In this document: positions 1 through 44,490 of the stretch, piece by piece
Layout of the letters: each line of letters starts with the position of its first letter
Numbering within the stretch: position 1 is the first letter of the stretch
Origin: an uncultured archaeon
GTDB lineage: Archaea; Nanobdellota; Nanobdellia; Pacearchaeales; GW2011-AR1
Direction of reading: 5' to 3'
DNA: 44,490 nt
NCBI GenBank assembly: GCA_903873955.1
Contig: CAIQQL010000116.1
Coordinates: 1 to 44,490 of the forward strand
Made by a program: the position numbers and the translations under genes
The notes under the pieces: model-generated
Told to the model about the DNA's origin: nothing
The model's database searches: none
The model's input: the letters and a program-made list of their open reading frames with translations, nothing else

Positions 1-1
1 A

Positions 2-1108
2 GGATCATCATCCATATCCTCAGACGTGACTGAATCAGCCGAATTCCATTCAACCATGCTCACAGGACCAGCTGCTGACTCAGCAGAATACGCTGAGAGC
101 AAATTACGGGCCTCCCTTAAAGAAGGATATAACTCCGAACAACCCTCGCCAAATCTATTACTTATGGCCAATGCAGACAAAGATTCCGCACCGTTTACAC
201 AAGGCAATGCAGTCCTAATGCAAACTCCCGAGCAAGAAGCGCCTGTAGGAGTCATTGTCCCTGACAATGATCTTGAAGAAAAAACTGAAGAAGAAGAGGG
301 ATATGACCTGCAACAGATCAGCTTTCCGGTACCTGTTCGCATTCAGGAAATTGGTGGCGAGATGGAAAAAGGCACCCAGGTTGGAGCCTTAGACTTTGAA
401 AAAGTCCAGGTTGAAGAAAGCCTATCTCCCCAAAAAGTCAATCCACCTAACATTATTGCACCCTCGATACAATCCGTTGCCCCTTTACCCAAGCAGCCTC
501 TGCCTCAAATGGTGCGACCTCTGCCTCCAGTTGCTCCACAGCGCATGCAACAGACTAATAATCCTGGGCTCCCCTTCCCTATGCCAATCCCAAGAGCAGG
601 TATTCCCCAACAAAGACCAATGACAGGGCCACCACAAAACAGGCCTTATCAAATGGCAGCTCCACCCAGAAATCTCACTCCACGACCCACCATGCCCCCT
701 TCTGGTCCAGGTATTCCTCGTCCTCAAATAACGAACACACCCGCAACAAAATTCAAGCCACGGTTACATGCTTCCATAGTTGAAAAAATGGTCCTTCCAG
801 GGTTTGGAAGAATTGATGAGCTGCTCAAGGATATGGCGGTTCAGTCAGTTGAGGTCCCAGGTCCAGAAAAGCAGGTCATCATTTCAAGGGCAGGTGGCAG
901 GATACAGACGACCCCTCTCAAGCTTAGTGCTCAGGAGATAGAGAAGGTGATGAAAGACATCTCAGACAAGACCCGCATACCCCTCACCGCAGGCATTTTC
1001 AAGGCAGCATTGCCCGGGTTTGTCATCACTGCAGTCATCTCAGAATTTGTAGGTACCAGGTTCATCATTCAAAAGAAACTTGCTGTGCCTGAACCGGAAA
1101 ACAAATAA
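2..1108 (+). CDS. Proline-rich protein ending in a segment like the N-terminal part of VirB11/GspE/FlaI secretion ATPases (5' partial)
   Basis: The track ORF 26..1108 starts with GTG, and the frame stays open back to nt 2, so the gene probably begins upstream of the window. The middle is P/Q-rich low complexity. The last ~100 aa ('IDELLKDMAVQSVEVPGPEKQVIISRAGG...AALPGFVITAVISEFVGTRFIIQKK') resemble the segment that precedes Walker A in T2SS-E/FlaI-type ATPases. No P-loop follows. Confidence 0.45.
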   Translation, partial: GSSSISSDVTESAEFHSTMLTGPAADSAEYAESKLRASLKEGYNSEQPSPNLLLMANADKDSAPFTQGNAVLMQTPEQEAPVGVIVPDNDLEEKTEEEEGYDLQQISFPVPVRIQEIGGEMEKGTQVGALDFEKVQVEESLSPQKVNPPNIIAPSIQSVAPLPKQPLPQMVRPLPPVAPQRMQQTNNPGLPFPMPIPRAGIPQQRPMTGPPQNRPYQMAAPPRNLTPRPTMPPSGPGIPRPQITNTPATKFKPRLHASIVEKMVLPGFGRIDELLKDMAVQSVEVPGPEKQVIISRAGGRIQTTPLKLSAQEIEKVMKDISDKTRIPLTAGIFKAALPGFVITAVISEFVGTRFIIQKKLAVPEPENK

Positions 1109-1178
1109 GACAATCCGCGATTTGAAAATTATATAAAAATTATCGCACTACATAAAAAATTAAAGAATCCAAATTGGC

Positions 1179-1376
1179 TTAAGCTTTCTTGAATTTTGTC
1201 ACTTCAGGCAACATGTCCGCATGACCGAGAATCGTGGCCCTGCAACAATAACGTTCAAGTCCAAGCTCATCCATGACTTTACCAGCGTTCTCGCCAGCTT
1301 CAACACGTTTCTTATACTCTTCCCAAAGATTACCTATAGGCTTACCACAGCCAAAACAGCGTACTGGAATAATCAT
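1179..1376 (-). CDS. rpoN: DNA-directed RNA polymerase subunit N (Rpo10/Rpb10 family)
   Basis: A 65-aa ORF 'MIIPVRCFGCGKPIG..W..Y...LGLERYCCR'. The CxxC...CC zinc pattern and the length are typical of archaeal RpoN. Confidence 0.9.
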   Translation of the reverse strand: MIIPVRCFGCGKPIGNLWEEYKKRVEAGENAGKVMDELGLERYCCRATILGHADMLPEVTKFKKA

Positions 1377-1473
1377 GATAATACTTCTTTAAACAGCTTT
1401 TTAAAGCTTACTATGCTTAGTACAAAGATTATCGCAGGGAAAATTACTTAAAAGCATAATCTTAAAACTTACT

Positions 1474-2193
1474 ATGGAAGAAGTGATCGCATTAAGGAAC
1501 GTAGAGAAACATTATCATATGGGGGACACGGTTGTCAAAGCAGTAGATGGAGTCGATATTTCCATAGAGAAGGGAGACTTTGTCGCAATCATGGGCCCTT
1601 CAGGGTCCGGCAAATCCACTACCATGAATCTTGTCGGGAGCCTGGACCTCGCGACCAAAGGGGAGATTTTTCTTGATGGTGTGGACATTGAACATCTAGG
1701 AGAGTCAGAACTCGCCCAAATTCGCGGCAAACAGATTGGATTTATCTTCCAGGGTTTTAATCTCATTGCCAATCTAACGGCGAAAGAGAACGTGATGCTC
1801 CCTATGCTTTTCCAAGGAAAGGACAGGGATGAACGAGAACACCAGGCTGAAAAACTGCTCAAGCTGGTAGATCTTGGCGATAGAATGGATCATTACCCTG
1901 CTCAGCTTTCAGGAGGGCAACAGCAAAGGGTAGCCATTGCACGAGCGCTATCTAATAACCCTGAAGTGGTCTTAGCGGACGAACCAACGGGAAACCTTGA
2001 CACGAAAACCGGTGCGATGGTCATGGATTTTCTAGAGAAGCTACATTCACAGGGCACAACCATCATCATGGTCACCCATGATCCTGAAAAAGCATTAAAA
2101 CATGCACGGACCATTTACTGGATAAAGGATGGAAAGGTAGAAAAGGTCACCAAACGCATCAAAAACATCTGGAAAACTGTCCGAGGCTCCTAA
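1474..2193 (+). CDS. ABC transporter ATP-binding protein (MacB/LolD-like)
   Basis: Walker A 'GPSGSGKST', ABC signature 'LSGGQQQRVAIARAL', Walker B 'VVLADEPTGNLD' and H-loop 'VTHD' are all present. Confidence 0.92.
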   Translation: MEEVIALRNVEKHYHMGDTVVKAVDGVDISIEKGDFVAIMGPSGSGKSTTMNLVGSLDLATKGEIFLDGVDIEHLGESELAQIRGKQIGFIFQGFNLIANLTAKENVMLPMLFQGKDRDEREHQAEKLLKLVDLGDRMDHYPAQLSGGQQQRVAIARALSNNPEVVLADEPTGNLDTKTGAMVMDFLEKLHSQGTTIIMVTHDPEKALKHARTIYWIKDGKVEKVTKRIKNIWKTVRGS

Positions 2194-2303
2194 ACTCCAC
2201 TCACCTCCACACTTCTTTATCCATTACCCTGTCCTTTTATCATGGTTCTTAAACTCGAAGGAAAAGAATAAGAACTAAAAAAATTTACCAAGATTCAGAC
2301 CCG

Positions 2304-3524
2304 ATGATCAAAGATTATCTTACACTTGCATTTGGCAATATCAAACATAGAGGCATACGTTCCTGGCTGACTATGCTCGGCGTGTTTATCGGCATTGCGG
2401 CAGTTGTCTCGCTAATCTCCCTTGGACAAGGACTGCAAACGGCAATCACCAGCCAGTTCTCTACCTTATCGACCGATAGGTTGACCATTCAAAACGCAGG
2501 CACAGGATTTGGGCCACCAGGAAGCACCTCTGTGCGTAAACTTACCGACCATGACGTCAATATCATAGAACAGACGAATGGAGTCAAGATTGCGGTCTCG
2601 AGACTCATCCGCATGGCATACGTAGACTACAATAACGTGCGCGATTATCATTATATTGCAAGCATGCCCACTGACAATAAGAAACTGGATTTTGTCTATT
2701 CCACAGCCAATCTCAAGGTCGAAAGCGGCCGCCTGTTACGACCAGGAGACAAAGACAAAGTGATCTTGGGAAGCGATTTCATCACCACGAAAGCGTACGG
2801 CAAGGACCTGCGCGTCGGTAGCTCCATCATGATCCAGGGCAGAAAGTTCCAGATTGTGGGATTTACCCAGAAAACAAGCACCTTCGTAGTCAACACAGCA
2901 ATCATGATGATGGAAGATGACATGAAAAGCCTGCTTAATATTGACAGTAAAGAAACCGACCTCATTGTCGCCCAGGTAGATGACAAAGACAAAATCATCC
3001 AAGTTGCCGATGACATCAAAAGAAAGCTGAGGAAAGATCGGGGAGAAAAAGTCGGGGAGGAAGACTTTTCCGTCGAGACACCCATCAGTGCCCTTAAAAA
3101 TGTAAACCTCATCTTGAATATCATCAACATCATCGTCAGCGGCATTGCGGCAATCTCGCTCATTGTCGGAGGCATCGGGATCATGAACTCTATGTTCACC
3201 TCGGTGCTTGAACGAACCAAAGAGATCGGTGTCATGAAAGCAGTCGGGGCCCAAAACAAGAACGTTCTGCTCATTTTCCTCTTTGAATCAGGCTTGCTAG
3301 GCTTGGTGGGTGGTGTTGTTGGTGCACTCATGGGACTTGCCATGGCATTTAGCGTCTCGGGAATAGCAAACCAGGCATTTGGATCAAACATCCTTGATGT
3401 GACCATCTCCTATCCACTCCTGTTTGCATCTATCAGCTTTGCCCTGCTCATAGGTCTTGCCTCAGGCATCCTTCCTGCATTGCAAGCCTCAAAGCTTAAA
3501 CCTGTGGAGGCTTTCAGACGATGA
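2304..3524 (+). CDS. ABC transporter permease, FtsX/MacB type
   Basis: An N-terminal TM helix, a large extracytoplasmic domain, then a C-terminal TM bundle with 'ERTKEIGVMKAVGA', typical of FtsX-family permeases. Confidence 0.85.
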   Translation: MIKDYLTLAFGNIKHRGIRSWLTMLGVFIGIAAVVSLISLGQGLQTAITSQFSTLSTDRLTIQNAGTGFGPPGSTSVRKLTDHDVNIIEQTNGVKIAVSRLIRMAYVDYNNVRDYHYIASMPTDNKKLDFVYSTANLKVESGRLLRPGDKDKVILGSDFITTKAYGKDLRVGSSIMIQGRKFQIVGFTQKTSTFVVNTAIMMMEDDMKSLLNIDSKETDLIVAQVDDKDKIIQVADDIKRKLRKDRGEKVGEEDFSVETPISALKNVNLILNIINIIVSGIAAISLIVGGIGIMNSMFTSVLERTKEIGVMKAVGAQNKNVLLIFLFESGLLGLVGGVVGALMGLAMAFSVSGIANQAFGSNILDVTISYPLLFASISFALLIGLASGILPALQASKLKPVEAFRR

Positions 3525-4732
3525 TCAGAGATTACCTACAAATGGCGATGAAGAATCTTGTCAAAAGAAAACTTCGTTCCTGGCTCACGATCCTGGGGAT
3601 TATCATCGCCATAGCAACGATTTTTGTGCTTATCAGCATCTCTGTCGGATTGAAAGATGCGATCAACGAACAGTTCAGGATGCTTGGGACTGACAAGATT
3701 TTTATCATGCCCAAAGGACAGCTCGGGGCGCCAGGTACCGCAAGTGCCTCCGTCCTGACCAAGACTGATGTGGATAACGTCGACAAAGTCAGAGGGGTCC
3801 TCCAGTCCACCTATTTTACTGCCGCCAATGCCATGGTCGAATACAATTCTGAAAAAAGATACTTTGCCGTAGCAGGACTTCCCCTTGACCAGATCAAACT
3901 CTACGAAGAGATACAGTCGTTCTCAAGCGATGAAGGGAGAATGATCAAGACCGGAGACGTTGACCGTGTGACCTTGGGATATGATTTCAAGTATAACAAA
4001 GTGTTCAGCAAGCCCGTAAGGGCAGGAGATAAGATCCTCATCAACGGCCACGAATTCTCGGTCGTCGGCATCATGTCCGCAATCGGCAACCCAGGCGATG
4101 ATAAAAACATCTACATGAATATCGAGGATGTCAAGAAATATTTCAACACAGGGGACCGTGTCGATGAGATTGTCGTCCAGGTCACAAAAGATTCGAACAT
4201 CTCCGATGTTGCAGAGCGCATCAAGAAGAAATTGCGTATAACAAGGAATGTCGATAAAGACCAAGAAGACTTTTCATTACTCACCCCTGATGAGCTCCTG
4301 GGAACATTCAGTACAATCCTCGACATCATAACCGTATTTCTCTTAGGGGTCGCAGCCATCTCACTTCTCGTTGGAGGAGTGAACATCATGAACACCATGT
4401 ACACCTCAGTGATTGAAAGGACCAAAGAGATAGGCACCATGAAAGCAGTCGGGGCCCAAAACAAAGATATCATCCTAATCTTCCTCATTGAGTCTGGCCT
4501 TCTCGGGATTGTTGGCGGTCTTGCAGGGGTCTTATTAGGATATGGCGCAGCCAAAGTAATCGAGTCCATTGTCGTCCAAAGCCTAGGGACCACTCTTCTT
4601 CGTGCGGCCGCACCACCCTGGCTTTTTATTGGCTGCCTCTTATTTGCTTTCCTTGCCGGAGCGATTTCTGGTATCTGGCCAGCCTGGGGAGCAAGTAAAA
4701 TCAAGATTGTTGAAGCATTACGTTACGAATAA
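3521..4732 (+). CDS. ABC transporter permease, FtsX/MacB type (paralogue of the upstream gene)
   Basis: Same architecture as the upstream permease, with 'ERTKEIGTMKAVGA'. Its start overlaps the upstream stop by 4 nt (ATGA). Confidence 0.85.
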   Translation: MIRDYLQMAMKNLVKRKLRSWLTILGIIIAIATIFVLISISVGLKDAINEQFRMLGTDKIFIMPKGQLGAPGTASASVLTKTDVDNVDKVRGVLQSTYFTAANAMVEYNSEKRYFAVAGLPLDQIKLYEEIQSFSSDEGRMIKTGDVDRVTLGYDFKYNKVFSKPVRAGDKILINGHEFSVVGIMSAIGNPGDDKNIYMNIEDVKKYFNTGDRVDEIVVQVTKDSNISDVAERIKKKLRITRNVDKDQEDFSLLTPDELLGTFSTILDIITVFLLGVAAISLLVGGVNIMNTMYTSVIERTKEIGTMKAVGAQNKDIILIFLIESGLLGIVGGLAGVLLGYGAAKVIESIVVQSLGTTLLRAAAPPWLFIGCLLFAFLAGAISGIWPAWGASKIKIVEALRYE

Positions 4733-4769
4733 TAAACATCCTTTTAAACAAAGAGTCATTTCATTGAAC

Positions 4770-5207
4770 ATGCAAAAGAGGTATCGAAAGGCAGTTTTTA
4801 TCGTAACCTATGCACAGACTACCGCAGGTCCGCGTTATTTGCTTGCCCATCGTATCCTGCATTGGAATGGCTGGGAATTTCCCAAGGGAGGCATAGAACC
4901 GGGTGAAAGCAAAAAAGAAGCTGCCAAAAGAGAACTAAAAGAGGAGACCCATCTGCGCCTGCTACTTTTTAAGTCATATCCAGTCAACGGAAAATATCCC
5001 TATGACGCAAAGACTCGTAAAAAAAGAGGTTTTTTCGGCCAGACATATACCCTATTCTCTGCACAAGTACAAGAGGGAAAGGCCAGGTTAGACCCTCTGG
5101 AACATGATTCCTATCGATGGCAGAATTATCAACAAGCCCTAAAACTACTCACCTGGGGCTCACAACGTAAATGTCTGCGCAGAGTGCACCGCTCCATCAC
5201 CGGTTGA
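4770..5207 (+). CDS. NUDIX hydrolase
   Basis: Nudix box 'GGIEPGESKKEAAKRELKEETHL'. The track ORF starts at 4602 inside the permease gene. The ATG at 4770 ('MQKRYRKAVF') is the first start after the permease stop. Confidence 0.8.
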   Translation: MQKRYRKAVFIVTYAQTTAGPRYLLAHRILHWNGWEFPKGGIEPGESKKEAAKRELKEETHLRLLLFKSYPVNGKYPYDAKTRKKRGFFGQTYTLFSAQVQEGKARLDPLEHDSYRWQNYQQALKLLTWGSQRKCLRRVHRSITG

Positions 5208-5300
5208 AAAAAGATCGCAAACCTTGCGATAAAAAGTAAGTTAATCTTAGCTTGTAAGTCAGTCTCATAATCTTTATATACCAAATCGCGAGATACGATT

Positions 5301-6803
5301 ATGGGTAAAAAAGAATTTTTTGCGTCTATGAAATCTCAAGGGGTAGCCTTGACTTATAATGATGTGCGCTTGAAGACCTCCTTTTCTGCAGTCATGCCGG
5401 ACAAAGTCAGCCTTAACTCAAAATTCTCCCGCCATGTCGATCTTAAGATCCCAGTTGTCAGTGCTGCGATGGATACAGTCACTGAATATGAATTGGCAAT
5501 AGAGCTAGCCATATTAGGGGGATTAGGCATCATCCACAAAAACTTAAGCCCGGCATTACAGGCCCAGCATGTAGCCCGCGTCAAAAGATTCCTCAATGGG
5601 CTCATAGAACATCCAGTCACAGTCTTTGCTGATGAGACCGTCGCACAGGTCTTAAAAATGAAAGAAGAAAAGAAATATGCCTTTGACGTCTTTCCAGTAG
5701 TCAATCGTGCTGGCGCCTTAGTTGGCATCCTGACTGAAAATGATGTCGATTTCTGCACCAATACTCAAGAGAAAGTTAGCGAGGTGATGACAAAAACCAT
5801 ATTAAGCTCTCCCAAAGGGACAGGCATCGATGAAGCTTATGCCATCATGCTGAGAGAAAAGAAAAAAGTCCTTCCTTTAATCTCGAAAGAAGGCCGTATC
5901 TGCGGGATGTATGCTTTCTCCGACCTGAAACGTATCAAGACAGAAAAACTTAGCGCCTATAACCTTGACGCCAAAGGCAGACTGCTTGTAGGTGCTGCAA
6001 TAGGAGTCCATGAAGATGCGTCTGAACGACTCAAACACCTAACACTCGCCCAGGTAGATGTAGTCGTCATCGATACTGCCCATGGAGATTCCCTTGGAGT
6101 CATTGAGACAGTCAAAGAGGTCAAACGCAGATATCCCCGATTAGATGTTGTAGCAGGAAACATCTCTGAGCCTGAGTCAGCCAAACGGTTGGTTGATGCA
6201 GGAGTAGACGGTATAAAAGTAGGACAAGGTCCCGGGTCCATCTGCACCACGAGGATCATTGCAGGTGTAGGCTGCCCACAATTGACCGCAATCTACCATT
6301 GTGCGGAAATTGCCAGAACCAAACAAGTCCCCCTTTGCGCTGATGGGGGCCTTTCTTATTCAGGAGATATCCCTATTGCTATCGGGGCTGGTGCAGACAA
6401 TGTCATGATGGGACGTATGCTTGCGGGTGTCAAAGAAGCACCAGGAGAGGTCGTATTCAGGGACGGACGACAATGGAAAAGTTATAGGGGCATGGGGTCA
6501 TTAGGGGCTATGCAGGCCCATAAAGGCTCACGCGACAGATATCAGCAAAAAGACGGCGCCAAAGACAGCATCATACCCGAGGGTGTTGAAGGGCTGGTAC
6601 CTTATCAAGGTGAACTCAAGGAGGTCATAACACAGTATATTGGGGGCCTTAGAAGAGGGATGGGATATGTTGGAGCAGAGTCTATAAACGCACTACAACA
6701 CAAAGCAGACTTTCACCGTATTTCCAGTGCAGGACAGCAGGAGTCCCACCCGCATAATATTATAATAACCAAGGAATCCCCTAATTACCCAGGAATACTC
6801 TAG
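5301..6803 (+). CDS. guaB: Inosine-5'-monophosphate dehydrogenase with CBS pair
   Basis: Catalytic Cys loop '[15 protein letters not shown]', '[12 protein letters not shown]', 'MMGRMLAG', and a CBS-type insert in the N-terminal third. Confidence 0.93.
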
Positions 6804-6820
6804 ATTAGTATTGGTCTAGA

Positions 6821-6857
6821 GTAATTACACAGTGACAACAAAGGAAAGGTTTAAATA
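6821..6857 (+). promoter_or_regulatory. Bipartite promoter-like element (GTAAYTAYA - 14/15 nt - GAAAGRTTTAAATA), copy 1
   Basis: 'gtaattacacagtgacaacaaaggaaaggtttaaata'. The TATA-like TTTAAATA ends 45 nt before the ATG at 6903. Near-identical elements occur at 15028..15065 and 16586..16622. Confidence 0.45.
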
Positions 6858-6902
6858 CTATCACCACTAAAAAATTACATCATCAATTGTATCACTTAAA
6901 AC

Positions 6903-8540
6903 ATGACTCAAAAAAAAGTATCGAGAACAACCACGACTACTAAAGTGAAGCGAAAAACAACTTCTACAACCGTGCATGTTGGCGGATCTTCCAGGAGAAA
7001 AACCTCGGCTAAATCTTCAGCTCAGCCTTCTGCACCTGACTATCGAACACAACTCACCACCCTGGATACTTCATTTAGTACCGCTATCAGACAACAATAC
7101 CTCCCCATTACAAAGGATCTTACCGGTACACTTACCAATGAGGGTTATTACCCTGAGCAAAGACTTGACCAAGTCTTTGGCAGTCTTAGACAATATACTG
7201 GTCCTTTAGGAAGCGTTGAACGCGCCCATCTTGACCAGAAGTTCGATATAGCCTATGCAGAATTTGTAGAAAAGGGGAAAAAAGCCCATGAAGCAAGAGT
7301 CGCAGATAAACTCCGGCTTCAGAACAACAAAACAACACTTGCCGGAACCAAAACTCCTTCAGACCCTGCTTTTGTCAAGTTAAGGAACGAAACGGCTACT
7401 CTTGAAGCTAGACTCCAAGCAGAAGACTTGTTACTGAATACGGCAAGCAGCCAAAGAATCATTTTAGAAACATTACGAGAGAAGGGCATGGGTTCGACAG
7501 ATCCGACCTATCAACTCGCTCAGCGCGACTATGACCAGACCATGAGTGAAGTCACCCGTCAAAAGCTTTACACACCAGCAGAGCTTGACCAATTTGCTTT
7601 TAAGATAAGAAACCTCAAACAAAAATATGGTGTTGCAGGTCTTCCTGCCCCTGTCACAGGCGTCAGAAAATTCATCCAAGATTATAGTGGCAGTCTTGCA
7701 ATATTGGCTGTTGCCGCAATCGGCGCATTGGGAGTTGCAACCTGGAAAGGATGCAGTAAACCTCATCCTGTTGCTGCAGCAAAACCAAGCGGAACCAATT
7801 ATGTAGAGGTTATCAGTAATCTTAATTCAAATTTGACCTTATTGAGAGACCAAATGGCCACACTCGGTTCAAACTATCTTGCCTCTGGAAGGACAAATAC
7901 GGACCTTTCAGCCCAAATTGTCCTAGGAGAAAAGAAAATCGGAGAGCTGAAAGCAGATCTGGATCGTGTTAGTCATTTCTATAATTTTGCGACCAATGAC
8001 AATGCCATACTCAGTTCAAATTTTAATAATGCATACAGAGCACTCGAAGCCCTAAAAGCTGCGAATGAGGCTAACGCGGCATTGCAAAGAGCACGTTTAC
8101 AAGAATCCACTGATGTACAGTCGCTTGTTGGATCACTCCCTCTTCAAAATATCAATTTCTCTTCCTTGGAAAGTTTGACCTTTGATCCAAAAAAGAAGAA
8201 AGTGGTCAATCAACAAAGTTTCACCTATAGCGGAACCACTATCACCAATCTACAGCAATTGAGTGCCTTCTCGCAGGCAATTGCAGACGTTTATCATCCA
8301 CAGACAGCTGATACCAACGCCTTCCAAAGTTTTGCTCAAGCAGCCGGATTAAGTCCAGATGCAACTCGCCGTCTTAAGGGCATCAATGGGGACCATCGAT
8401 TAGATTACACCATTGCATTCATTCAGGATTATAATCAGAGCAGAACAAACGCCTCGCTTACGGATGCAGTCGCCTATAAGGATACCAATAACCTTCTTCA
8501 CGTCATCGGCGATCGAAAGATACTAAACCACGCTTATTAA
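6903..8540 (+). CDS. Hypothetical membrane protein (basic S/T-rich N-terminus, one TM helix, coiled-coil-like ectodomain)
   Basis: A long ORF behind a promoter-like element. One hydrophobic helix, 'LAILAVAAIGALGVATW'. I recognise no family. Confidence 0.6.
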   Translation: MTQKKVSRTTTTTKVKRKTTSTTVHVGGSSRRKTSAKSSAQPSAPDYRTQLTTLDTSFSTAIRQQYLPITKDLTGTLTNEGYYPEQRLDQVFGSLRQYTGPLGSVERAHLDQKFDIAYAEFVEKGKKAHEARVADKLRLQNNKTTLAGTKTPSDPAFVKLRNETATLEARLQAEDLLLNTASSQRIILETLREKGMGSTDPTYQLAQRDYDQTMSEVTRQKLYTPAELDQFAFKIRNLKQKYGVAGLPAPVTGVRKFIQDYSGSLAILAVAAIGALGVATWKGCSKPHPVAAAKPSGTNYVEVISNLNSNLTLLRDQMATLGSNYLASGRTNTDLSAQIVLGEKKIGELKADLDRVSHFYNFATNDNAILSSNFNNAYRALEALKAANEANAALQRARLQESTDVQSLVGSLPLQNINFSSLESLTFDPKKKKVVNQQSFTYSGTTITNLQQLSAFSQAIADVYHPQTADTNAFQSFAQAAGLSPDATRRLKGINGDHRLDYTIAFIQDYNQSRTNASLTDAVAYKDTNNLLHVIGDRKILNHAY

Positions 8541-8544
8541 TCAC

Positions 8545-9705
8545 ATGAACAAAACATTAACTTCCTTACTTCTTGCAGGACTTGCGGGTCTGACCGGTTG
8601 CACTACTGCAAATTATGAAGTGAAAGACTCCACTAGCCTACCAAAACAGACTATCCAAGGATTTACAGCGATGGCCAACAGGCCTGTCAGCACCAACTAT
8701 CAAGCGTTAGTGCAGCAATCCACTCCATATACGAATATTGCAACTCTTGCAGACAGATACGGCAGATTACCTTCCCAGAAGGTTGATGTCTACTTTGCAA
8801 CCCAAGGAAGCACCAATCGACCCTCTTTAGAAACATTAAATACCACCGGACCTGCCAATGCTGCCCTTCCTGTCGTACAAAGACTCGAACAAAACATCAC
8901 TAATTATGCACAAGTGTTTAGCTTTACATTAGGTAATGCTGATCGAACTTCCTTTGTAGGTTCACAATCTGCCAACAATCAACTTTCCAATGAATCGGGG
9001 CTTTTAGGAATTGACTCCTATTATAATCCGGGCACCAATGGCACCAAAGGAAAATTCTTCATCCAGGTAAATGAAGTCGATGGATTAAAGGGAGTGCATG
9101 AAAACAAGCATTATAATGTCAGTGTCACATTTGGTAAAGATGCCATCAGGGCAAGGAAAACTCGAAAAGATGGATTGATTATCCTTCGCACACTCACTGA
9201 ATCAGCCTCAGCATATGGTGCTGCAGGACTTGGCGGACCAATCGGTCCAGCCGCTGGAGCCATTGTTGATGGGACCTGGAGTTATTTTGAAGGAAGAAAC
9301 GCCCCAAAAGGTAACAACTTATCCCAAGGCCGATGGTATGCTGATGGTCTTGAAAAAAGCGTCTCAGACACTTTAGCGATATTGAACCAGACTAAAGATA
9401 GAGGAGCAAATGACATCATTGTCGTCCCCTATGATCATGGAACCGGCGTCATTTATGCAAAAGATGCAAGCAATATTCGCGTCGCACCTAATAAGGCTAC
9501 CTTTGAGACCACTCAAGCAGGAGCAAATATCCTGAGCTCATACTTATTTAGCGCCATAAAGGCAGCAGCCACCATGGGCAGCGCAGAAGCTATCGATTCA
9601 AATTTTGAGGATGAGTCTTCACCAGGCCAGTCTAATTTCTCCCCAGTCATCAATGGCACTCCTAACTTCAACGGAAATGGTTCCGGAAGCCCAGACGGAC
9701 AATAA
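8545..9705 (+). CDS. Hypothetical lipoprotein / secreted protein
   Basis: Signal peptide with a lipobox-like 'LLLAGLAGLTGC'. It starts 4 nt after the upstream stop. I recognise no family. Confidence 0.6.
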   Translation: MNKTLTSLLLAGLAGLTGCTTANYEVKDSTSLPKQTIQGFTAMANRPVSTNYQALVQQSTPYTNIATLADRYGRLPSQKVDVYFATQGSTNRPSLETLNTTGPANAALPVVQRLEQNITNYAQVFSFTLGNADRTSFVGSQSANNQLSNESGLLGIDSYYNPGTNGTKGKFFIQVNEVDGLKGVHENKHYNVSVTFGKDAIRARKTRKDGLIILRTLTESASAYGAAGLGGPIGPAAGAIVDGTWSYFEGRNAPKGNNLSQGRWYADGLEKSVSDTLAILNQTKDRGANDIIVVPYDHGTGVIYAKDASNIRVAPNKATFETTQAGANILSSYLFSAIKAAATMGSAEAIDSNFEDESSPGQSNFSPVINGTPNFNGNGSGSPDGQ

Positions 9706-9712
9706 GACCCAC

Positions 9713-11542
9713 ATGAAAAAAACCTTCGCAGTTTTGGCAAGCGTATTGTTTTGCTTACTTCTTGCTGCAGGCGTACAGGCATATACCGTAACTCAAAGTT
9801 ATACCACTCGAGAAGGTGTCATCAATACCGATGGTTCCTTGACCACGATGCTTCGAGCAATCTATGGCGCTCAAGCCATGGGTTTTAGTTGCATTGACGC
9901 TAGCTGCCAGTCATTAGGTGCTGTTCTTTGGAATGGCCAGGCTCTTTCCCCTGATGCAAACAACTTGATCACTGCAGTCTATCCTACACAAGGCATGTAT
10001 GCTCTCATTTTTTTTAAAGATGGATATATCCCTTACCGATATAGATTAAACGCCTCTTCATCTGACGGACAAAACGCAATCGCCCCATTAGACTTTGCTT
10101 ATCTTGCCAAAAAAAGTATCTGTGAATCAAACATTTCCCATTATTCGGTGACCAAGACTGGACAATCTCTGCATGTAACCATGCAAGCACTTGCACCAGT
10201 AGCACTTAGGAATGCCTCCTTGACTGTCCCTTCTGCCCTTGCGAACAGTTATTCTACCAGTGTCACCACAACCCTCTCGCTCATCGGACCTTCAAGCTCC
10301 AACACGACTCAAACATTAAAAATCCCCTTCTCAGGAAGCTCAGATTTTAGTTTCGATCTTTCAAATCTTGCTGCAGGAGATTACACAGTAGTACTTACCA
10401 CCACCTCAAATGATGCGATGTGCCTTACTACCCTTCCTCAAAGCGTGACCACCACCATCCATATTGAACCAATCCCAGTACTTTCTCTGCAGATCATCAG
10501 CCCTCAACAAGGCAAAGTCTACACTTCCACTAATCTGACAGTAAACCTCAATGCCACGAATGCAAATACAGTCTCCTATTCAGTCAATGGAGGAACATAT
10601 CAAGCTTACACCGCTCCTCTCGTTGTCAGCTTCAGGGAAGGCGCAAATACCCTTTCTGCCAAAGCAACCGACCTTGCTGGAAACATGGTCTCTCAACAAG
10701 TCCAGTTCACCGTCAATACCAGCAGCCATCATGCTCCAGCAACTGTAACAAACCTACATGCAGTGATGATTGGGACAAATTTCATCCATTGGAGATGGAC
10801 CAACCCAACTGACGCAGACTTCAAAGAGGCAATCGTCTATCTCAACGGAATCAACGTCGCCAACACCAGCACAGGAACCTATCCTGCAGACAATCTTGCC
10901 CAGAACACCAGTTATACACTCACCGTCAACACAGTAAATTTTGCTGGCGATGTCAATAGAGTCAATGTCAGCGATACAGAAACCACCGGCTCCGAAAATA
11001 TTGTAGATACTACCCCTCCAGGCGCAGTCACCAATCTTACCCTGGTAGCAAAGGACACTTCAAGCTTGAGCTGGAGATGGACCAACCCAACTGACGCAGA
11101 CTTCAAAGCCGTTTTGATTTATCTTAATGGAACCAATGTAGCAAACACCACAAATTCATATTACAATGCATTAGGGTTACTTTCAAACACCACCTACACG
11201 CTCACCTTGCATACGATTGATGCCTCTGGAAACATCAACACCACAGATGTCACGGATACAGAAACCACCCAAAGCAGCACAGTCCCAATAGTTACCCCAG
11301 TCCACCATTATTCTGATGATTCTTCCACTCCACGTGAGGTCCTTAATTTTTCAACAGATGTAAATCCTCGTATCAATACACCAGCAGTCTATGATGATGG
11401 AGACGCAACTGTAGCTCTTAACAATAAAACGGCTACCCTCTCTCCAAACAATCCACTCAATACGCCTCTTCTTTACCTGTTAGGTGCCGGTTGCATCCTG
11501 CTCCTTATCCTGGTACTTCTGGTCCTATTATTAAAGAGATAA
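9713..11542 (+). CDS. Cell-surface protein with tandem FN3-like repeats and a C-terminal TM anchor
   Basis: ATG at 9713 gives the signal peptide 'MKKTFAVLASVLFCLLLAAGVQA'. The track start at 9605 overlaps the upstream gene. There are two ~94-aa repeats containing 'WRWTNPTDADFK..YLNG.NVANT', and a C-terminal hydrophobic anchor 'LLYLLGAGCILLLILVLLVLLLKR'. Confidence 0.7.
   Translation: MKKTFAVLASVLFCLLLAAGVQAYTVTQSYTTREGVINTDGSLTTMLRAIYGAQAMGFSCIDASCQSLGAVLWNGQALSPDANNLITAVYPTQGMYALIFFKDGYIPYRYRLNASSSDGQNAIAPLDFAYLAKKSICESNISHYSVTKTGQSLHVTMQALAPVALRNASLTVPSALANSYSTSVTTTLSLIGPSSSNTTQTLKIPFSGSSDFSFDLSNLAAGDYTVVLTTTSNDAMCLTTLPQSVTTTIHIEPIPVLSLQIISPQQGKVYTSTNLTVNLNATNANTVSYSVNGGTYQAYTAPLVVSFREGANTLSAKATDLAGNMVSQQVQFTVNTSSHHAPATVTNLHAVMIGTNFIHWRWTNPTDADFKEAIVYLNGINVANTSTGTYPADNLAQNTSYTLTVNTVNFAGDVNRVNVSDTETTGSENIVDTTPPGAVTNLTLVAKDTSSLSWRWTNPTDADFKAVLIYLNGTNVANTTNSYYNALGLLSNTTYTLTLHTIDASGNINTTDVTDTETTQSSTVPIVTPVHHYSDDSSTPREVLNFSTDVNPRINTPAVYDDGDATVALNNKTATLSPNNPLNTPLLYLLGAGCILLLILVLLVLLLKR
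10790..11108 (+). repeat. Intragenic tandem domain repeat (period 282 nt) with an identical 37-mer
   Basis: 'tggagatggaccaacccaactgacgcagacttcaaag' occurs at 10790..10826 and again at 11072..11108. Confidence 0.85.
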
Positions 11543-12157
11543 TCACCCAAAAAGAATTCTTGCGTCAACTACCCACGCATGTTCATCTGTCACCATCAAG
11601 GGATTGATGTCAAGTTCTGCAATGGAAGGATTGCCTGTTGCAAATGAGGAAAGTAAAAGAAGATTCTTTTCAATCAACTTCAGGGAATCTTTCTTGTTTT
11701 TTAACACAGCACTATAACGAAGGTCCAGGATCATCTCCTTGGCATCAGCCTTGGTGATGGGCAGGACCCTGAAAGAGACATCCTTCTCCTCTTCAACCTT
11801 GCTTCCGCCTTTGCCTAGCATGATGACCATACCGAACTCAGGTGTCTTGTTTATTCCAAGGATCAATTCATCACCCTTGACCATCTCCTGGACAGTCACT
11901 CCTTCATATCCCTCAAATTTCCTGAACTGCTCCACAACTTCTTTTGCCTGAGCGATAGTCTGGACGCCCAAAACCACACCTCCCTGCTTTTTTTTATGGA
12001 TTATCTTCTGGGAAAGGATCTTCATCGCCCAAGGAAATGACAACCGGTCCATCAACAGCGTTATCTCTTTTGATGCGACAATCACTGCACGTTTCACAAC
12101 ATCAAAACCTTCTTTTTCCAGAACATCCTCTGCCTCTTTTTCGGTAAACATGCGCAT
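11543..12157 (-). CDS. acdB: ADP-forming acetyl-CoA synthetase, beta (ATP-grasp) subunit
   Basis: 'MRMFTEKEAEDVLEKEGFDV', 'IIHKKKQGGVVLGV' and 'ELDINPLMV' match the ATP-grasp subunit of archaeal ACD. The track ORF extends to 12325, across the divergent gene. The ATG at 12157 fits the family N-terminus. Confidence 0.75.
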   Translation of the reverse strand: MRMFTEKEAEDVLEKEGFDVVKRAVIVASKEITLLMDRLSFPWAMKILSQKIIHKKKQGGVVLGVQTIAQAKEVVEQFRKFEGYEGVTVQEMVKGDELILGINKTPEFGMVIMLGKGGSKVEEEKDVSFRVLPITKADAKEMILDLRYSAVLKNKKDSLKLIEKNLLLLSSFATGNPSIAELDINPLMVTDEHAWVVDARILFG

Positions 12158-12203
12158 AATGCCGATACAAAATCTATTTATATATACCTTTCTAAAATTG
12201 ACC
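12158..12203. promoter_or_regulatory. 46-nt divergent intergenic region with an A/T-rich TATA-like core
   Basis: 'aatctatttatatatacctttc' lies between the head-to-head ACD subunit genes, about 20-28 nt from each start codon. Confidence 0.4.
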
Positions 12204-13484
12204 ATGAAAGAGTTCTTCAAACCTGAAAGTATAGCCGTCATCGGCGCTTCTGAGGAAGAGAAGAAAGTGGGAGGCATCCTAGTCAAGAAACTCAAGCAGT
12301 TCCCTGGAAAGCTCATCCCCATCAATCCTCACCATGCCTCCATCCAAGGCCTGAAAGCTTACGCTAGCATCCTCCAGTATCCCGAAAAGATAGACCTTGC
12401 GATCATTGCCGTGCCTTCCTTTGCAGTCACTTCCCTCCTTGAAGAATGCGGAAAGAAAAAGGTGCGCCAGGCAATCATCATCAGCGCAGGTTTTTCTGAA
12501 GATGGCCATCGTGAAGAGGAAGACAGGCTTGTCGCCCTGGCAAAAAGCCTGGACATACGCCTGCTAGGGCCTAATTGTTTCGGGGTATGCAATCCCTCCT
12601 ATCATCTTGATGCTACCTTCTCAGCATCATCACCCCAGGAAGGTTCGCTCGCATTCATCAGTCAAAGCGGGGCGCTCTGGAGTTTCATCTCAGATTTCTC
12701 CGTCGGTAAGTTTGGATTCTCTGGATTTGCCAGTTTAGGGAATATGGCAGACATAGAATTCGCAGATTGTATCGACTATTTTTCCCATGACAAAAAAACA
12801 AAGGCGATTGTCCTGTACATCGAGAAGCTTAAGGATGGAAAAAAGTTCCTGGAAGTCTGCCGTAAGTGCAAGAAACCCCTCTTTGCCGTAAAAGCCGGAA
12901 GCTCTGCAGTGGGCAGCAAAGCGGCAGTAAGCCATACAGGAAGTCTTGCAACGGATTTTGCAGTCTACCAAGGAGTATTCAAGCAAGCCAAGGTCACTTT
13001 ATGTGAAACACTTGAAGAGGCATTTAGTCTAGCCTCAAACAGGCAACTCCTTCCAGCAACAACAAAACGGTGGCCGTTAACACCTGGTGAAAAAGTCTTC
13101 CTTATCACCAATGCAGGAGGTGCTGGAGCTCTTGCTTCAGACTATCTCTCTAATGCCGGATTCAGGGTGGAAAAACCAGAAGACCTCAAAAATCCCTGGG
13201 ACATACTAGGAACCGCTTCAGCCAAAGAGTATGGTCTTGCCCTTGAACGCATCAGCAAGATGAAAGAATTTGACCGCATAGGAATCATCATAACTCCCCA
13301 AAGCATGACTGACCTGGAAGGCATTGCCCAAGAGATCATCAATGCAAGAAAAAATGGAGCCCCTCCACTTTTTGTGTTATTCCTTGGCGGAGCACACATG
13401 CATACCCTTAAAGAACGGCTGGAAAGAGCAGGTATTTTGTGTCATACCAGCCTAGCAGAGTTCAAACGGGCGATACAACCTTGA
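12204..13484 (+). CDS. acdA: ADP-forming acetyl-CoA synthetase, alpha (CoA-binding / succinyl-CoA-ligase-like) subunit
   Basis: 'FFKPESIAVIGASEEEKKVGG', 'LLGPNCFGV', 'AFISQSGAL' and the phosphohistidine segment 'SHTGSLA'. The ATG at 12204 follows the divergent promoter. Confidence 0.85.
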   Translation: MKEFFKPESIAVIGASEEEKKVGGILVKKLKQFPGKLIPINPHHASIQGLKAYASILQYPEKIDLAIIAVPSFAVTSLLEECGKKKVRQAIIISAGFSEDGHREEEDRLVALAKSLDIRLLGPNCFGVCNPSYHLDATFSASSPQEGSLAFISQSGALWSFISDFSVGKFGFSGFASLGNMADIEFADCIDYFSHDKKTKAIVLYIEKLKDGKKFLEVCRKCKKPLFAVKAGSSAVGSKAAVSHTGSLATDFAVYQGVFKQAKVTLCETLEEAFSLASNRQLLPATTKRWPLTPGEKVFLITNAGGAGALASDYLSNAGFRVEKPEDLKNPWDILGTASAKEYGLALERISKMKEFDRIGIIITPQSMTDLEGIAQEIINARKNGAPPLFVLFLGGAHMHTLKERLERAGILCHTSLAEFKRAIQP

Positions 13485-13701
13485 AAAAATAAGGATCAGT
13501 CCCATGATTTTGCAGGAACAGGCAAATTTTGAGGTCAAAAACCCAAAAAAAAGAAACATTTAAATATCCCAGTTTGTTTTGGCTATCATAGAAAGAAGTT
13601 AAATAAGTTAACTATTAGTTATATTAACTCATATTCACGTCCGTGTTGGACATCGTACAACATACTTTCTTTCTTAATCGAGAATAATAGTATTCTCAGC
13701 A

Positions 13702-14904
13702 ATGACCCTAAAAGGGTTGGAAAAAACATACATGGCAAAAGTAGCACCAGTTTCAATAAAGTACATGGTACATGCATCCTTCAAAGCAGAAGGACCACTT
13801 GAAAAGCCAGATGTCATTGGTGCCATATTTGGTCAGACTGAAGGTCTTTTAGGGTCCGAGCTTGAGATGCGCGAACTTCAAAAAGAAGGCAAGATTGGGC
13901 GCATTGAAGTCAATCTTGAGATGGTTGATGGGAAAAGCATTGGAGATATCCAAGTCCCAACTGCCCTTGATAAGTCAGAAACAACCATCATTGCCGCAGC
14001 ACTTGAGACCATAGACAGAATTGGTCCTACTGAAGCTAGTATCCAGGTCACCAAGATTGAGGATGTACGAGGCAGCAAGAGAGATTTCATCATTGAACGT
14101 GCTAAAAAGTTGCTTGAAGGCATTGATGGCAGCAGCGATTTCAATGATATCAGCAAGACCTTAAAGGAAGAGTCTAGGGCTGAAAAGATCCAAGAGTATG
14201 GTCCTGAACGCTTACCTGCTGGAGACCTTAGTGGCCCTGAAGTCATTGTTGTTGAAGGTAGAGCAGACGTAGTCAATCTCCTTAAAAATAGAGTGAATAA
14301 TGTCATAGGTATGAATGGAACCAAGCTTCCAGCTGAAATCGCCAAACTTGGCGCCACAAAGGAGATAACACTCTTCGTTGATGGCGACCGTGGCGGAAAG
14401 CTTATCGCCCGAAATGTCATCGACAATGCAAAGATTGCAGCTGTCGCAATGGCTCCTGATGGCAAGGAAGTCGAAGAACTTACTGGAAAAGAAATTCTCA
14501 TGGCACTTCGAAAGAAGACCACCGTCGGGGAATTCTTGCGCAAGCTCAAATATGGTGATGATGATCTTTCTGCACCAGAAGCACCTTCCAGTGTTGAAGT
14601 CTCAGCCCCCACTGCAGCATCTATCGCAGAAGCCAAAGAATCCATGAAAAAGGCCTATGAGAAGATAAAAGGCACCAAAAATGCTGCACTCTTAGACAAT
14701 AGTTTTGACATCATCCAGAAAGTAAGCCCACGGGAGGTCCCAAGATCATTACGAGAATCAAAGAAAAAAGTCTATGCTGTCCTTATTGATGGCATCGCGG
14801 TTTCAACAACCGTCTCTGCCTGTGATGAGTCAGGCGTCGCATTCCTTGGAGCCACTAATTTTTCAGGTGTTGACGGGGCAAAAGTCAATCTTGTCAGCCT
14901 TTAA
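13702..14904 (+). CDS. dnaG: Archaeal DnaG-type primase/exosome-associated Toprim protein
   Basis: 'KYMVHASFKAEGPLEKPDVIGAIFGQTEGLLG' and the Toprim motifs 'VVEGRADVVNLLK' and 'FVDGDRGG'. The start could instead be the ATG at 13732. Confidence 0.9.
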   Translation: MTLKGLEKTYMAKVAPVSIKYMVHASFKAEGPLEKPDVIGAIFGQTEGLLGSELEMRELQKEGKIGRIEVNLEMVDGKSIGDIQVPTALDKSETTIIAAALETIDRIGPTEASIQVTKIEDVRGSKRDFIIERAKKLLEGIDGSSDFNDISKTLKEESRAEKIQEYGPERLPAGDLSGPEVIVVEGRADVVNLLKNRVNNVIGMNGTKLPAEIAKLGATKEITLFVDGDRGGKLIARNVIDNAKIAAVAMAPDGKEVEELTGKEILMALRKKTTVGEFLRKLKYGDDDLSAPEAPSSVEVSAPTAASIAEAKESMKKAYEKIKGTKNAALLDNSFDIIQKVSPREVPRSLRESKKKVYAVLIDGIAVSTTVSACDESGVAFLGATNFSGVDGAKVNLVSL

Positions 14905-15027
14905 TCTTACATTCAGTCATTAATTAACCGCATCATTTAAACAACATACTTTTCAAATATTTTTCTATACTCTCCAGACAATCATGCACCTACAATACTT
15001 CAGTTCAATCATCGAAATCATGTCAAT

Positions 15028-15065
15028 GTAACTATATAGTGACAACATAACGAAAGATTTAAATA
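15028..15065 (+). promoter_or_regulatory. Bipartite promoter-like element, copy 2 (no ORF behind it)
   Basis: 'gtaactatatagtgacaacataacgaaagatttaaata'. It shares GTAAYTAYA, the 10-mer AGTGACAACA and GAAAGRTTTAAATA with copy 1. Confidence 0.45.
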
Positions 15066-15089
15066 GTCTTTATACCTTAGTTAATTAAT

Positions 15090-15690
15090 CACCTCTTTTC
15101 CCAGAGGGGGACGCTGAGTTCATCTATTTATAGCGGACTTTGCCTCCCCTTCATGGGTTTTAATCACTTTCACCTCACTTCATACTCATCAACACCAAAG
15201 TGTTATTCCCCTCTAGAATGGGGCACGAAACACGCTTGTTTTCTCTCAAGGAGAACCCTAAAAAGTTGCTCCCTAAAAAGAATGGATGTATACCTCCCGT
15301 CTAAATTCGGGCACGAAATACACCAATGCTTGCAGCACCTGCAAGAACTCTGGGAAGAGTACACGAGAGAAAAAAGGTGTTGGTGGGTTCATACTCAACG
15401 AGGGGGGTCATTCTGATCTAGATTTCAGCACGAGACTCCCTTCAGAGGCACTTTTGCGCGGAAATCCTATCTAAACTTAGGCACGATTCGCCAAAATGCC
15501 CAGAGGTCCATCAGTAGCTGGAGGAGCGGCAAAGCCATAACCTCCTGGCCTGAATGCAGGGAAATTTTAATAATGACCCTGCAGGACACCTGGAAACTTC
15601 TTATCACTATTCAGCCAGAATCAATTAGACGAAAGAGTTAAAAGCAGGACAACTCCCTATCTTTAAGATGGAACGTTCTTTTGTTTCTAT
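15090..15690 (+). ncRNA. Candidate structured non-coding transcript (boundaries approximate)
   Basis: It lies downstream of a consensus TATA element. Only short ORFs are present, and the repeat units fall in different frames. It has several hairpins and a T-rich run at 15676..15689. I saw no match to RNase P, SRP or tRNA signatures. Confidence 0.3.
15208..15488 (+). repeat. Array of 4 (+1 looser) hairpin units: [4 nt]-TCTARAWT-[4 nt complement]-CACGA
   Basis: CCCC-TCTAGAAT-GGGG-CACGA (15208), CCCG-TCTAAATT-CGGG-CACGA (15296), CTGA-TCTAGATT-TCAG-CACGA (15413), CCTA-TCTAAACT-TAGG-CACGA (15466). A looser unit, ACTC-TGGGAA-GAGT-A-CACGA, starts at 15347. Confidence 0.7.
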
Positions 15691-15804
15691 TGGGCCCTCT
15701 CCTCGCGGTAAATCCAAGGGTGTTCGGCATCCTTTCCCCAATATTTCACGCATATATTTATACAAAAGTCCTGGAGACTCCTTCTAGAGGACGTTTAAAC
15801 TCTC

Positions 15805-16113
15805 ATGGCCTCCCCACCCCGAATACTTGAATGTAAACCTTTTGGCGAGGAGGGTAAATATCTTATGACGGTTGAATATCTTGTTCCTTCCGGTAAAATG
15901 TTTAGAAAGCCAACAATCACCAAAAGCCAGTTTTACGGTACAGGCATCCTATGGTATAATTACCCGGCAGGGTCTTGCTTACCAGAGAGACTAGAACAGA
16001 TTCTGACCGGCCTGTTTTTCGAGGCCCTTAAAAATGAACGATTCAGGAATGCCCAGGCCATAGAGCCAGGTTCAATTATTCATACACCTGTTTCTTCAGG
16101 CTACCCTGCTTAA
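15805..16113 (+). CDS. Hypothetical small protein (102 aa)
   Basis: An ORF with the TATA-like 'atatttatac' (15754..15763) 42 nt upstream. I recognise no family. Confidence 0.4.
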   Translation: MASPPRILECKPFGEEGKYLMTVEYLVPSGKMFRKPTITKSQFYGTGILWYNYPAGSCLPERLEQILTGLFFEALKNERFRNAQAIEPGSIIHTPVSSGYPA

Positions 16114-16187
16114 GCAGAGGTTTTCTGTTTTTTAGGCATCTCCTCAAAGATCAGATGCCAGAATGTCAAAAAATAGAGGCGCTTTGT

Positions 16188-16508
16188 TTACCACAGCTCA
16201 TCATGGTTTCTAATGGGCGTAGAATGTCCTGGGAAACGGGGGGCAGGTTCAATCATATCATCCAGATAACCTGGCAGGGCCTCAAGATATCTCCTTCCTT
16301 CTTCAGTTTCCAAGAGAGGGTCAAGAAACGCTTGATGCATAAATCCCTTATGCGGATCGTAGAGTAAACCCAGATGCCCAAGACCAATAGGTTTCCCAGT
16401 AAAATAAGTCAGAGTTCTCTGCATAGTCCTGATGGCATGGGCATGTGAACCTGCAAGGCCGTATCCTTCAAGTCCGCCCTCATAGTTACGGTTTAATTCG
16501 TTATCCAT
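16188..16508 (-). CDS. Hypothetical small protein (106 aa)
   Basis: The ATG at 16508 ('MDNELNRNYEGG') is preceded on the minus strand by 'gctttaaatagg' (16541..16553). I recognise no family. Confidence 0.45.
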   Translation of the reverse strand: MDNELNRNYEGGLEGYGLAGSHAHAIRTMQRTLTYFTGKPIGLGHLGLLYDPHKGFMHQAFLDPLLETEEGRRYLEALPGYLDDMIEPAPRFPGHSTPIRNHDELW

Positions 16509-16585
16509 TGTATTTTTTGGTGGAAGCACAGACCGTCATGACCCTATTTAAAGCTATTGAATTTTAACTCAGTTATTATTTTGTT

Positions 16586-16622
16586 GTAACTATAAAATAG
16601 TAAAAAAAGAAAGATTTAAATA
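16586..16622 (+). promoter_or_regulatory. Bipartite promoter-like element, copy 3 (drives the AAG-like/SNF2 operon)
   Basis: 'gtaactataaaatagtaaaaaaagaaagatttaaata'. The TATA ends 21 nt before the ATG at 16644, so the mRNA is probably leaderless. Confidence 0.5.
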
Positions 16623-16643
16623 TGAAAAAAGACTAAAAAAAAG

Positions 16644-17144
16644 ATGGATTATAAGACATTTTTTAGCAGAAAAGCTGAAGAAGTAGCGCAGGATCTTTTA
16701 GGATATTTTGCCATACGCAAAAATGATTCAGGGATATTTGCCGCAGTAATAACCGAGACCGCTGCCTATCGCGGAGGCAAGATCACCCCTGCACGACAGG
16801 GTATGCTTTACGAGCCAGGCAGGATATTCCTTATGCCTAACCGAGGTCATCTCCTGCTCAATATTGCCTGTCAGGGCGATATGCCTGCCTGTGTCGAGCT
16901 CAGAGAAATCTCATTTCCTTTCGCACTTGCCTCCCCTCCCAATTTCCCCCGTCCGCGAAGAACCATAAATGGGGCAGGGACCCTCAGCAAATTCTTAGAA
17001 CTAGACGCTCAAATGGACAATACCCTTCTTGGAGATGCATTTTCAATCTCAGACACAAAGTACAAAACCGGAATGACGTCGAGAATCGATACAACTCTGG
17101 AAGATCAAGCCGATAACCTCATCGGAGTCTACCGCTTTTCATAG
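16644..17144 (+). CDS. 3-methyladenine DNA glycosylase (AAG/MPG, PF02245-like) fold protein, probably non-catalytic
   Basis: 'FFSRKAEEVAQDLLG', 'ITETAAYRGG', 'GMLYEPGRIFLM' and 'NIACQGDMPACVELREI' run parallel to human AAG 'FF..PAV.LARAFLG', 'VETEAYLG', 'GMFMKPGTLYVY' and 'NISSQGDGACVLLRALE' (recalled from memory). Confidence 0.65.
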   Translation: MDYKTFFSRKAEEVAQDLLGYFAIRKNDSGIFAAVITETAAYRGGKITPARQGMLYEPGRIFLMPNRGHLLLNIACQGDMPACVELREISFPFALASPPNFPRPRRTINGAGTLSKFLELDAQMDNTLLGDAFSISDTKYKTGMTSRIDTTLEDQADNLIGVYRFS

Positions 17145-17155
17145 GAGGTCTTGAG

Positions 17156-19498
17156 ATGTTCTATGACCTTCGTCCCTACCAGCTTCTAGGGATAAAAAAA
17201 ATTGTTGAAGAAAGGAGAATCCTCCTCGCTGATGACATGGGCCTGGGGAAAACGGCGCAGGCCATCTCAGCAAAACACCTTATCGACCAACAGAATGGCA
17301 GCCGTGCAACATTGGTGGTATGCCCCACAGCAGTCATCCCCCATTGGCATGAAGAGATTAGGGAATGGTATTATAAAGGTAGCAAAACAAAAGTTGCGAC
17401 GGTCGGTACAAGAAACTATGCACGAGAATGTCAAAAGGCGCAAGGTGCAGATTTTGTTGTGACCTCTTATCCAGTACTTTCCTTTTTAGGGGCAAATCCG
17501 GAAAGGATCGGAGCACTAAACGAGATAGGATTTACATACGGCATCCTAGATGAAGGTCATAACACACGCAATCCTGATTCTTTACGTAGCGGTGCTTCCC
17601 GAGAGCTCTTCCATCGCATCCCTTATCTCACCATCCTTTCCGGGACTCCCATCCCCAACACCCTTGTCGACATTTATGCCCAGCTCAATCTCCTCGATCC
17701 CCAGAACTTCCCCATCAATGATGAAGATCCTGACTCCATATTGCACGAATTCTATGAGATCATCCGAAAGAAACCCCATATGATCAGAGATGTCCTCCAT
17801 TCCCGAATGCTGAGACGAACAGCAGACAAGTATCTCAACAAAAAAATGCCTAAGCTTGAACAACTAACGGTTGACAATCCCCTTACTGGTGAGCATGAGG
17901 CAGTGTATCTTGAGCTGTACCAGAATGAGGAGATCCCTCCAGCGCAAAAACTTCAGGAGCTTGTAAAAGCATCGTTAGATCCCAACCTGGTCAATGGAAG
18001 ATATCTTTCTGAACCATTAAGACAAAGGCTCGGATCGATTGCATCTTGCACCTGGGGAAAGCTTGAAGAGATTGTCCACGATGCTGTAAGTAAAAATGGT
18101 GGGAAAGTGATTGGGTTCACGGACCTTAAACGCAAGGTCATTCCTGAACTTTTAAGACGTTTTTCCAGCTATGGCGCAATTGCAATCACCGGCGATACTA
18201 ATGGAGAAGCTCCCCATGGGGAATTGAGCGACAGGGAAAAAGCCAGAATTTCTTTCCAAAGAGACAGCGCAATCAGGGCTCTTTTTGCGACTACAGTCAT
18301 GGATGAAGGAGTAGATTTGACTGCAGGGACCCATCTCATCCATATCACCTTGCCCTATATGCCCGCGACACTAGACCAACGTATAAGACGTTCGCAAAGG
18401 GCGACTGCGGAAGTAGAAAAAGAGACCGTGACCTCCATAACCCTGAGAACCACCCTAAGCAATGGATTAGAGACCATAGATGAAGGGATCAAACTACTTC
18501 TGGATGATAAAAGAAGGATCATCAGATATATCATCGAGTCTCCAGAGAAGCTTACCTTAGATGACCTTAATCTCATCAAAAATGGACATCCTGAAGACTC
18601 GCCGAGCATTTCCGGTTTTCTGAGTGAGAAACGATATATGGACTGGCATCTGGCATCACTTCGGGGCATGGGTGGAGCGCGCATCCAAGAGCAATATGAA
18701 CAACGTCCCTTCTTAGCAGAAAATCTTGCAAGAGCATACATCAAGCATTGGGAAGGATTTTACGCAGGTAATACGGCCACACTCTCGGCGCAGCTCATCA
18801 AACAGGTACTCAAAGATAGAATGAATCCACGAGTCATTGACATCGCATCTGGGCCATTCTCACTTTCCCGCGTGCTTGGTTTCCCGGTCACCAACCTTGA
18901 CCTGAATAAGTATATGCTTGAAGCAGGAAAAATCCTTGAAAATGAAGGGAAGGTCCCACGAGGAAATATCGCTTATGAGGGACTTGCAGGAGAGCTCCCA
19001 TTCAGCGACAAGGAATTTGACCTGGTAAACTGCTCACTTGCACTTCATATGACCTCGCTTAATAGAGCTGAAGGAACGAATTATTCAGATAGAGAGACCG
19101 TCCTCAGGGAAGCAAACAGGGTGATTCCTGTGGGAGGATTCTATACCTTTGCGCTTCCCCATAGCGTCATCCACCGTCAGGATATGCCTACATTTAAAGA
19201 AGGGATCAAGAGGCTCGGATTTGAAGTCCTGCCACAAACAGGGCTCTATAAAGGATCAGGAGAATCTCCTTTCAAGGTATTTTTTGGGGCATTGCGCAAA
19301 GCAGATGAGCCTCAGAATGAACCTCTTCCTGAAGAACTTTTGACCTGGAGAATGGATGCAAGAATAGGCGGAAAAAGAATAGGAGTCACCAAGAGCCTTA
19401 GGAAAGGCCTTCCAAAGAAAAAGAAGAAAGAGCAGTTCGAAAAAATAGGCACCTTTGTCCAGATAGACAGCGGGATGGAGATTGGAGGAGCATCATGA
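17156..19498 (+). CDS. SNF2-family ATPase fused to a C-terminal class I SAM-dependent methyltransferase domain
   Basis: SNF2 motifs 'LADDMGLGKTAQAI' (I), 'ILDEGHNTRN' (II), 'LSGTPIPNTLVDIYAQLNLLDP' (III), 'TTVMDEGVDL' (V) and 'DQRIRRSQR' (VI). The C-terminal ~250 aa carry 'VIDIASGPFS' (SAM motif I-like), 'FDLVNCSLALHM' and 'VIPVGGFY'. Confidence 0.85.
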   Translation: MFYDLRPYQLLGIKKIVEERRILLADDMGLGKTAQAISAKHLIDQQNGSRATLVVCPTAVIPHWHEEIREWYYKGSKTKVATVGTRNYARECQKAQGADFVVTSYPVLSFLGANPERIGALNEIGFTYGILDEGHNTRNPDSLRSGASRELFHRIPYLTILSGTPIPNTLVDIYAQLNLLDPQNFPINDEDPDSILHEFYEIIRKKPHMIRDVLHSRMLRRTADKYLNKKMPKLEQLTVDNPLTGEHEAVYLELYQNEEIPPAQKLQELVKASLDPNLVNGRYLSEPLRQRLGSIASCTWGKLEEIVHDAVSKNGGKVIGFTDLKRKVIPELLRRFSSYGAIAITGDTNGEAPHGELSDREKARISFQRDSAIRALFATTVMDEGVDLTAGTHLIHITLPYMPATLDQRIRRSQRATAEVEKETVTSITLRTTLSNGLETIDEGIKLLLDDKRRIIRYIIESPEKLTLDDLNLIKNGHPEDSPSISGFLSEKRYMDWHLASLRGMGGARIQEQYEQRPFLAENLARAYIKHWEGFYAGNTATLSAQLIKQVLKDRMNPRVIDIASGPFSLSRVLGFPVTNLDLNKYMLEAGKILENEGKVPRGNIAYEGLAGELPFSDKEFDLVNCSLALHMTSLNRAEGTNYSDRETVLREANRVIPVGGFYTFALPHSVIHRQDMPTFKEGIKRLGFEVLPQTGLYKGSGESPFKVFFGALRKADEPQNEPLPEELLTWRMDARIGGKRIGVTKSLRKGLPKKKKKEQFEKIGTFVQIDSGMEIGGAS

Positions 19499-20652
19499 AT
19501 CAAGAACAGGAGATGAGAACAAGAGCCCTCGAACTTTTAGGACAGAATGCAAACTCAGATGAAGTCATGAGAAAGACCGGCCTTAGTAAAATGCAAGTCG
19601 CCGCCTTGAAGGCGCATATCACTATGGGGACCTATTCCAAGAGGCCAGTCACGCAACCAACTCCTTCTCCTTCGCCCAGACCCTCTCTAGCGCGAGAAGA
19701 TGAAAGATATGATCTTGCAAGAAGACTTGCTGAGGAAGGAAGACAGAATGCATATATCCGCGCACAGACCGGACTTGGAAAAATGCAAGTCGCAGGATTT
19801 CTTGCAGCCAGCTCAAGAAAGAAAAGAAATCTTGAATCTAAGGCTGGAGCCACATCCTTGCATCAAACTGACCTGCTAACAACACCTGAGATTCAACCCG
19901 AAACGGATAATCGTCAGTCTATAACCAAACAAGAGGCAATTGAACTCATGACTACAAAAGGAGTTGTCCCAGCCAAGCTAGCCTATGCATACCGTATTGA
20001 TGGCGTCGCATGTTCACCTGAGCAAGTCACTGCCTGGAGGGCGCATATCACTATGGGGACCTATGCCAAGCATCCGGAGCTGCTCATTGGAAATAACCAT
20101 AAAAACGGTGGAAATGGAAAAACGATCCGCAAAAAAGAACAATTAGTTGACTTTATCGTAAAAAGCCCTGAAGTACGAGACCTGTCCGTCCTTGCACTTT
20201 GCCTTGGCGAAGATGGAAGCGAAATAGAAGGTGCGCTGCTTGAAATCTATCAAGGAAGGTTCAAGAGTCGCGAGGAATTACATTCCCTTCTTGAAGAAGC
20301 AAAGGACGATGTCGAAAGATTACTGAATGAGGGAGTGATAAGCTTAGGATATTTTATCGGCAGATACTCTTTGAGAGATAGGACGATGGCCCCTATCTTC
20401 CTTGGAGGGACCGCCTCAAATATCCCCATTGAACGAGCAACCCCTTCCCTCGAAAGGACGTTAATGAGAGTTGCAAGCGGGATCTATGACCCTCAGTTCA
20501 ATGAAGACCCTATAAAAGCCATCAAAGACTTACAAGCAAAAGCAGGGGAAGGGAAAAATCTTGCTAAAAGGATATATGAGACGTTATCCAAAGGATATCA
20601 AGAGGCCCTGGCACTCAAGGAAACCTTGAAGAGCTTTGCCCTTCGCACATAA
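19495..20652 (+). CDS. Protein with three HTH-like modules ('..MQVAALKAHITMGTY') and an uncharacterised C-terminal domain
   Basis: Its start overlaps the SNF2 gene stop (ATGA). The modules are 'GLSKMQVAALKAHITMGTYSK', 'GLGKMQVAGFLAASSRKK' and 'SPEQVTAWRAHITMGTYAK'. Confidence 0.7.
   Translation: MNQEQEMRTRALELLGQNANSDEVMRKTGLSKMQVAALKAHITMGTYSKRPVTQPTPSPSPRPSLAREDERYDLARRLAEEGRQNAYIRAQTGLGKMQVAGFLAASSRKKRNLESKAGATSLHQTDLLTTPEIQPETDNRQSITKQEAIELMTTKGVVPAKLAYAYRIDGVACSPEQVTAWRAHITMGTYAKHPELLIGNNHKNGGNGKTIRKKEQLVDFIVKSPEVRDLSVLALCLGEDGSEIEGALLEIYQGRFKSREELHSLLEEAKDDVERLLNEGVISLGYFIGRYSLRDRTMAPIFLGGTASNIPIERATPSLERTLMRVASGIYDPQFNEDPIKAIKDLQAKAGEGKNLAKRIYETLSKGYQEALALKETLKSFALRT
19611..20064 (+). 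repeat. Exact 25-nt intragenic direct repeat encoding 'AHITMGTY'
   Basis: 'ggcgcatatcactatggggacctat' occurs at 19611..19635 and at 20040..20064. Confidence 0.85.
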
Positions 20653-20678
20653 TTGTAAAAAAATTAATCCTTAAGGAG

Positions 20679-21776
20679 TCATTTCCAATAATCCCTTAAA
20701 AGCCCATCTCTAGAATCCTTTTTCGTTTCATCTTCAAGGCCATCTCCAGATTCCTCTTCAGGTTCTTTTTTTGTCCCATCCCAAAATACCGTCTCCCAAA
20801 CCCCTTTGAACTTTATCGCCCTTGCAAGCATGACACATTTTTCATCGAGATGTAGATTACGGAGTCTTCGTGTACTGCTGTCCACAACAAGCACGTTATT
20901 GTCAAGCTTTTCAGCATACTCTGTTGCAAACTGCCTTGAGGGTAGAGGGAAGGGGTTCATCTCCAGAGGAACAGTATTATCTTTTCCATTCCAGTACTTT
21001 CTTATCACCGCAAGATACGCCGCAATCTCATGGGGTCCGAACGTAAATACATCTGACCCTCTTCTCGATTGTTGGTCCTCATAACGAAGATTGTGCAGGA
21101 AGGTCATCCTCAGAGGCTCTTTTCCATCCTCATACTGGCTTTTTAGACCCCAGATTATCGCTTTTTTTTCTTTAGAGTCAGTCAATGGAACCGATTGTAA
21201 AAAAAGTCCATAACGCTGCTTGCGCTTTGTACGTGACGGGACTTTGCATAATAGTTTTGCACCCTCACTTTGGACTATGTTTGCTTCCACATAACGGTCA
21301 TCGACGGTAATCTTACCAGCTACTTGTGATGCATAAGCATAGATCTTGGTCCCCTCAATGACCGCGTCAAAGGGAACCTTTCTCCACCGCCTGTCTTTTC
21401 CTTGCACAGGAAACCAACGTAAACCAATCATCCAGATCTGTTCTTCCTTTAGGTCCCTTAATGCAACTTCTAAACTTTGCATACGATTAATCAGCGGAGT
21501 ATATGGATACTCATACGCTGCTTGTTGCCCTTGAGGTTGGTTCAATGGGAGATACCATCCATGACGATAATGCTTCCTTGAAGCGAGAGTGTCCGGTGTG
21601 TTTCTTCTAAGAAATTCAAGAGGGATGATGGGTGTCCTGACTTCAATGGCGTCAGTGTCTGGGTTAAGATCATAGATCTTCGCGACGAGATTATGGGGGG
21701 TGTATGCTGCCTTGAGTTTCAAGGTCTCTTGAATTTCCTCTGGTTCTCGTTTCTGGAAAAACGTTTTCTTTTCCAT
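20679..21776 (-). CDS. Hypothetical protein (365 aa), orphan
   Basis: A long ORF. The track start at 21797 is TTG. The ATG at 21776 ('MEKKTFFQK') sits about 25 nt downstream of the minus-strand 'ttttttatatt'. It has an acidic C-terminal tail. I recognise no family. Confidence 0.6.
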   Translation of the reverse strand: MEKKTFFQKREPEEIQETLKLKAAYTPHNLVAKIYDLNPDTDAIEVRTPIIPLEFLRRNTPDTLASRKHYRHGWYLPLNQPQGQQAAYEYPYTPLINRMQSLEVALRDLKEEQIWMIGLRWFPVQGKDRRWRKVPFDAVIEGTKIYAYASQVAGKITVDDRYVEANIVQSEGAKLLCKVPSRTKRKQRYGLFLQSVPLTDSKEKKAIIWGLKSQYEDGKEPLRMTFLHNLRYEDQQSRRGSDVFTFGPHEIAAYLAVIRKYWNGKDNTVPLEMNPFPLPSRQFATEYAEKLDNNVLVVDSSTRRLRNLHLDEKCVMLARAIKFKGVWETVFWDGTKKEPEEESGDGLEDETKKDSRDGLLRDYWK

Positions 21777-21897
21777 CCCCTCTTTAAGAAGAAACAATAT
21801 AAAAAACTATCTTTTGTTACCACTTTCTTGTTAATCTAAGCCGTATCCTGGAAATAAACTCGGCAATATTTATTAAGAAGACAGACTTATTTTTTTG

Positions 21898-22668
21898 ATG
21901 AGTATACGGTTTGGACCTGCTGGATTGGGTCCAGTAAACACTGCAAAAGAGATGCTTGAAAAACTGCATGGGCAAGGTCTCCAAGCCTGCGAGATCGCTT
22001 TCACCTATGGAGTCTATATCAAACCCGTAGATGCTGAAGAGATAGGAAAGATTGCGAAGAGCCTGGACATCGAGCTCAGCATCCACGCCCCGTATTTTGT
22101 CAATCTCAATTCAGATGATCCTAAGAAAATAGTCGCAACAAAAAAACGTATCCTTGATTGTTGCGAGATTGGAGAGAAACTAGGCGCAAAGATCGTCGTG
22201 TTCCATCCCGGCTATTACGGGAAGATGAAGGATGAGACTTATGACAACATCAAAAAAGGAATCCTTGAACTGCTAGAGGTCATTGAGAAGAAAGGATGGA
22301 AGATAAAAATCGCGCCTGAGACCATGGGAAAGATCAATGTCTTTGGAAGCATCCAGGAAATCTCCCGTCTTGCAAAGGAAACCGGATGTGCCTTCTGCAT
22401 CGACTTCGCCCATGTCCTCGCAAGGGATAAATCCGTCGATTATGCGCTCATTGAAAAGTTGTTTCCGCAAAAACAATGGCATGTCCATTTTTCAGGGATC
22501 ATCTATGGAGATAAAGGAGAAAAAGAGCATCGAATCACGGAGGAACAGGAATGGCGAGAACTCCTTAGCCATCTTCCCAAAGACAAGGAGATCCGCATCA
22601 TCAATGAGTCTCCCACGATGATTGAAGACAGCATTATGGGGCTTAAGATTTCTCAATCACTACCGTAG
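21898..22668 (+). CDS. nfo: Endonuclease IV-type AP endonuclease (xylose-isomerase-like TIM barrel)
   Basis: The pattern of metal-ligand segments is 'SIHAPY', 'VVFHPG', 'APETMG', 'CIDFAHV', 'HVHFSG' and 'INESP', in the order expected for the Nfo family. The ATG at 21898 follows the TTG at 21895. Confidence 0.65.
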   Translation: MSIRFGPAGLGPVNTAKEMLEKLHGQGLQACEIAFTYGVYIKPVDAEEIGKIAKSLDIELSIHAPYFVNLNSDDPKKIVATKKRILDCCEIGEKLGAKIVVFHPGYYGKMKDETYDNIKKGILELLEVIEKKGWKIKIAPETMGKINVFGSIQEISRLAKETGCAFCIDFAHVLARDKSVDYALIEKLFPQKQWHVHFSGIIYGDKGEKEHRITEEQEWRELLSHLPKDKEIRIINESPTMIEDSIMGLKISQSLP

Positions 22669-24407
22669 TGTGATGGTGCCAGGTTCCTCCTGTATGTTCC
22701 CATGGTCAGATGTGCTTTAAAAGCAGCTAATTGACGAGTGGAGATGTTATATGTTTGCACAATCTCTCCTTCGGAAAAAGACCCGTCAGCAATCAATTGC
22801 CCAAGCTCATGCTTTTCTTCCCTGGTTAATCTGCGCGTAGGATTAGTAGCAGGTGAGTTTCCTGCTTCGCGCCCATTCAATTCAGCTAGCGGATTTTCAA
22901 CTGGAGCTGAATCTTTTTGCAAGATAGCTCTCTCGAGAATACCTTCCTGGCAGTTATGTGAAGGGGTCCATCCTTGCCAGCGCCTCAGCCCTGCTTTAAT
23001 GCCTCCAAGTTCTCTTCCTGTAAGATGATACATCTCGAGAATCTCCGCGTCCGTCCTCCCGCTTTCAAATTCTGCACGAATTACTTCTGAAAGAGTTTGT
23101 GGCACGAGATCCTTACGGTCTGCCTTGACATATTCCAGCTCAGTCCTTAAAACCTGATTGTAACTATTGAACTTCCTATAAAACGCATCGCTGTTGCCCA
23201 TAAGATATACTCCTGGCATCCTCACTGGATCTTCATCGCTTTCTTCCTCATTTTTCAGCCGTTCCTGGTGCAGAGTGGCTGCAACCTTTCCACTAAGGAG
23301 GACAATATCGGGTTGAGGGATTTGACCATCAACCGGCGTCCGATCATTCAAGATTAGTCGCTGATAAACACAGTGGTGGTTTTCCCATCCAAAGCTGAGG
23401 TCTCTTTCTACACCTGCAAAAAAGTCAGGACGTTGCTGTAGCAGGATAAAGTCATAGAGCATCGGACTTCCGTTGTCTGAAACGTACCTTCCTTTTTCAT
23501 AGTCTGAGATAAAATAGGGTCGTTTCAGCGTCCCATTCTGCATGTATGTCAATATGCTGTTTCGCATCCCTTCATCACCTGGAAACTCCCCATCAAGAAA
23601 TATGGAAAGAAGAGTGTCAATTGCTCCTTGGGCAAAGGCAAAGAATTCCTTATGTGCTAAAGGATTTTTGATGACATCTTCCACTGGAACGTCATAATTC
23701 GACTGTTTATAGAATTCCCTGAAATACGGCGCAGCAATCAACTGCTGATAGGATTCCAGAGGGGTGTTTGATCCGGTTAAATAACGCAGTTTAAGACTGA
23801 TCATCTTGTCACGAATGGTGCCTAAATCCTCGGTGTCTTTGAGAAAATCGACAAATCTCATGTCGTTAAGGACACGCGCAGCTATCTTCTCATCTTGCCT
23901 TTCCAAAAATTTAAGCATCTCCCCTCCCTGGGTCAGAACGAAGGTATCAAGCACGTACTTACTCTGTCTCTTTTCCCCTTCACGAGATCCGTAAAAATTC
24001 GTACCGAGAACATAACGAGGACCAACCTTGTCACTGCGGGCAATCTCTCCTATGAGCAGGTCTTCTGCTGCCCCAAATTGCGACTGAAAGTCCAGGTTTA
24101 CAATATCAAAATGTTCCCGAGTCTGAGCAAAAAAGTCACGTGCATCACCTTCATAGAGATTTATACCAAGATTCTGCGCCCTGATCTGCGCCGCAACCTC
24201 AGGATTTCGTTCGATTCCATACACCCGATCCCTGCGAATTCCAAAACGATCATAGACGTCTTTAACTTCTAATGCCTCTTGTGCCGGAAAGCATACGACG
24301 CGCAAGCTTCGTCTTCGTTTGACATCAGGGTATGTCCTTTCAAGAAAGTGCAGGAACTCTTTACGATAGAGCCTTTTTGATTCAAAATCATAACTTGCCT
24401 TTTGCAT
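22653..24407 (-). CDS. Paralogue A: methyltransferase-like N-domain + two C-terminal HTH-like modules
   Basis: The ATG at 24407 ('MQKASYDF') matches the conserved paralogue N-terminus. Motifs 'LRVVCFPAQ', 'GIERNPE', 'FDIVNLDF' and 'YVSDNGSPMLYDF'. A degenerate module 'AEILEMYHLTGRELGGIKAGLRRW' precedes the terminal 'STRQLAAFKAHLTMGTYRR'. Confidence 0.7.
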   Translation of the reverse strand: MQKASYDFESKRLYRKEFLHFLERTYPDVKRRRSLRVVCFPAQEALEVKDVYDRFGIRRDRVYGIERNPEVAAQIRAQNLGINLYEGDARDFFAQTREHFDIVNLDFQSQFGAAEDLLIGEIARSDKVGPRYVLGTNFYGSREGEKRQSKYVLDTFVLTQGGEMLKFLERQDEKIAARVLNDMRFVDFLKDTEDLGTIRDKMISLKLRYLTGSNTPLESYQQLIAAPYFREFYKQSNYDVPVEDVIKNPLAHKEFFAFAQGAIDTLLSIFLDGEFPGDEGMRNSILTYMQNGTLKRPYFISDYEKGRYVSDNGSPMLYDFILLQQRPDFFAGVERDLSFGWENHHCVYQRLILNDRTPVDGQIPQPDIVLLSGKVAATLHQERLKNEEESDEDPVRMPGVYLMGNSDAFYRKFNSYNQVLRTELEYVKADRKDLVPQTLSEVIRAEFESGRTDAEILEMYHLTGRELGGIKAGLRRWQGWTPSHNCQEGILERAILQKDSAPVENPLAELNGREAGNSPATNPTRRLTREEKHELGQLIADGSFSEGEIVQTYNISTRQLAAFKAHLTMGTYRRNLAPSHYGSD

Positions 24408-25899
24408 CTTTCCCTCCAGTATATGTGCCCATGGTGTTATGTGCTTTGATGGCAGAAAGCTGTCCGCGGGTAATACTATAAGCGTCAAGAATTTCAGATT
24501 CATTGAAAGCAGGATCGCGCAACATCTGGGCAATCTCATATTTTTCTCTTTTTCCAAGCTTTCTTGGTGTGTGTCGCGAGATTATATCCCCCTCAGTCCC
24601 TTCTGAAGGAGACAGTCCATCTACTCTTTGCGCACTTGGCGATACAAGCAATCCTGGTCGTTCTGGAATGAGCTCAATGCGAGGGGCAAGAGGAAGGCGC
24701 ACAACCTGTTCCATATACTGATGAAGATATTCCATCCTTTTCACTAGTCTCTGTAGAGACCACCCTAGAGGATTTATCTTGACGTAGCAGTCATTGTTGG
24801 CATCAGCCTGTTTGAAGGAGAAAATGTCTGACAACCTCATTTTTATCCCTTCAGGGACCTGGGAAAAGCTGAAGAGATCCATCAGCATAGGGCATCCGCT
24901 ATTGCTCGTGTATTTGTATCGCTCAAAGGCGTTGTAATGATAGGACTTTTGCATTATTGAACCTTGTAAATGAAGCAAGGATCTTGCAAGGTCCGCAGGG
25001 ACCAATTGACTTAATTTATGGACCAATTGTGCATAACGGGCAGTGTAGTATCCTTGTTCATAGACCACCGGATCCTCCGAAAACTTCACATTGGCTCTGT
25101 CTGAAAGGCCGTTTAGTTTCCTAAGGAAATCCAGATCCCGTGTCGCAGGCAAATCATTTTTTACTCCTTGTATCACCGTTTCTTTATAGGGCTCATCAGA
25201 GAACATGCTTTTCCCCATAGGTCTGTTGATTGTCCCGCCCATAAATATGGTGACAAGCTCAGTCGTTATTCCATCACGAAGCCCTTCAAGATTCCCTTCC
25301 TTGCCCTGCCTATCCAACATCTGTTCAAGTTCAAGAAGTCTCTCAGCCCTAAACCGTTCGGTAGAAAAGTCATTATCGGGCCATGCTTCCATGAATTTTG
25401 CCTGACGCTGCTGATGCAAGAGCCTATTTGCAAGCAGCTTTTGCATACTCTCGCTTTCCCTTCTTCCAGAGTAGACAGTCGCAATGATTCCTTTGGGAGC
25501 AAGCAGTTGGCGTGAGGCGATATATTCGAGGGTACATGCTTCAGTGATTGTCTGCTGGCCTGTATAGTCTAGGCTGATGATATCAAACGGGGCTGGATTT
25601 GCGTGCAAAAAATACTGGTCCGCTTCTCTGCAGATTACTTCAATACCTAAGTTGGCCCTGCGCAACCGTTCAGCCTTTTCAGGGTCACGCTCGAGGCTTG
25701 TGACATGATTACGGGGTATACCTAAGACGTCACAAATCTCCTTGACTTCTATGCCTGCTTCCTCGACTGTTTCTGCTCCAGCAAAACAGAGATATCTCAG
25801 ATCCTGGACCCGTCTTTTCGGATCTTTGTTTTTCTCAGAAAAGACCATCTGTTTCATCCTTGCAAGATGCTTTGCTGGATCATTGTAGGATTTAGACAT
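24388..25899 (-). CDS. Paralogue B: methyltransferase-like N-domain + C-terminal HTH-like module
   Basis: ATG at 25899 ('MSKSYNDP'). Motifs 'LRYLCFAGA', 'SLERDPE', 'FDIISLDY', 'YTSNSGCPMLMDL' and the terminal 'TRGQLSAIKAHNTMGTYTG'. Confidence 0.7.
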   Translation of the reverse strand: MSKSYNDPAKHLARMKQMVFSEKNKDPKRRVQDLRYLCFAGAETVEEAGIEVKEICDVLGIPRNHVTSLERDPEKAERLRRANLGIEVICREADQYFLHANPAPFDIISLDYTGQQTITEACTLEYIASRQLLAPKGIIATVYSGRRESESMQKLLANRLLHQQRQAKFMEAWPDNDFSTERFRAERLLELEQMLDRQGKEGNLEGLRDGITTELVTIFMGGTINRPMGKSMFSDEPYKETVIQGVKNDLPATRDLDFLRKLNGLSDRANVKFSEDPVVYEQGYYTARYAQLVHKLSQLVPADLARSLLHLQGSIMQKSYHYNAFERYKYTSNSGCPMLMDLFSFSQVPEGIKMRLSDIFSFKQADANNDCYVKINPLGWSLQRLVKRMEYLHQYMEQVVRLPLAPRIELIPERPGLLVSPSAQRVDGLSPSEGTEGDIISRHTPRKLGKREKYEIAQMLRDPAFNESEILDAYSITRGQLSAIKAHNTMGTYTGGKDAKGKL

Positions 25900-27343
25900 G
25901 CTGCACCCCTCTGTCACGGTTGATCTTCACCCAGGCAGCAACGGAAGAGATCTTTCTTCTTTCCACTTCCCCATTAAAAAGCATGGCAATATCCTCAATT
26001 GTTGCCCCGCCCGCACGAAGCTCACGGATGACTTGTTTTTCGTCTTCTTGCAAATCCCGTTTTTTTCCAGCGAGAGGCATGGATTGGCCTGAAGTGCCCT
26101 CCAAAGGCAAAGGTCCCCCTTGGACAACCTCCAGATAGATCTTTTCTGATGCACTTGACCCTAGAAATATCCTTTTTTGCTGCTTCCCCAACTCATGGAC
26201 TTTCGTCTTTTTTTCAAAAAGGTTCAACCCCTGCTCCTTCACTTCTGCACGCAGCCTGTCACGAGACTCTTTCCGGTTTACCTCTGGCAGCACATAAATC
26301 GCAGTTTCATGCTTCCTCACCAGGAAGGAGCTTTCAAGCCTTTGTACAATACGAGCATGATTGTCAAGATAGAAGATGTCAAATAACATCGGCGTCCCGC
26401 TGTTGCTTACGTAACCGTACGATTCCAGGGACTCGACAAGATACGGCTTTTGATGGGCTATTAAAAATGCAGAAGCCAAGGGGAAGTCAAGACCTGCGTT
26501 GATCAGCGCTTCCCAGCGGGAAATATCTTCATTGATCCTAAACATCCTATGACGCATGACGTTCTCTTCCCTGTTCCTGGTAAACTTGATAGAGATGCAG
26601 GCTTTGTCCCTTTCATCACCAACTCTGGAAACCACATCAAGAAAATGCGCAGAGGACTCATCAAACCCGCCAAAACAGTCATAGAACTCCCTGCCCAGAT
26701 TTGCCCGACCCAGAGTGAAGGTGCCTGTAAGGATAGACCGTAAAACCTGTTCGCGGTCTTCTCTTAAATCGAACGATTGATTGAGCTGCGCAACTCTTGT
26801 CAGGGCAGGCTCATAATTCGTCAAGAGTTCCTGTAAAGACACTCCTCCTTTTACCATTGCACTATTGCATTGCAGCAGATCCTGCGCATCCTCATTTTCT
26901 CTTCGGGCCATGAAATTTGTCGCAATAATCCCTCGATTATCCAATAAGCCATCACTTGCGATAAGCTCCAACGCATAATGGCGCTCGGGAGAGAAGTAGG
27001 ATGTGTAGTCCAGATTAAAGACCGTCCACTTTCGTCCCTTTGACCGTGCAGTCTTCAAGACCTCCAGGTCTTTGGCGTGGATCAGCTCTATCCCTAAACC
27101 TGCAGCACACAGGCGATCATACTTTTCACGGTCCAGCTCCACTCCAGTGATATTTTCCCGAGGTATTCCTAAAGCATCGTAATATGCAAGTTCCAGTGCA
27201 ACTTCGCCATCCTTTTGGGCTCCGGGAAAACAAAATATCCGCACATCCTTCGGCTTTCGATAGGAGAGAATGTAATCTCTAATCCCGTTCTGCAGTTTTA
27301 CTCGGGTGATATCCTTTACTGTGTCATTATAACTTTTATCCAT
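25892..27343 (-). CDS. Paralogue C: methyltransferase-like N-domain + degenerate C-terminal HTH-like module
   Basis: ATG at 27343 ('MDKSYNDT'). Motifs 'VRIFCFPGA', 'GVELDRE', 'WTVFNLDY', 'YVSNSGTPMLFDI' and the terminal 'IEDIAMLFNGEVERRKISSVAAWVKINRDRG'. Confidence 0.7.
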   Translation of the reverse strand: MDKSYNDTVKDITRVKLQNGIRDYILSYRKPKDVRIFCFPGAQKDGEVALELAYYDALGIPRENITGVELDREKYDRLCAAGLGIELIHAKDLEVLKTARSKGRKWTVFNLDYTSYFSPERHYALELIASDGLLDNRGIIATNFMARRENEDAQDLLQCNSAMVKGGVSLQELLTNYEPALTRVAQLNQSFDLREDREQVLRSILTGTFTLGRANLGREFYDCFGGFDESSAHFLDVVSRVGDERDKACISIKFTRNREENVMRHRMFRINEDISRWEALINAGLDFPLASAFLIAHQKPYLVESLESYGYVSNSGTPMLFDIFYLDNHARIVQRLESSFLVRKHETAIYVLPEVNRKESRDRLRAEVKEQGLNLFEKKTKVHELGKQQKRIFLGSSASEKIYLEVVQGGPLPLEGTSGQSMPLAGKKRDLQEDEKQVIRELRAGGATIEDIAMLFNGEVERRKISSVAAWVKINRDRGVQHV

Positions 27344-28751
27344 GTTCTTCCCTCCGTCGATATGTCCCCATTGTCTGATGTGCCTTGAATGCTGCCAATT
27401 GCATCTTGGTAAACCCAGTATAACACTGTGCAATCTCTGCAGGAGTGAATCCTGAACTAAGCAGGTCAAGTACCTGGGCCTTGGAGAGTGTCTCCTTATT
27501 TCCAGATCCGGGCTGAGGAGATAAACCTGAAAGAGTATGATCTGCCGGGGAACCTAGGACCTTATTTTCTCCATAGGCCGAACCGAGATTCTCACGTGGC
27601 GCAAGGCTATTCCCGAAACATCTGTAACGGCAATTACAAAAGTCAGAAATAAGCCCAATGGCCTCTTTTTCAAGAGAGGGATGATACTTGCTTACTTTCC
27701 AGTCCAAGTTCTGAGGATCGATGGAAAGGCGGAAGGTCCTGGAAAGGTCCAGATGCTTGACATAGTTGATATCGACCAGCATAGCCGAACCCTTGTCCCC
27801 TATATAGCGAAGCCTTCTCTGATCAGCAACAAAATAGGACTGCAGGGGAGTGTAATAGAGCAACTCTGCTGCCAGCGTCAAGGTCTGCAGGCTGACATTG
27901 CCCTCTGGAAAAAGGTCGACATTTATGGCTTCACGTAATTTATCCTTCAGAAAAGGCATGGCATAAAAAGTATCGATTGTCTCCTGACGGGAAGGAAGTC
28001 CTCCACTGCCCAATTGATAATTGTCCTTTGCCCCTCCGATAATATCCTGTCCAACAAAATACGTGCGTGCAATCTTTGCAGTCTCATTACCAGGAGCCCT
28101 TCTGAGCTGCTCATCTTGCCACACCAGGAAAGCATCAAGAAGATCGCGGTCTTTCAAAAAATAAGGATGAATCTGCCGGTTGTGAATTCCATCAATCAAG
28201 ATTGAGCAGATATTGCGGGAAAGCAAATTTGAACGGTCCTTGATCGTACCCGCGCCTCCCTCTTCCTCCTCGCAGAAATCCCTATGTGCCGCCTCAAACC
28301 AGGACTTGGCATACCCGCTTTCCCTCATTCCCAAGTACCAGGTGGCCAATATCCCTTTCTCACCCAACAGCTGTCTTCCCGCAATTGTTCGCAATGCATT
28401 GCGCTGTTCAAACCCAAACGGAGCAAAGCCATCAATGTTGATGATGTCAAAAGTCTCGGAAGTGGTCTCAAGAAATTCATCAATAGAAACAGGCTTTGGA
28501 GGAAGCCGTACTCCCCAGCCCTGGGACTGTATTCGCCCATAGGTTTGAGGGTCATTTTCCAGACAGAGAATATTACCGCGGGGAACCCCCAGACGATCCC
28601 ATACCTGCTCAAGCTCCAGGGATTGATGCCCGAGAAGCGTCAAGACACGTAGGCCTTTTCTTTGCGAAGGCTTAGGATAGAGATTGGTCGTAAATCCTGC
28701 CAGGATCCCTCTTGCCAATGTTTTCGTGCTATAATTATAGGTCTCTTTCAT
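27336..28751 (-). CDS. Paralogue D: methyltransferase-like N-domain + C-terminal HTH-like module
   Basis: ATG at 28751 ('MKETYNYS'). Motifs 'LRVLTLLGH', 'CLENDPQ', 'FDIINIDGFAPFG' (reminiscent of Trm1 'IDLDPFGSP'), 'YIGDKGSAMLVDI' and the terminal 'TKMQLAAFKAHQTMGTYRR'. Confidence 0.7.
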   Translation of the reverse strand: MKETYNYSTKTLARGILAGFTTNLYPKPSQRKGLRVLTLLGHQSLELEQVWDRLGVPRGNILCLENDPQTYGRIQSQGWGVRLPPKPVSIDEFLETTSETFDIINIDGFAPFGFEQRNALRTIAGRQLLGEKGILATWYLGMRESGYAKSWFEAAHRDFCEEEEGGAGTIKDRSNLLSRNICSILIDGIHNRQIHPYFLKDRDLLDAFLVWQDEQLRRAPGNETAKIARTYFVGQDIIGGAKDNYQLGSGGLPSRQETIDTFYAMPFLKDKLREAINVDLFPEGNVSLQTLTLAAELLYYTPLQSYFVADQRRLRYIGDKGSAMLVDINYVKHLDLSRTFRLSIDPQNLDWKVSKYHPSLEKEAIGLISDFCNCRYRCFGNSLAPRENLGSAYGENKVLGSPADHTLSGLSPQPGSGNKETLSKAQVLDLLSSGFTPAEIAQCYTGFTKMQLAAFKAHQTMGTYRRREEHG

Positions 28752-28942
28752 CGCGCCTTCTTCTCCTCCTCTATAAATATTAAACGATCTTTTGCCTTGA
28801 GCGGGCTAATCCTGCATAAGTTGAGCACTTCTAGCATCTTCTGCAAAATCTCATCATAGGTCTCCCGGCTATGTGTCCGCAGGTGTTCCAGCCTTTCCTT
28901 GGTATCCAAAGAGAGCTTTATCGTCGTTATCTTAGAGTCCAT
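28748..28942 (-). CDS. Ribbon-helix-helix (CopG/VapB-antitoxin-like) small DNA-binding protein, first gene of the paralogue operon
   Basis: 'TTIKLSLDTKERLEHLRTHSRETYDEILQKMLE' fits the beta-strand/helix/helix pattern of archaeal RHH proteins. Its stop overlaps the start of paralogue D (ATGA). Confidence 0.6.
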   Translation of the reverse strand: MDSKITTIKLSLDTKERLEHLRTHSRETYDEILQKMLEVLNLCRISPLKAKDRLIFIEEEKKAR

Positions 28943-28945
28943 ATT

Positions 28946-28970
28946 GGTATACCGCGGTATACCTTTATAA
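28946..28970 (-). promoter_or_regulatory. Perfect 18-bp palindrome (candidate operator) between the TATA box and the RHH start
   Basis: GGTATACCGCGGTATACC at 28946..28963. The minus-strand 'ttataaa' at 28964..28970 lies immediately upstream, and the ATG at 28942 is 3 nt downstream of the palindrome. Confidence 0.5.
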
Positions 28971-29065
28971 TCTTTTTGCTACTTTCTAATAGTATCTTTT
29001 TTGTTGTTACCACAAAGTTTATAAATAACCGATTTCTTGGTAAATTAACTAAATTTACTACGAAC

Positions 29066-30322
29066 ATGAAAACCAATAAAATTTTGGCTTCGCTTGTTGC
29101 AATGTTTGCTCTTGCGGTACTCACCTTGAGTATGGCAAGTGCAGGACTCGGAACACAGCCAGTATCGGGTAATGGTGTAGTAATTACTTCTGTGGAGTCA
29201 GGTCAAATCGATCTCTACAACAGTAATTATAGACTTTCTAGCTTTGCTGGAAACACTATCCCGGTTACTATAACGCTGCAATCCGATATAAACGCGAGCA
29301 ATGTCAGAATTAAGACCTGGTTAGCTGGTTCGAGCGGTCTTTCTACCTCTTCAAACAGGTTCAACCTGCTTATCGGTAGCGCCTACACGACGCAAGTCAG
29401 TGTAAACATGCCTTCTGACATCGACCCTTCTGAGCAAATTGAGCTCGAGGTTGTTGTTGAAAGCGAAAATGGCGGTATCTTAGCTGAGCAGAGATTACCT
29501 ATTTCCGTCCAAAGAGATGCATATGCTATGCAGATCCTTGACGCAATTATGGACAGTTCAGTCAAAGCAGGAGATAATCTTGCTGTTGATGTTGTCCTGA
29601 AGAATCGAGGTATGGAATTTGCTCAAGACACTTTTGTGACGGTTAAAATACCTGCACTCAATGTCGTGCAAAAAGCATATCTTGGAGACCTCTCACCTGT
29701 TGACCAAGCCGACCCAAATTACCAGGACGCAGTTGAGGGAAGGGCAGTTATTAACTTACCTTCTGATGCCAAGCCCGGCGTTTATAACGTCGAGATTGAA
29801 GCAGACACCTATAACGGCGATTCCACGGCGACCATCACCAAACGATTGATGGTTGTGGGTGCGAGTGCGGACTCATTGGCTGTTTCACCTGCCACCAGCA
29901 TGACTTTTGCTGCGGGCGATAGTGGAGCATACAGTATGACCCTCGTTAATTCTGGAAGCAAGGTACAATTGTACTATGTCTCTATCGATGCCCCACAAGG
30001 ACTTTCGGTAAAAGCAGACAATAGTATTATTGCGATCCCTGCTGGCTCAAGTAAGACTGTCCAGTTAACAGCTACTTCCGAAAAGGAAGGCAGCTATGAC
30101 TTTTCAGTCACTATCCAAGCAAACGGCGACATTGTAAAGAAACAAGACTTCACTGCAAAAGTTGAAGGCACAAAGACGAACAACACGTTCGGCAGTGGTA
30201 GCACGACAGTTTTACTGACCGTTATCCTTGCCATAGTCTTCGTTGTCCTTCTTGTTGTATTGATTGTATTGTTAACAAGAAAGCCTGAGAAGAGCCGAGA
30301 ATTCGGAGAAAGCTACTACTAA
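29066..30322 (+). CDS. Cell-surface (S-layer/CARDB-like) protein with signal peptide and C-terminal TM anchor
   Basis: ATG at 29066 gives 'MKTNKILASLVAMFALAVLTLSMASA'. Repeated beta-rich modules such as 'VKAGDNLAVDVVLKNRG' are present, and there is a C-terminal anchor 'VLLTVILAIVFVVLLVVLIVLLTRK'. The TATA-like 'tttataaata' is about 40 nt upstream. Confidence 0.7.
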   Translation: MKTNKILASLVAMFALAVLTLSMASAGLGTQPVSGNGVVITSVESGQIDLYNSNYRLSSFAGNTIPVTITLQSDINASNVRIKTWLAGSSGLSTSSNRFNLLIGSAYTTQVSVNMPSDIDPSEQIELEVVVESENGGILAEQRLPISVQRDAYAMQILDAIMDSSVKAGDNLAVDVVLKNRGMEFAQDTFVTVKIPALNVVQKAYLGDLSPVDQADPNYQDAVEGRAVINLPSDAKPGVYNVEIEADTYNGDSTATITKRLMVVGASADSLAVSPATSMTFAAGDSGAYSMTLVNSGSKVQLYYVSIDAPQGLSVKADNSIIAIPAGSSKTVQLTATSEKEGSYDFSVTIQANGDIVKKQDFTAKVEGTKTNNTFGSGSTTVLLTVILAIVFVVLLVVLIVLLTRKPEKSREFGESYY

Positions 30323-30421
30323 AGAAACTATTTTCTTTCTTTTTTTTCTCCTTTATAGTAGCCCGAATTCAAATCAAGTATATAGACAATAGCAAAAGGA
30401 GGGTACTCCTCCCTCATCCCT

Positions 30422-31060
30422 ATGGAGACATCGAGTATTCCCCGTAAAAAAATTGCCATCGATATCGATGATGTGCTAGGTGACTGTGTTGGCGGTCTTA
30501 TCAAATACTGCCAAGACATCCATAACAGGACCCTTGCGCGTTCTGCATTCGTTTCTTATCACTTTGAAAGAGTCTTAGGAGGCCCTAAGGAAGCTGCTTT
30601 AGAGGTATTGCGGGATTATACTAACTCCTCCCATTTTGCCCATATAGAGCCCCTTCCAGGAGCTAAGGAAGGTGTTGCAGACTTACAAAGAACGTTTGCA
30701 TTATACTGCCTCACTTCTCGCAGGCAAGGCGATCCTCACAAACAGATAACCTTAGACTGGCTGGCAAGGCATTTTCCTGATTCTTTTTGTGAGGTCTGTT
30801 TTGGTTATAATGAATACACGCAGACCGGACCCACGCTTACCAAGGCGCAAATCTGTGCACAGAAAGGCATAGATTGGATAGTTGAGGACTCCCTAGAGAA
30901 TGCCCTCAGATTCACTGCTGAGTCTGCCACAAGCATCATCCTCATTGATGCGCCCTGGAACCAATCCTCTGAACGTTACGACCATATCCAAAGAGTGAAG
31001 GACTGGCTAGAGGTAGTAAGAACTATCCGGACCCTGGAAAATAGGCTCCCTGCAAGCTAG
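30422..31060 (+). CDS. HAD-superfamily hydrolase, 5'(3')-deoxyribonucleotidase (NT5C)-like
   Basis: N-terminal 'IAIDIDDVLG' (DxDxV nucleophile motif). The size and layout fit NT5C-type HAD phosphatases. Confidence 0.55.
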   Translation: METSSIPRKKIAIDIDDVLGDCVGGLIKYCQDIHNRTLARSAFVSYHFERVLGGPKEAALEVLRDYTNSSHFAHIEPLPGAKEGVADLQRTFALYCLTSRRQGDPHKQITLDWLARHFPDSFCEVCFGYNEYTQTGPTLTKAQICAQKGIDWIVEDSLENALRFTAESATSIILIDAPWNQSSERYDHIQRVKDWLEVVRTIRTLENRLPAS

Positions 31061-31099
31061 GAATCCTTAAATATGCGCTGCGCCTGGCTTATCTAACTT

Positions 31100-33964
31100 A
31101 TGGCATATATCAAAAAATTGGTGATGACTGGATTCAAATCCTTTGCTAAACGAACAGAAATCGTATTTGACAAAGGGATTAATGTCATCCTTGGACCCAA
31201 CGGCTCAGGAAAAAGCAATGTCTCTGATGCATTATGTTTCGTCCTAGGTCGTCTTTCCATCAAATCCATGAGAGCTGCCAAGGCAAAAAACCTGCTGTTC
31301 ATGGGCTCGAAATATGTCAAACCTGCACGCGAAGCCACGGTCGAGCTGGTCTTTGATAACTCTGACCATATCTTCAGCATTGATAAAGAAGAGGTCACCA
31401 TCAAACGTTCTGTGCGCATCAACGGCCAGAGCATCTATAAGATCAATGATGAGACAAAGACGCGTGTAGAAATCATCGAGATGTTGGCTCAGGCAGGGAT
31501 TGACCCTCACGGGTTCAACCTGGTCCTGCAGGGTCAAATCCAGGCCATTGTCAACATGCAACCTGAAGAACGAAGGAAGATCATTGAAGAGGTCGCAGGC
31601 ATCTCGATCTATGAGTCAAAGAAAGAGAAATCACTCCATGAGCTTGAGAAAGCAGATGAGAAACTAAAACAGGTAGCAGGCATCCTGCGTGAACGTACAT
31701 CGTATCTGAAAAATCTTGACCGTGAACGCTCGCAGGCATTGAGGTTCAAAGAACTCGAGCTCACCATCAAACGAGTCAAAGCATCCATTGCCCAACGAAG
31801 ACTTGAGGAAAAGAACAGGGATGTGGAAGCCACCGAGAAATCCATCAAAGGATGGGAAGAGAAAAGAGACAAGATCAAGATAGAGATTGACAAAGACCGT
31901 AGTGAGATAGACAAGCTTTCTGAAAAGATAACGCAGATAGGAAAATATATCCAGCAGGCAACAGGTTTTGAGCAGGAGACGCTGCATACCCAGGTCGCCA
32001 ACCTCAAGGCAGAGATTGAAGGCCAGAAGGTACGAAAAGAGAATTTTGAACACCGATGCAGGGAGATAGAACGAAGAATCGGTGAACTTTCCAGCCAGAT
32101 TCCGGTGATGGAAGAGGAGATCAAGCAGCTCAAACAGAAGTCACCCATCATGGCCAAAAAAGTCCAGGAGCTCAAGAAAAAACGTGATGAACTTGCAGTC
32201 ATTGAAGAAGAGCGAAGAAAAGCCCTGACGTTCAGGACTGAGCTCAATGCCTTACGCGAACGCATCAAGGACAAAGAACGCCAGCTTACCCGTAATGGGG
32301 TCGACTCTGAATTCATCTTAAAACAGCTTGAGGACTATTCGATAGGGCTTCTGTATACCGGAGAGGAAGAATGCGCCAAAGCATTAAGCGACCTTAGAGA
32401 AGAGCTCAAGAAAAAACGTGAAGAGGTCAATAAAAGTCATGAACAGGAACTCAGCCATAGCAGAATCCTTTCTGTCTGTGAATCAGAAATCCGCAGGCTT
32501 GAAAAGATCATCGCAGATGTGCAGAAGATTGACGTATGCCCCTTATGCCAGAGCAAGATCACAGTCGACCACATAAGCCATGTCAATAATGACTGCCAGG
32601 AAAAAATAGAAAATTTCAGGAAAAACCAACTGCATTCCCAGCAAGAGATAAGTGCCCTCATAAATGCGAAAGAAAAACTGCGGGGAGAGATCCAGACCAC
32701 TGATGAAAAGATTTCTGCCCTGGAGCGGGAGTATATCCGTCATAAGACCATCAAGGACAAAAAAGACCAGCTGCGCAAAGTGCTTGAGCAAGAAAAGGTC
32801 ATCAAAGAAGAGATTCGGGTCTTTGAAGAAAAAATAAAAAACCTGGAGGCAAGAAGCGGAGAATTCTCCCTCAAAGATGAGCAATACCACGCAAAACTCC
32901 TGGAGATTGAAGAGATCAATTCACGAACTGAGGATGATACGGACACCAAGCTCCTCTATAGCCAGCGTGAACTTGACAAGATCCATTTTGTCTTGAAGCA
33001 ACAAAAGGAAGACATCAAAGAGGTCAGTACTGATGTCCAAACGATAACCAAGACGCTTGCCGAGAAGACCAAAGTCCTTGCCGAGAAAGAACTTCAGGAG
33101 AAGGCCCTCAATGAGAAGTTCAACAAGATGTTTGAAGAGAGAGACCGCCTCCAGAAGGACATCCAGACCAAGAACCTCAAGATCTCGGAAGACCAGACCC
33201 AGATGAGGAATATCGAAGAGCAGGCAAACCTGCTTCGCATAGGAAAAGCGAAACTTGACGCAGAAAAAGAGACCATAGAATATGAGCTTAAACAGTATCC
33301 GGATGTCGAGTTCATCCAAGGAAGCATAAAAGTCCTTGAAGAAAGGCTCATAAAATCCCAGGATGCCATGGGCCAGATAGGCCCAATCAACATGCGCGCC
33401 CTTGAAGTCTATGACCAGATGAAAAAAGAGTATGATGAAATCCAGGAGAAAGCAAACACCCTAGAAAAAGAAAAAATAGAGATCATGCACATCATCGAAG
33501 AGATTGACGTCAAGAAGAAACGAAGTTTCATGCGTACCTATCGGGCGATGAACGAGCTCTTCACCAGGAACTTCTCACAGCTCTACACCAAAGGTGTCGC
33601 TTTCCTTGAACTGGAAAACAAAGAGAACATCTTTGAAGGAGGAGTGAGCATTGTCATCAAGGTACAGAAAGGCAAATACATGGATGTGAAATCTCTCTCA
33701 GGAGGAGAGCAGACCCTTGTCGCGCTTTCCTTACTTTTTGCCATCCAGGAACACAAACCCTATCAATTTTATATCTTCGATGAGATTGATGCTGCTCTGG
33801 ACAAACGTAACTCTGAACGTCTTTCGGGGTTGCTCCAGCAGTATATGAAATCCGGACAGTATATTGTCGTGACCCACAACGACGCCATCATCCTGCAGTC
33901 CAATGTCCTCTATGGAGTAAGCATGCACGAAGGGGTCTCCAAGGTCCTCAGTCTCAAAGTATAA
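31100..33964 (+). CDS. smc: SMC-family ATPase with a central CxxC (zinc-hook-like) motif instead of an obvious hinge
   Basis: SMC head 'GFKSFAKRTEIVFDKGINVILGPNGSGKSNVSDAL' and 'QGQIQAIVNMQPEERRKIIEEVAGI'. C-terminal 'LSGGEQTLVALSLLFAI' and 'YIFDEIDAALD'. There are long E/K/R/L-rich coiled coils, and 'CPLC' sits at codons 480-483 of 954. Confidence 0.85.
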   Translation: MAYIKKLVMTGFKSFAKRTEIVFDKGINVILGPNGSGKSNVSDALCFVLGRLSIKSMRAAKAKNLLFMGSKYVKPAREATVELVFDNSDHIFSIDKEEVTIKRSVRINGQSIYKINDETKTRVEIIEMLAQAGIDPHGFNLVLQGQIQAIVNMQPEERRKIIEEVAGISIYESKKEKSLHELEKADEKLKQVAGILRERTSYLKNLDRERSQALRFKELELTIKRVKASIAQRRLEEKNRDVEATEKSIKGWEEKRDKIKIEIDKDRSEIDKLSEKITQIGKYIQQATGFEQETLHTQVANLKAEIEGQKVRKENFEHRCREIERRIGELSSQIPVMEEEIKQLKQKSPIMAKKVQELKKKRDELAVIEEERRKALTFRTELNALRERIKDKERQLTRNGVDSEFILKQLEDYSIGLLYTGEEECAKALSDLREELKKKREEVNKSHEQELSHSRILSVCESEIRRLEKIIADVQKIDVCPLCQSKITVDHISHVNNDCQEKIENFRKNQLHSQQEISALINAKEKLRGEIQTTDEKISALEREYIRHKTIKDKKDQLRKVLEQEKVIKEEIRVFEEKIKNLEARSGEFSLKDEQYHAKLLEIEEINSRTEDDTDTKLLYSQRELDKIHFVLKQQKEDIKEVSTDVQTITKTLAEKTKVLAEKELQEKALNEKFNKMFEERDRLQKDIQTKNLKISEDQTQMRNIEEQANLLRIGKAKLDAEKETIEYELKQYPDVEFIQGSIKVLEERLIKSQDAMGQIGPINMRALEVYDQMKKEYDEIQEKANTLEKEKIEIMHIIEEIDVKKKRSFMRTYRAMNELFTRNFSQLYTKGVAFLELENKENIFEGGVSIVIKVQKGKYMDVKSLSGGEQTLVALSLLFAIQEHKPYQFYIFDEIDAALDKRNSERLSGLLQQYMKSGQYIVVTHNDAIILQSNVLYGVSMHEGVSKVLSLKV

Positions 33965-34009
33965 TTTGGATTTCATAAACGTTTTATAACCAGTATTCTC
34001 ATTTATTTT

Positions 34010-34579
34010 ATGGAACACTATGGTTTTGCACAGTATGGCATGGACCTGGTAGACAGTTGTGCCACAACAGAACTTGCGACTTTCAAAGACAACGAGTTCA
34101 ATGTGCAACGCCTACTAGAAAAGGGACTCTGTGAAAAGATTGCCGAGCGCGAACTTACCCTCTCACTCCAAGACAGCCTAGTTTTTGTACGTGCACAACC
34201 CCAGGATCTCTCCTCTGTTACGGTGGTACGAGAACTTACACTTCCCCTCTCAATCTATTCTTCACTTCGATCCCCGCGCTACCACCTCATCGCTTCTCTC
34301 TTGCATGGCCGAGGGTTTACTCTCGGCCTTAACAATAAACGGGTTGCCCCTGCAGCATTCAGGATGGGTACCGAGCTCCCGTTATATTTCAATGCTCCCC
34401 CTTCCAAGGAGTATGGCATCTATGTGGGTTTGCATCTTAATGAACAGCCAGCCGCTCAATCTCAAAAGATTCAGGAGATCATTGCAGAAACCCTTAGTGC
34501 ATATTTTGAACCCCTCAGCAATAAAAGGGCAGAATTCACCCCTATTGGTACGAATGCTCCAATCTTAAGAAAGAGATAA
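34010..34579 (+). CDS. Hypothetical protein (189 aa)
   Basis: An ORF in an otherwise empty interval. I recognise no family. An overlapping same-strand ORF (34185..34568) makes the coding frame less certain. Confidence 0.35.
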   Translation: MEHYGFAQYGMDLVDSCATTELATFKDNEFNVQRLLEKGLCEKIAERELTLSLQDSLVFVRAQPQDLSSVTVVRELTLPLSIYSSLRSPRYHLIASLLHGRGFTLGLNNKRVAPAAFRMGTELPLYFNAPPSKEYGIYVGLHLNEQPAAQSQKIQEIIAETLSAYFEPLSNKRAEFTPIGTNAPILRKR

Positions 34580-34600
34580 TCCTTATCCCCAGGTTCCGAC

Positions 34601-35278
34601 CTAGAAAAGTTTTGCCTGTTCAGTACCTGAAAAGAGATCTTTCCACGTTGCCCAGGTCTTTCGAAAGATGCCTGAGTTCTCGAGTTCCTTCCCGTGTTTC
34701 CTGATAAAAGATTTTGTCATGGGATCTGAAGGATATCCTGAACCGATATCCCCATAAGCAGCAAATTGCTTCCTTATCTTAGCAACTTCCTCTTCCCGTG
34801 CGCATTTTGCAAGGATTGAAGCCGCCGATACGGACGGATGGTTCGCATCAGCCTTATGTTCACATAAGACCTCCAGGTTTGCCGGATGGGTGATGAACGT
34901 GAGTAAGGTGGCCCGCCAGGCTTTGATATTCACCGATGGACAATCAACAATCACCCTGATAGTCTCTGTCTCTTTATTTAACGTATTGATGATCTCTGCC
35001 GTCTTTTTTGCTTCAAGCGTATTAAGATTCGTTCCCGTATTCAAAGACTCATCAATTGCCGGCGCGGACGTCCCGACTACCTTAAAACCCACTGCGTTGG
35101 ATTCAATGATTTCTGCCAGACGCATGCGTACCGGATGCGCAAGCACTTTTGAATCATCGACACCTGACTCTTTGAGAAACAGGTTTTGCTCTTCAGTCAC
35201 CAGCACACCAGCGAGCATCATAGGCCCGATAAGAGGCCCTCTTCCAGCATCATCAATCCCTAAGATTAACATGTGCAT
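34601..35278 (-). CDS. rnhB: Ribonuclease HII
   Basis: 'ILGIDDAGRGPLIGPMMLAGV' (DEDD first motif), 'VIVDCPS' and 'ASILAK'. Confidence 0.9.
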   Translation of the reverse strand: MHMLILGIDDAGRGPLIGPMMLAGVLVTEEQNLFLKESGVDDSKVLAHPVRMRLAEIIESNAVGFKVVGTSAPAIDESLNTGTNLNTLEAKKTAEIINTLNKETETIRVIVDCPSVNIKAWRATLLTFITHPANLEVLCEHKADANHPSVSAASILAKCAREEEVAKIRKQFAAYGDIGSGYPSDPMTKSFIRKHGKELENSGIFRKTWATWKDLFSGTEQAKLF

Positions 35279-35336
35279 AAGAAAAGTCTTTGTTTTATAT
35301 TACTTTCTACAACTCTTCCCCCTGAAAGAAAGAGTA

Positions 35337-36581
35337 CTATTTTTTAAAACCCCTGATATGCTTTGGACTAATCGCAACAACGCAATGGCCGTTCAATTTT
35401 GCGACTGCCCGCACTTCATCCAGGGTCACTTGAGCGATCCGCTCCTTTCTACGAAAATAAGATCCTGATCCAAGGCCATCTTCTTCGCGTTCAAGCAATT
35501 CAAGGGCAAGATCCAGATTGGTCTCTTCCTCATTTTCAATCCTTCCTAAAATCATGCGCCGATTCTCTGCAAATTCCCTGGAGTCCATTTGTTCTGCGGA
35601 AGCAAATCCTGCCCGGATTAGGTCGATAACCTCTGCAGCATTCTTGGGATTGGTCCCTAATTCAATGGTATAATCTCCGTAATCCCTGCCCCAGCAGTAT
35701 AAGCTCGAGATCCCATACGTCAAACCCCTTTTTTCACGAATCTCCTGATACAATTCTGAAAAAAATCCTCCAGTGAGAAAGTTATCGAGAAAGCTGAATG
35801 CAAAACTCTCCCGTGTATTTGCAATCGGGGCGTGCATAGCAAAACCTAAATGACACTGTTCCAGATTATCACGAATCAGAATATAATCTCTCGGCTGCCT
35901 CTTTTTGATTGGAGGAGTTGGAGAAAGCTCTTTTCCTCGCCCATTAAGGATATTTCTTTCCAGAGCCCGCTCAAAGTTGTCCGATAACGCCCTCATCTCT
36001 ACCGGACCTACGGCGCAAATGACGAAATTCTTAGGAAGGTAGCCTTGTTGCCAAATCTCCAGAAGGTTAGTTGTGCTCATCCTGGAAAGAGAAACATGAC
36101 TCCCTAACACATTTCCTCCAAAGGGGCGAGCGTACAGTGCCGCCTGCGAAGCTTCATTTATTACACATTCCGGATCGTCATGATAAAGCCCCTGCTCCTC
36201 ATACACTACTTTTCGTTCAATTCCAAAAGCATAGGAGGTAAATTCGGGAGGCTTTCCTGCCAAAAGGGTCAGGAAAGAAATCCCTTCACCGACATATTTC
36301 GGGTTAACATTCACATAAACCTTAGTCTGGAAATAGCTTGTGTCTGCATTAAGAGATCCTCCTTTCCGCTCAATTGAACGCGCAAGCGCCACCCTTTCAT
36401 TGTCCGTATGACTCTTAAAAAGCAGATGTTCTAAAAAATGATGTGCCCCTTTTATTTCAGGAGGGTCATGCACAGCCCCTCGGGGTATCGCTATTGCCAA
36501 AGCAACGTTTTTATGCACCTCTGGCCCGTTATAACCGATGAATCTTGCCCCACATTGAAGCGTTCTTTCGTATAGAGACAT
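35337..36581 (-). CDS. M16 (pitrilysin) family zinc peptidase
   Basis: Inverted zinc motif HxxEH in 'GAHHFLEHLLFK', followed by the downstream Glu region. The size is typical for single-chain M16B. Confidence 0.8.
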   Translation of the reverse strand: MSLYERTLQCGARFIGYNGPEVHKNVALAIAIPRGAVHDPPEIKGAHHFLEHLLFKSHTDNERVALARSIERKGGSLNADTSYFQTKVYVNVNPKYVGEGISFLTLLAGKPPEFTSYAFGIERKVVYEEQGLYHDDPECVINEASQAALYARPFGGNVLGSHVSLSRMSTTNLLEIWQQGYLPKNFVICAVGPVEMRALSDNFERALERNILNGRGKELSPTPPIKKRQPRDYILIRDNLEQCHLGFAMHAPIANTRESFAFSFLDNFLTGGFFSELYQEIREKRGLTYGISSLYCWGRDYGDYTIELGTNPKNAAEVIDLIRAGFASAEQMDSREFAENRRMILGRIENEEETNLDLALELLEREEDGLGSGSYFRRKERIAQVTLDEVRAVAKLNGHCVVAISPKHIRGFKK

Positions 36582-36703
36582 GAATGCAACATCAGGCAGG
36601 AGTACTAAAAGATTATGTCATTTAAGGATATACTATTGAGTCAATAACGTCGGAATTAAAATAACCTCCGGAAAAAGAACAGAATGTATTATTTTTTAAA
36701 ATC

Positions 36704-37024
36704 CTACTTGAAGGGTTTACAGTTAAAGAACTTCTTTTCGAAATCGACTATCTTTCCTCCCTTGACCAAAACGCCCTCTTGTCTGAGCAGGGCAATCTTC
36801 TTTTTAGGACCTGATGCAAATCCTCCCAAATCGCCATTCGCATTTACAACCCTATGACAAGGGACATTAGGTGCATACGGATTATGATGGAGTGCAGTCC
36901 CAACGGCACGGTAAGCTTGGGTGCCAAGTGCATGAGCCAGCGATTGATAGGTGGTGACCTTCCCTTTTGGAACTGTCTTCAGCAGGGCATAGCATCGTTC
37001 ACTAAAAGAATTTTTTATAGGCAT
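36704..37024 (-). CDS. ogt: Methylated-DNA--protein-cysteine methyltransferase (single-domain MGMT/Ogt)
   Basis: Active-site 'VPCHRVV' and the HTH segment 'YQSLAHALGTQAYRAVGTALHHNP'. Confidence 0.85.
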   Translation of the reverse strand: MPIKNSFSERCYALLKTVPKGKVTTYQSLAHALGTQAYRAVGTALHHNPYAPNVPCHRVVNANGDLGGFASGPKKKIALLRQEGVLVKGGKIVDFEKKFFNCKPFK

Positions 37025-37068
37025 CCAGGTTATAATATGCTACCATTAAAATATATTGTGCAGCTATC

Positions 37069-37698
37069 CTACCCTAGACTTGGATCCGCATCCTCAAGGA
37101 GCGTAGGCTTCTCATCTTTATGCCCAATCAAACGCATAAACTCAGTCACTGCCACAGGCAAGAACAAGATATCATCTTCCTTTGTATAGTGCCCCCGGTT
37201 TTTCTCAATGAGGACCCTTGCACCTAATTCGTTCTGGAAAATAGAGGCATTTTCATGGACACACCCATACCAATCATTCTCAGACAAGAGCACAGTGACC
37301 CGAGGACTTATCTTACCAATCTTTATGAGGTCAATTGGTAGAGTCATCCAGGGTTTTGCGATAGATTCAATCTCGCTATTTTCAAGATTCTTCAACTGGA
37401 ACCATCCTGCAACGAAAAGACATCCTCCGACTTCACTTTTTTCAGGCAACGTGTCAAGATAACGCATAATTGCCTGGCATCCAATACTGTGTCCAATAAA
37501 ATAGGTTTCTTTTGTGGGTTTTTTTACCGCTTTCTTGATAGCCGTCACCCACTCATCAATTTTCGGGGCATCTCCATGGGGCATCTCCAGAACACGAACG
37601 CGTATCCCCTTTTCTTCAAGTTCCTTGACCAACCAAGGATACCAATCACTTTTTTTTGTCCCATCCCAGCGATGCACAAGAAAAACCCTCACAGCCAT
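37069..37698 (-). CDS. Alpha/beta hydrolase, RBBP9/YdeN-like serine hydrolase
   Basis: 'VFLVHRWDGTKKSDWYPWL' and the nucleophile elbow 'FIGHSIGC'. The size is about 200 aa. Confidence 0.65.
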   Translation of the reverse strand: MAVRVFLVHRWDGTKKSDWYPWLVKELEEKGIRVRVLEMPHGDAPKIDEWVTAIKKAVKKPTKETYFIGHSIGCQAIMRYLDTLPEKSEVGGCLFVAGWFQLKNLENSEIESIAKPWMTLPIDLIKIGKISPRVTVLLSENDWYGCVHENASIFQNELGARVLIEKNRGHYTKEDDILFLPVAVTEFMRLIGHKDEKPTLLEDADPSLG

Positions 37699-37854
37699 AG
37701 TTACTCTAGCAAGTTAAAGGATATAAATATTTCTTAAGGAAGGACTGAGAGATTGACCGTACAGAATGAAATATCGTCCCGCATCTTCCCTGCCTTGTTT
37801 TCTTATTTTTGACTAAATGCTTATGTTTATAAACGAAACTTTGGCTGTAACTCC

Positions 37855-38388
37855 ATGATTAAGATCAAAGGCCATGAAATTGCAATCCCTCATGTCAAGG
37901 ACTCATTCAATCGCAGAGCTGTACAGCTCCAGAACAGCATCATATTAACCTTGAAGCCGTTAGGCATCGAACGGGATGATGTGCATCTCCCTATGGAAAA
38001 AGTCGCACAGAAGAAGGCCCCTGCCTCAGTAGGATGGTATTTTGATAACCGGAATCTCAAGTACAGCTATGCACTACGACCAAGCTTTGTCGAGAACCTG
38101 ATGGTCATTGACAAGATCCTCAAACTCGAGGTACAAAGGCTCCTTTCTGAAGAGATATCCACAGAAGAATTTGTACGCGAGTTCTCTGAAGATGATGATC
38201 TGGAAGAACAGCGTCTTGAGGCAAGAAAGCTTTTAGGGGTCTCACCTGATGAGACCAGTTTTGAGGTCATCAATAAAAACTATAAACTACTTGCCAAGAA
38301 ATGCCACCCTGACATGCCTGAAGGCGACCACTTATTATTCCAAAAAATCAACGCGGCCCACAAACTCCTCCGTAAAGAGTTGACCTAA
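37855..38388 (+). CDS. J-domain-containing protein (C-terminal J domain only)
   Basis: 'ARKLLGVSPDETSFEVINKNYKLLAKKCHPDM' contains the HPD tripeptide. There is no G/F or zinc-finger region. Confidence 0.7.
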   Translation: MIKIKGHEIAIPHVKDSFNRRAVQLQNSIILTLKPLGIERDDVHLPMEKVAQKKAPASVGWYFDNRNLKYSYALRPSFVENLMVIDKILKLEVQRLLSEEISTEEFVREFSEDDDLEEQRLEARKLLGVSPDETSFEVINKNYKLLAKKCHPDMPEGDHLLFQKINAAHKLLRKELT

Positions 38389-38462
38389 AGTACTGATTTA
38401 GACTGTACTTCACCAAAAGAGGACGTAGAATAATTTATTAAGCGATTTTTTGACTATATCTT

Positions 38463-38987
38463 ATGAACAATATGAACGAAGAAGAAAAATCTGAAACACC
38501 AGAAGAGAAAACACCAGTAGCAGATCCATACAAGCAACTAGCAGAGGAAAGATTGGACCAACTCAGGTACTTACAAGCTGACTTTGACAATTACAGAAAG
38601 AAGTTCGATAAAGAAAAAGAAGCCATCATAAAACTCGCAAATGAGAACCTGATAAAAGAACTGATTGTGCTCCTTGATGATTTTGAAAGTTCGATACGAC
38701 TGACAGAAAATGAGGAGAACAAAGAGGGCATAGCGCTTCTGCACAAAAAGTTTTTTAGTCTTTTACAAAAAAACGGGTTAAAAGAGATTGAGGCCCTAGG
38801 CAAAAAGTTTGACCCTTATTTTCACGAAGTCCTGTGCAAGGAATTAAGCGAGCATAGCGACCAACAAGTTATTGAAGAGATACAAAAGGGATATGTCCTT
38901 GGGCCAAAGGTTATTCGGCCCACCAAGGTGAAAATATCAGAAAAGATCGCAAAGCAACCTTTAAAAACGAAAGATAAGACAGAGTAG
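38463..38987 (+). CDS. grpE: Nucleotide exchange factor GrpE
   Basis: '[20 protein letters not shown]' and the C-terminal '[18 protein letters not shown]' are typical of GrpE. It lies immediately upstream of dnaK. Confidence 0.85.
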
Positions 38988-38988
38988 T

Positions 38989-40869
38989 ATGGCAAAAGAA
39001 AAAATCATCGGAATCGACCTGGGCACATCCAATAGCCAGGCAGCTATTGTCCTTGGCGGAAAGCCGACCATTATCCCTTCTGCTGAAGGAGTTACCGTCG
39101 CAGGAAAGATGTTCCCGTCAGTTGTAGCCTTCACTAAAGAAGGGAACCTGCTCATTGGAGAACCTGCTAAAAGACAGGCAATAACCAATCCAGAAGGGAC
39201 AATAATGAAAGCGAAAAGAAAGATGGGTACTGACTTTACCTACTCCATCCATGGCAAAGAGTATACCCCTCAACAAATCTCCTCCTATATCCTGCAAAAA
39301 ATAAAACGAGACGCTGAAAGCTTCTTGGGTGAAGAGATCAAAAAAGCAGTCATCACCGTACCAGCATACTTCAATGACAATCAAAGGACTGCAACAAAGG
39401 ATGCAGGAAAGATCGCAGGCTTGGAAGTCGTACGTCTCGTCAACGAGCCAACTGCCGCGTCTATGGCATATGGCCTTGACAAAGAAGGCGAGCATAAGAT
39501 TTTGGTGTTTGATCTGGGTGGCGGAACTTTAGATGTCACCGTCATGGAATTTGGCGATGGTACATTCACAGTCCTTTCCACCTCAGGTGATACACAACTC
39601 GGTGGAACAGACATGGATGAGGCAGTCATCAAATGGGTCATTGAGGAATTCAAGAAACAAGAAGGAATTGATCTCAATGAAGACCTGACTGCCATGCAAA
39701 GAGTCCGTGAAGGAGCTGAAAGGGCCAAAATTGAGCTTTCTACAGTCATGGAGACTGAAATAAACCTCCCCTATATCTCTGCAACCAATACCGGACCTAA
39801 ACACATCCTTTTGAAGATATCACGATCAAAGCTTGAACAACTGATAGAACCGCTCATCAAAAGATGCTTGCATCCAGTGGAACAAGCACTAAAAGACGCC
39901 AAACTAAAGAAAGAAGAACTCTATAAAATCATCCTCGTGGGCGGACCTACGCGAATGCCCGTCATTCAGAAATTCATTGAAGAGAATGTGGGAAAGAAAG
40001 TTGAAAAGGTCGTAGACCCTATGGAATGTGTCGCCATGGGTGCTGCAATCCAAGGAGCTATTTTGTCAGGGGATATTACCGATATTGTCTTATTGGATGT
40101 CACACCTCTAACGTTAGGGATTGAAACATTAGGAGAAGTAATGACTCCGCTTATTGAAAGAAACACTACTATCCCTACAAAGAAAAGCCAGATTTTCTCA
40201 ACTGCAAGCGATTTCCAAACTGCTGTGACCATCCACGTCTTGCAAGGGGAAAGACCTATGGCCAAGAACAATACAAGCTTAGGCAATTTTAATCTAATCG
40301 GCCTGCCTCCTGCGCCAAGAGGGATCCCGCAGATTGAAGTCACGTTTGATATCGATTCTAACGGAATCATCAGTGTAAAAGCCAAAGACTTAGGCACAGG
40401 AAAAGAGCAAAAAATGACGGTCACCGCTTCCACTAAGCTTTCTGACAAGGAAATCGAAAAAATGGTCAGTGAAGCAAAAGAACATGAAGAAGAAGACAAG
40501 AAGAAAAGGGAAGAGATTGAAGCCAGGAACAATGCTGATGCGATGGTTTACAGTTTTGAGAAAACCCTTGCTGACCTTGGAGACAAATTAACCGCTCAAC
40601 AAAAAGAAAGGATACAACAAGCATTAACGAAAGTCAAAGATGCCTTAAAAGGTGACAATGTTGCAGCGATCACGAGCTCTTCGGAAGAACTTGAAAAAGT
40701 CATGCAGGAGATAAGCACGAGCGTATATGAAGAAGCAGCAAAGAAATATGCCCAGGAAAAAGGCAAGACCAAATCAGAGGTCGGAGAAGAAGACAACCTC
40801 AAAGACTCCAAAGACAAGGACGGCGCTATTGACGCAGAATACGAAGTAAAAGACGAAAAAAAAGAATAA
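38989..40869 (+). CDS. dnaK: Molecular chaperone DnaK (Hsp70)
   Basis: '[11 protein letters not shown]', '[21 protein letters not shown]', '[12 protein letters not shown]' and '[10 protein letters not shown]'. Confidence 0.97.
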
Positions 40870-40973
40870 AGATACACTCTATCCCCCGTAAAACTCCCTC
40901 TTATTTTCATTAAGAAGTAAAACTTATAATAGTCAATTACTTTTTGAAATAACGATTCCGCGAGGTTTACCCT

Positions 40974-42023
40974 ATGCCAGAAAAAGATTACTACAAAATA
41001 CTGGAAGTTGAAAAAAACGCAAGTCAGGAAGAGATAAAAAAAGCATTCAGGCAACTTGCAAGAAAATATCATCCCGACCTCAATCAACATACCAAGGAAG
41101 CAGAAGAGAAGTTCAAAGAGATAAACGAGGCCTTTCAGGTCCTGGGCAATGAAAAAAAGAAAGCCCAATATGATCGTGGCGAGAGCGAATCCTTTAACCC
41201 AGGAGCATCCCAAGGGTTCAGAAGCACAGGATTTAATTTTGAAGACTTATTTTCGGACTTAAGAGGGGAAGATTTCTTCAATAGAGGAGGAGGTCAAGAA
41301 CGAGAGGATTATGTATCGGGAGCCGATTTACAGTATAACCTGGAAATAACCTTGGAAGAAGCATTTTCAGGAACTAAAAAAGTGTTTGAGATGCCCATCT
41401 CAGAGATATGTAAAACATGCAAGGGCATTGGTGCTGAAGAAAAAGACCTGAAAGTATGCTCCACATGTGAGGGTACGGGAAAAATCAAGCATGCCAGAAG
41501 GAATAGCTTTATCCAATTCTTAGGGATTTCAGCGTGCACTACCTGCGGAGGTCTTGGAAAAGTTGCTACAAAGTATTGCGAGAACTGCAAAGGCAAAGGA
41601 AAAGTCAAAAAAAACCAGAAGATTGAGGTCACCATACCTAAAGGAGTGAACTCTGGGCAGTATCTTAGACTGGAAGGCAAGGGAGAACCTGGAAGAAATG
41701 CCTCTGCAGGGGATTTGTTTGTGGTCATCCATGTTGCACCTAACCATTTATTCAAAAGAGAGGAAGAAAACCTGTTCTTAGAAAAAAAGATAGATCTAGC
41801 GACAGCAATCTTTGGTGGAAGCATAGATATCCAAGGCATTGACAAGAAATTAAAATTGAAAATCCCAGACGGAACGGAAAGCCATACTTTTTTCAAGCTT
41901 AAAAAACAAGGAATGCCATTTTTAGACTCAAGGAAGCGAGGAGACCTATTCATAAAAATAATTGTCGAGATACCAAAATTAGGCAAGGATAAAGAGAAGA
42001 CCTTCAAGCAATTCATAGGATAG
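40974..42023 (+). CDS. dnaJ: Molecular chaperone DnaJ (type I)
   Basis: J domain '[31 protein letters not shown]' and four CxxCxGxG repeats ([32 protein letters not shown]). Confidence 0.93.
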
Positions 42024-42079
42024 TAAAAATATTCATTCTCTTCTTTGCTCAGGATTATCTTATGCTTTTGAGGCCCTGA

Positions 42080-43096
42080 TTAACGAGAGGTAAATGTCCT
42101 TCCACTGCCCACTATAATGATCTGAGGTCTAGAATCTTTTATATCGGCTCCACCAATATAATTTGATGAGATCATGCCAATGGGATTATCCTTTGTGGAT
42201 TCAATAAAACAGTATCCGCTGCCATAATTACTCACATTCAAAGGACATTGTATACCCACCGCCATATGGTTTTCTGACTTGAAGTTGAATAATACAACAC
42301 CATATCCTAACCGTGATAACAACTTTGCAAGCAAAAGTGATTTTTCTGTACAGGTTCCGCTCCCTAACCAAAGAGTCTCGTAGGGATATTGCACTTTCTT
42401 ATTGCTGCCTAAACAAGTCGAATAACTTCCAGACCCGTCGGCAATGCATCCTGCCCCTGTATAGTCATAGGGCATATTCTGAACAAAATGGACGAGTGCC
42501 TCGGCGACAACATCACCCGTCTCAGCATGCACTATCTTTTTTGTTTGCGCAATAATATCGTCCATGGCCAAAATATCTTGAGTGTCTGTCGTAAACATGT
42601 TCCAATAAGCATTTTCCCAACCTAGGGGAGGAGAATCTCCCTGATAGGAGTACGTCCTGGAAGCAGAAGTAAAATGCTGATAAACTCTTTGAGAGAGCCA
42701 GAGATTATATTTCCCATGAAAAATACCATCATCATAAAGATAGGTTATCGCAGTCACATCGGCGGATTGCGAGAGGGCTGGAGCAGAAGAGTTTACCGAG
42801 TTATCAGTGAGAGTTATGTCATATACTGATTTATAGGTTTGAGGAAGATCATCATACTCTCTTTTTGTCAGATTGATCAATATTTTATTGTTTTCAATAG
42901 GCTCGGGAGATATCAATAAGACCCTTGTGTCATTCTGATCGTTTGTCTTGACGGTTGAACCATTTAATCTGGCAACGCAAACGCCGATAAGGATAACAAT
43001 GAGCAATAAGAGAATCATGATAAACACGGAAATAGCCAACAGAGGATTATACACCCTACCAGGAGCTGGGTGCTGAATGTCAGAAGGAGGTCTCAT
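42080..43096 (-). CDS. Membrane-anchored protein with a transglutaminase-like cysteine-protease core
   Basis: One TM helix, 'LLAISVFIMILLLLIVILIGVCV'. 'GSGTCTEKSLLLAKLLSRLGYGVVL...ENHMAVGI...CFIEST' fits the Cys/His/acid spacing of transglutaminase-like domains. The track start at 43156 is TTG. The ATG at 43096 is used here. Confidence 0.5.
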   Translation of the reverse strand: MRPPSDIQHPAPGRVYNPLLAISVFIMILLLLIVILIGVCVARLNGSTVKTNDQNDTRVLLISPEPIENNKILINLTKREYDDLPQTYKSVYDITLTDNSVNSSAPALSQSADVTAITYLYDDGIFHGKYNLWLSQRVYQHFTSASRTYSYQGDSPPLGWENAYWNMFTTDTQDILAMDDIIAQTKKIVHAETGDVVAEALVHFVQNMPYDYTGAGCIADGSGSYSTCLGSNKKVQYPYETLWLGSGTCTEKSLLLAKLLSRLGYGVVLFNFKSENHMAVGIQCPLNVSNYGSGYCFIESTKDNPIGMISSNYIGGADIKDSRPQIIIVGSGRTFTSR

Positions 43097-43318
43097 GGTT
43101 TCCCTGAGAAAAAGGAATGTAAGAAACTCCAACAGACCACTCGGGCTCAAAAACAATTTCTCTAAACTTTTTGAGGGAAAAAGGTCCTTTTCTCATATCT
43201 AAGACGAGAGGCGGATATTTAAATATCTTTCTTATGTTTTAACTTTTTAGTGACATTAATACACCAAAACCATTTCCAAAACAGCTAGTTATTTATATGA
43301 GCGAAGCTATTTATTATA

Positions 43319-43672
43319 ATGAGAAAGGGAGTAATCAAAGCACTTTCGCTTAGTGCGATCCTTTTAGGATGCGAAGGGTGCATGACGATTGATTTTCATC
43401 CCAAGAATGATAAATATATCCCTGCTACGGAAGCCCCCGACTCAACTGATGCGAAAAATCTATTCCAGGGTATAGGGTATGCTTTTGAAGACATGACTGA
43501 TGAGATCACAGGCCAGGGATATGAAGACAGAAACAATATAGTTGGTCCCTATGACCCTGTAAGAACCAAAAAACCCATAGACCATAGAATATTATTCATC
43601 AAATACCGCTATCCCTGGCAAGAAGATGCGTTCAAGGTCATAGGTTCAAAAAAAGATTCTGACGAAAGATAG
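43319..43672 (+). CDS. Small putative lipoprotein (117 aa)
   Basis: N-terminal 'LSLSAILLGCEGC' is a lipobox-like signal. I recognise no family. Confidence 0.4.
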   Translation: MRKGVIKALSLSAILLGCEGCMTIDFHPKNDKYIPATEAPDSTDAKNLFQGIGYAFEDMTDEITGQGYEDRNNIVGPYDPVRTKKPIDHRILFIKYRYPWQEDAFKVIGSKKDSDER

Positions 43673-43676
43673 AAAT

Positions 43677-44180
43677 TTATTCGTGAGAAAATTGATCAAC
43701 CCGCAGATAGTCAAAGCGAACCAATTCTTCTTGGTTATACTTCACTAAAACCTGAAAGACCCCTGGCTGAGTCAATAATTCGAGTATTTTTCTGTCTCCA
43801 GGATATATCCTTTTATTTGGAAGCTCTGCATCAGGGACCCATAACGGCTTTGCTTTTGGATGCTCTTTACGAAGCTTCCCAGTAAATTCATTAGCCTCAT
43901 AAACCTCAACACACCAATCATCAACAAGCGCTTTTTGTCCTTCAAATTTCCTACCCTCATTATAAAATGTTGCAATCACCTTAAGTCGGGGCTTCACCAA
44001 GGTCAAACCCGTCTCTTCCCTGAATTCACGCAGGATAGAGTCTATGCCTCTTTCGCCTCTTTCAGTGCGACCCCCTGGAGGAACATAGAATCCATTATGG
44101 ATATCTTCTTCACCACGATGCCTATACAAAAGAAGAGTTCGATTAGCCTTCCGCAAGAAACACATTGTAGCGTTTATCAT
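43677..44180 (-). CDS. NUDIX hydrolase (MutT-like)
   Basis: Nudix box 'GGRTERGERGIDSILREFREETGL'. Confidence 0.8.
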   Translation of the reverse strand: MINATMCFLRKANRTLLLYRHRGEEDIHNGFYVPPGGRTERGERGIDSILREFREETGLTLVKPRLKVIATFYNEGRKFEGQKALVDDWCVEVYEANEFTGKLRKEHPKAKPLWVPDAELPNKRIYPGDRKILELLTQPGVFQVLVKYNQEELVRFDYLRVDQFSHE

Positions 44181-44325
44181 AGTGTCATCTATTAGTATCG
44201 ATTTGGCTAAATAAAGATTATGTCATTGGAACATATTCTTGAGATAGCGCTCCACATATGAAAAAGAAAACAGACATGCCAGTTAGTGCATATATGTTTT
44301 TATAATAAACAGAGTTAATACTTCT

Positions 44326-44490
44326 ATGGGAAGTACTCCAACATTAGAAGTCTTTTTGCATGAAGTATATCCTAGACTTGCCCAGGCTTGGGATGGTCAA
44401 CCCTATGTCTATATGAGTTATGATACCCCTGGCGGTGGGGGAGGAACTTTGGATGTTGGAAGGCTTACCGACAATCTTGAAGTTATTGCC
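44326..44490 (+). CDS. Possible 5' end of a gene running off the window
   Basis: The ATG at 44326 opens a frame that has no stop up to the window edge (55 codons). There is no other support. Confidence 0.2.
   Translation, partial: MGSTPTLEVFLHEVYPRLAQAWDGQPYVYMSYDTPGGGGGTLDVGRLTDNLEVIA

Follow-up and report, generated by a model that had tools for sequence, protein, structure and literature searches.

Repeated covarying hairpin modules in a candidate family of structured noncoding RNAs from Pacearchaeota-type DPANN archaea

The window analyzed here is a 44,490-nt stretch of DNA (contig CAIQQL010000116.1) from an uncultured archaeon of the Pacearchaeales. At positions 13702-14904 it encodes an archaeal DnaG; its best relatives (up to 79% identity) carry the annotation Nanoarchaeota or Pacearchaeota. 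Other genes in the window code for an ABC transporter, IMP dehydrogenase, ADP-forming acetyl-CoA synthetase, methylpurine glycosylase, an SNF2-methyltransferase fusion, Rad50, RNase HII, and DnaK/DnaJ/GrpE. The GC content is flat, blastn against phage records detected no similarity, and the search of PHROGs returned generic helicase and primase matches only. The normal archaeal gene set recognized with Pfam and the lack of phage matches rule out a phage or island origin, and the ordinary cellular genes, flat GC content, and missing phage similarity together identify the window as a segment of a DPANN archaeal chromosome. Thus, the "adjacent island" assumed in an earlier reading of the letters (here called the original prediction) gives way to an ordinary chromosomal neighborhood.

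Downstream of dnaG lies a gap of approximately 900 nt (14905-15804) with stop codons throughout all six frames. Within it are four hairpin units of a common form, consisting of T, a 4-nt arm, TCTARANT, the exact reverse-complement arm, and CACGA (consensus, T-CNNN-TCTARANT-NNNG-CACGA; Table 1). The perfectly complementary stems that differ between the four units, the T before each stem, a looser fifth unit, and CACGA-to-CACGA spacings of 88, 50, 67, and 53 nt had all been described in the original prediction, and we found each of them as described by reading the sequence, by pattern scans, and, for the fifth unit, in the predicted fold. The pattern TCNNNTCTARANTNNNGCACGA matched four times in the window and not once in any of 100 dinucleotide-preserving shuffles, and scanning both strands of the 44-kb window yielded no further example of an arm, the unit loop, the complement, and CACGA. 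By our own arithmetic, a perfect 4-nt complement arises by chance with a probability of (1/4)^4 per unit, or about 2e-10 for four units. Since every arm begins with C, which pairs with the G preceding CACGA, three positions per unit truly covary. The degenerate fifth unit is located on the 3' side of a multibranch junction in the fold and was not reported by covariance model R1 up to E = 5; hence, the only feature it shares with the other units is CACGA beside a helix.

Compared with the first unit, the other copies have 67 to 81% identity, and the distances between successive starts are 88, 117, and 53 nt. This lack of identity and regularity, along with the absence of a CRISPR match in Rfam, speaks against a CRISPR array. 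A ToxI-like type III antitoxin RNA was likewise rejected, since the units are neither identical nor tandem and no toxin-like neighbor was found. Both classes had been set aside at the outset, and rightly so.

Table 1. Features of the RNA locus in the window
Feature	Position	Strand	Evidence
Archaeal BRE/TATA promoter AAAGATTTAAATA, with GACAACA before it	15053..15065	+	Motif match, 12 related loci
Conserved RNA 5' end AUCACCUCUUUU	15088..15099	+	Invariant in alignments A1 and A3
P2 long hairpin (CCCA-G-AGGGGGA ... UCCCCUUC-A-UGGG)	15100..15157	+	RNAalifold, single-sequence fold
Long-range domain with 13-bp closing helix (15184-15196 with 15376-15388)	15184..15388	+	MFE and centroid structures agree
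Module 1: outer helix, hairpin 15208-15223 (CCCC/UCUAGAAU/GGGG), CACGA 15224-15228	15198..15237	+	Pattern, fold, covariance model R1
Unit 1: TCCCC-TCTAGAAT-GGGG-CACGA	15207-15228	+	Sequence read, pattern scans
Module 2: outer helix, hairpin 15296-15311 (CCCG/UCUAAAUU/CGGG), CACGA 15312-15316	15283..15325	+	Pattern, fold, covariance model R1
Unit 2: TCCCG-TCTAAATT-CGGG-CACGA	15295-15316	+	Sequence read, pattern scans
Degenerate fifth unit: hairpin ACUCU/GGGA/AGAGU (15347-15360), then A, CACGA 15362-15366	15347..15366	+	Sequence read, fold
Module 3: 5' AUU, hairpin 15413-15428 (CUGA/UCUAGAUU/UCAG), CACGA 15429-15433	15394..15447	+	Pattern, fold, covariance model R1
Unit 3: TCTGA-TCTAGATT-TCAG-CACGA	15412-15433	+	Sequence read, pattern scans
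Module 4: outer helices, 5' AAU, hairpin 15466-15481 (CCUA/UCUAAACU/UAGG), CACGA 15482-15486	15448..15499	+	Pattern, fold, covariance model R1
Unit 4: TCCTA-TCTAAACT-TAGG-CACGA	15465-15486	+	Sequence read, pattern scans
3' structured domain: two hairpins within a closing helix	15500..15593	+	Fold; sliding-window z = -3.0
Possible oligo-T termination site TCTTTTGTTTCT	15677..15688	+	Inferred from the first T-rich run after the structured part

Folded as RNA, positions 15150-15620 of the plus strand reached -155.8 kcal/mol (z = -6.2), a value that none of 100 shuffles matched, and the reverse complement (minus strand) gave z = -1.5. Extending the fold to 15085 again resulted in z = -6.2, and a sliding-window scan limited the structure signal to approximately 15050-15650 on the plus strand. 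The MFE structure has 11 G-U pairs among 158, and the four unit hairpins are present in both the MFE and the centroid structures. In the fold, every unit is enclosed in a larger helix, which the original prediction had not noticed; rather than forming a free-standing array, the units are parts of one predicted folded transcript of about 500 nt. Each of these modules is composed of an outer helix, 2 to 3 unpaired 5' bases (AUU, CCU, AUU, and AAU in modules 1 to 4, the last one always U), the 4-bp stem, the 8-nt loop, the unpaired 3' CACGA, and the outer return strand. Covariance model R1 scored module 1 at 36.2 bits, module 1 being itself a training sequence of this model.

The long-range domain contains module 1 and a second helix of 9 bp (15239-15247 with 15365-15373), which in turn encloses module 2 and three small hairpins. 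Two G-U pairs in its 13-bp closing helix make this helix specific to the plus strand. Modules 3 and 4 follow as consecutive stem-loops, with a 10-bp outer helix (15400-15409 with 15434-15443) in module 3. The 3' structured domain was not found in the related loci described below and is specific to the window copy.

The promoter motif upstream of the structured region is the canonical one of this organism and is also found before protein genes of the window, at 6845 and 16610. The box at 16610 is separated by 22 nt from the start codon of the gene starting at 16644; carrying this spacing over to the box of the RNA locus predicts an RNA start at about 15088, at the A of ATCACCTCTTTT. The predicted start coincides with the conserved RNA 5' end.

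Two window genes were considered as anchors in the search for relatives. The 102-aa open reading frame (ORF) downstream of the locus is an orphan, with no homologue but itself among 5.8 billion proteins, and was rejected as an anchor. Synteny with dnaG was abandoned as well, as the closest DnaG relative (79% identity, L001 to L003) is followed by a different downstream region without modules. When JGI metagenome contigs were scanned for the two-unit pattern, 22 loci were obtained; in four of these (L040, L046, L048, and L052), the stems were perfectly complementary yet differed between units and were preceded by T. The other 18 were discarded as unrelated repeats, with two units of identical arms, mostly unpaired, and no covariation. 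The promoter and the 5' sequence of the window, ATCACCTCTTTT(TT)CCCRGAAGAGGAC...CCTCCTCTTCAYGGGTT, lie ahead of the modules in L040, L046, and L048 as well, and in these three loci the RNA gene is divergent from scpA.

Nine additional loci, L054 to L062, were then chosen only by ScpA homology (65 to 79% identity to ScpA of L048) and contig span. All nine, among them a marine TARA/NCBI lineage, have the promoter, 5' end, and P2 hairpin on the opposite strand upstream of scpA. Thus, these three elements were retained in 12 of 12 scpA loci, with contigs sampled from groundwater, caves, lakes, sediments, and marine sites. The scpA-linked RNA has conserved neighbors, rpo7-spt4-S24e-S27e on one side and hisS on the other. 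Logan contigs over the window and L046 revealed many more leader-sharing contigs with other flanks in groundwater and freshwater metagenomes; DNA runs containing the window locus were all identical, without variation. Scanning one genome per GTDB species for two units produced only unrelated tandem repeats. Among these, the Legionella match L006 proved on inspection to be a 55-nt tandem repeat without a hairpin, and matches in Scytonema and Treponema were judged unrelated by organism and spacing alone. In viral contigs, single-unit matches occurred at chance level, and no match to the leader pattern was found.

Strong folds were also predicted for the relatives, with z = -6.3 for L048, -5.4 and -6.1 for the 5' domains of L040 and L046, and -8.2 for the module region of L046. 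In the relatives, AUCACCUCUUUU forms the 5' strand of a terminal helix, P1. Its invariant 5' AUCACCUCUU pairs with 3' AAGAGGUGA in L048, L054 to L057, L060, and L061, where P1 closes the whole RNA of approximately 215 to 330 nt; in L040 and L046 the helix closes the 5' domain only. The window copy has the promoter, AUCACCUCUUUU, P2, and at least one module, by which we define the family, and differs from the relatives in not being located beside scpA, in having the most modules, and in its 3' part, where a search for the P1 3' strand found none and the best duplexes were internal.

In the first approximately 90 nt of 12 sequences, RNAalifold assigned 20 pairs to P2, and in nine of these both bases had changed in a compensatory manner. 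CCCA/UGGG, for instance, alternates with CCCG/CGGG, and four positions of the GAAGAGGA/UCCUCUUC helix are either A-U or G-C. Several alignment columns are rich in G-U. The window aligns across the whole 5' domain, with all P2 pairs kept through compensatory changes, and P2 forms in its single-sequence fold too.

The modules show a similar conservation of pairing. In the RNA regions of 13 loci, 21 of 26 TCTARA sites have flanks complementary at four of four positions and an 8-nt loop. These 21 modules comprise 11 different stems, with Watson-Crick pairs in 84 of 84 cells, and three of the four pairs change on both sides. Their covariation score was 0.88 versus 0.27 in shuffles, and none of 500 shuffles reached 0.88, but because the modules were chosen for pairing at all four positions, these statistics are biased upward and the fair figure is 21 of 26. 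Shifting the partner one to three columns out of register abolished the signal. An outer helix of 4 bp or more was present around 81% of the modules versus 43% of random positions. In 142 kb, the module covariance model matched only the RNA loci, plus two degenerate copies in L052. The 84 cells did not include a single G-U pair, which is uncommon where selection acts on RNA only, although wobble may simply not be tolerated in a 4-bp stem.

A coding reading of the locus was rejected on several grounds. Stops occur in all six frames, an 87-aa ORF over the units had no Pfam match, and substitutions preserve pairing, not a reading frame. The claim of the original prediction that selection acts on a hairpin rather than a peptide therefore holds up with more sequences: pairing is maintained through 11 stem sequences in 21 modules (from sites preselected for pairing), and the modules recur in related RNA loci, albeit in variable copy number.

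This variability is considerable. RNAs of L055, L056, and the marine L062 have no module with the canonical loop; one is present in L054, L058, L059, and L060, two in L048, L057, and L040, three in L046 and L061, and four, plus the degenerate fifth, in the window. It follows from L055 and L056 that the module is not essential to the RNA core. The loop UCUARANY is the most constant part of the module. The 3' tail is CACGA in 16 of the 21 modules (AACAG in two, and CACUG, AAG, and UACAA in the others), and the base beside the stem on the 5' side is U in 17. The marine L062 retains GCACG behind a 5-bp hairpin whose loop differs. Where modules are few or absent, the RNAs contain one or two copies of another element, D, with the layout GAUUC-UUCAAA-helix-[..AAGA-CCUU-loop-AAGG-CAC-GAG..]-helix-UAUCC-GAAUC, the upper helix of which covaries. 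D seems to substitute for the modules in some relatives. The modules also vary in position, lying either within the closed RNA or downstream of a small inserted ORF. The closed 5' domain and the modules of L040 and L046 are separated by an 88-aa ORF that has a strong Shine-Dalgarno sequence, and in a natural L046 variant, found in two groundwater runs, the 5' domain is joined to the modules without the 550-nt segment bearing this ORF.

None of the RNA classes that we compared accounts for these features. Rfam 15 gave no match at gathering score in the whole window. At E<=10, positions 14850-15850 returned only an 11-bit chance match, and the RNA regions of L046 and L048 only chance matches of at most 22 bits. 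The lack of a match argues against RNase P RNA, signal recognition particle (SRP) RNA, 5S RNA, C/D and H/ACA sRNAs, and known riboswitches. The defining nucleotides of RNase P RNA, SRP RNA, 5S, H/ACA, and C/D RNAs are also absent from the sequence, Rfam being the formal comparison for these classes, and those of tRNA-arm mimicry, T-loop, loop E, and preQ1-like pseudoknots are missing as judged from the sequence. An archaeal H/ACA guide has a hairpin with a pseudouridylation pocket and a K-turn and, about 14 nt from the pocket, an ACA box; the modules have no pocket, and there is no ACA box at the required place after modules or D domains. A literature search for published structured RNAs of DPANN archaea or Pacearchaeota returned nothing relevant.

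The closest structural likeness concerns the K-turn. A K-turn requires a 3-nt bulge, tandem sheared G-A/A-G pairs with GA on both strands, and A at position 1n. In the modules, the 3' strand, running from the stem G through CAC and GA into the outer helix, follows the order of the bulged strand (G-CAC-GA), with the C-stem closed by C=G. The 5' strands do not fit, and U at position 1n, which must be A, means that tandem sheared G-A pairs cannot form in the window modules. The modules thus fall outside the K-turn class, and their conserved 8-nt apical loop has no K-turn counterpart. In L054 to L056, the inner part of D has GA on both strands around the 3-nt CAC bulge, and its ..AAGA-CCUU..AAGG-CAC-GAG.. 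is a textbook K-turn arrangement. As a lead, the D element and the likeness between the module 3' strand and the bulged K-turn strand may point towards L7Ae-like or another ribonucleoprotein (RNP) protein.

Promoter, invariant 5' end, covariation, and predicted fold make it very likely that these loci represent a real structured-RNA family. We consider it probable that the modules are repeated parts of a promoter-driven structured noncoding RNA family of Pacearchaeota-type DPANN archaea, without a match in Rfam 15, and that they likely act as docking sites. In this proposal, the RNA would open with the invariant AUCACCUCUUUU, followed by the covariation-supported P2 and a variable number of modules, with four modules and the degenerate fifth packed into a compact RNA of about 500 nt in the window copy. 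Each module would present an outer helix, an asymmetric internal loop (5' WWU versus 3' CACGA), a 4-bp stem with a C-G bottom pair, and the loop UCUARANY. Autonomous conserved units that vary in number (0 to 4) and position are most likely multiple docking sites for one partner. Several modules may then offer such sites to a single trans-acting partner, probably an RNA-binding protein, that reads the loop and the CACG bulge, and the RNA would be a scaffold or a sponge-type ribonucleoprotein RNA. The docking mechanism itself we regard as standing at slightly less than an even chance.

It is also conceivable, although unlikely, that the modules engage in RNA-RNA contacts, with the 8-nt loops pairing with a site in a conserved trans RNA, GNUUUAGA, or kissing each other, in target capture or in multimeric assembly like that of large RNA-only complexes. 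The degenerate loop positions, R at 5 and Y at 8, are what pairing with U and G tolerates, and 6 of the 21 loops contain the self-complementary palindrome UCUAGA. However, most loops are UCUAAA, which is not self-complementary, and no conserved UUUAGA partner was seen inside the RNAs.

Rather improbable, too, is a role as cis-acting mRNA or untranslated-region elements, such as small tandem ligand-binding aptamers or elements for 3'-end stability or termination. The guanidine-II (mini-ykkC) riboswitch comes to mind here, as it too consists of small hairpins in tandem, with conserved loops, covarying stems, and variable linkers. The modules of L040 and L046 follow the 88-aa ORF, with a T-run after the last module, and those of L052 begin at or just past stop codons. 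However, the modules lack a preceding ORF in the window, L048, L054, L057, L060, and L061, and in all of these except the window they reside inside an RNA closed by the terminal helix. In L046, moreover, a separate promoter-like sequence for the downstream gene follows the T-run; the copy number varies between 0 and 4; and no other gene end in 142 kb has the motif. The guanidine-II riboswitch itself has an ACGR tetraloop and two hairpins directly upstream of the regulated gene and is bacterial, whereas the modules have 8-nt loops and a conserved 3' CACGA and occur in 0 to 4 copies, many within a closed RNA.

That the units function as single-stranded DNA hairpins, be it as REP-like elements, sites of IS200/IS605-type Y1 (HUH) transposases, or recombination sites, appears very improbable. 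Like REP and IS200-IS605 hairpins, they are intergenic hairpin clusters in the same orientation with a conserved flanking oligonucleotide, and the lack of any G-U wobble in the module stems would suit a DNA structure. L052 has an IS200-like Y1 transposase ORF (Pfam Y1_Tnp, E = 3.6e-15) approximately 500 nt from the modules and a partial third module copy 2.4 kb away, but this transposase is flanked by its own, different perfect palindromes. The window and 11 of the 12 other module-bearing loci lack a transposase: tblastn found no Y1 transposase in the window, L001, L040, L046, or L048, and none is present among the called genes of L054 to L062. REP stems are conserved in sequence and dispersed with RAYT or TnpA, whereas the module stems differ between copies, with 11 different stems, and the copies are confined to one RNA gene, in one orientation relative to the conserved promoter and the G-U-rich 5' domain. 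An attC core is missing as well; positions 15080-15700 contain no GTTRRRY, and its inverse, RYYYAAC, occurs once in isolation, at 15393, with no relation to the units. Least credible are binding sites for the neighboring HTH-module proteins, the SNF2-methyltransferase fusion, or the RHH protein, as first proposed from their physical proximity in the window only, since gene calls and Pfam placed none of these genes beside the modules in 12 other loci, where scpA, hisS, and rpo7-spt4-S24e-S27e are the neighbors instead, and the ORF directly downstream in the window is the orphan.

Docking sites on a structured noncoding RNA remain the preferred explanation, and several known RNAs offer parallels. 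Sponge RNAs of the CsrB/RsmZ type likewise have several small hairpins with a conserved loop, free stems, and variable copy number. They differ from the RNA described here, which has an archaeal host, the loop UCUARANY instead of GGA, an extra conserved 5' domain, a fixed genomic position, and no known CsrA-like partner. With OLE, GOLLD, ROOL, and raiA RNAs, the family has in common a conserved intricate fold, covariation, a fixed neighborhood, and no assigned function; it does not match them in Rfam 15, is archaeal and smaller (approximately 200 to 600 nt), and contains modular repeats. Structured noncoding RNAs with repeated hairpin sites are known already; what is new is this RNA family and its module.

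The module is a compact recurring motif, in which a 4-bp stem with an 8-nt loop follows an internal loop of 2-3 by 5; it is K-turn-like yet breaks the key rule of K-turns, which makes it of interest to RNA structural biology and a possible source of an orthogonal RNA-protein pair. The constant 5' domain and the repeated hairpins provide a direct experimental handle, with the module usable as bait for the partner.

It is tempting to speculate, although we hold this reading only tentatively, that the RNA is a housekeeping RNP RNA of Pacearchaeota-type DPANN archaea, with a 5' end that copies the anti-Shine-Dalgarno tail of 16S rRNA and a variable set of K-turn-like modules that would recruit or titrate several copies of one protein, possibly in ribosome or translation control. 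Such an RNA would be transcribed from one of the strongest conserved promoters, beside scpA, and would be an archaeal counterpart of bacterial sponge or scaffold RNAs. To our knowledge, almost no noncoding RNAs beyond rRNA and tRNA have been described in DPANN archaea. The genomes of these organisms are tiny and gene dense, and a strongly promoted, intricately folded RNA that is conserved at one locus in lineages from groundwater, caves, lakes, and the sea therefore likely plays a basic role in their biology.

The RNA gene begins with a 5' end, AUCACCUC, that is invariant between the window and the related metagenome loci in which the gene lies divergently upstream of scpA. 16S rRNA carries the identical sequence in the anti-Shine-Dalgarno tail of its 3' end (GAUCACCUCCU). 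Relatives pair it with AAGAGGUGA(U), which itself resembles a Shine-Dalgarno sequence, and thus the terminal helix of these RNAs looks like an intramolecular SD:anti-SD duplex.

A second conserved element, the D domain, is present in relatives of the window RNA. Its parts are a GAUUC/GAAUC helix, an internal loop that is conserved (UUCAAA/UAUCC), a covarying upper helix and a K-turn-like GA / CAC-GA loop, which CCUU..AAGG caps. In RNAs without hairpin modules, this domain seems to take their place.

Two related loci, L040 and L046, carry an 88-aa ORF nested between a closed 5' domain on one side and the modules on the other. It is 70% identical between the two loci, the ScpA proteins of the same contigs being 96% identical, and had no Pfam match. 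A variant without the 550-nt segment that carries this ORF was found in two groundwater runs. Between two modules of L046 lies a 38-nt stretch, CUGAGAAAACUUUCAGUUUUCGAGGUGCUCAAGAAC on the RNA strand, which is matched at approximately 85% identity by high-depth contigs with different flanks from several groundwater and freshwater runs. It may be a further widely conserved piece of the module RNA, or of a different RNA.

In L052, a metagenome locus found by a two-unit pattern scan, a 51-aa ORF precedes the modules, and after these lie an IS200-like Y1 transposase whose HUH motif is degenerate (H-I-Q), a secreted, Cys-rich protein of 477 aa and part of a third copy of the module. The 51-aa ORF is apparently truncated, and its N-terminus looks like the one of Mre11/SbcD. 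The flanks of the partial module combine those of the first and second, which suggests local rearrangement of this region.

Downstream of dnaG in the window, a weak second leader copy (15728-15850; TATA-like CATATATTTATAC, then ..CCTTCTAGAGGACGTTTAA..ATGGCCTCCCC) overlaps the start of an orphan 102-aa ORF (15805-16113). ORFs at 15805-16640, among them ones of 70 and 113 aa, gave no Pfam match, and a protein-database search with the 102-aa ORF returned no homologue; thus, approximately 1.7 kb past dnaG may be non-coding. The promoter consensus of the organism appears, from three sites, to be (GACAACA)..AAAG[AG]TTTAAATA. At 16610, the box lies 22 nt upstream of the start codon, implying a leaderless methylpurine glycosylase mRNA. 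Elsewhere in the window, four consecutive large ORFs (634, 509, 525 and 471 aa) overlap their neighbours by 25 to 170 nt; a Pfam search with them was essentially empty, with a weak HTH_23 match in one.

Coordinates of features in the window and in related loci
Feature	Locus	Position	Strand
Invariant RNA 5' end (also in L040, L046, L048, L054-L062)	window	15088-15099	
Shared promoter element	window	6845, 15053, 16610	
Four large ORFs	window	22653-28751	-
D domain	L054	2788-2730	-
D domain, two copies	L055	2786-2725, 2666-2607	-
D domain	L056	2707-2648	-
D domain	L040	6354-6302	-
D domain	L046	3166-3114	-
88-aa ORF, strong SD	L040	6273-6007	-
88-aa ORF, strong SD	L046	3082-2816	-
38-nt inter-module stretch	L046	2574-2611 (+ coordinates)	
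Modules, 51-aa ORF, transposase, secreted protein, partial third module	L052	7338-10015	-
RRM_1-domain protein gene	L054	475-828	-
RRM_1-domain protein gene	L056	247-624	-

RRM_1-domain proteins are unusual in archaea. Two relatives, L054 and L056, encode one adjoining the rpo7 operon, approximately 2 kb from the RNA gene, and this protein is a candidate partner.

What the first reader, a model, noticed from the sequence alone, without database searches (positions are those of the whole stretch)
16586..28970. Candidate undescribed system: two facing operons (AAG-like + SNF2-methyltransferase + 3xHTH; RHH + four HTH-methyltransferase paralogues) tied together by a shared 'KAHxTMGTY' module
A block with no housekeeping logic lies between dnaG and a surface-protein gene.

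The plus-strand operon has three genes. An AAG/MPG-fold protein (16644..17144) is followed by an 11-nt gap with GGAGG. Next is an SNF2 ATPase fused to a class I SAM-methyltransferase (17156..19498). An ATGA overlap then leads into a protein with three HTH-like modules (19495..20652).

The facing minus-strand operon starts with an RHH gene (28748..28942). Four tandem paralogues follow (27336..28751, 25892..27343, 24388..25899, 22653..24407). Each has a methyltransferase-like N-domain and a C-terminal copy of the same HTH-like module. Between the operons are an orphan 365-aa protein and an endonuclease IV-type AP endonuclease.

The module ending '[KR]AHxTMGTY' occurs five times in good form, in paralogues A, B and D and twice in the 385-aa protein. 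Degenerate copies occur in A, C and the 385-aa protein. I did not find it anywhere else in the window. This is direct sequence evidence that the two operons belong together.

In total there are five predicted methyltransferase-type domains, one Snf2 translocase, one base-flipping glycosylase fold that seems to lack its general base, one AP endonuclease and one RHH regulator. I see no canonical restriction nuclease, PglZ/BrxC, DrmA/B/C, Dnd or Dpd component, so it does not fit R-M, BREX or DISARM as I know them.

Three hypotheses, all inference:
1. A multi-specificity DNA-modification module coupled to a modification-sensing Snf2 motor, acting as a defence system.
2. Targeted base methylation followed by excision and AP cleavage of foreign DNA.
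3. An epigenetic or chromatin-remodelling system.
Basis: partly seen in the sequence, partly recalled or inferred. Interest (0 to 1): 0.9.

Follow-up and report, generated by a model that had tools for sequence, protein, structure and literature searches.

The report
Undescribed DNA-handling gene cluster, DPANN archaea
A small-genome (DPANN) archaeon carries a conserved, so far undescribed gene set (a DNA motor fused to a methyl-adding enzyme, a DNA-base-flipping protein, a DNA-binding adaptor, and four extra methyl-adding enzymes that share the adaptor's DNA-binding piece) that probably marks and inspects DNA, but its purpose is still unknown.

Summary
The genes and the shared '[KR]AHxTMGTY' module are real. 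One correction: the good copies are in paralogues A, C and D, not B.

Comparative genomics redraws the unit. The conserved core is a three-gene operon:
- an AAG-fold protein;
- a Snf2 ATPase fused to a class-I SAM methyltransferase;
- an adaptor ('P385') with a variable HTH array and a constant ~170-aa helical C-domain.

All three were found together in about 20 DPANN loci.

The four paralogues ('PARA') belong to a separate, large DPANN-only family: 1048 clusters, no Pfam, NCBIfam, PADLOC or PHROG match. The fold is a class-I methyltransferase with a helical insertion and a tethered HTH. PARA is usually a lone gene elsewhere in the genome.

PARA lies next to the trio only in the window's subclade, but there in 8 of 8 loci and at different chromosomal sites. 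In those same loci the adaptor carries PARA-type HTH modules. The link is therefore supported.

The 372-aa gene and the Endo IV gene are synteny bystanders.

The AAG-like family lacks the canonical general base (E125 is Gly/Ala) but has a near-invariant Glu at the L180 position.

No known defence or R-M family test is met. The role (glycosylase-type restriction, genome maintenance or chromatin marking) is unresolved.

The parts
16587..16622 (+). Promoter of the AAG-like operon: BRE/TATA 'GAAAGATTTAAATA' at 16609-16622, preceded by a 'TAACTAT..ATAGTAA' element. This is the genome's general promoter type, not specific to the system.
   Evidence: the same architecture occurs at 6844, 15052 and 43218
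16644..17144 (+). AAG/MPG-fold protein (166 aa), first gene of the conserved trio. The canonical general base is absent ('ITETAAY' versus human 'VETEAY'). Pocket residues Y127, N169 and R182 are kept, Y162 is replaced by an invariant Arg, and L180 by a near-invariant Glu.
17156..19498 (+). Snf2 ATPase (aa 1-470) fused to a class-I SAM methyltransferase (Methyltransf_11 type, aa ~545-705), followed by a basic tail. Helicase motifs I, II (DEGH), III, V and VI and the SAM motifs are conserved in 22 orthologues.
19495..20652 (+). Adaptor 'P385' (385 aa). It has three 3-helix HTH-like modules (aa 2-47, ~65-114 degenerate, 139-190) of the PARA C-terminal type, plus a conserved all-helical C-domain (aa ~205-385). 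That C-domain is the hallmark of the family found in every trio.
27336..28751 (-). PARA paralogue A (471 aa): a class-I methyltransferase-like core with a helical insertion and a C-terminal HTH (27360-27500, KAHQTMGTY). It is the most divergent copy: motif I is 'TLLGHQ' and motif IV is 'IDG'.
25892..27343 (-). PARA paralogue B (483 aa). Its C-terminal HTH (25913-26059) is degenerate ('AAWVKINRD').
24388..25899 (-). PARA paralogue C (503 aa), the canonical subfamily and orthologue of the lone PARA genes of other DPANN genomes. HTH at 24421-24561 (KAHNTMGTY). This is the modelled protein (pLDDT 82).
22653..24407 (-). PARA paralogue D (584 aa), the long subfamily that recurs next to the trio in L001, L008, L057 and L058. 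It has two HTH modules; the terminal one is at 22692-22832 (KAHLTMGTY).
28748..28942 (-). RHH protein (DUF7557), first gene of the PARA operon, overlapping paralogue A by ATGA. It also precedes the lone PARA gene in L002, L009 and L023.
28946..28975 (-). Putative operator 'GGTATACC-GC-GGTATACC' (28946-28963), lying between the TATA box (28964-28975) and the RHH start codon. Two or three GTATAC boxes are conserved at the same place upstream of the RHH genes of L002, L023 and L021.
20679..21797 (-). 372-aa protein with no family match. Probably NOT part of the system: its homologue in L008 (6e-129) lies next to dnaG, 4 kb away from the cluster.
21895..22668 (+). Endonuclease IV-like TIM-barrel protein. 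Probably a housekeeping neighbour: homologues (69% identical in L002, the only pair measured) lie near RHH-PARA in L002 and L023, where the trio is absent from the stretch read. It could still serve downstream of a glycosylase.

Best explanation
**What it is (shown by comparison; confidence about 0.85)**
- This is one DNA-directed, multi-protein module of Woese-/Pacearchaeota-type DPANN archaea.
- Its conserved core is a translationally coupled trio:
  1. an AAG-fold base-flipping protein with a rebuilt active site;
  2. a Snf2 double-strand-DNA translocase fused to a class-I SAM methyltransferase;
  3. an adaptor whose N-terminus is a variable array of HTH modules and whose constant helical C-domain most likely docks it to the other two.
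- In the subclade this window belongs to, the trio has become linked to PARA genes, and the adaptor carries PARA's own HTH module.
- PARA proteins are DPANN-specific methyltransferases with a variable helical insertion and an HTH on a flexible tether.
- The PARA operon is headed by an RHH repressor with a GTATAC-box operator.

**How it most likely works (inference; confidence about 0.35-0.4)**
1. The shared HTH brings the PARA methyltransferases and the adaptor-Snf2-AAG complex to the same DNA.
2. The PARA enzymes, and possibly the methyltransferase domain fused to Snf2, write N-methyl marks. Each paralogue would have its own specificity, set by its helical insertion.
3. The Snf2 motor tracks along or opens the DNA.
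4. The AAG-fold subunit flips purines and reads or excises those in the 'wrong' methylation or alkylation state.
5. This leaves abasic sites for the cell's Endo IV.

In effect it would be a restriction-modification-like surveillance machine with a glycosylase in place of a nuclease. Whether it polices foreign DNA or the cell's own chromosome is not resolved.
For: **The trio is conserved**
- AAG-like, P385 C-domain and Snf2-methyltransferase were found together, mostly with overlapping genes, in about 20 distinct loci from genome and metagenome scans.
- 73 Snf2-methyltransferase clusters of about 780 aa turned up even in a word-limited search.

**PARA is linked to the trio**
- PARA is adjacent in 8 of 8 loci of the window's subclade, in three different arrangements: divergent, convergent and intercalated in L057. 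The chromosomal sites differ.
- PARA is adjacent in 0 of about 12 loci of the other subclade.
- PARA-type HTH modules occur in the adaptor only where PARA is adjacent.
- L059 is syntenic with L008 (EF-2 83% identical, EF-1a 85%). It keeps the PARA pair but lacks the trio there, so the juxtaposition was assembled rather than inherited as a block.

**The parts point to DNA**
- Adaptors of the other subclade are bona fide HTH arrays (Sigma70_r4 8e-33, HTH_23 1.5e-28).
- The HTH modules are basic (pI 9.4-10).
- Snf2 helicase motifs are conserved, and the best solved relative is the Sulfolobus Rad54-like dsDNA translocase 1Z63.
- The AAG fold keeps the base-stacking Tyr, Asn169 and Arg182.

**PARA looks like a working methyltransferase**
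- The AF2 model has pLDDT 82 and a 7-stranded class-I fold.
- The ribose-binding Glu70 and the motif IV 'LDY' are invariant in 53 diverse members.
- The helical insertion is the most variable part.

**Regulation**
- The RHH gene and its operator are conserved in four genomes.
Against: - Neither methyltransferase type matches any DNA-methyltransferase family.
  - The Snf2-fused domain is UbiE/Methyltransf_11-like.
  - The PARA core is closest to RsmD-type rRNA methyltransferases. Its longer structural matches are protein-lysine methyltransferases (PKMT1/2, Rv2067c) and giant-virus chromo-domain proteins. All of these matches are weak, with E between 1e-5 and 1e-3.
- The PARA helical insertion is acidic (pI 6.0), which is unusual for a DNA-recognition domain.
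- The AAG-like protein lacks the canonical general base, so excision is unproven.
- About half of the Snf2 orthologues have GKC instead of GKT in Walker A.
- Most PARA genes are solitary with no conserved neighbour, so PARA has a function that does not need an adjacent trio.
- There is no nuclease, no defence-island context, no viral or plasmid copies, and no PADLOC hit beyond generic Snf2.
- No protein-protein contact was tested. The P385 model is poor (pLDDT 61).
Confidence: 0.4

Rival explanations
1. Housekeeping repair machine with an unrelated neighbour. The trio would be the DPANN version of alkylation or deamination base-excision repair. A Snf2 motor, in the manner of CSB, Rad54 or ALC1, would give the AAG-like glycosylase access to DNA, and the adaptor would tether it. 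PARA would be an independent methyltransferase that merely sits nearby.
For: - The trio is widespread, of constant length and largely vertically inherited. For example, L001 and L058 share flanking synteny.
- It lies among translation and replication genes: EF-2, EF-1a, ThrRS, eIF-1A, fibrillarin, dnaG.
- The AAG pocket residues are kept.
- Endo IV is adjacent in this window.
- Most PARA genes are solitary.
Against: - The canonical catalytic Glu is replaced in all members examined. That is unexpected for a plain repair enzyme.
- The fused methyltransferase has no role in this model.
- The adaptor's HTH arrays vary in type, number and gene copy (1-3 per locus), which looks like diversifying specificity.
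- PARA adjacency in 8 of 8 loci at different sites, together with the module sharing, is hard to call coincidence.
- The trio is absent from the syntenic site in L059.
Confidence: 0.2
2. Chromatin or protein-methylation system. PARA enzymes would be DNA-tethered protein (lysine or N-terminal) methyltransferases that mark chromatin proteins. The Snf2-methyltransferase would be a remodeller-writer recruited to the same places by the shared HTH. This corresponds to the first reader's hypothesis 3.
For: - The longest structural matches of the PARA model are class-I protein-lysine methyltransferases (PKMT1/2, E 3e-5; Dot1-like Rv2067c) and giant-virus chromo-domain proteins (6e-5, 4e-4).
- The helical insertion is acidic.
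- The Snf2-fused domain is of the small-molecule/protein methyltransferase type.
- 'KAHxTMG' is conserved family-wide, which suggests one constant target for the HTH rather than many sequences.
Against: - All the structural matches are weak and dominated by the common Rossmann core.
- The AAG-fold subunit is present in every locus of the main trio clade with enough flank (only the distant L032 lacks it) and has no role in protein methylation.
- No chromatin protein gene is linked.
Confidence: 0.15
3. Methylation as a weapon, with a built-in antidote. The methyltransferases would put replication-blocking ring-nitrogen methyl groups (such as N3-A or N7-G) on invading DNA. The AAG-like protein would remove collateral lesions from the host chromosome.
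For: - AAG-family pockets recognise 3-methyladenine and 7-methylguanine (established knowledge of the family).
- The methyltransferase domains lack the (D/N)PP(Y/F) motif of exocyclic-amine DNA methyltransferases.
- The Methyltransf_11 family includes ring-N7 guanine RNA methyltransferases (my knowledge).
- Endo IV is nearby.
Against: - There is no precedent for an enzymatic N3-A or N7-G DNA methyltransferase.
- The PARA motif 'LDY' (acid plus aromatic) looks more like an amino-group methyltransferase.
- The system was not found on mobile elements or in defence islands.
- This model rests entirely on inference.
Confidence: 0.1
4. No joint function. The shared module would be an old, common DPANN HTH domain, and the adjacency a lineage-specific accident inherited by related genomes.
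For: - The eight PARA-linked loci belong to one Snf2 subclade.
- The HTH modules of P385 are orthologous across genomes rather than recently exchanged with the local PARA genes.
Against: - Within that subclade the cluster sits at different chromosomal sites: next to dnaG and Endo IV here, between EF-2 and EF-1a in L008, and beside the FBP-aldolase genes in L001 and L058.
- The gene orders also differ, including a PARA gene inside the operon in L057. The adjacency was therefore kept or re-made through rearrangements.
Confidence: 0.08

Closest known systems
Human/bacterial alkyladenine (methylpurine) DNA glycosylase, AAG/MPG (Pfam PF02245)
   Same: Same fold and family: Pfam score 49.6 bits against a cut-off of 27, and profile E 5e-10 to 1BNK/1EWN. 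The base-stacking Tyr127, Asn169 and Arg182 equivalents are conserved.
   Different: - The general base Glu125 is Gly/Ala in all members.
- The His136 loop is deleted.
- The intercalating Tyr162 is an invariant Arg.
- Leu180 is a near-invariant Glu.
- The protein is about 150-165 aa.
- In every locus of the main trio clade seen here (the distant L032 has none) it is the first gene of an operon with a Snf2-methyltransferase.
- It falls below the NCBIfam 3mg cut-off (45 against 116 bits).
DISARM (DrmD Snf2 helicase + DrmMI/MII methyltransferase + DrmA/B/C)
   Same: A Snf2-family ATPase and methyltransferase activity are encoded together. PADLOC and NCBIfam DrmD models hit the helicase part.
   Different: - DrmD scores are far below cut-off (70 against 610 bits).
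- There is no DrmA, DrmB (DUF1998) or DrmC (PLD) protein.
- The methyltransferase is fused to the motor and is not of the N6/C5 DNA-methyltransferase type.
- An AAG-fold protein and an HTH-array adaptor are present instead.
Type I / type ISP restriction-modification
   Same: The logic is similar: motor, methyltransferase and a specificity subunit built from variable DNA-binding parts plus a constant docking part. Several specificity genes can occur per locus.
   Different: - The motor is Snf2, not HsdR.
- There is no nuclease domain.
- There is no N6_Mtase/NPPY methyltransferase and no HsdS fold.
- No Pfam, NCBIfam or PADLOC match to any Hsd component.
R.PabI-type restriction glycosylase systems (archaeal/bacterial R-M in which the restriction enzyme is a DNA glycosylase)
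   Same: This is a precedent (from my knowledge) for a methyltransferase paired with a base-excising effector, with abasic sites as the damaging lesion.
   Different: - R.PabI has a 'half-pipe' fold, not an AAG fold.
- It has no motor and no adaptor.
- Its partner is a classical DNA methyltransferase.
- No sequence relation was tested or found here.
Snf2 remodellers that work with DNA methylation (DDM1/HELLS) and the archaeal Rad54-like SsoRad54 (PDB 1Z63)
   Same: The best solved relative of the ATPase is 1Z63 (5e-21). DDM1/HELLS also match (1e-11). In both cases a motor provides access to DNA for modifying enzymes.
   Different: - No chromo, bromo or HAND-SANT accessory domains.
- A fused C-terminal methyltransferase.
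- Operon partners that are unknown in those systems.
RsmD-type (m2G) and other small class-I methyltransferases; class-I protein-lysine methyltransferases PKMT1/2 and Rv2067c
   Same: The PARA core superposes on RsmD/YhhF (2FPO, 2IFT; rmsd ~3.6 A over ~147 residues). 'FDiisLD' aligns with 'FDVVFLDPPF'. Full-length alignments are to PKMT1/2 and Rv2067c.
   Different: - Motif IV is 'LDY(T/K)G', not DPPF.
- There is a 170-aa helical insertion between strands 5 and 6.
- There is a tethered C-terminal HTH with 'KAHxTMG'.
- No Pfam family matches at E <= 1e-3 in 53 members, apart from isolated weak hits in a few members (DUF433, HTH_23, Spermine_synth) and a Radical_SAM match (6e-7) in one, probably a fusion partner.

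Membership tests
AAG/MPG glycosylase (PF02245) | Sequence membership: score above the Pfam gathering threshold | tested here: met
   49.6 bits against a cut-off of 27. The profile of 15 orthologues hits human AAG structures at 5e-10.
AAG/MPG glycosylase (PF02245) | General-base Glu (human Glu125) in the 'ETEAY' motif | tested here: not met
   The profile 'iietgayeg' aligns with 'IVETEAYLG'. The position is Gly (12) or Ala (3) in the 15 of 17 distinct members where a pattern match could read it. The residue's role is taken from PMC13299579.
AAG/MPG glycosylase (PF02245) | Base-binding pocket: Tyr127, Asn169 and Arg182 equivalents | tested here: met
   Y42 is nearly invariant; N73 and R87 are invariant. 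Tyr162 is replaced by invariant R67, and Leu180 by Glu in 15 of the 16 members where the position could be read.
AAG/MPG glycosylase (PF02245) | Glycosylase activity on alkylated or deaminated purines | not testable with these tools
   This needs an enzyme assay.
Snf2 family ATPase | SNF2-related N-lobe and Helicase_C lobe with motifs I, II (DExH), III, V and VI | tested here: met
   Pfam scores are 122 and 40 bits, both above cut-off. The motifs are conserved in 22 orthologues. Caveat: Walker A reads GKC in about half of the orthologues; this window has GKT.
DISARM | DrmD equivalog score, and presence of DrmA, DrmB and DrmC | tested here: not met
   NF038317 scores 69.9 bits against a cut-off of 610. 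PADLOC hits only the helicase part of one protein, including a partial DrmA-model match (3e-13) on its C-terminal helicase lobe; no separate DrmA, DrmB or DrmC gene was found.
Dpd (7-deazaguanine DNA modification) | DpdE equivalog score; DpdA transglycosylase and DpdB present | tested here: not met
   NF041062 scores 74 bits against a cut-off of 500. No other Dpd model was hit.
Zorya / BREX | ZorD with ZorA/B/C; or PglZ, BrxC and PglX | tested here: not met
   Only generic Snf2 similarity was found: ZorD 3.5e-33 over the helicase part, NF041790 at 56 bits against 1500, and BrxH at 9e-11. No partner genes are present.
Type I restriction-modification | HsdM (N6_Mtase, NPPY), HsdS (Methylase_S) and HsdR | tested here: not met
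   No such Pfam, NCBIfam or PADLOC match in any of the ten proteins.
Class-I SAM methyltransferase fold (PARA paralogues) | Seven-stranded Rossmann-like fold with an acidic residue at the end of strand 2 and motif IV at the end of strand 4 | tested here: met
   - The AF2 model has pLDDT 82.
- Foldseek gives probability 1.0 to many class-I methyltransferases, although E is only 3e-5 to 1e-3.
- E70, D111 and Y330 are invariant, and Y112, R147 and E148 nearly invariant, in 53 members.
DNA amino-methyltransferases (N6A/N4C) | (D/N/S)PP(Y/F/W) motif IV and membership of the N6_Mtase, N6_N4_Mtase or MethyltransfD12 families | tested here: not met
   Motif IV is 'LDY(T/K)G'. No Pfam DNA-methyltransferase family is hit in 53 members.
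   No Pfam, NCBIfam, PADLOC or PHROG family is hit. The only sequence-level PDB hit is RsmD at E 0.57.
Endonuclease IV (nfo) | Equivalog or subfamily score | tested here: inconclusive
   AP_endonuc_2 scores 90.7 bits, above its cut-off of 31. TIGR00587 nfo scores 41.8 against 129.65, and CbiR scores similarly.
RHH regulator (DUF7557) | Pfam membership and an operator with repeated half-sites | tested here: met
   34.8 bits against a cut-off of 25. GTATAC boxes lie between the TATA box and the start codon in four genomes. Binding itself was not tested.

The most novel reading that the evidence does not exclude
A conserved, previously undescribed DNA-surveillance machine, widespread in Woese-/Pacearchaeota-type DPANN. 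An AAG-fold protein with a relocated catalytic carboxylate would work on DNA together with a Snf2 translocase-methyltransferase fusion and interchangeable HTH-array adaptors. In one lineage it would also work with a battery of novel HTH-tethered methyltransferases. This would be either a new class of immunity ('restriction by base excision', driven by a chromatin-remodeller-type motor) or an enzymatic write-and-erase system for purine methylation in archaea.
Probability: 0.3. Interest if true: 0.85.

Novelty: categorically new. Interest (0 to 1): 0.72.

Why it matters
DPANN archaea have tiny genomes, so a multi-gene set conserved across many of them is likely to be important to their biology.

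Two large protein families have no annotation at all:
- PARA, with over 1000 clusters at 50% identity;
- the P385 adaptor C-domain.

A third family, the AAG-like protein, is mis-annotated as an ordinary repair glycosylase even though it lacks the canonical catalytic residue.

If the parts act together on DNA, this would be the first system to couple an AAG-fold protein to a Snf2 motor and methyltransferases. The result would be either a new immune principle or a prokaryotic write/read/erase system for base methylation.

It also gives concrete, testable predictions:
- complex formation between the trio proteins;
- a methylome that scales with PARA copy number;
- activity of the Glu85 and Arg67 variants of the AAG-like protein.

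Even if the role turns out to be mundane repair, the work defines three new families and a conserved RHH-operator pair.

Tried and rejected
1. **Curated libraries.** Pfam, NCBIfam, PADLOC and PHROGs gave nothing for PARA, P385 or the 372-aa protein.
2. **P385 structure.** The two-sequence model has pLDDT 61, and Foldseek found nothing below E 0.28. The C-domain fold remains unknown.
3. **Genome scan with A2.** The first attempt failed because no stretch was conserved enough. It was redone with the tighter alignment A4.
4. **System-specific operator upstream of the AAG-like gene.** The conserved 'GTAAC..TAGTNAC' plus 'GAAAGATTTAAATA' element also precedes unrelated genes in this window (6844, 15052, 43218). 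It is therefore a general promoter type, and I rejected it as a system feature.
5. **Within-genome exchange of HTH modules between P385 and PARA.** This was not supported in general. P385 modules are orthologous across genomes. The only exception is the first module of L001/L008 P385, which is about 50% identical to the C-terminus of the local long PARA.
7. **The 372-aa gene and Endo IV as components.** I rejected both as synteny bystanders.
8. **Mobile-element origin.** No relatives were found in IMG/VR viral contigs or PLSDB plasmids. Only L029 has an integrase and a Rep gene nearby.
9. **Literature.** No paper was found linking DPANN or Woesearchaeota with Snf2, or mentioning DUF7557 or PF02245 in such a context.

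Full report

Yes.

- The plus-strand genes are tightly coupled. The junctions read 'TAG-GAGG...ATG' and an ATGA overlap.
- The minus-strand genes RHH-A-B-C-D overlap by 4, 8, 8 and 20 nt.
- Pfam confirms the domain calls:
  - Pur_DNA_glyco (4e-13);
  - SNF2-rel_dom + Helicase_C + Methyltransf_11;
  - AP_endonuc_2;
  - DUF7557, an RHH-type family.
- The four paralogues and the 385-aa protein have no Pfam, NCBIfam, PADLOC or PHROG match.
- The four paralogues are 23-29% identical to one another.
- A six-frame scan for [KR]AHxTMGTY, allowing two substitutions, finds five hits and nothing else in 44.5 kb. Two are in the 385-aa protein.

The window is a chromosomal contig of a DPANN archaeon.
- Its flanks encode IMPDH, an ADP-forming acyl-CoA synthetase, archaeal DnaG, a surface protein, a nucleotidase and Rad50.
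- All relatives come from Woese-/Pacearchaeota or 'Nanoarchaeota' MAGs.

**2. What the paralogues ('PARA') are**

Family size and annotation:
- A word-limited search found only 16 relatives.
- A full HMM scan of 1.84 billion representatives found 1048 clusters at E <= 1e-3 and 455 at E <= 1e-30, mostly about 450 aa.
- 53 diverse members have no Pfam family. A few show weak HTH-type hits on the C-terminal module.

Structure of paralogue C (AF2 model, pLDDT 82):
- It is a complete seven-stranded class-I SAM-methyltransferase.
- A ~170-aa helical insertion lies between strand 5 and the strand 6/7 hairpin.
- A small alpha/beta subdomain follows, then a disordered linker and a three-helix C-terminal module.

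Structural neighbours:
- Foldseek recognises only the generic fold.
  - The best compact matches are RsmD/YhhF, PmtA, NodS and TrmN.
  - The best long matches are the protein-lysine methyltransferases PKMT1/2 and Rv2067c.
  - E values run from 3e-5 to 1e-3.
- In the viral library the best matches are giant-virus chromo-domain proteins.

Conserved residues:
- K10, the strand-2 Glu70, motif IV 'LDY' (L110, D111, Y112), R147-E148 and Y330 are invariant or nearly so in 53 members.
- Motif IV aligns with the 'LDPPF' of RsmD.
- SAM binding and N-directed catalysis are therefore plausible. The substrate, whether a DNA base, RNA or a DNA-bound protein, cannot be read from sequence.

Other features:
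- 'KAHxTMG' is a family-wide hallmark of the C-terminal module.
- The module is basic, while the helical insertion is acidic.
- The paralogues here are not recent duplicates. C-type, D-type and a third type are orthologous across genomes, and A and B are divergent.

**3. What the plus-strand operon is**

The Snf2-methyltransferase fusion is a conserved ~780-aa DPANN protein. There are 73 clusters at E <= 1e-30, nearly all carrying both domains. Helicase and SAM motifs are conserved.

Wherever the contig is long enough, two partners are present, usually with overlapping genes:
- an AAG-like gene of about 150-165 aa;
- one to three genes sharing the C-terminal ~170 aa of the 385-aa protein ('P385').

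This holds for about 20 distinct loci. Two gene orders occur: AAG-P385-Snf2 (with or without extra P385 copies) and AAG-Snf2-P385.

P385 proteins differ wildly in their N-terminal halves:
- arrays of sigma-70-region-4/HTH_23-type modules (up to 8e-33);
- 'LGHFP' repeats;
- or, in the window's relatives, two or three PARA-type modules.

The C-domain is constant and all-helical, with no catalytic-looking motif. Its fold could not be modelled. I read P385 as an adaptor with a variable DNA-binding part and a constant docking part. This is inference.

**4. The AAG-like protein**

A profile of 15 orthologues aligns with human AAG at 5e-10. Residue by residue (residue roles from PMC13299579):
- 'iietgayeg' aligns with 'IVETEAYLG'. 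The general base Glu125 is Gly or Ala in every member where the position could be read.
- Tyr127, Asn169 and Arg182 are kept.
- The His136 loop is missing.
- The intercalating Tyr162 is an invariant Arg.
- Leu180, which lies next to C1' in AAG, is a Glu in 15 of the 16 members where the position could be read.

This is not a standard repair AAG. It could be a pure base-flipping 'reader', or a glycosylase whose carboxylate has moved. An assay is needed to tell which.

**5. Do the two operons belong together?**

Most PARA genes are solitary.
- About 17 distinct loci have no Snf2 gene within the available flanks (up to 10 kb) and no conserved neighbour. The exception is an RHH gene in some of them.

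Most trios have no PARA nearby.

The exception is the set of orthologues at least 55% identical to this window's Snf2-methyltransferase. All seven, plus the window itself, have PARA genes beside the trio:

| Locus | Arrangement | Source |
|---|---|---|
| L001, L008, L055, L056, L057, L058 | divergent from the AAG-like gene | |
| L033 and the window | convergent | |
| L057 | also one PARA gene inside the operon, between Snf2 and P385 | |

Further points:
- The chromosomal sites differ:
  - dnaG and Endo IV in this window;
  - EF-2 and EF-1a in L008;
  - the FBP-aldolase cluster in L001 and L058.
- L059 is syntenic with L008 (EF-2 83% identical, EF-1a 85%). It keeps a PARA pair at that site but has no trio there.
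- Only in these eight loci does P385 carry PARA-type HTH modules.

Adjacency retained through rearrangement, together with a shared targeting module, is good evidence for a functional link in this lineage. Its weakness is that the eight genomes form a single clade.

Two genes are probably bystanders:
- The 372-aa gene's homologue sits beside dnaG in L008.
- Endo IV accompanies RHH-PARA in L002 (69% identical there) and L023, where the trio is absent from the stretch read.

**6. Regulation**

- The RHH gene precedes PARA here and in L002, L009 and L023.
- Between its TATA box and its start codon lie two GGTATACC palindromes one helical turn apart (28946-28963).
- Equivalent GTATAC boxes occur in L002, L023 and L021.
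- This is a likely autoregulatory operator.
- The element upstream of the AAG-like gene is the genome's general promoter type.

**7. How it most likely works**

Shown:
- the composition of the cluster;
- its conservation;
- operon coupling;
- the shared module;
- intact motor and SAM motifs;
- the rebuilt AAG active site.

Inferred:
- The trio forms a complex on DNA.
- The HTH module takes PARA and the trio to the same DNA.
- PARA enzymes write methyl marks, with specificities set by their variable insertions.
- The motor moves or opens DNA, so that the AAG-fold subunit can flip and read or excise purines.
- Abasic sites then go to Endo IV.

This is restriction-modification-like logic with a glycosylase in place of a nuclease. 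I put about 0.85 on 'one real, conserved DNA-directed system' and about 0.4 on this mechanism.

Points against:
- Neither methyltransferase resembles a DNA methyltransferase.
- The PARA insertion is acidic.
- Excision is unproven.
- The genes sit in core-genome contexts and were not found on viruses or plasmids.

Rivals, detailed in the report sections:
- plain repair with an unrelated neighbour (0.2);
- chromatin or protein methylation (0.15);
- toxic methylation with an antidote (0.1);
- no joint function (0.08).

**8. Comparison with known systems**

- PADLOC and NCBIfam hit only the helicase part, far below family cut-offs:
  - DrmD 70 bits against 610;
  - DpdE 74 against 500;
  - ZorD 56 against 1500.
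- No partner genes of DISARM, Dpd, Zorya, BREX or type I R-M are present.
- The closest analogies are:
  - type I/ISP R-M: motor, methyltransferase and modular specificity subunit;
  - DISARM: Snf2 plus methyltransferase;
  - R.PabI-type restriction glycosylases: a base-excising effector;
  - DDM1-type remodellers.
- Membership fails for each of these.
- I found no paper describing this cluster. The searched library is limited to open-access texts.

**9. Verdict**

This is a real, conserved and apparently undescribed gene system whose function is still open. Its composition lies outside every catalogued kind, so I rate it categorically new, with interest 0.72. The main reservations are that the mechanism is inferred and that the PARA link rests on one lineage.

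Noticed in passing
window 15035-15520 (+), between dnaG and the AAG-like gene: Candidate structured non-coding RNA.
- A strong archaeal promoter (TATA at 15052-15065) is followed by about 430 nt that fold far better than shuffles (z = -5.5; 0 of 100 shuffles fold as well).
- The stretch contains four copies of a 36-nt two-stem hairpin, at 15199, 15287, 15404 and 15457. Each has a constant 8-nt loop 'UCUARAYU' and a 3' 'CACGA' internal loop.
- 7 of the 9 base pairs show compensatory changes between copies.
- There is no Rfam match even at E <= 1, and a covariance model found no convincing copy in 32 related loci.
   Followed up: partly
window 6844, 15052, 16609, 43218; L001, L008, L029-L031, L055-L058 upstream of the AAG-like genes: Recurrent promoter architecture in these archaea. 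A 'GTAAC..TAGT(G/T)AC(N)AC' element lies about 5-10 nt upstream of a 'GAAAG(A/G)TTTA(A/T)A(A/T)A' BRE/TATA. It is found at unrelated genes and across genomes, so it is a general promoter feature and not system-specific.
   Followed up: partly
P0156-P0228 (Snf2-methyltransferase orthologues), Walker A near residue 30: About half of the orthologues have 'GxGKC' instead of 'GxGKT/S' in the Walker A motif. Among those matched by a pattern: 20 GKC, 18 GKT, 3 GKS. A Cys at this Mg-coordinating position is unusual for an active Snf2 ATPase. This window has GKT.
   Followed up: no
L057:9320-10903 (+): A 527-aa protein with bacterial-type Sigma70_r2 (5e-11) and Sigma70_r4 (4e-18) domains lies directly downstream of the cluster on an archaeal (DPANN-like) contig.
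   Followed up: no
L029:5452-17335: In one genome (GCA_053532875.1) the trio, with three P385 paralogues, is flanked by a tyrosine integrase, a GIY-YIG protein, a Rep_1 + NikA-like pair and a Fic protein. It may lie on an integrated element there. No other locus looked like this.
   Followed up: no
window 20679-21797 (-); L008:17630-18769; L038:1-487: The 372-aa protein belongs to a conserved family with no Pfam match. It neighbours dnaG in L008 and lies next to the AAG-like gene in L038. Its function is unknown.
   Followed up: partly
L002:11421-15314: In a related genome the lone RHH-PARA pair is followed by two paralogous ~424-aa proteins with no family match, a Rieske protein and a Methyltransf_11/25 protein. 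This may be a different accessory set for PARA.
   Followed up: no
window 6903-9705 (+): Two adjacent large ORFs (545 and 386 aa) upstream of an Ig/fn3-domain surface protein have no Pfam match.
   Followed up: no

Follow-up and report, generated by a model that had tools for sequence, protein, structure and literature searches.

What does an archaeon do with a SNF2 motor and a methyltransferase joined in a single polypeptide? The question is raised by an open reading frame in a stretch of 44,490 nucleotides from an uncultured Pacearchaeales archaeon, the whole of which was analysed and is called the window below. The parts of its product are as follows.

17156..19498, + strand: open reading frame of the SNF2-methyltransferase (SNF2-MT) fusion, 780 aa, ATG start, exact ORF limits
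17156..18565, + strand: predicted SNF2-family ATPase core, aa 1-470 of the fusion (Pfam, PDB 1z63, invariant motifs)
18593..19360, + strand: predicted Rrp8/nucleomethylin-like class I SAM methyltransferase (MT) domain, aa 480-735, with an N-terminal helical extension
19364..19495, + strand: disordered stretch with a K-rich tail, then the C-terminal motif F-x-x-[IL]-D-[ST]-G-x-E

The N-terminal part of the fusion has the features of a SNF2 motor. Pfam places SNF2-rel_dom at residues 21-260 (E 3.4e-35) and Helicase_C at residues 307-416 (E 4e-10). An alignment of 43 homologues keeps invariant K32 of motif I, D132/E133 of the DExH box, G163/T164 of motif III, and Q408, R412 and R415 of motif VI (arginine fingers). 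The best sequence match among solved structures is PDB 1z63 (5e-21 over residues 4-464), and ERCC6 and Rad26 also figure among the PDB matches. The pair SNF2_N and Helicase_C, together with motifs I, II, III and VI, places the protein in the SNF2 family and bears out the complete motor described in the initial annotation, whose quoted strings (VIDIASGPFS, FDLVNCSLALHM, VIPVGGFY and DEGH) are all present in the translation, as is the K-rich tail (KGLPKKKKKEQ). By these signatures the window protein is shown to carry a SNF2-family ATPase that is intact and belongs to the archaeal SSO1653/Rad54-core type. A plain SNF2 protein of 602 aa is encoded separately in the same genome.

The fusion might also have been a product of faulty assembly or gene calling, or a gene in decay. 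This candidate was ruled out and has next to no probability left. Indeed, the reading frame is uninterrupted over 17156..19498, some 70 homologues of the same architecture (31-64% identity) come from independent sources, the genomes G009 and G379 and others carry the fusion without internal stops, and neither half shows any variation at its catalytic residues.

The C-terminal domain had been proposed to be a Methyltransf_11/25-like class I enzyme of small-molecule or rRNA type, which the Pfam matches and the predicted fold support. Methyltransf_11 is detected at residues 562-663 (E 7.6e-9, 36.5 bits against a cut-off of 21.2) and Ubie_methyltran at residues 550-696 (E 1.1e-7), with Methyltransf_25 under its cut-off (E 7.9e-4). 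In the 43-homologue alignment, D562, G566 and P567 of motif I and D582, the post-I acid, are invariant, and these SAM-binding residues point to catalysis. The AF2 model of the domain (pLDDT 84.4, pTM 0.84) contains the SAM-binding fold that structure prediction was expected to reveal, and each of the 1000 chains rescored is a match of class I methyltransferase type with Z>=8. The Rossmann-type fold, motif I and the acid after strand 2 together make up a class I SAM methyltransferase. In VIA-align, the best match is nucleomethylin (2zfu_A; Z 21.5, rmsd 2.8 A, 208 of 212 residues aligned), followed by UbiG (Z 16.9) and Bud23/WBSCR22 (Z ~16). Over its full length the domain is closest in fold to nucleomethylin, with UbiG and other small-molecule enzymes about 5 Z units lower; Foldseek retrieves 2zfu as well (TMt 0.73), and PDB profile matches agree. 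Identity to the structural neighbours Rrp8/nucleomethylin and Bud23 is 15-21%. As modelled, the C-terminal domain is thus shown to be a class I SAM methyltransferase of the Rrp8/nucleomethylin-like kind. The corresponding Pfam model, PF05148, gives the window protein 18 bits against a cut-off of 27, which leaves it outside that family; it matches 18 of the top 52 representatives of the fusion family (E<=0.001) and is not very specific, since it also finds matches in 12 of 14 control genomes.

The limits of this domain differ from those first drawn. The nucleomethylin alignment spans model residues 10-264, that is aa 480-734, and takes in the stretch of about 100 aa that had been regarded as a linker. 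As G506, Y528 and N539 are invariant inside it, this stretch has to be assigned to the methyltransferase domain itself, whose conserved helical N-terminus it forms. At the other end, pLDDT drops below 50 at model residues 267-289 (aa 737-759), short strands follow, and the motif F-x-x-[IL]-D-[ST]-G, directly after the disordered stretch, is kept across variants of 780 to 1270 aa. The domain had also been set apart from gamma-class N6A enzymes, and rightly so: the whole protein is devoid of a (D/N/S)PP(Y/F/W) motif, its sole PP lying in EIPPAQ, and there is no N6_Mtase match (PF02384, E<=0.01). DNA_methylase (C5) is likewise absent among the Pfam matches of the fusion protein.

The fusion was initially called unusual. 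The fusion itself stands, being supported by the ORF, Pfam and homologues; its rarity does not. The MT domain is found at E<=1e-30 in at least 142 clusters (50% identity), nearly always at the C-terminus of helicase proteins of 700-1650 aa; at E<=1e-10 the family counts ~800 members, and the top 52 family representatives include 43 with Helicase_C and 37 with SNF2-rel_dom. A search by domain architecture thus leads to a sizeable conserved family, whose members are uncharacterised in the literature searched; these searches, which covered papers without their supplements, returned none on the SNF2-MT fusion or its module. The four organism names readable among the relatives are all those of DPANN archaea. 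Within the class, the MT domain is matched in 10 of 401 genomes; within the genus, 5 of 17 genomes carry the fusion, in four different length variants. In the Atlas, the top look-alike cluster of the window protein has 1498 members (score 0.94), 99% with PF05148 and 91% with Helicase_C. The taxa recorded for that cluster ('Bacteria 56%, commonest Uroviricota') come from 122 records and are a lead only.

Searches of other sequence collections returned motors or methyltransferases separately. On genome contigs, the window protein as a single sequence found no related loci, and the 43-homologue alignment found only generic bacterial SNF2 genes, which were not used. On viral contigs, the closer fusion alignment (A3) found none and the 43-homologue alignment found 26 loci, matching the SNF2 part only; 18 of these 26 ORFs were measured, 15 being of 457-687 aa and three longer than 4000 aa. 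By tblastn, none of 544 phage records covers >=80% of the window protein. No SNF2-MT fusion was found in the viral and plasmid searches, in which the MT domain alone matched one 'phage' record, as a stand-alone Methyltransf_11 protein beside Tag and RtcB, and, weakly, one plasmid. SNF2-MT is shown to be the central enzyme of a conserved gene module that occurs patchily in DPANN archaea (Nanoarchaeota/Woesearchaeota).

The structural neighbourhood of the MT domain first brings to mind an RNA-directed enzyme, that is an Rrp8-like methyltransferase of rRNA or tRNA bases (m1A-type) whose motor would remodel an RNP or an RNA-DNA hybrid. Indeed, the best neighbours of known substrate methylate rRNA, and Rrp8 makes m1A645 in 25S rRNA, as described in the cited part of 10.1101/313874. 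However, SNF2 motors are presented as duplex-DNA translocases in the cited part of PMC1616948, the partners of the fusion have a DNA-glycosylase fold or HTH arrays, and so sparse an occurrence within the class, with several variants in one genus, is unlike that of a conserved rRNA modification. An RNA target is therefore considered quite improbable.

The gene context brings further elements, starting immediately upstream of the fusion.

16644..17144, + strand: AAG/MPG-fold protein, 166 aa, first gene of the operon (Pur_DNA_glyco)
17144..17148, + strand: GGAGG Shine-Dalgarno-like element, overlapping the upstream stop codon, 7 nt before the ATG at 17156

A TATA-like element, TTTAAATA, stands about 25 nt upstream of the MPG-like gene. 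The GGAGG element in front of the fusion and the ATGA in which the start of the following gene overlaps the fusion-gene stop indicate an operon structure.

The 166-aa protein belongs to the Pur_DNA_glyco fold family (3.9e-13, 49.6 bits against a cut-off of 27) and is matched by human AAG chains of the PDB (2.4e-5); the NCBIfam model 3mg gives it 45 bits against a cut-off of 116. In human AAG, Glu125 deprotonates the attacking water, according to the cited part of PMC12347255. The canonical ETEAY reads ETAAY in the window copy, with Ala40 in place of the Glu, and this catalytic Glu is lost in 14 of 15 operon-linked MPG-like copies, where Gly, Ala, Ser, Arg or Leu takes its place, whereas it is kept in all three canonical MPGs. 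The positions that we take to be those of Tyr127, Arg182 and Asn169 in AAG numbering are kept in most copies of the 780 clade; the loop bearing His136 is deleted, and the intercalating Tyr position is mostly Arg. A canonical MPG is encoded elsewhere in the same genome (contig C49, 225 bits). Judging from these residues, the MPG-like protein of the window is a divergent paralogue without the catalytic Glu.

This neighbour is found in 9 of 11 genome loci (seven by profile search, L107 and L109 being added via family links and the MPG-like alignment) and in 8 of 16 metagenome loci; of the eight without it, five are cut by a contig end. It persists across SNF2-MT variants that are only 23-31% identical, and its divergence mirrors that of the enzyme (Mantel r 0.92, reached in none of 5000 permutations), a correlation that any two co-inherited linked genes would give and that is no proof of protein contact. 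The predicted complex of SNF2-MT with the MPG-like protein, with alignments as input, has an ipSAE of 0.01 in two runs, a value that speaks neither for nor against contact. Next to two forms of the fusion, those of 707 aa (G005) and 841 aa (G012), no MPG-like partner was found, and hhalign comparisons of the MPG-like profile with the small neighbours in L108 and L105 were negative.

Downstream, the operon continues with a protein of another type.

19495..20652, + strand: partner protein, 385 aa, with N-terminal HTH-like modules carrying KAHxTMGTY
20107..20649, + strand: C_ct domain, all-helical, aa 205-385 of the partner (19-sequence alignment)

Proteins with the C_ct domain flank SNF2-MT in 15 of the 16 loci of the 780-aa type and carry multiple HTH_23/HTH_28 repeats (Pfam) with a period of 56-63 aa. 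The C_ct partner is modelled with a pLDDT of 85.8, and no PDB fold corresponds to the domain (Foldseek best E 0.5; VIA wide search best Z 7.0, to helical designs). The Atlas gave no usable match to C_ct, hhalign found no match between its profile and the partners (386 and 347 aa) that accompany the ~1000-aa variants, and PHROGs, PADLOC and NCBIfam returned nothing for the partner genes. Between loci L104 and L124, SNF2-MT is 95% identical and the MPG-like protein 91% identical, whereas the HTH-array genes are moved or replaced (86% identity in another position, ~44% otherwise). HTH genes are thus swapped between near-identical operons.

A three-part module is therefore shown, made of an MPG-fold protein, SNF2-MT, and one to three HTH-array proteins with C_ct. 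The core operon contains no recognisable nuclease or other effector, and the eight window neighbours scanned gave no match to any PADLOC model. Different fusion variants adjoin the same aldolase-PfkB-dehydrogenase block in the congeners G009 and G007. Judged by where it occurs, the module behaves like an accessory system, of DNA-marking or defence-like type, and unlike core chromatin machinery.

Further downstream, the window holds genes whose association with the module is looser.

20679..21797, - strand: 372-aa protein, family unknown, with a homologue beside the operon in metagenome locus L126
21895..22668, + strand: Endonuclease IV-like TIM-barrel protein (AP_endonuc_2; Pfam 1.5e-25)
22653..28751, - strand: four tandem paralogues, ~470-585 aa each

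The 372-aa protein is matched by L126_2_487 (4e-73) and has no match in Pfam, PADLOC, PHROGs or NCBIfam. The tandem paralogues have a Rossmann-like N-terminus (CFPG ... ERD ... NLDY/F) followed by the motif RYVSDxGSPML, and usually end in a KAHxTMGTY HTH-like module that they have in common with the 385-aa partner; they match nothing in any family library searched and are found only with the operons of G000, G009 and L117. A tRNA scan of the window found none. Three freshwater-sediment sequencing runs each contain at least one third of the words sampled from the window, and no RNA run is among those listed. On the Endonuclease IV-like protein, the NCBIfam model nfo stays under its cut-off (7.3e-11), and a homologue lies ~3.4 kb from the 1260-aa variant in L130/L131. 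The tie of this gene to the module is uncertain.

An MPG fold and an Endonuclease IV-like gene 2.4 kb downstream in the window, with another near the 1260-aa variant, could together be taken as parts of an alkylation-damage response. A CSB/Rad26-like motor would scan DNA or clear stalled complexes, the MPG-like protein would sense alkylated purines, Endonuclease IV would process the sites, and the MT domain would be regulatory or SAM-sensing. The presence of ERCC6 and Rad26 among the motor's matches fits this scheme. Against it stand the loss of the catalytic Glu from 14 of the 15 sensors, with a canonical MPG elsewhere in the genome, the absence of Endonuclease IV from the other operon loci, and the invariant SAM-binding residues, which speak for catalysis; nor would swappable HTH-array genes be expected of a repair function. 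A damage response is accordingly very unlikely.

The HTH arrays also bear on another alternative, a remodeller coupled to a protein methyltransferase, in which SNF2 would move or evict DNA-bound proteins and the MT domain would methylate a Lys, an Arg or a terminus, either of the HTH-array proteins themselves or of archaeal chromatin proteins. Seven-beta-strand methyltransferases of this type include protein methyltransferases, nucleomethylin, the best structural match, is chromatin-associated in eukaryotes, and the constant partners are multi-HTH DNA binders with several paralogues; the initial annotation had raised a protein target as well. Yet such an enzyme leaves no role for a glycosylase-fold partner that co-diverges with it across all variants, a patchy distribution with cassette swapping is ill-suited to a core chromatin function, and, among the closest folds, those whose substrate is known act on nucleobases or small molecules. 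A protein target is thus unlikely, if less so than an RNA target or a damage response.

As a whole, these data are best explained by an accessory ATP-coupled DNA base-methylation module, a tentative reading whose chances fall somewhat short of even and whose mechanism is inferred. In such a module, the HTH-array proteins would act as exchangeable specificity subunits, choosing DNA sites and docking to SNF2-MT through their common C_ct domain. The SNF2 motor would grip duplex DNA and convert ATP into tracking or local distortion, which would expose a base for methylation by the Rrp8-like domain. The target would likely be a purine ring nitrogen because the nearest structural relatives have that chemistry; set against a DNA target is that these relatives, Rrp8/nucleomethylin and Bud23, methylate rRNA, not DNA. 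The glycosylase-derived partner, which would no longer cut, may bind the flipped and possibly methylated purine and so read or gate the mark. The putative 'reader' and 'specificity subunit' roles are deduced from anatomy. It is plausible that DNA or a DNA-bound protein is modified in a manner coupled to translocation, as first suggested from the fusion, and the gene context strengthens the idea.

The DNA-methylation reading can be carried further, to a new archaeal class of DNA modification made of an SNF2-Rrp8-like writer, a disarmed-glycosylase reader and swappable HTH targeting. This extension is doubtful. The writer would deposit a non-canonical methylpurine in duplex DNA, modified on a ring nitrogen such as N1 of adenine, and cassette-like HTH-repeat proteins would set the sequence specificity, so that their swapping would retarget the enzyme. 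If the target is DNA, the module would represent a new DNA-methylation chemistry in archaea, a repair glycosylase turned natural binder of modified bases and possibly a modular DNA-targeting scheme, and a function would follow for a recurrent anonymous gene set of DPANN archaea, whose small genomes make each retained accessory module informative. If the target is protein or RNA, this would still be the first SNF2 fusion of its kind defined with its partners.

Known couplings of a motor to a methyltransferase are those of restriction-modification (RM) and defence systems (N6A or N4C) and of eukaryotic Dnmt5 (C5); the window family pairs a SNF2 motor with an rRNA-type, Rrp8-like methylase instead. 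Type ISP and type I/III RM systems, DISARM (DrmD with DrmMI), BREX and P1 DarB-like proteins likewise combine a translocase or helicase with a methyltransferase in a patchy, island-like distribution, and type I systems have exchangeable specificity subunits. However, their methylases are N6A/N4C enzymes with (D/N/S)PP(Y/F), a motif that the window MT lacks together with any N6_Mtase match, and the window module is devoid of a nuclease, DUF1998, PLD or PglZ partner. In agreement with the initial annotation, which had set the methyltransferase apart from the methylases of type ISP/IIG, DISARM and BREX, PADLOC and NCBIfam match the fusion only as a generic SNF2 protein, far under cut-offs (DpdE 74 against 500, DrmD 70 against 610, ZorD 56 against 1500); neither the helicase equivalog nor the partner genes of DISARM, Zorya, Dpd or BREX are present.

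The individual components are closer to known proteins. The SSO1653 core of Sulfolobus solfataricus (1z63) is likewise an archaeal minimal SNF2 core and the best sequence match of the motor, but is without a methyltransferase domain. Rrp8/nucleomethylin (PF05148; 2zfu), an rRNA m1A methyltransferase, is a structural neighbour far above all others, from which the window domain differs by its 21% identity and by its setting, a DNA-motor fusion with DNA-binding partners instead of a stand-alone nucleolar rRNA enzyme. AAG/MPG (PF02245) is of the same fold family as the MPG-like partner, which has neither the Glu nor the His136 loop. What is new is the gene context, in which an MPG-fold partner and HTH arrays suggest an undescribed DNA-marking system.

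The best mechanistic analogue is Dnmt5 of fungi and protists, which also unites a SNF2 ATPase and a methyltransferase in one polypeptide and whose SNF2 ATPase step is needed for DNA methylation, independently of nucleosomes (10.1101/2020.01.05.895227, in the part cited). Dnmt5 is eukaryotic, carries a C5-DNA methyltransferase domain for maintenance and has no glycosylase-fold or HTH-array partners, whereas the window fusion does not combine a C5-cytosine domain with its SNF2 motor. The two are not homologous as fusions, and their likeness is one of mechanism only.

The chief advance of this analysis is a conserved three-part module composed of the SNF2-methyltransferase fusion protein (SNF2-MT), a glycosylase-fold protein whose catalytic base is lost, and swappable HTH arrays. 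The window carries the following features of the fusion and of its upstream partner, an AAG/MPG-fold protein referred to as MPG-like.

17156..19498, + strand: SNF2-MT ORF, 780 aa, frame without interruption
SNF2-MT residues 21-260: SNF2-rel_dom (Pfam, 3.4e-35)
SNF2-MT residues 307-416: Helicase_C (Pfam, 4e-10)
SNF2-MT residues 562-663: Methyltransf_11 (Pfam, 7.6e-9, exceeding the cut-off)
SNF2-MT residues 550-696: Ubie_methyltran (Pfam, 1.1e-7)
16644-17144: MPG-like gene, directly upstream of SNF2-MT (Pfam Pur_DNA_glyco, 3.9e-13)
GGAGG, 7 nt 5' of the ATG at 17156: overlaps the stop of the MPG-like gene
TTTAAATA element: 5' of the MPG-like gene

The fusion described in the initial annotation is real, as all the strings quoted there are found in the translation and the Pfam domains agree. 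The top sequence match among solved structures is the Sulfolobus SNF2/Rad54 core 1z63 (5e-21, residues 4-464). Identification of the motor as ZorD, DpdE or DrmD was rejected, the matches being generic and far under the cut-offs; the same genome also encodes a separate plain SNF2 protein of 602 aa. In an alignment of 43 homologues, thinned by hand (fragments and some similar-score rows dropped, selection independent of any feature), the motor residues K32, D132/E133, G163/T164 and Q408/R412/R415 are invariant. The same holds in the methyltransferase (MT) domain for D562/G566/P567 of motif I, the post-I acid D582, R646 and E652. At the level of sequence, both catalytic halves are shown to be intact and conserved, and an artefact is a hardly credible explanation. 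The earlier statement that the enzyme is not of the gamma-class N6A type also stands, with no (D/N/S)PP(Y/F) motif in the translation and no N6_Mtase match in the Pfam scan.

AlphaFold2, run on an 11-sequence alignment of the C-terminal 310 aa, modelled the MT domain with confidence (pLDDT 84.4, pTM 0.84). Helices lead into a Rossmann sheet, followed by disorder at model residues 267-289 and, at the C-terminus, by a short ordered element. Foldseek returned class I methyltransferases only, and VIA-align rescoring set nucleomethylin/RRP8 (2zfu_A; Z 21.5, rmsd 2.8 A, 21% identity over 208/212 residues) apart from the runners-up UbiG (Z 16.9) and Bud23/WBSCR22 (Z ~16). Because the 2zfu_A alignment spans model residues 10-264 and 2zfu is also among the PDB-sequence profile matches of the domain (3.4e-9), the MT domain is, by this model, Rrp8-like along its full length. 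The supposed ~100-aa linker, in which G506, Y528 and N539 are invariant across the 43 homologues, is then its N-terminal helical part and not a separate element. This assignment calls for caution: the fusion protein scores only 18 bits on PF05148, a model that also rings in 12/14 control genomes. Yeast Rrp8 is described as responsible for m1A645 of 25S rRNA (10.1101/313874). rRNA is the substrate of Rrp8 and Bud23, the nearest MT relatives for which a substrate is known; this speaks for an RNA-directed Rrp8-type activity, a reading we consider improbable. The rRNA chemistry of Rrp8 describes the nearest relatives and does not define the activity of SNF2-MT. A strong PF05148 (Methyltransf_8) methyltransferase (156 bits, L132 3-557) lies in the same bin on the 3.2-kb contig C60, cut by the contig end. 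Its neighbour (L132 1583-2587, 334 aa) has, judged by eye, a zinc-finger/Toprim primase look, and C60 could represent either contamination of the bin or a small mobile element.

The fusion had also been called unusual, and this claim of rarity falls. A word-indexed search found the architecture again in ~70 proteins (700-810 aa, 31-64% identity). The C-terminal 310 aa were also searched as a profile (11 sequences from the loci) against 1.84 billion representatives. At E<=1e-3 this retrieved 26,779 generic methyltransferases, the number falling to 795 at <=1e-10 and to 142 at <=1e-30. Among the 150 top matches, the domain is almost without exception C-terminal in proteins of 700-1650 aa. Among the best 52, Pfam finds Methyltransf_11 in 44, Helicase_C in 43, SNF2-rel_dom in 37 and Methyltransf_8 (PF05148) in 18, and the helicase-negative rows include the short entries, which are 267-380 aa long. 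The organism names encountered were Candidatus Nanoarchaeia, Nanoarchaeota and, in two cases, Candidatus Woesearchaeota; the remaining source names are generic ('SNF2-related protein', 'helicase/UbiE methylase'). Search counts, architecture and these names thus indicate a conserved, sizeable family with only generic annotation, and no account of the fusion was found in the literature searched.

Gene context was compared in the window, 10 further genome loci and 16 metagenome loci, with ORFs called by a custom script and window-protein domains probed by phmmer, then hmmsearch. Operon and partners are shown to be conserved; none of the partner genes matches PADLOC, PHROGs or NCBIfam models. An MPG-like homologue adjoins SNF2-MT in 9/11 genome loci (seven by profile search, L107 and L109 by family links and alignment) and was not found at those of G005 or G012, two genomes of the genus to which the window belongs. 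It is also present in 8/16 metagenome loci; the other eight comprise five contig-end cuts, one with upstream sequence but no homologue, and two of a near-identical 1260-aa variant. The association covers SNF2-MT variants of 780, ~1010, ~1035 and 1269 aa, with mutual identity of only 23-31%. Pairwise divergences of the two proteins are tightly correlated (Mantel r 0.92, 0/5000 permutations as high), also inside the 780-aa clade (r 0.875, 2/5000), a sequence pattern that shows shared history and not contact, because linked co-inherited genes would give the same.

The genome of the window (1.23 Mb, 154 contigs, 89% complete) carries a canonical MPG on another contig (225 bits; operon copy 48.5 bits). 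When 15 operon-linked copies were aligned with 3 canonical archaeal MPGs, the canonical ETEAY/EVEAY was found replaced by ETAAY, EAGAY, QTGAY, MASAY and the like. All 3 canonical proteins keep the second Glu, and 14/15 operon-linked copies have lost it, L110 (EVEAW) being the sole exception. AAG numbering was mapped through an alignment with 3qi5, whose chain we take to start at residue 80. Tyr127, Arg182 and Asn169 equivalents are mostly retained in the 780-aa clade, the His136-bearing loop is deleted, and the intercalating-Tyr position, presumably Tyr162, is mostly Arg. In human AAG, Glu125 is described as deprotonating the attacking water, Arg182 as coordinating it, and Tyr127 and Tyr159 as orienting the base (PMC12347255). 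The simplest reading of these residues is that the MPG-like protein would still engage a flipped purine and no longer hydrolyse the glycosidic bond; alternatively, its catalytic mechanism may be altered. That the module is an accessory of alkylation repair is quite doubtful.

Downstream, a 385-aa protein is encoded by a gene whose start overlaps the SNF2-MT stop (ATGA). Its C-terminal ~175 aa, a conserved helical domain called C_ct, recurs in 1-3 SNF2-MT-flanking genes at 15/16 loci of the 780-aa type. C_ct was modelled with confidence as a purely helical domain (pLDDT 85.8) that has no counterpart in the PDB (E no better than 0.5 in Foldseek, Z no higher than 7.0 in VIA). The N-terminal parts of C_ct proteins are arrays of HTH modules, with multiple HTH_23/HTH_28 Pfam matches and a repeat period of 56-63 aa. 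In the genus of the window, 2-3 HTH-like modules bearing KAHxTMGTY stand in place of these arrays. The downstream neighbour in G005 combines HNH_repeat DNA-binding repeats with a weak C_ct match.

Several neighbours deserve mention. Four tandem paralogues (window 22653-28751, - strand; ~470-585 aa after likely start correction) are Rossmann-like at the N-terminus (CFPG ... ERD ... NLDY/F), share a RYVSDxGSPML-type motif that is invariant, and in most cases end in an HTH-like module bearing KAHxTMGTY; none matches a family library. Five to six copies lie beside the operon in G009, another genome of the genus, and one in L117. The longest-ORF calls (22653-24557, 24388-25917, 25892-27469, 27336-28751) overlap by 26-170 nt, and their alignment suggests internal starts, e.g., Met51 of the 634-aa ORF. 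An endonuclease IV-like (AP_endonuc_2) gene at 21895-22668 (+) lies 2.4 kb 3' of the SNF2-MT gene, with a homologue (12604-13428) ~3.4 kb from the 1260-aa SNF2-MT on the near-identical metagenome contigs L130/L131; its tie to the module is uncertain because it is absent from other operon loci. A 372-aa protein without family match (20679-21797, -) has a homologue directly adjoining the operon in one metagenome locus (L126 2-487, 4e-73). Further away, 11543-12325 (-) and 12150-13484 (+) encode ATP-grasp_5 and CoA-binding/ligase parts of an ADP-forming acyl-CoA synthetase on opposite strands with ~175 nt overlap, one start probably being mis-called. The ~1010-aa (L109/L110/L112) and ~1035-aa (L107/L111) variants each have their own conserved operon, with partners of ~750-810, 500, 386 and 200 aa in one type and ~543, 350 and 220 aa in the second; none of these partners has a family match apart from the small, distantly MPG-like protein.

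The MT domain is found in 10/401 genomes sampled across the class and in 8/281 high-quality genomes. Within the genus, 5/17 genomes carry the fusion, in four lengths (780 aa in the genome of the window and G009, 707 in G005, 1037 in G007, 841 in G012). Quite different operons lie directly beside the same housekeeping block (FBP aldolase/PfkB kinase/2-hydroxyacid dehydrogenase) in G009, with the 780-aa enzyme and MPG-like, C_ct and paralogue-array genes, and in G007, with the 1037-aa enzyme and three different partners of no known family. Between loci L104 (genome G379) and L124, SNF2-MT is 95% and MPG-like 91% identical; one HTH-array gene (86% identity) lies on opposite sides of the enzyme in the two loci, and the others are only ~44% alike. 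Such patchiness, variant replacement at one spot and exchange of DNA-binding subunits, which core chromatin factors do not show, are the pattern of an accessory modification or defence module. Searches of phage, plasmid and IMG/VR sequences found no SNF2-MT fusion. The unverified record L134 (MT836925.1), filed as 'Bacteriophage sp.', carries a Tag glycosylase, RtcB, a stand-alone Methyltransf_11 and an amino-acid permease, and looks like cellular and not phage DNA.

A mechanism that combines these parts is put forward tentatively, as a serious possibility. HTH-array proteins would choose the DNA and dock via C_ct, and the SNF2 motor, fuelled by ATP, would track or distort the duplex. The Rrp8-like domain would then methylate an exposed base, probably at a purine ring nitrogen, and the disarmed AAG-fold protein would read or gate the mark by holding a flipped purine that may be methylated. 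Methylation of DNA-bound proteins by the MT domain is an unlikely alternative to this base-methylation scheme. The nearest working analogue of SNF2-MT is Dnmt5, which likewise joins a SNF2 ATPase and DNA methylation in one polypeptide and whose ATPase step is described as essential for methylation (10.1101/2020.01.05.895227). SNF2-MT belongs with the motor-coupled methyltransferases.

Follow-up and report, generated by a model that had tools for sequence, protein, structure and literature searches.

A five-gene archaeal operon encoding four diverged members of a new family with a predicted class I methyltransferase fold

The window analysed here, a 44,490-nucleotide stretch of contig CAIQQL010000116.1 from an uncultured archaeon of the Pacearchaeales (GenBank assembly GCA_903873955.1), contains a five-gene operon in the order DUF7557 small protein, D, C, B and A (Table 1). 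The four paralogue genes lie on the minus strand, consecutive ones overlapping by 8-20 nt (D/C 8 nt, C/B 8 nt, B/A 20 nt), and a GGAGG-type Shine-Dalgarno sequence is found upstream of each of their ATG codons; an ORF check returned the same coordinates, strand and N-termini as the original prediction. The operon begins one gene before the span covered by that prediction, with an ORF that matches DUF7557 (PF24434, E 1.1e-8; 34.8 bits, cut-off 25); its stop codon and the start codon of D overlap in the sequence ATGA. Judging by its ITTIKLS..TK.RL..L pattern, this small protein is predicted to be ribbon-helix-helix-like and is probably the regulator of the operon; its homologues are located upstream of a family gene in loci L003/L011, L029 and L026. 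The TATA-like box is a putative promoter of the operon, with a leaderless first gene, because its geometry is typical of archaeal promoters. At its 3' end, A shares 16 nt with a convergent gene for an AP endonuclease.

Table 1. Positions, strands and supporting evidence of the features at the locus, numbered along the window.
Feature	Position	Strand	Evidence
ATTATAAA, TATA-like box, putative promoter	28964..28971	-	read from sequence; ~25 nt upstream of the DUF7557 ATG
DUF7557 small gene, 64 aa, first in operon	28748..28942	-	ORF listing, Pfam PF24434
Paralogue D, 471 aa	27336..28751	-	ORF, four-way alignment, AF2 model
Paralogue C, 483 aa	25892..27343	-	ORF, alignment
Paralogue B, 503 aa	24388..25899	-	ORF, AF2 model, sequence comparison
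B residues 1-149, N-terminal helix (K10, R14) and Rossmann strands 1-5	25453..25899	-	AF2, conservation, hhalign
B residues 150-316, all-helical variable insert between strands 5 and 6	24952..25452	-	AF2 helices
B residues 317-400, strand 6-7 hairpin with ERYKYTSNSGCPMLMD (Y330, M338, D341), then two short strands and a helix	24700..24951	-	AF2, invariant columns
B residues 401-447, including disordered linker	24559..24699	-	pLDDT < 50 at residues 415-444
B residues 448-495, three-helix DUF433-like HTH module ending in QLSAIKAHNTMGTY	24415..24558	-	AF2 helices 450-461, 467-474, 478-489
Paralogue A, 584 aa	22653..24407	-	ORF, alignment, module HMM
385-aa protein, possibly associated	19495..20652	+	three copies of the KAHITMGTY module, two strong and one weak

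The four proteins had been described as tandem paralogues, and they are indeed adjacent and homologous, each matching the family HMM far beyond chance (E 1e-91 to 1e-132). Their pairwise identity, however, amounts to 26-30% in a four-way alignment and to 24-29% by BLAST (58-105 bits), whereas the best matches in other genomes share 35-41% identity with B, C and D (250-335 bits) and 36% with A (348 bits, a gene of locus L006). Recent duplication is ruled out because each copy is closer to proteins elsewhere than to its neighbours, and on these sequence comparisons A-D are members of four old subfamilies. B is the orthologue of a widespread 'canonical' subfamily (P0002-P0009), and A-type relatives adjoin B-type genes in loci L006 and L010. 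The nearest relatives of C are P0058 and a gene of locus L020 (41% identity); its catalytic motifs are canonical (CFPGAQ, NLDYTS), but the KAHxTMG signature is missing from its C-terminal module. D, the most divergent copy, has the strand-1 loop TLLGHQ and the motif IV sequence NIDGF, and its closest relatives in other genomes reach 34-40% identity. A carries Ala at the position of the motif I Gly in the strand-1 loop, as had been pointed out, yet its orthologues in other genomes carry Gly; in addition to a full terminal module at residues 526-573, it contains a weak module at residues 448-472.

A methyltransferase-like Rossmann N-domain had been proposed from sequence motifs, and this proposal is borne out by AF2 models, Foldseek and profile comparison. 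The models of B (pLDDT 83.7, pTM 0.77) and D (pLDDT 83.3, pTM 0.82) both show strand-helix alternation and a terminal hairpin. Foldseek matches are almost all proteins of the methyltransferase fold. All 47 PDB matches of model B at E <= 0.001 are class I methyltransferases, including PKMT1/2, the RsmD-like 2fpo/2ift/2fhp/2esr, Trm1 (3axs), TrmN, TrmR and PmtA. The 13 matches of model D at the same threshold are methyltransferase-fold proteins, including spermidine synthase, or large assemblies containing one, and the best 50 PDB matches listed for this model are all of the class I methyltransferase fold or assemblies holding such proteins. The predicted assignment of the family to the class I (Rossmann-fold) SAM-methyltransferase fold can be called solid. 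The first 149 residues of B hold motif I (CFAGAE), motif II (LERD, E70) and motif IV (SLDY, D111). The conserved distal 'Y.S..G.PML.D' block is part of this fold, as had been suggested: in the AF2 models it forms the hairpin of strands 6 and 7 (residues 320-331 and 337-347 in B), with which the sheet is complete. The insert preceding it, estimated earlier at about 200 aa, measures 150-185 aa across the paralogues; it is acidic in A-D (segment pI 4.9-6.0) and poorly conserved except for R208. Structure prediction and profile comparison likewise confirm that the proteins end in an HTH-like module, which follows a disordered linker.

Strict conservation across the paralogues extends to about a dozen residues, charged or aromatic. 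In the family alignment of 75 sequences, K10, R14 and the motif IV Asp D111 are each present in 75/75, as are Y330 and M338 of the distal block, whose D341 is found in 73; E51, R63, the Glu that ends strand 2 (E70) and the R-E pair after strand 5 (R147, E148) are each kept in 74/75. The motif blocks originally listed are all present and aligned, with the exception that the Asp about 25 aa past strand 2 is semi-conserved only. The strand-1 loop differs from the classical GxGxG. Where amino-methyltransferases have (D/N/S)PP(Y/F), the family has (S/N)LDY(T/K)G, so that the target chemistry may differ.

The C-terminal module resembles DUF433, which corresponds to COG2442, an HTH type of DNA-binding antitoxins (PMC2701414). 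Weak DUF433 matches occur in 19 of the 75 family members, all below the Pfam threshold, and two of the stand-alone module homologues (50-92 aa) carry PF04255. With a median pI of 6.8, the module is close to neutral. The HTH of C had been considered degenerate, and its tail does fail the HMM of the KAHxTMG module: C obtains -0.7 bits, whereas A, B and D, on which the HMM was partly trained while C stood outside the training set, obtain 53-88. The region can nevertheless be aligned, and B-type orthologues have tails of a similar kind ('KAW.KMN'). Within the window, the module is repeated in the 385-aa protein, whose gene is translationally coupled to a SNF2-methyltransferase fusion at 17156-19498, and the trio of MPG, SNF2-methyltransferase and module-repeat protein adjoins family arrays in L006/L009 and L010 as well.

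The family comprises > 1000 clusters at 50% identity, and its genome matches lie nearly all in MAGs labelled Woesearchaeota, Pacearchaeota or Nanoarchaeota. Arrays of two to six copies recur, but in most of the loci fetched the gene is present once, a count that covers the fetched flanks, so that further copies elsewhere in those genomes are possible. These single copies belong to more than one subfamily, and the closest locus relative of C stands alone within ~4-10 kb of flank (L020). No Pfam or NCBIfam model matches the family above threshold, and the annotation check returned no defined function, the sole source name being that of one homologue, which NCBI labels generically 'class I SAM-dependent methyltransferase'. 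The family is new, its fold known. Searches of phage, plasmid and IMG/VR collections gave no relatives and PADLOC gave no match; inheritance is vertical and syntenic among housekeeping neighbours, and by these comparisons the family appears to be non-mobile. The gene neighbourhoods contain no neighbour conserved family-wide that points to a substrate.

As a whole, the best explanation, which we consider about evenly balanced between right and wrong, is SAM-dependent N-methylation of nucleic-acid bases (RNA or DNA), with the target chosen by the insert; for the substrate, nucleic-acid N-methylation is our best guess. The strand-1 loop (CFPGAE), the Glu of strand 2 and the Asp of motif IV would bind SAM, and the methyl group would be passed to a nitrogen nucleophile, most likely an exocyclic amino group of an RNA or DNA base, which is the type of target seen in the RsmD/Trm1/Trm11 group. 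Target selection would fall to the variable helical insert as the specificity domain, so that each of the four paralogues would methylate a site or substrate of its own. A-D may be docked on a common partner by the tethered HTH module, which also occurs in the protein encoded beside the SNF2-methyltransferase fusion. An acidic insert and a near-neutral HTH module are unusual for nucleic-acid-binding surfaces, and this pairing, the protein-lysine methyltransferases PKMT1/2 as top full-length Foldseek matches, the recurrence of weak aminopropyltransferase matches, the non-classical strand-1 loop, the replaced (D/N/S)PP(Y/F) motif and the lack of a family-wide neighbour hinting at a substrate all count against this explanation.

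The same charge properties would suit protein methyltransferases, acting for example on lysines or N-termini of chromatin or ribosomal proteins. Here the array would consist of 'writers' with different protein targets, and the DUF433-like tail would be a docking module, SANT-like by analogy, shared with the partner of the SNF2-methyltransferase fusion. Such a role appears rather unlikely, even though Rickettsia PKMT1/2 are the top PDB matches over the longest alignments, giant-virus chromo-domain proteins are among the viral matches, and the trio with its repeated module stands beside arrays in three diverged genomes: the PKMT alignments match the Rossmann core alone (rmsd ~17-20 A, TM ~0.2), the sole sequence-level relative is the rRNA enzyme family RsmD, and the SNF2 trio is absent from most family loci. 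It is improbable that A-D form a hetero-oligomer with at least one non-catalytic scaffold (A or D), as in Trm6/Trm61 or METTL3/METTL14. Translational coupling of the genes, the adjacency of B-type and A-type genes in the window, L006 and L010, the deviating strand-1 loops of A and D and the divergent motif IV of D (NIDGF) speak for it. Against it, K10, E51, E70, D111, R147, Y330 and M338 are kept in A-D and in every tabulated array member, R14, E148 and D341 show rare and mostly conservative changes there, and A-type orthologues elsewhere have the Gly. Nearly all of the invariant residues are kept in every tabulated array copy, which makes dead partners, suspected in the original prediction, unlikely; the predominance of single-copy loci of varying subfamily is a further argument against an obligate complex.

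DNA methylation in a restriction-modification, defence or epigenetic system, with the HTH reading DNA and the insert serving as target-recognition domain, would fit the occurrence of this tail type in DNA-binding antitoxins and the nearby DNA-repair genes (MPG glycosylase, AP endonuclease, SNF2 helicase). One family member is also fused to a PA0069/Rv2578c-type radical SAM domain, a group related to spore-photoproduct-lyase-like DNA-repair enzymes. This role is nonetheless quite improbable, given the vertical inheritance among housekeeping genes, the lack of relatives on phages, plasmids and viral contigs, a module that is not basic, and searches that yielded no nuclease partner, no PADLOC match, no DPPY-type motif and no DNA-methylase Pfam match among those listed. 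Very improbable, finally, is another use of the fold, either aminopropyl or aminocarboxypropyl transfer from (dc)SAM or SAM sensing by a regulator. It is suggested by weak Pfam Spermine_synth matches in 4/75 members, NCBIfam aminopropyltransferase models with two members each, spermidine synthases among the Foldseek matches of D and the non-classical strand-1 loop. However, genuine RsmD fragments receive the same weak Spermine_synth label, which therefore reflects the common FDV..LD segment; models B and D lack the N-terminal beta domain of spermidine synthases, and a dozen invariant residues suggest catalysis over sensing.

Among known systems, Rickettsia PKMT1 and PKMT2 (5dnk, 5doo) give the best Foldseek E for model B (3e-5 to 9e-5) and share similar size, a multi-domain build and a class I core with the family, but only the core superposes, at ~10% identity and with no sequence similarity. 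The module shares its three-helix, ~45-aa form with DUF433 (PF04255; PDB 2ga1), the homeodomain-like HTH of PIN-associated antitoxins; it differs in having a signature of its own, QLAAFKAH(Y)(V/I)TMG, and in forming a tethered tail, in one to three copies, where DUF433 antitoxins adjoin a PIN toxin. The resemblance to Trm1 (tRNA m2,2G26 methyltransferase; PF02005) noted earlier is real but secondary. Trm1 also has a two-part architecture with a large non-Rossmann domain, and 3axs reaches the highest query-normalised TM among the PDB matches listed for model B (0.25, 381 columns). We take its segments D-L-D-P-F-G and G-I-L..T-A-T-D to resemble S-L-D-Y-T-G and G-I-L-A-T-N of the family. It ranks, however, 18th in the Foldseek listing, its chains give no sequence-profile match at E <= 10, the family motif lacks Pro-Phe, and the extra domain is an insert here but C-terminal in Trm1.

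By profile comparison, RsmD-type (m2G) enzymes are the closest, and the comparison shows a distant homology at the sequence level. HI0767 of the RsmD family is the sole match of the family profile to PDB sequences at E < 1 (E 0.0056), and hhalign against RsmD-family sequences (90.7% probability, E 1.2e-6, 115 columns) pairs CFPGAE..EALE with CFAGSGSLGFEALS, GLExD with FLELD and FDIISLDY with FDVVFLDPPF. The RsmD Pfam model matches 3/75 family members, all below threshold. With RsmD (PF03602, Cons_hypoth95; 16S rRNA m2G966 methyltransferase; 2fpo, 2ift), the family has in common the class I fold and collinear motifs: the N-terminal D..K helix, CF(A/P)G..EAL(S/E), (L)E.D...A..L..N and FD(V/I)..LD. 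The invariant Asp aligns with the D of DPPF, a motif replaced in the family by (S/N)LDY(T/K)G, and the family differs further by the helical insert between strands 5 and 6 and by the C-terminal linker and HTH module, which bring its members to 450-600 aa as compared with ~200 aa in RsmD.

On the evidence of predicted structure and sequence, the four paralogues A to D, encoded on the minus strand of the window, are best read as a set of active SAM-dependent methyltransferases, because they combine the fold, collinear RsmD-like motifs and a dozen residues conserved in every copy. AlphaFold2 gave confident models for B (pLDDT 83.7, pTM 0.77; input alignment of 17 sequences) and D (pLDDT 83.3, pTM 0.82; 75 sequences). 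Both share one common layout and show the class I hallmark of alternating beta and alpha elements, with strands 1-5 and a C-terminal antiparallel hairpin of strands 6 and 7. The Rossmann methyltransferase-like N-domain of the original prediction is borne out by these models and by Foldseek matches in the PDB, and the conserved distal strand noted there (Y.S..G.PML.D) corresponds to the strand 6-7 hairpin. This distal block therefore completes the seven-stranded class I methyltransferase sheet, and a variable helical insert stands in for the usual strand 5-6 helix. Model B had 47 Foldseek matches in the PDB at E <= 0.001, all within the class I methyltransferase fold and including PKMT1/2, the RsmD-like entries 2fpo, 2ift, 2fhp and 2esr, the Trm1 entry 3axs, TrmN, TrmR and PmtA; model D had 13 at the same threshold, likewise of this fold, with spermidine synthases among the matches listed. 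The query-normalised TM is low (about 0.2), because the superposition is limited to the Rossmann core. The best match among viral models was an uncharacterised Hyperionvirus protein (353 columns, rmsd 4.4 A), followed by giant-virus chromo-domain proteins.

The similarity of the four paralogues was confirmed by a four-way alignment (26-30% identity), by BLAST of A to D against each other (58-105 bits) and by a family HMM (E 1e-91 to 1e-132), and all conserved blocks of the original prediction align across them. Conservation was counted over 75 diverse members of the family, that is, the uncharacterised methyltransferase-fold proteins that include A to D, with positions in B numbering. K10, R14, D111, Y330 and M338 are kept in all 75 members, E51, R63, E70, R147 and E148 in 74, D57 and D341 in 73, and G41 in 70. 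The motif I loop, CFPGAE, follows strand 1 and carries its Gly in 70 of the 75 without being a classical GxGxG, and the motif II Glu at the end of strand 2 is found in 74. As had been stated, A has no motif I Gly, with Ala at that position; the Gly is present in A-type orthologues. The Asp proposed as conserved about 25 residues after strand 2 did not hold up as such, being only loosely conserved among the 75 members. Almost all invariant residues are kept in each of the tabulated array members.

Coordinates of the features discussed, in the window, in the B model and at loci with family genes in other genomes (L numbers)
Feature	Position	Strand	Length	Remark
DUF7557 gene	28942-28748	minus	64 aa	ORF upstream of D; TGA overlaps ATG of D
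D	28751-27336	minus	471 aa	ORF with the originally predicted N-terminus
C	27343-25892	minus	483 aa	ORF with the originally predicted N-terminus
B	25899-24388	minus	503 aa	ORF with the originally predicted N-terminus
A	24407-22653	minus	584 aa	ORF with the originally predicted N-terminus
Ig-like surface protein ORF	28871-30322	plus		start probably at about 29066
372-aa protein gene	20679-21797	minus	372 aa	between module-repeat and AP-endonuclease genes
Module-repeat protein gene	19495-20652	plus	385 aa	start overlaps SNF2 fusion stop
DNA repeat, two copies	19593-19641 and 20022-20070		49 nt	90% identical; between two modules of module-repeat gene
SNF2-family helicase fused to C-terminal Methyltransf_11/UbiE-type methyltransferase domain	17156-19498	plus
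MPG glycosylase gene	16644-17144			upstream of SNF2 fusion
Interval between Toprim and MPG genes	14905-16643		1.74 kb	no ORF >113 aa; GC 42%
B model, N-terminal helix	residues 8-24
B model, strands 1 to 5	residues 36-38, 66-69, 87-89, 105-111, 133-144			helices in between
B model, insert	residues 150-316			all-helical block
B model, long hairpin	residues 320-331 and 337-347			followed by two short strands and a helix
B model, linker region	residues 415-444			pLDDT <50
B model, C-terminal tail	within residues 450-489			three short helices
L018 (Pacearchaeota), split family gene	10001-12548			split after strand 5; both halves open
L018, IS630/Tc1-like transposase ORF	10620-11633		337 aa
L015, family gene and class I aminoacyl-tRNA synthetase gene	3384-7396			genes overlap
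L020, family gene and class I aminoacyl-tRNA synthetase gene	7400-11335			genes adjoin

Successive genes of the array overlap by 8 (D/C), 8 (C/B) and 20 nt (B/A) and are therefore translationally coupled, and a GGAGG-type Shine-Dalgarno sequence precedes each ATG of A to D. The short ORF upstream of D exceeds the threshold of Pfam DUF7557 (E 1.1e-8), and a ATTATAAA box lies about 25 nt upstream of its ATG; we infer that this box would be the promoter for all five genes as a single operon, the first gene being leaderless. At the other end, the 3' end of A overlaps a convergent AP-endonuclease gene. For the Ig-like surface protein ORF, the probable start is the internal Met of MKTNKILASLVAMFALAVL, from which a signal-peptide-like segment extends; about 120 bp of divergent intergenic sequence would then lie between this ORF and the DUF7557 gene.

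The last three helices of the family proteins form an HTH-like module with the signature ..G.(S/T)P.EIA..Y.GF(T/S)K.QLAAFKAH(Y)(V/I)TMG, and among 155 family representatives 106 carry one such module, 31 carry two and 3 carry three. The module also exists as stand-alone proteins of 50-92 aa, two of which (P0156 and P0157) bear PF04255 (DUF433) in precomputed annotation; DUF433 matched 19 of the 75 members weakly (best E 0.0028, under the 23.6-bit cut-off), and PDB entry 2ga1 was reached only at E 1.8. In PIN-associated antitoxins, DUF433/COG2442 forms the HTH (PMC2701414). The tail of C, noted originally for a degenerate HTH, has no match to the module HMM, and KAW.KMN-like variants are found in B-type orthologues. 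The pI is close to neutral for the module (median 6.8), acidic for the insert (about 5-6 in A to D) and basic for the hairpin region (9.3). A search for repeated DNA motifs as HTH targets, between the paralogue genes and in the gene of the neighbouring module-repeat protein, returned only coding repeats of the module. One of these, a 49-nt repeat in the module-repeat gene, was kept while the rest of both modules diverged, suggesting that this stretch underwent gene conversion or is strongly constrained; a weaker form of 34 nt (79%) lies at the 3' ends of A, B and D. In long family members the extra length consists mostly of additional HTH modules, and the extensions of about 300 aa in P0066, P0069, P0079 and P0013 had no match. 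The metagenomic member P0085 (1002 aa) has the family domain, two HTH modules and an apparent C-terminal fusion to a radical SAM domain of the PA0069/Rv2578c type.

An exhaustive profile search recovered 1047 cluster representatives at E <= 0.001 (455 at E <= 1e-30), so that the family comprises more than 1000 clusters at 50% identity. Scanning one genome per GTDB species gave 24 loci, of which 20 are labelled Woesearchaeota, Pacearchaeota, Nanoarchaeota or unclassified archaeon; the other four, labelled uncultured Methanosarcinales (three) and bacterium (one), are suspected to be mis-binned MAGs. Phage, plasmid and IMG/VR collections contained no family relatives, which ruled against a mobile-element origin. 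Most loci hold a single copy, and arrays are formed by four copies in the window and in L025, six in L006/L009, and two in L007/L008 and in L010. The nearest outside relatives of B (41% identity, 335 bits), C (41%, 266 bits), D (40%, 298 bits) and A (a gene of L006; 36%, 348 bits) are far closer than the neighbours in the array, which is therefore composed of four old subfamilies; a recent tandem duplication is ruled out on the same ground. B belongs to a widespread subfamily, and the gene order of B-type followed by A-type recurs in L006 and L010. At L018, a transposase ORF interrupts the family gene, which is thus not indispensable everywhere.

The window is chromosomal and encodes IMPDH, an ABC transporter, an ADP-forming acyl-CoA synthetase, a Toprim protein, SMC/Rad50 and NT5C. 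Synteny with close relatives extends to both sides, with the Ig-like surface protein, NT5C and SMC in L003, L011 and L029, and the AP endonuclease in L003 and L029. Beyond this, all-against-all clustering of flanking ORFs from 27 loci yielded no neighbour conserved across the family, and recurrent neighbours are housekeeping genes such as those for CDC48, the proteasome ATPase and a class I tRNA synthetase. A trio of MPG glycosylase, SNF2-methyltransferase fusion and module-repeat protein lies beside family arrays in L006/L009 and L010, and the module-repeat protein of the window contains the KAHITMGTY module of the paralogues three times, two copies being strong and one weak. The 372-aa protein has no Pfam or PADLOC match, and its homologue in L010 (54% identical) does not adjoin family genes. 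Rfam gave no match for the interval between the Toprim and MPG genes, even with the cut-off relaxed to E <= 1, and the related loci contain nothing similar to it at the nucleotide or translated level. Two genes of 423 and 425 aa beside P0005 in L003, considered as hidden paralogues, went undetected by the family HMM at E <10. In L015, L020 and L024, the family gene adjoins a gene for a class I aminoacyl-tRNA synthetase of the Val/Ile/Leu type, an adjacency that was observed only in these related genomes and hints weakly at a link to tRNA.

Within the reading of A to D as active methyltransferases, the variable helical insert may be the seat of specificity, and the tethered HTH may serve as a docking module. 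By homology, the chemistry is most likely N-methylation of an RNA or DNA base. A protein substrate or other SAM chemistry is less likely, but is kept in view by the missing PP(F/Y), by the acidic insert and the neutral module, and by the PKMT and spermidine-synthase matches. The further idea of a hetero-oligomer containing dead subunits is weakened, since catalytic-type residues are kept in every copy and the subfamilies are found singly at other loci. Participation in restriction-modification or defence is unlikely because the context is vertical, non-mobile and housekeeping; PADLOC gave no match for A to D, the module-repeat protein or the 372-aa protein, and only generic SNF2 matches for the SNF2 helicase.

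A more far-reaching proposal, which we consider improbable, is that the family, the SNF2 ATPase-methyltransferase fusion and the module-repeat protein constitute a nanoarchaeal chromatin or nucleic-acid marking system, in which the KAHxTMG module would recruit one to six 'writer' methyltransferases to one platform. The module would act as a common docking device, comparable to the SANT/Myb repeats which adjoin eukaryotic SNF2 remodelers, and each writer would contribute its own helical specificity insert. Should the HTH module indeed connect these enzymes with the SNF2-methyltransferase fusion, archaea would have a marking system of a new type; otherwise the family is a useful, if unremarkable, extension of the methyltransferase superfamily.

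Among uncultured archaea, the Woesearchaeota and Pacearchaeota are abundant; their genomes are small, and much of what these encode lacks an assigned function. The family is new, sizeable and lineage-restricted, with a very well-known fold and an unusual architecture, namely a strand 5-6 insert and one to three tethered DUF433-like modules, and arrays of diverged subfamilies recur. More than 1000 clusters, no curated model, retention in reduced genomes and up to six diverged copies together suggest a lineage-specific modification activity which is important to the cells. The family is thus a candidate for addition to Pfam or NCBIfam, and E70, D111, R147/E148, Y330, M338 and D341 are now defined as targets for mutation. 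Furthermore, it can be tested whether the number of paralogues is linked to how many sites are modified in RNA, DNA or protein. Overall, the original observation was confirmed and its structural interpretation supported.

Regarding known families, no Pfam or NCBIfam model reached threshold for A to D or for the 75 members scanned singly, and no account of the family turned up in the literature searches. Weak recurrent matches, apart from DUF433, were to HTH_23 and HTH_7 (7/75 each), Spermine_synth (4/75) and Cons_hypoth95 (RsmD; 3/75, best E 0.0034); the NCBIfam RsmD model matched one member (E 0.034), these RsmD matches all being below threshold. The DNA amino-methyltransferases (N6A/N4C) differ in their (D/N/S)PP(Y/F/W) catalytic motif, which is missing from A to D: a scan of their reading frames for [DNS]PP[FYWH] found none, and no DNA-methylase Pfam model (N6_N4_Mtase, MethyltransfD12, N6_Mtase class) was among the matches listed for A to D and the family members. 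Trm1 (PF02005) carries D-x-D-P-(F/Y)-G where the family has SLDYTG; no Trm1 chain was among the PDB sequence matches at E <= 10, and Pfam TRM was not a recurrent match among the 25 families listed for the 75 members. A PDB sequence search with the four-paralogue profile returned noise only, and the 75-sequence profile gave one meaningful match, the RsmD-family sequence HI0767 (E 0.0056). Profile-profile homology to RsmD (PF03602/TIGR00095) is detectable by hhalign (90.7% probability, E 1.2e-6, 115 columns), with an RsmD profile which was built from the HI0767 segment and is narrow because only fragmentary close relatives were recovered. The two profiles align collinearly: the D..K helix at the N-terminus is matched, CFPGAE..GEEALE pairs with RsmD CFAGSGSLGFEALS, GLExD...A..L..aN with FLELDKTVANQLKKN, and FDIISLDY with FDVVFLDPPF, so that the invariant Asp corresponds to the D of DPPF, Pro-Pro-Phe being absent. 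By this homology, and with no match at threshold, the family lies outside every curated family and is distantly related to the RsmD/Trm1-type 'amino' methyltransferases; in it, the DPPF/DPPY motif IV of RsmD is replaced by (S/N)LDY(T/K)G and the Asp alone is retained.
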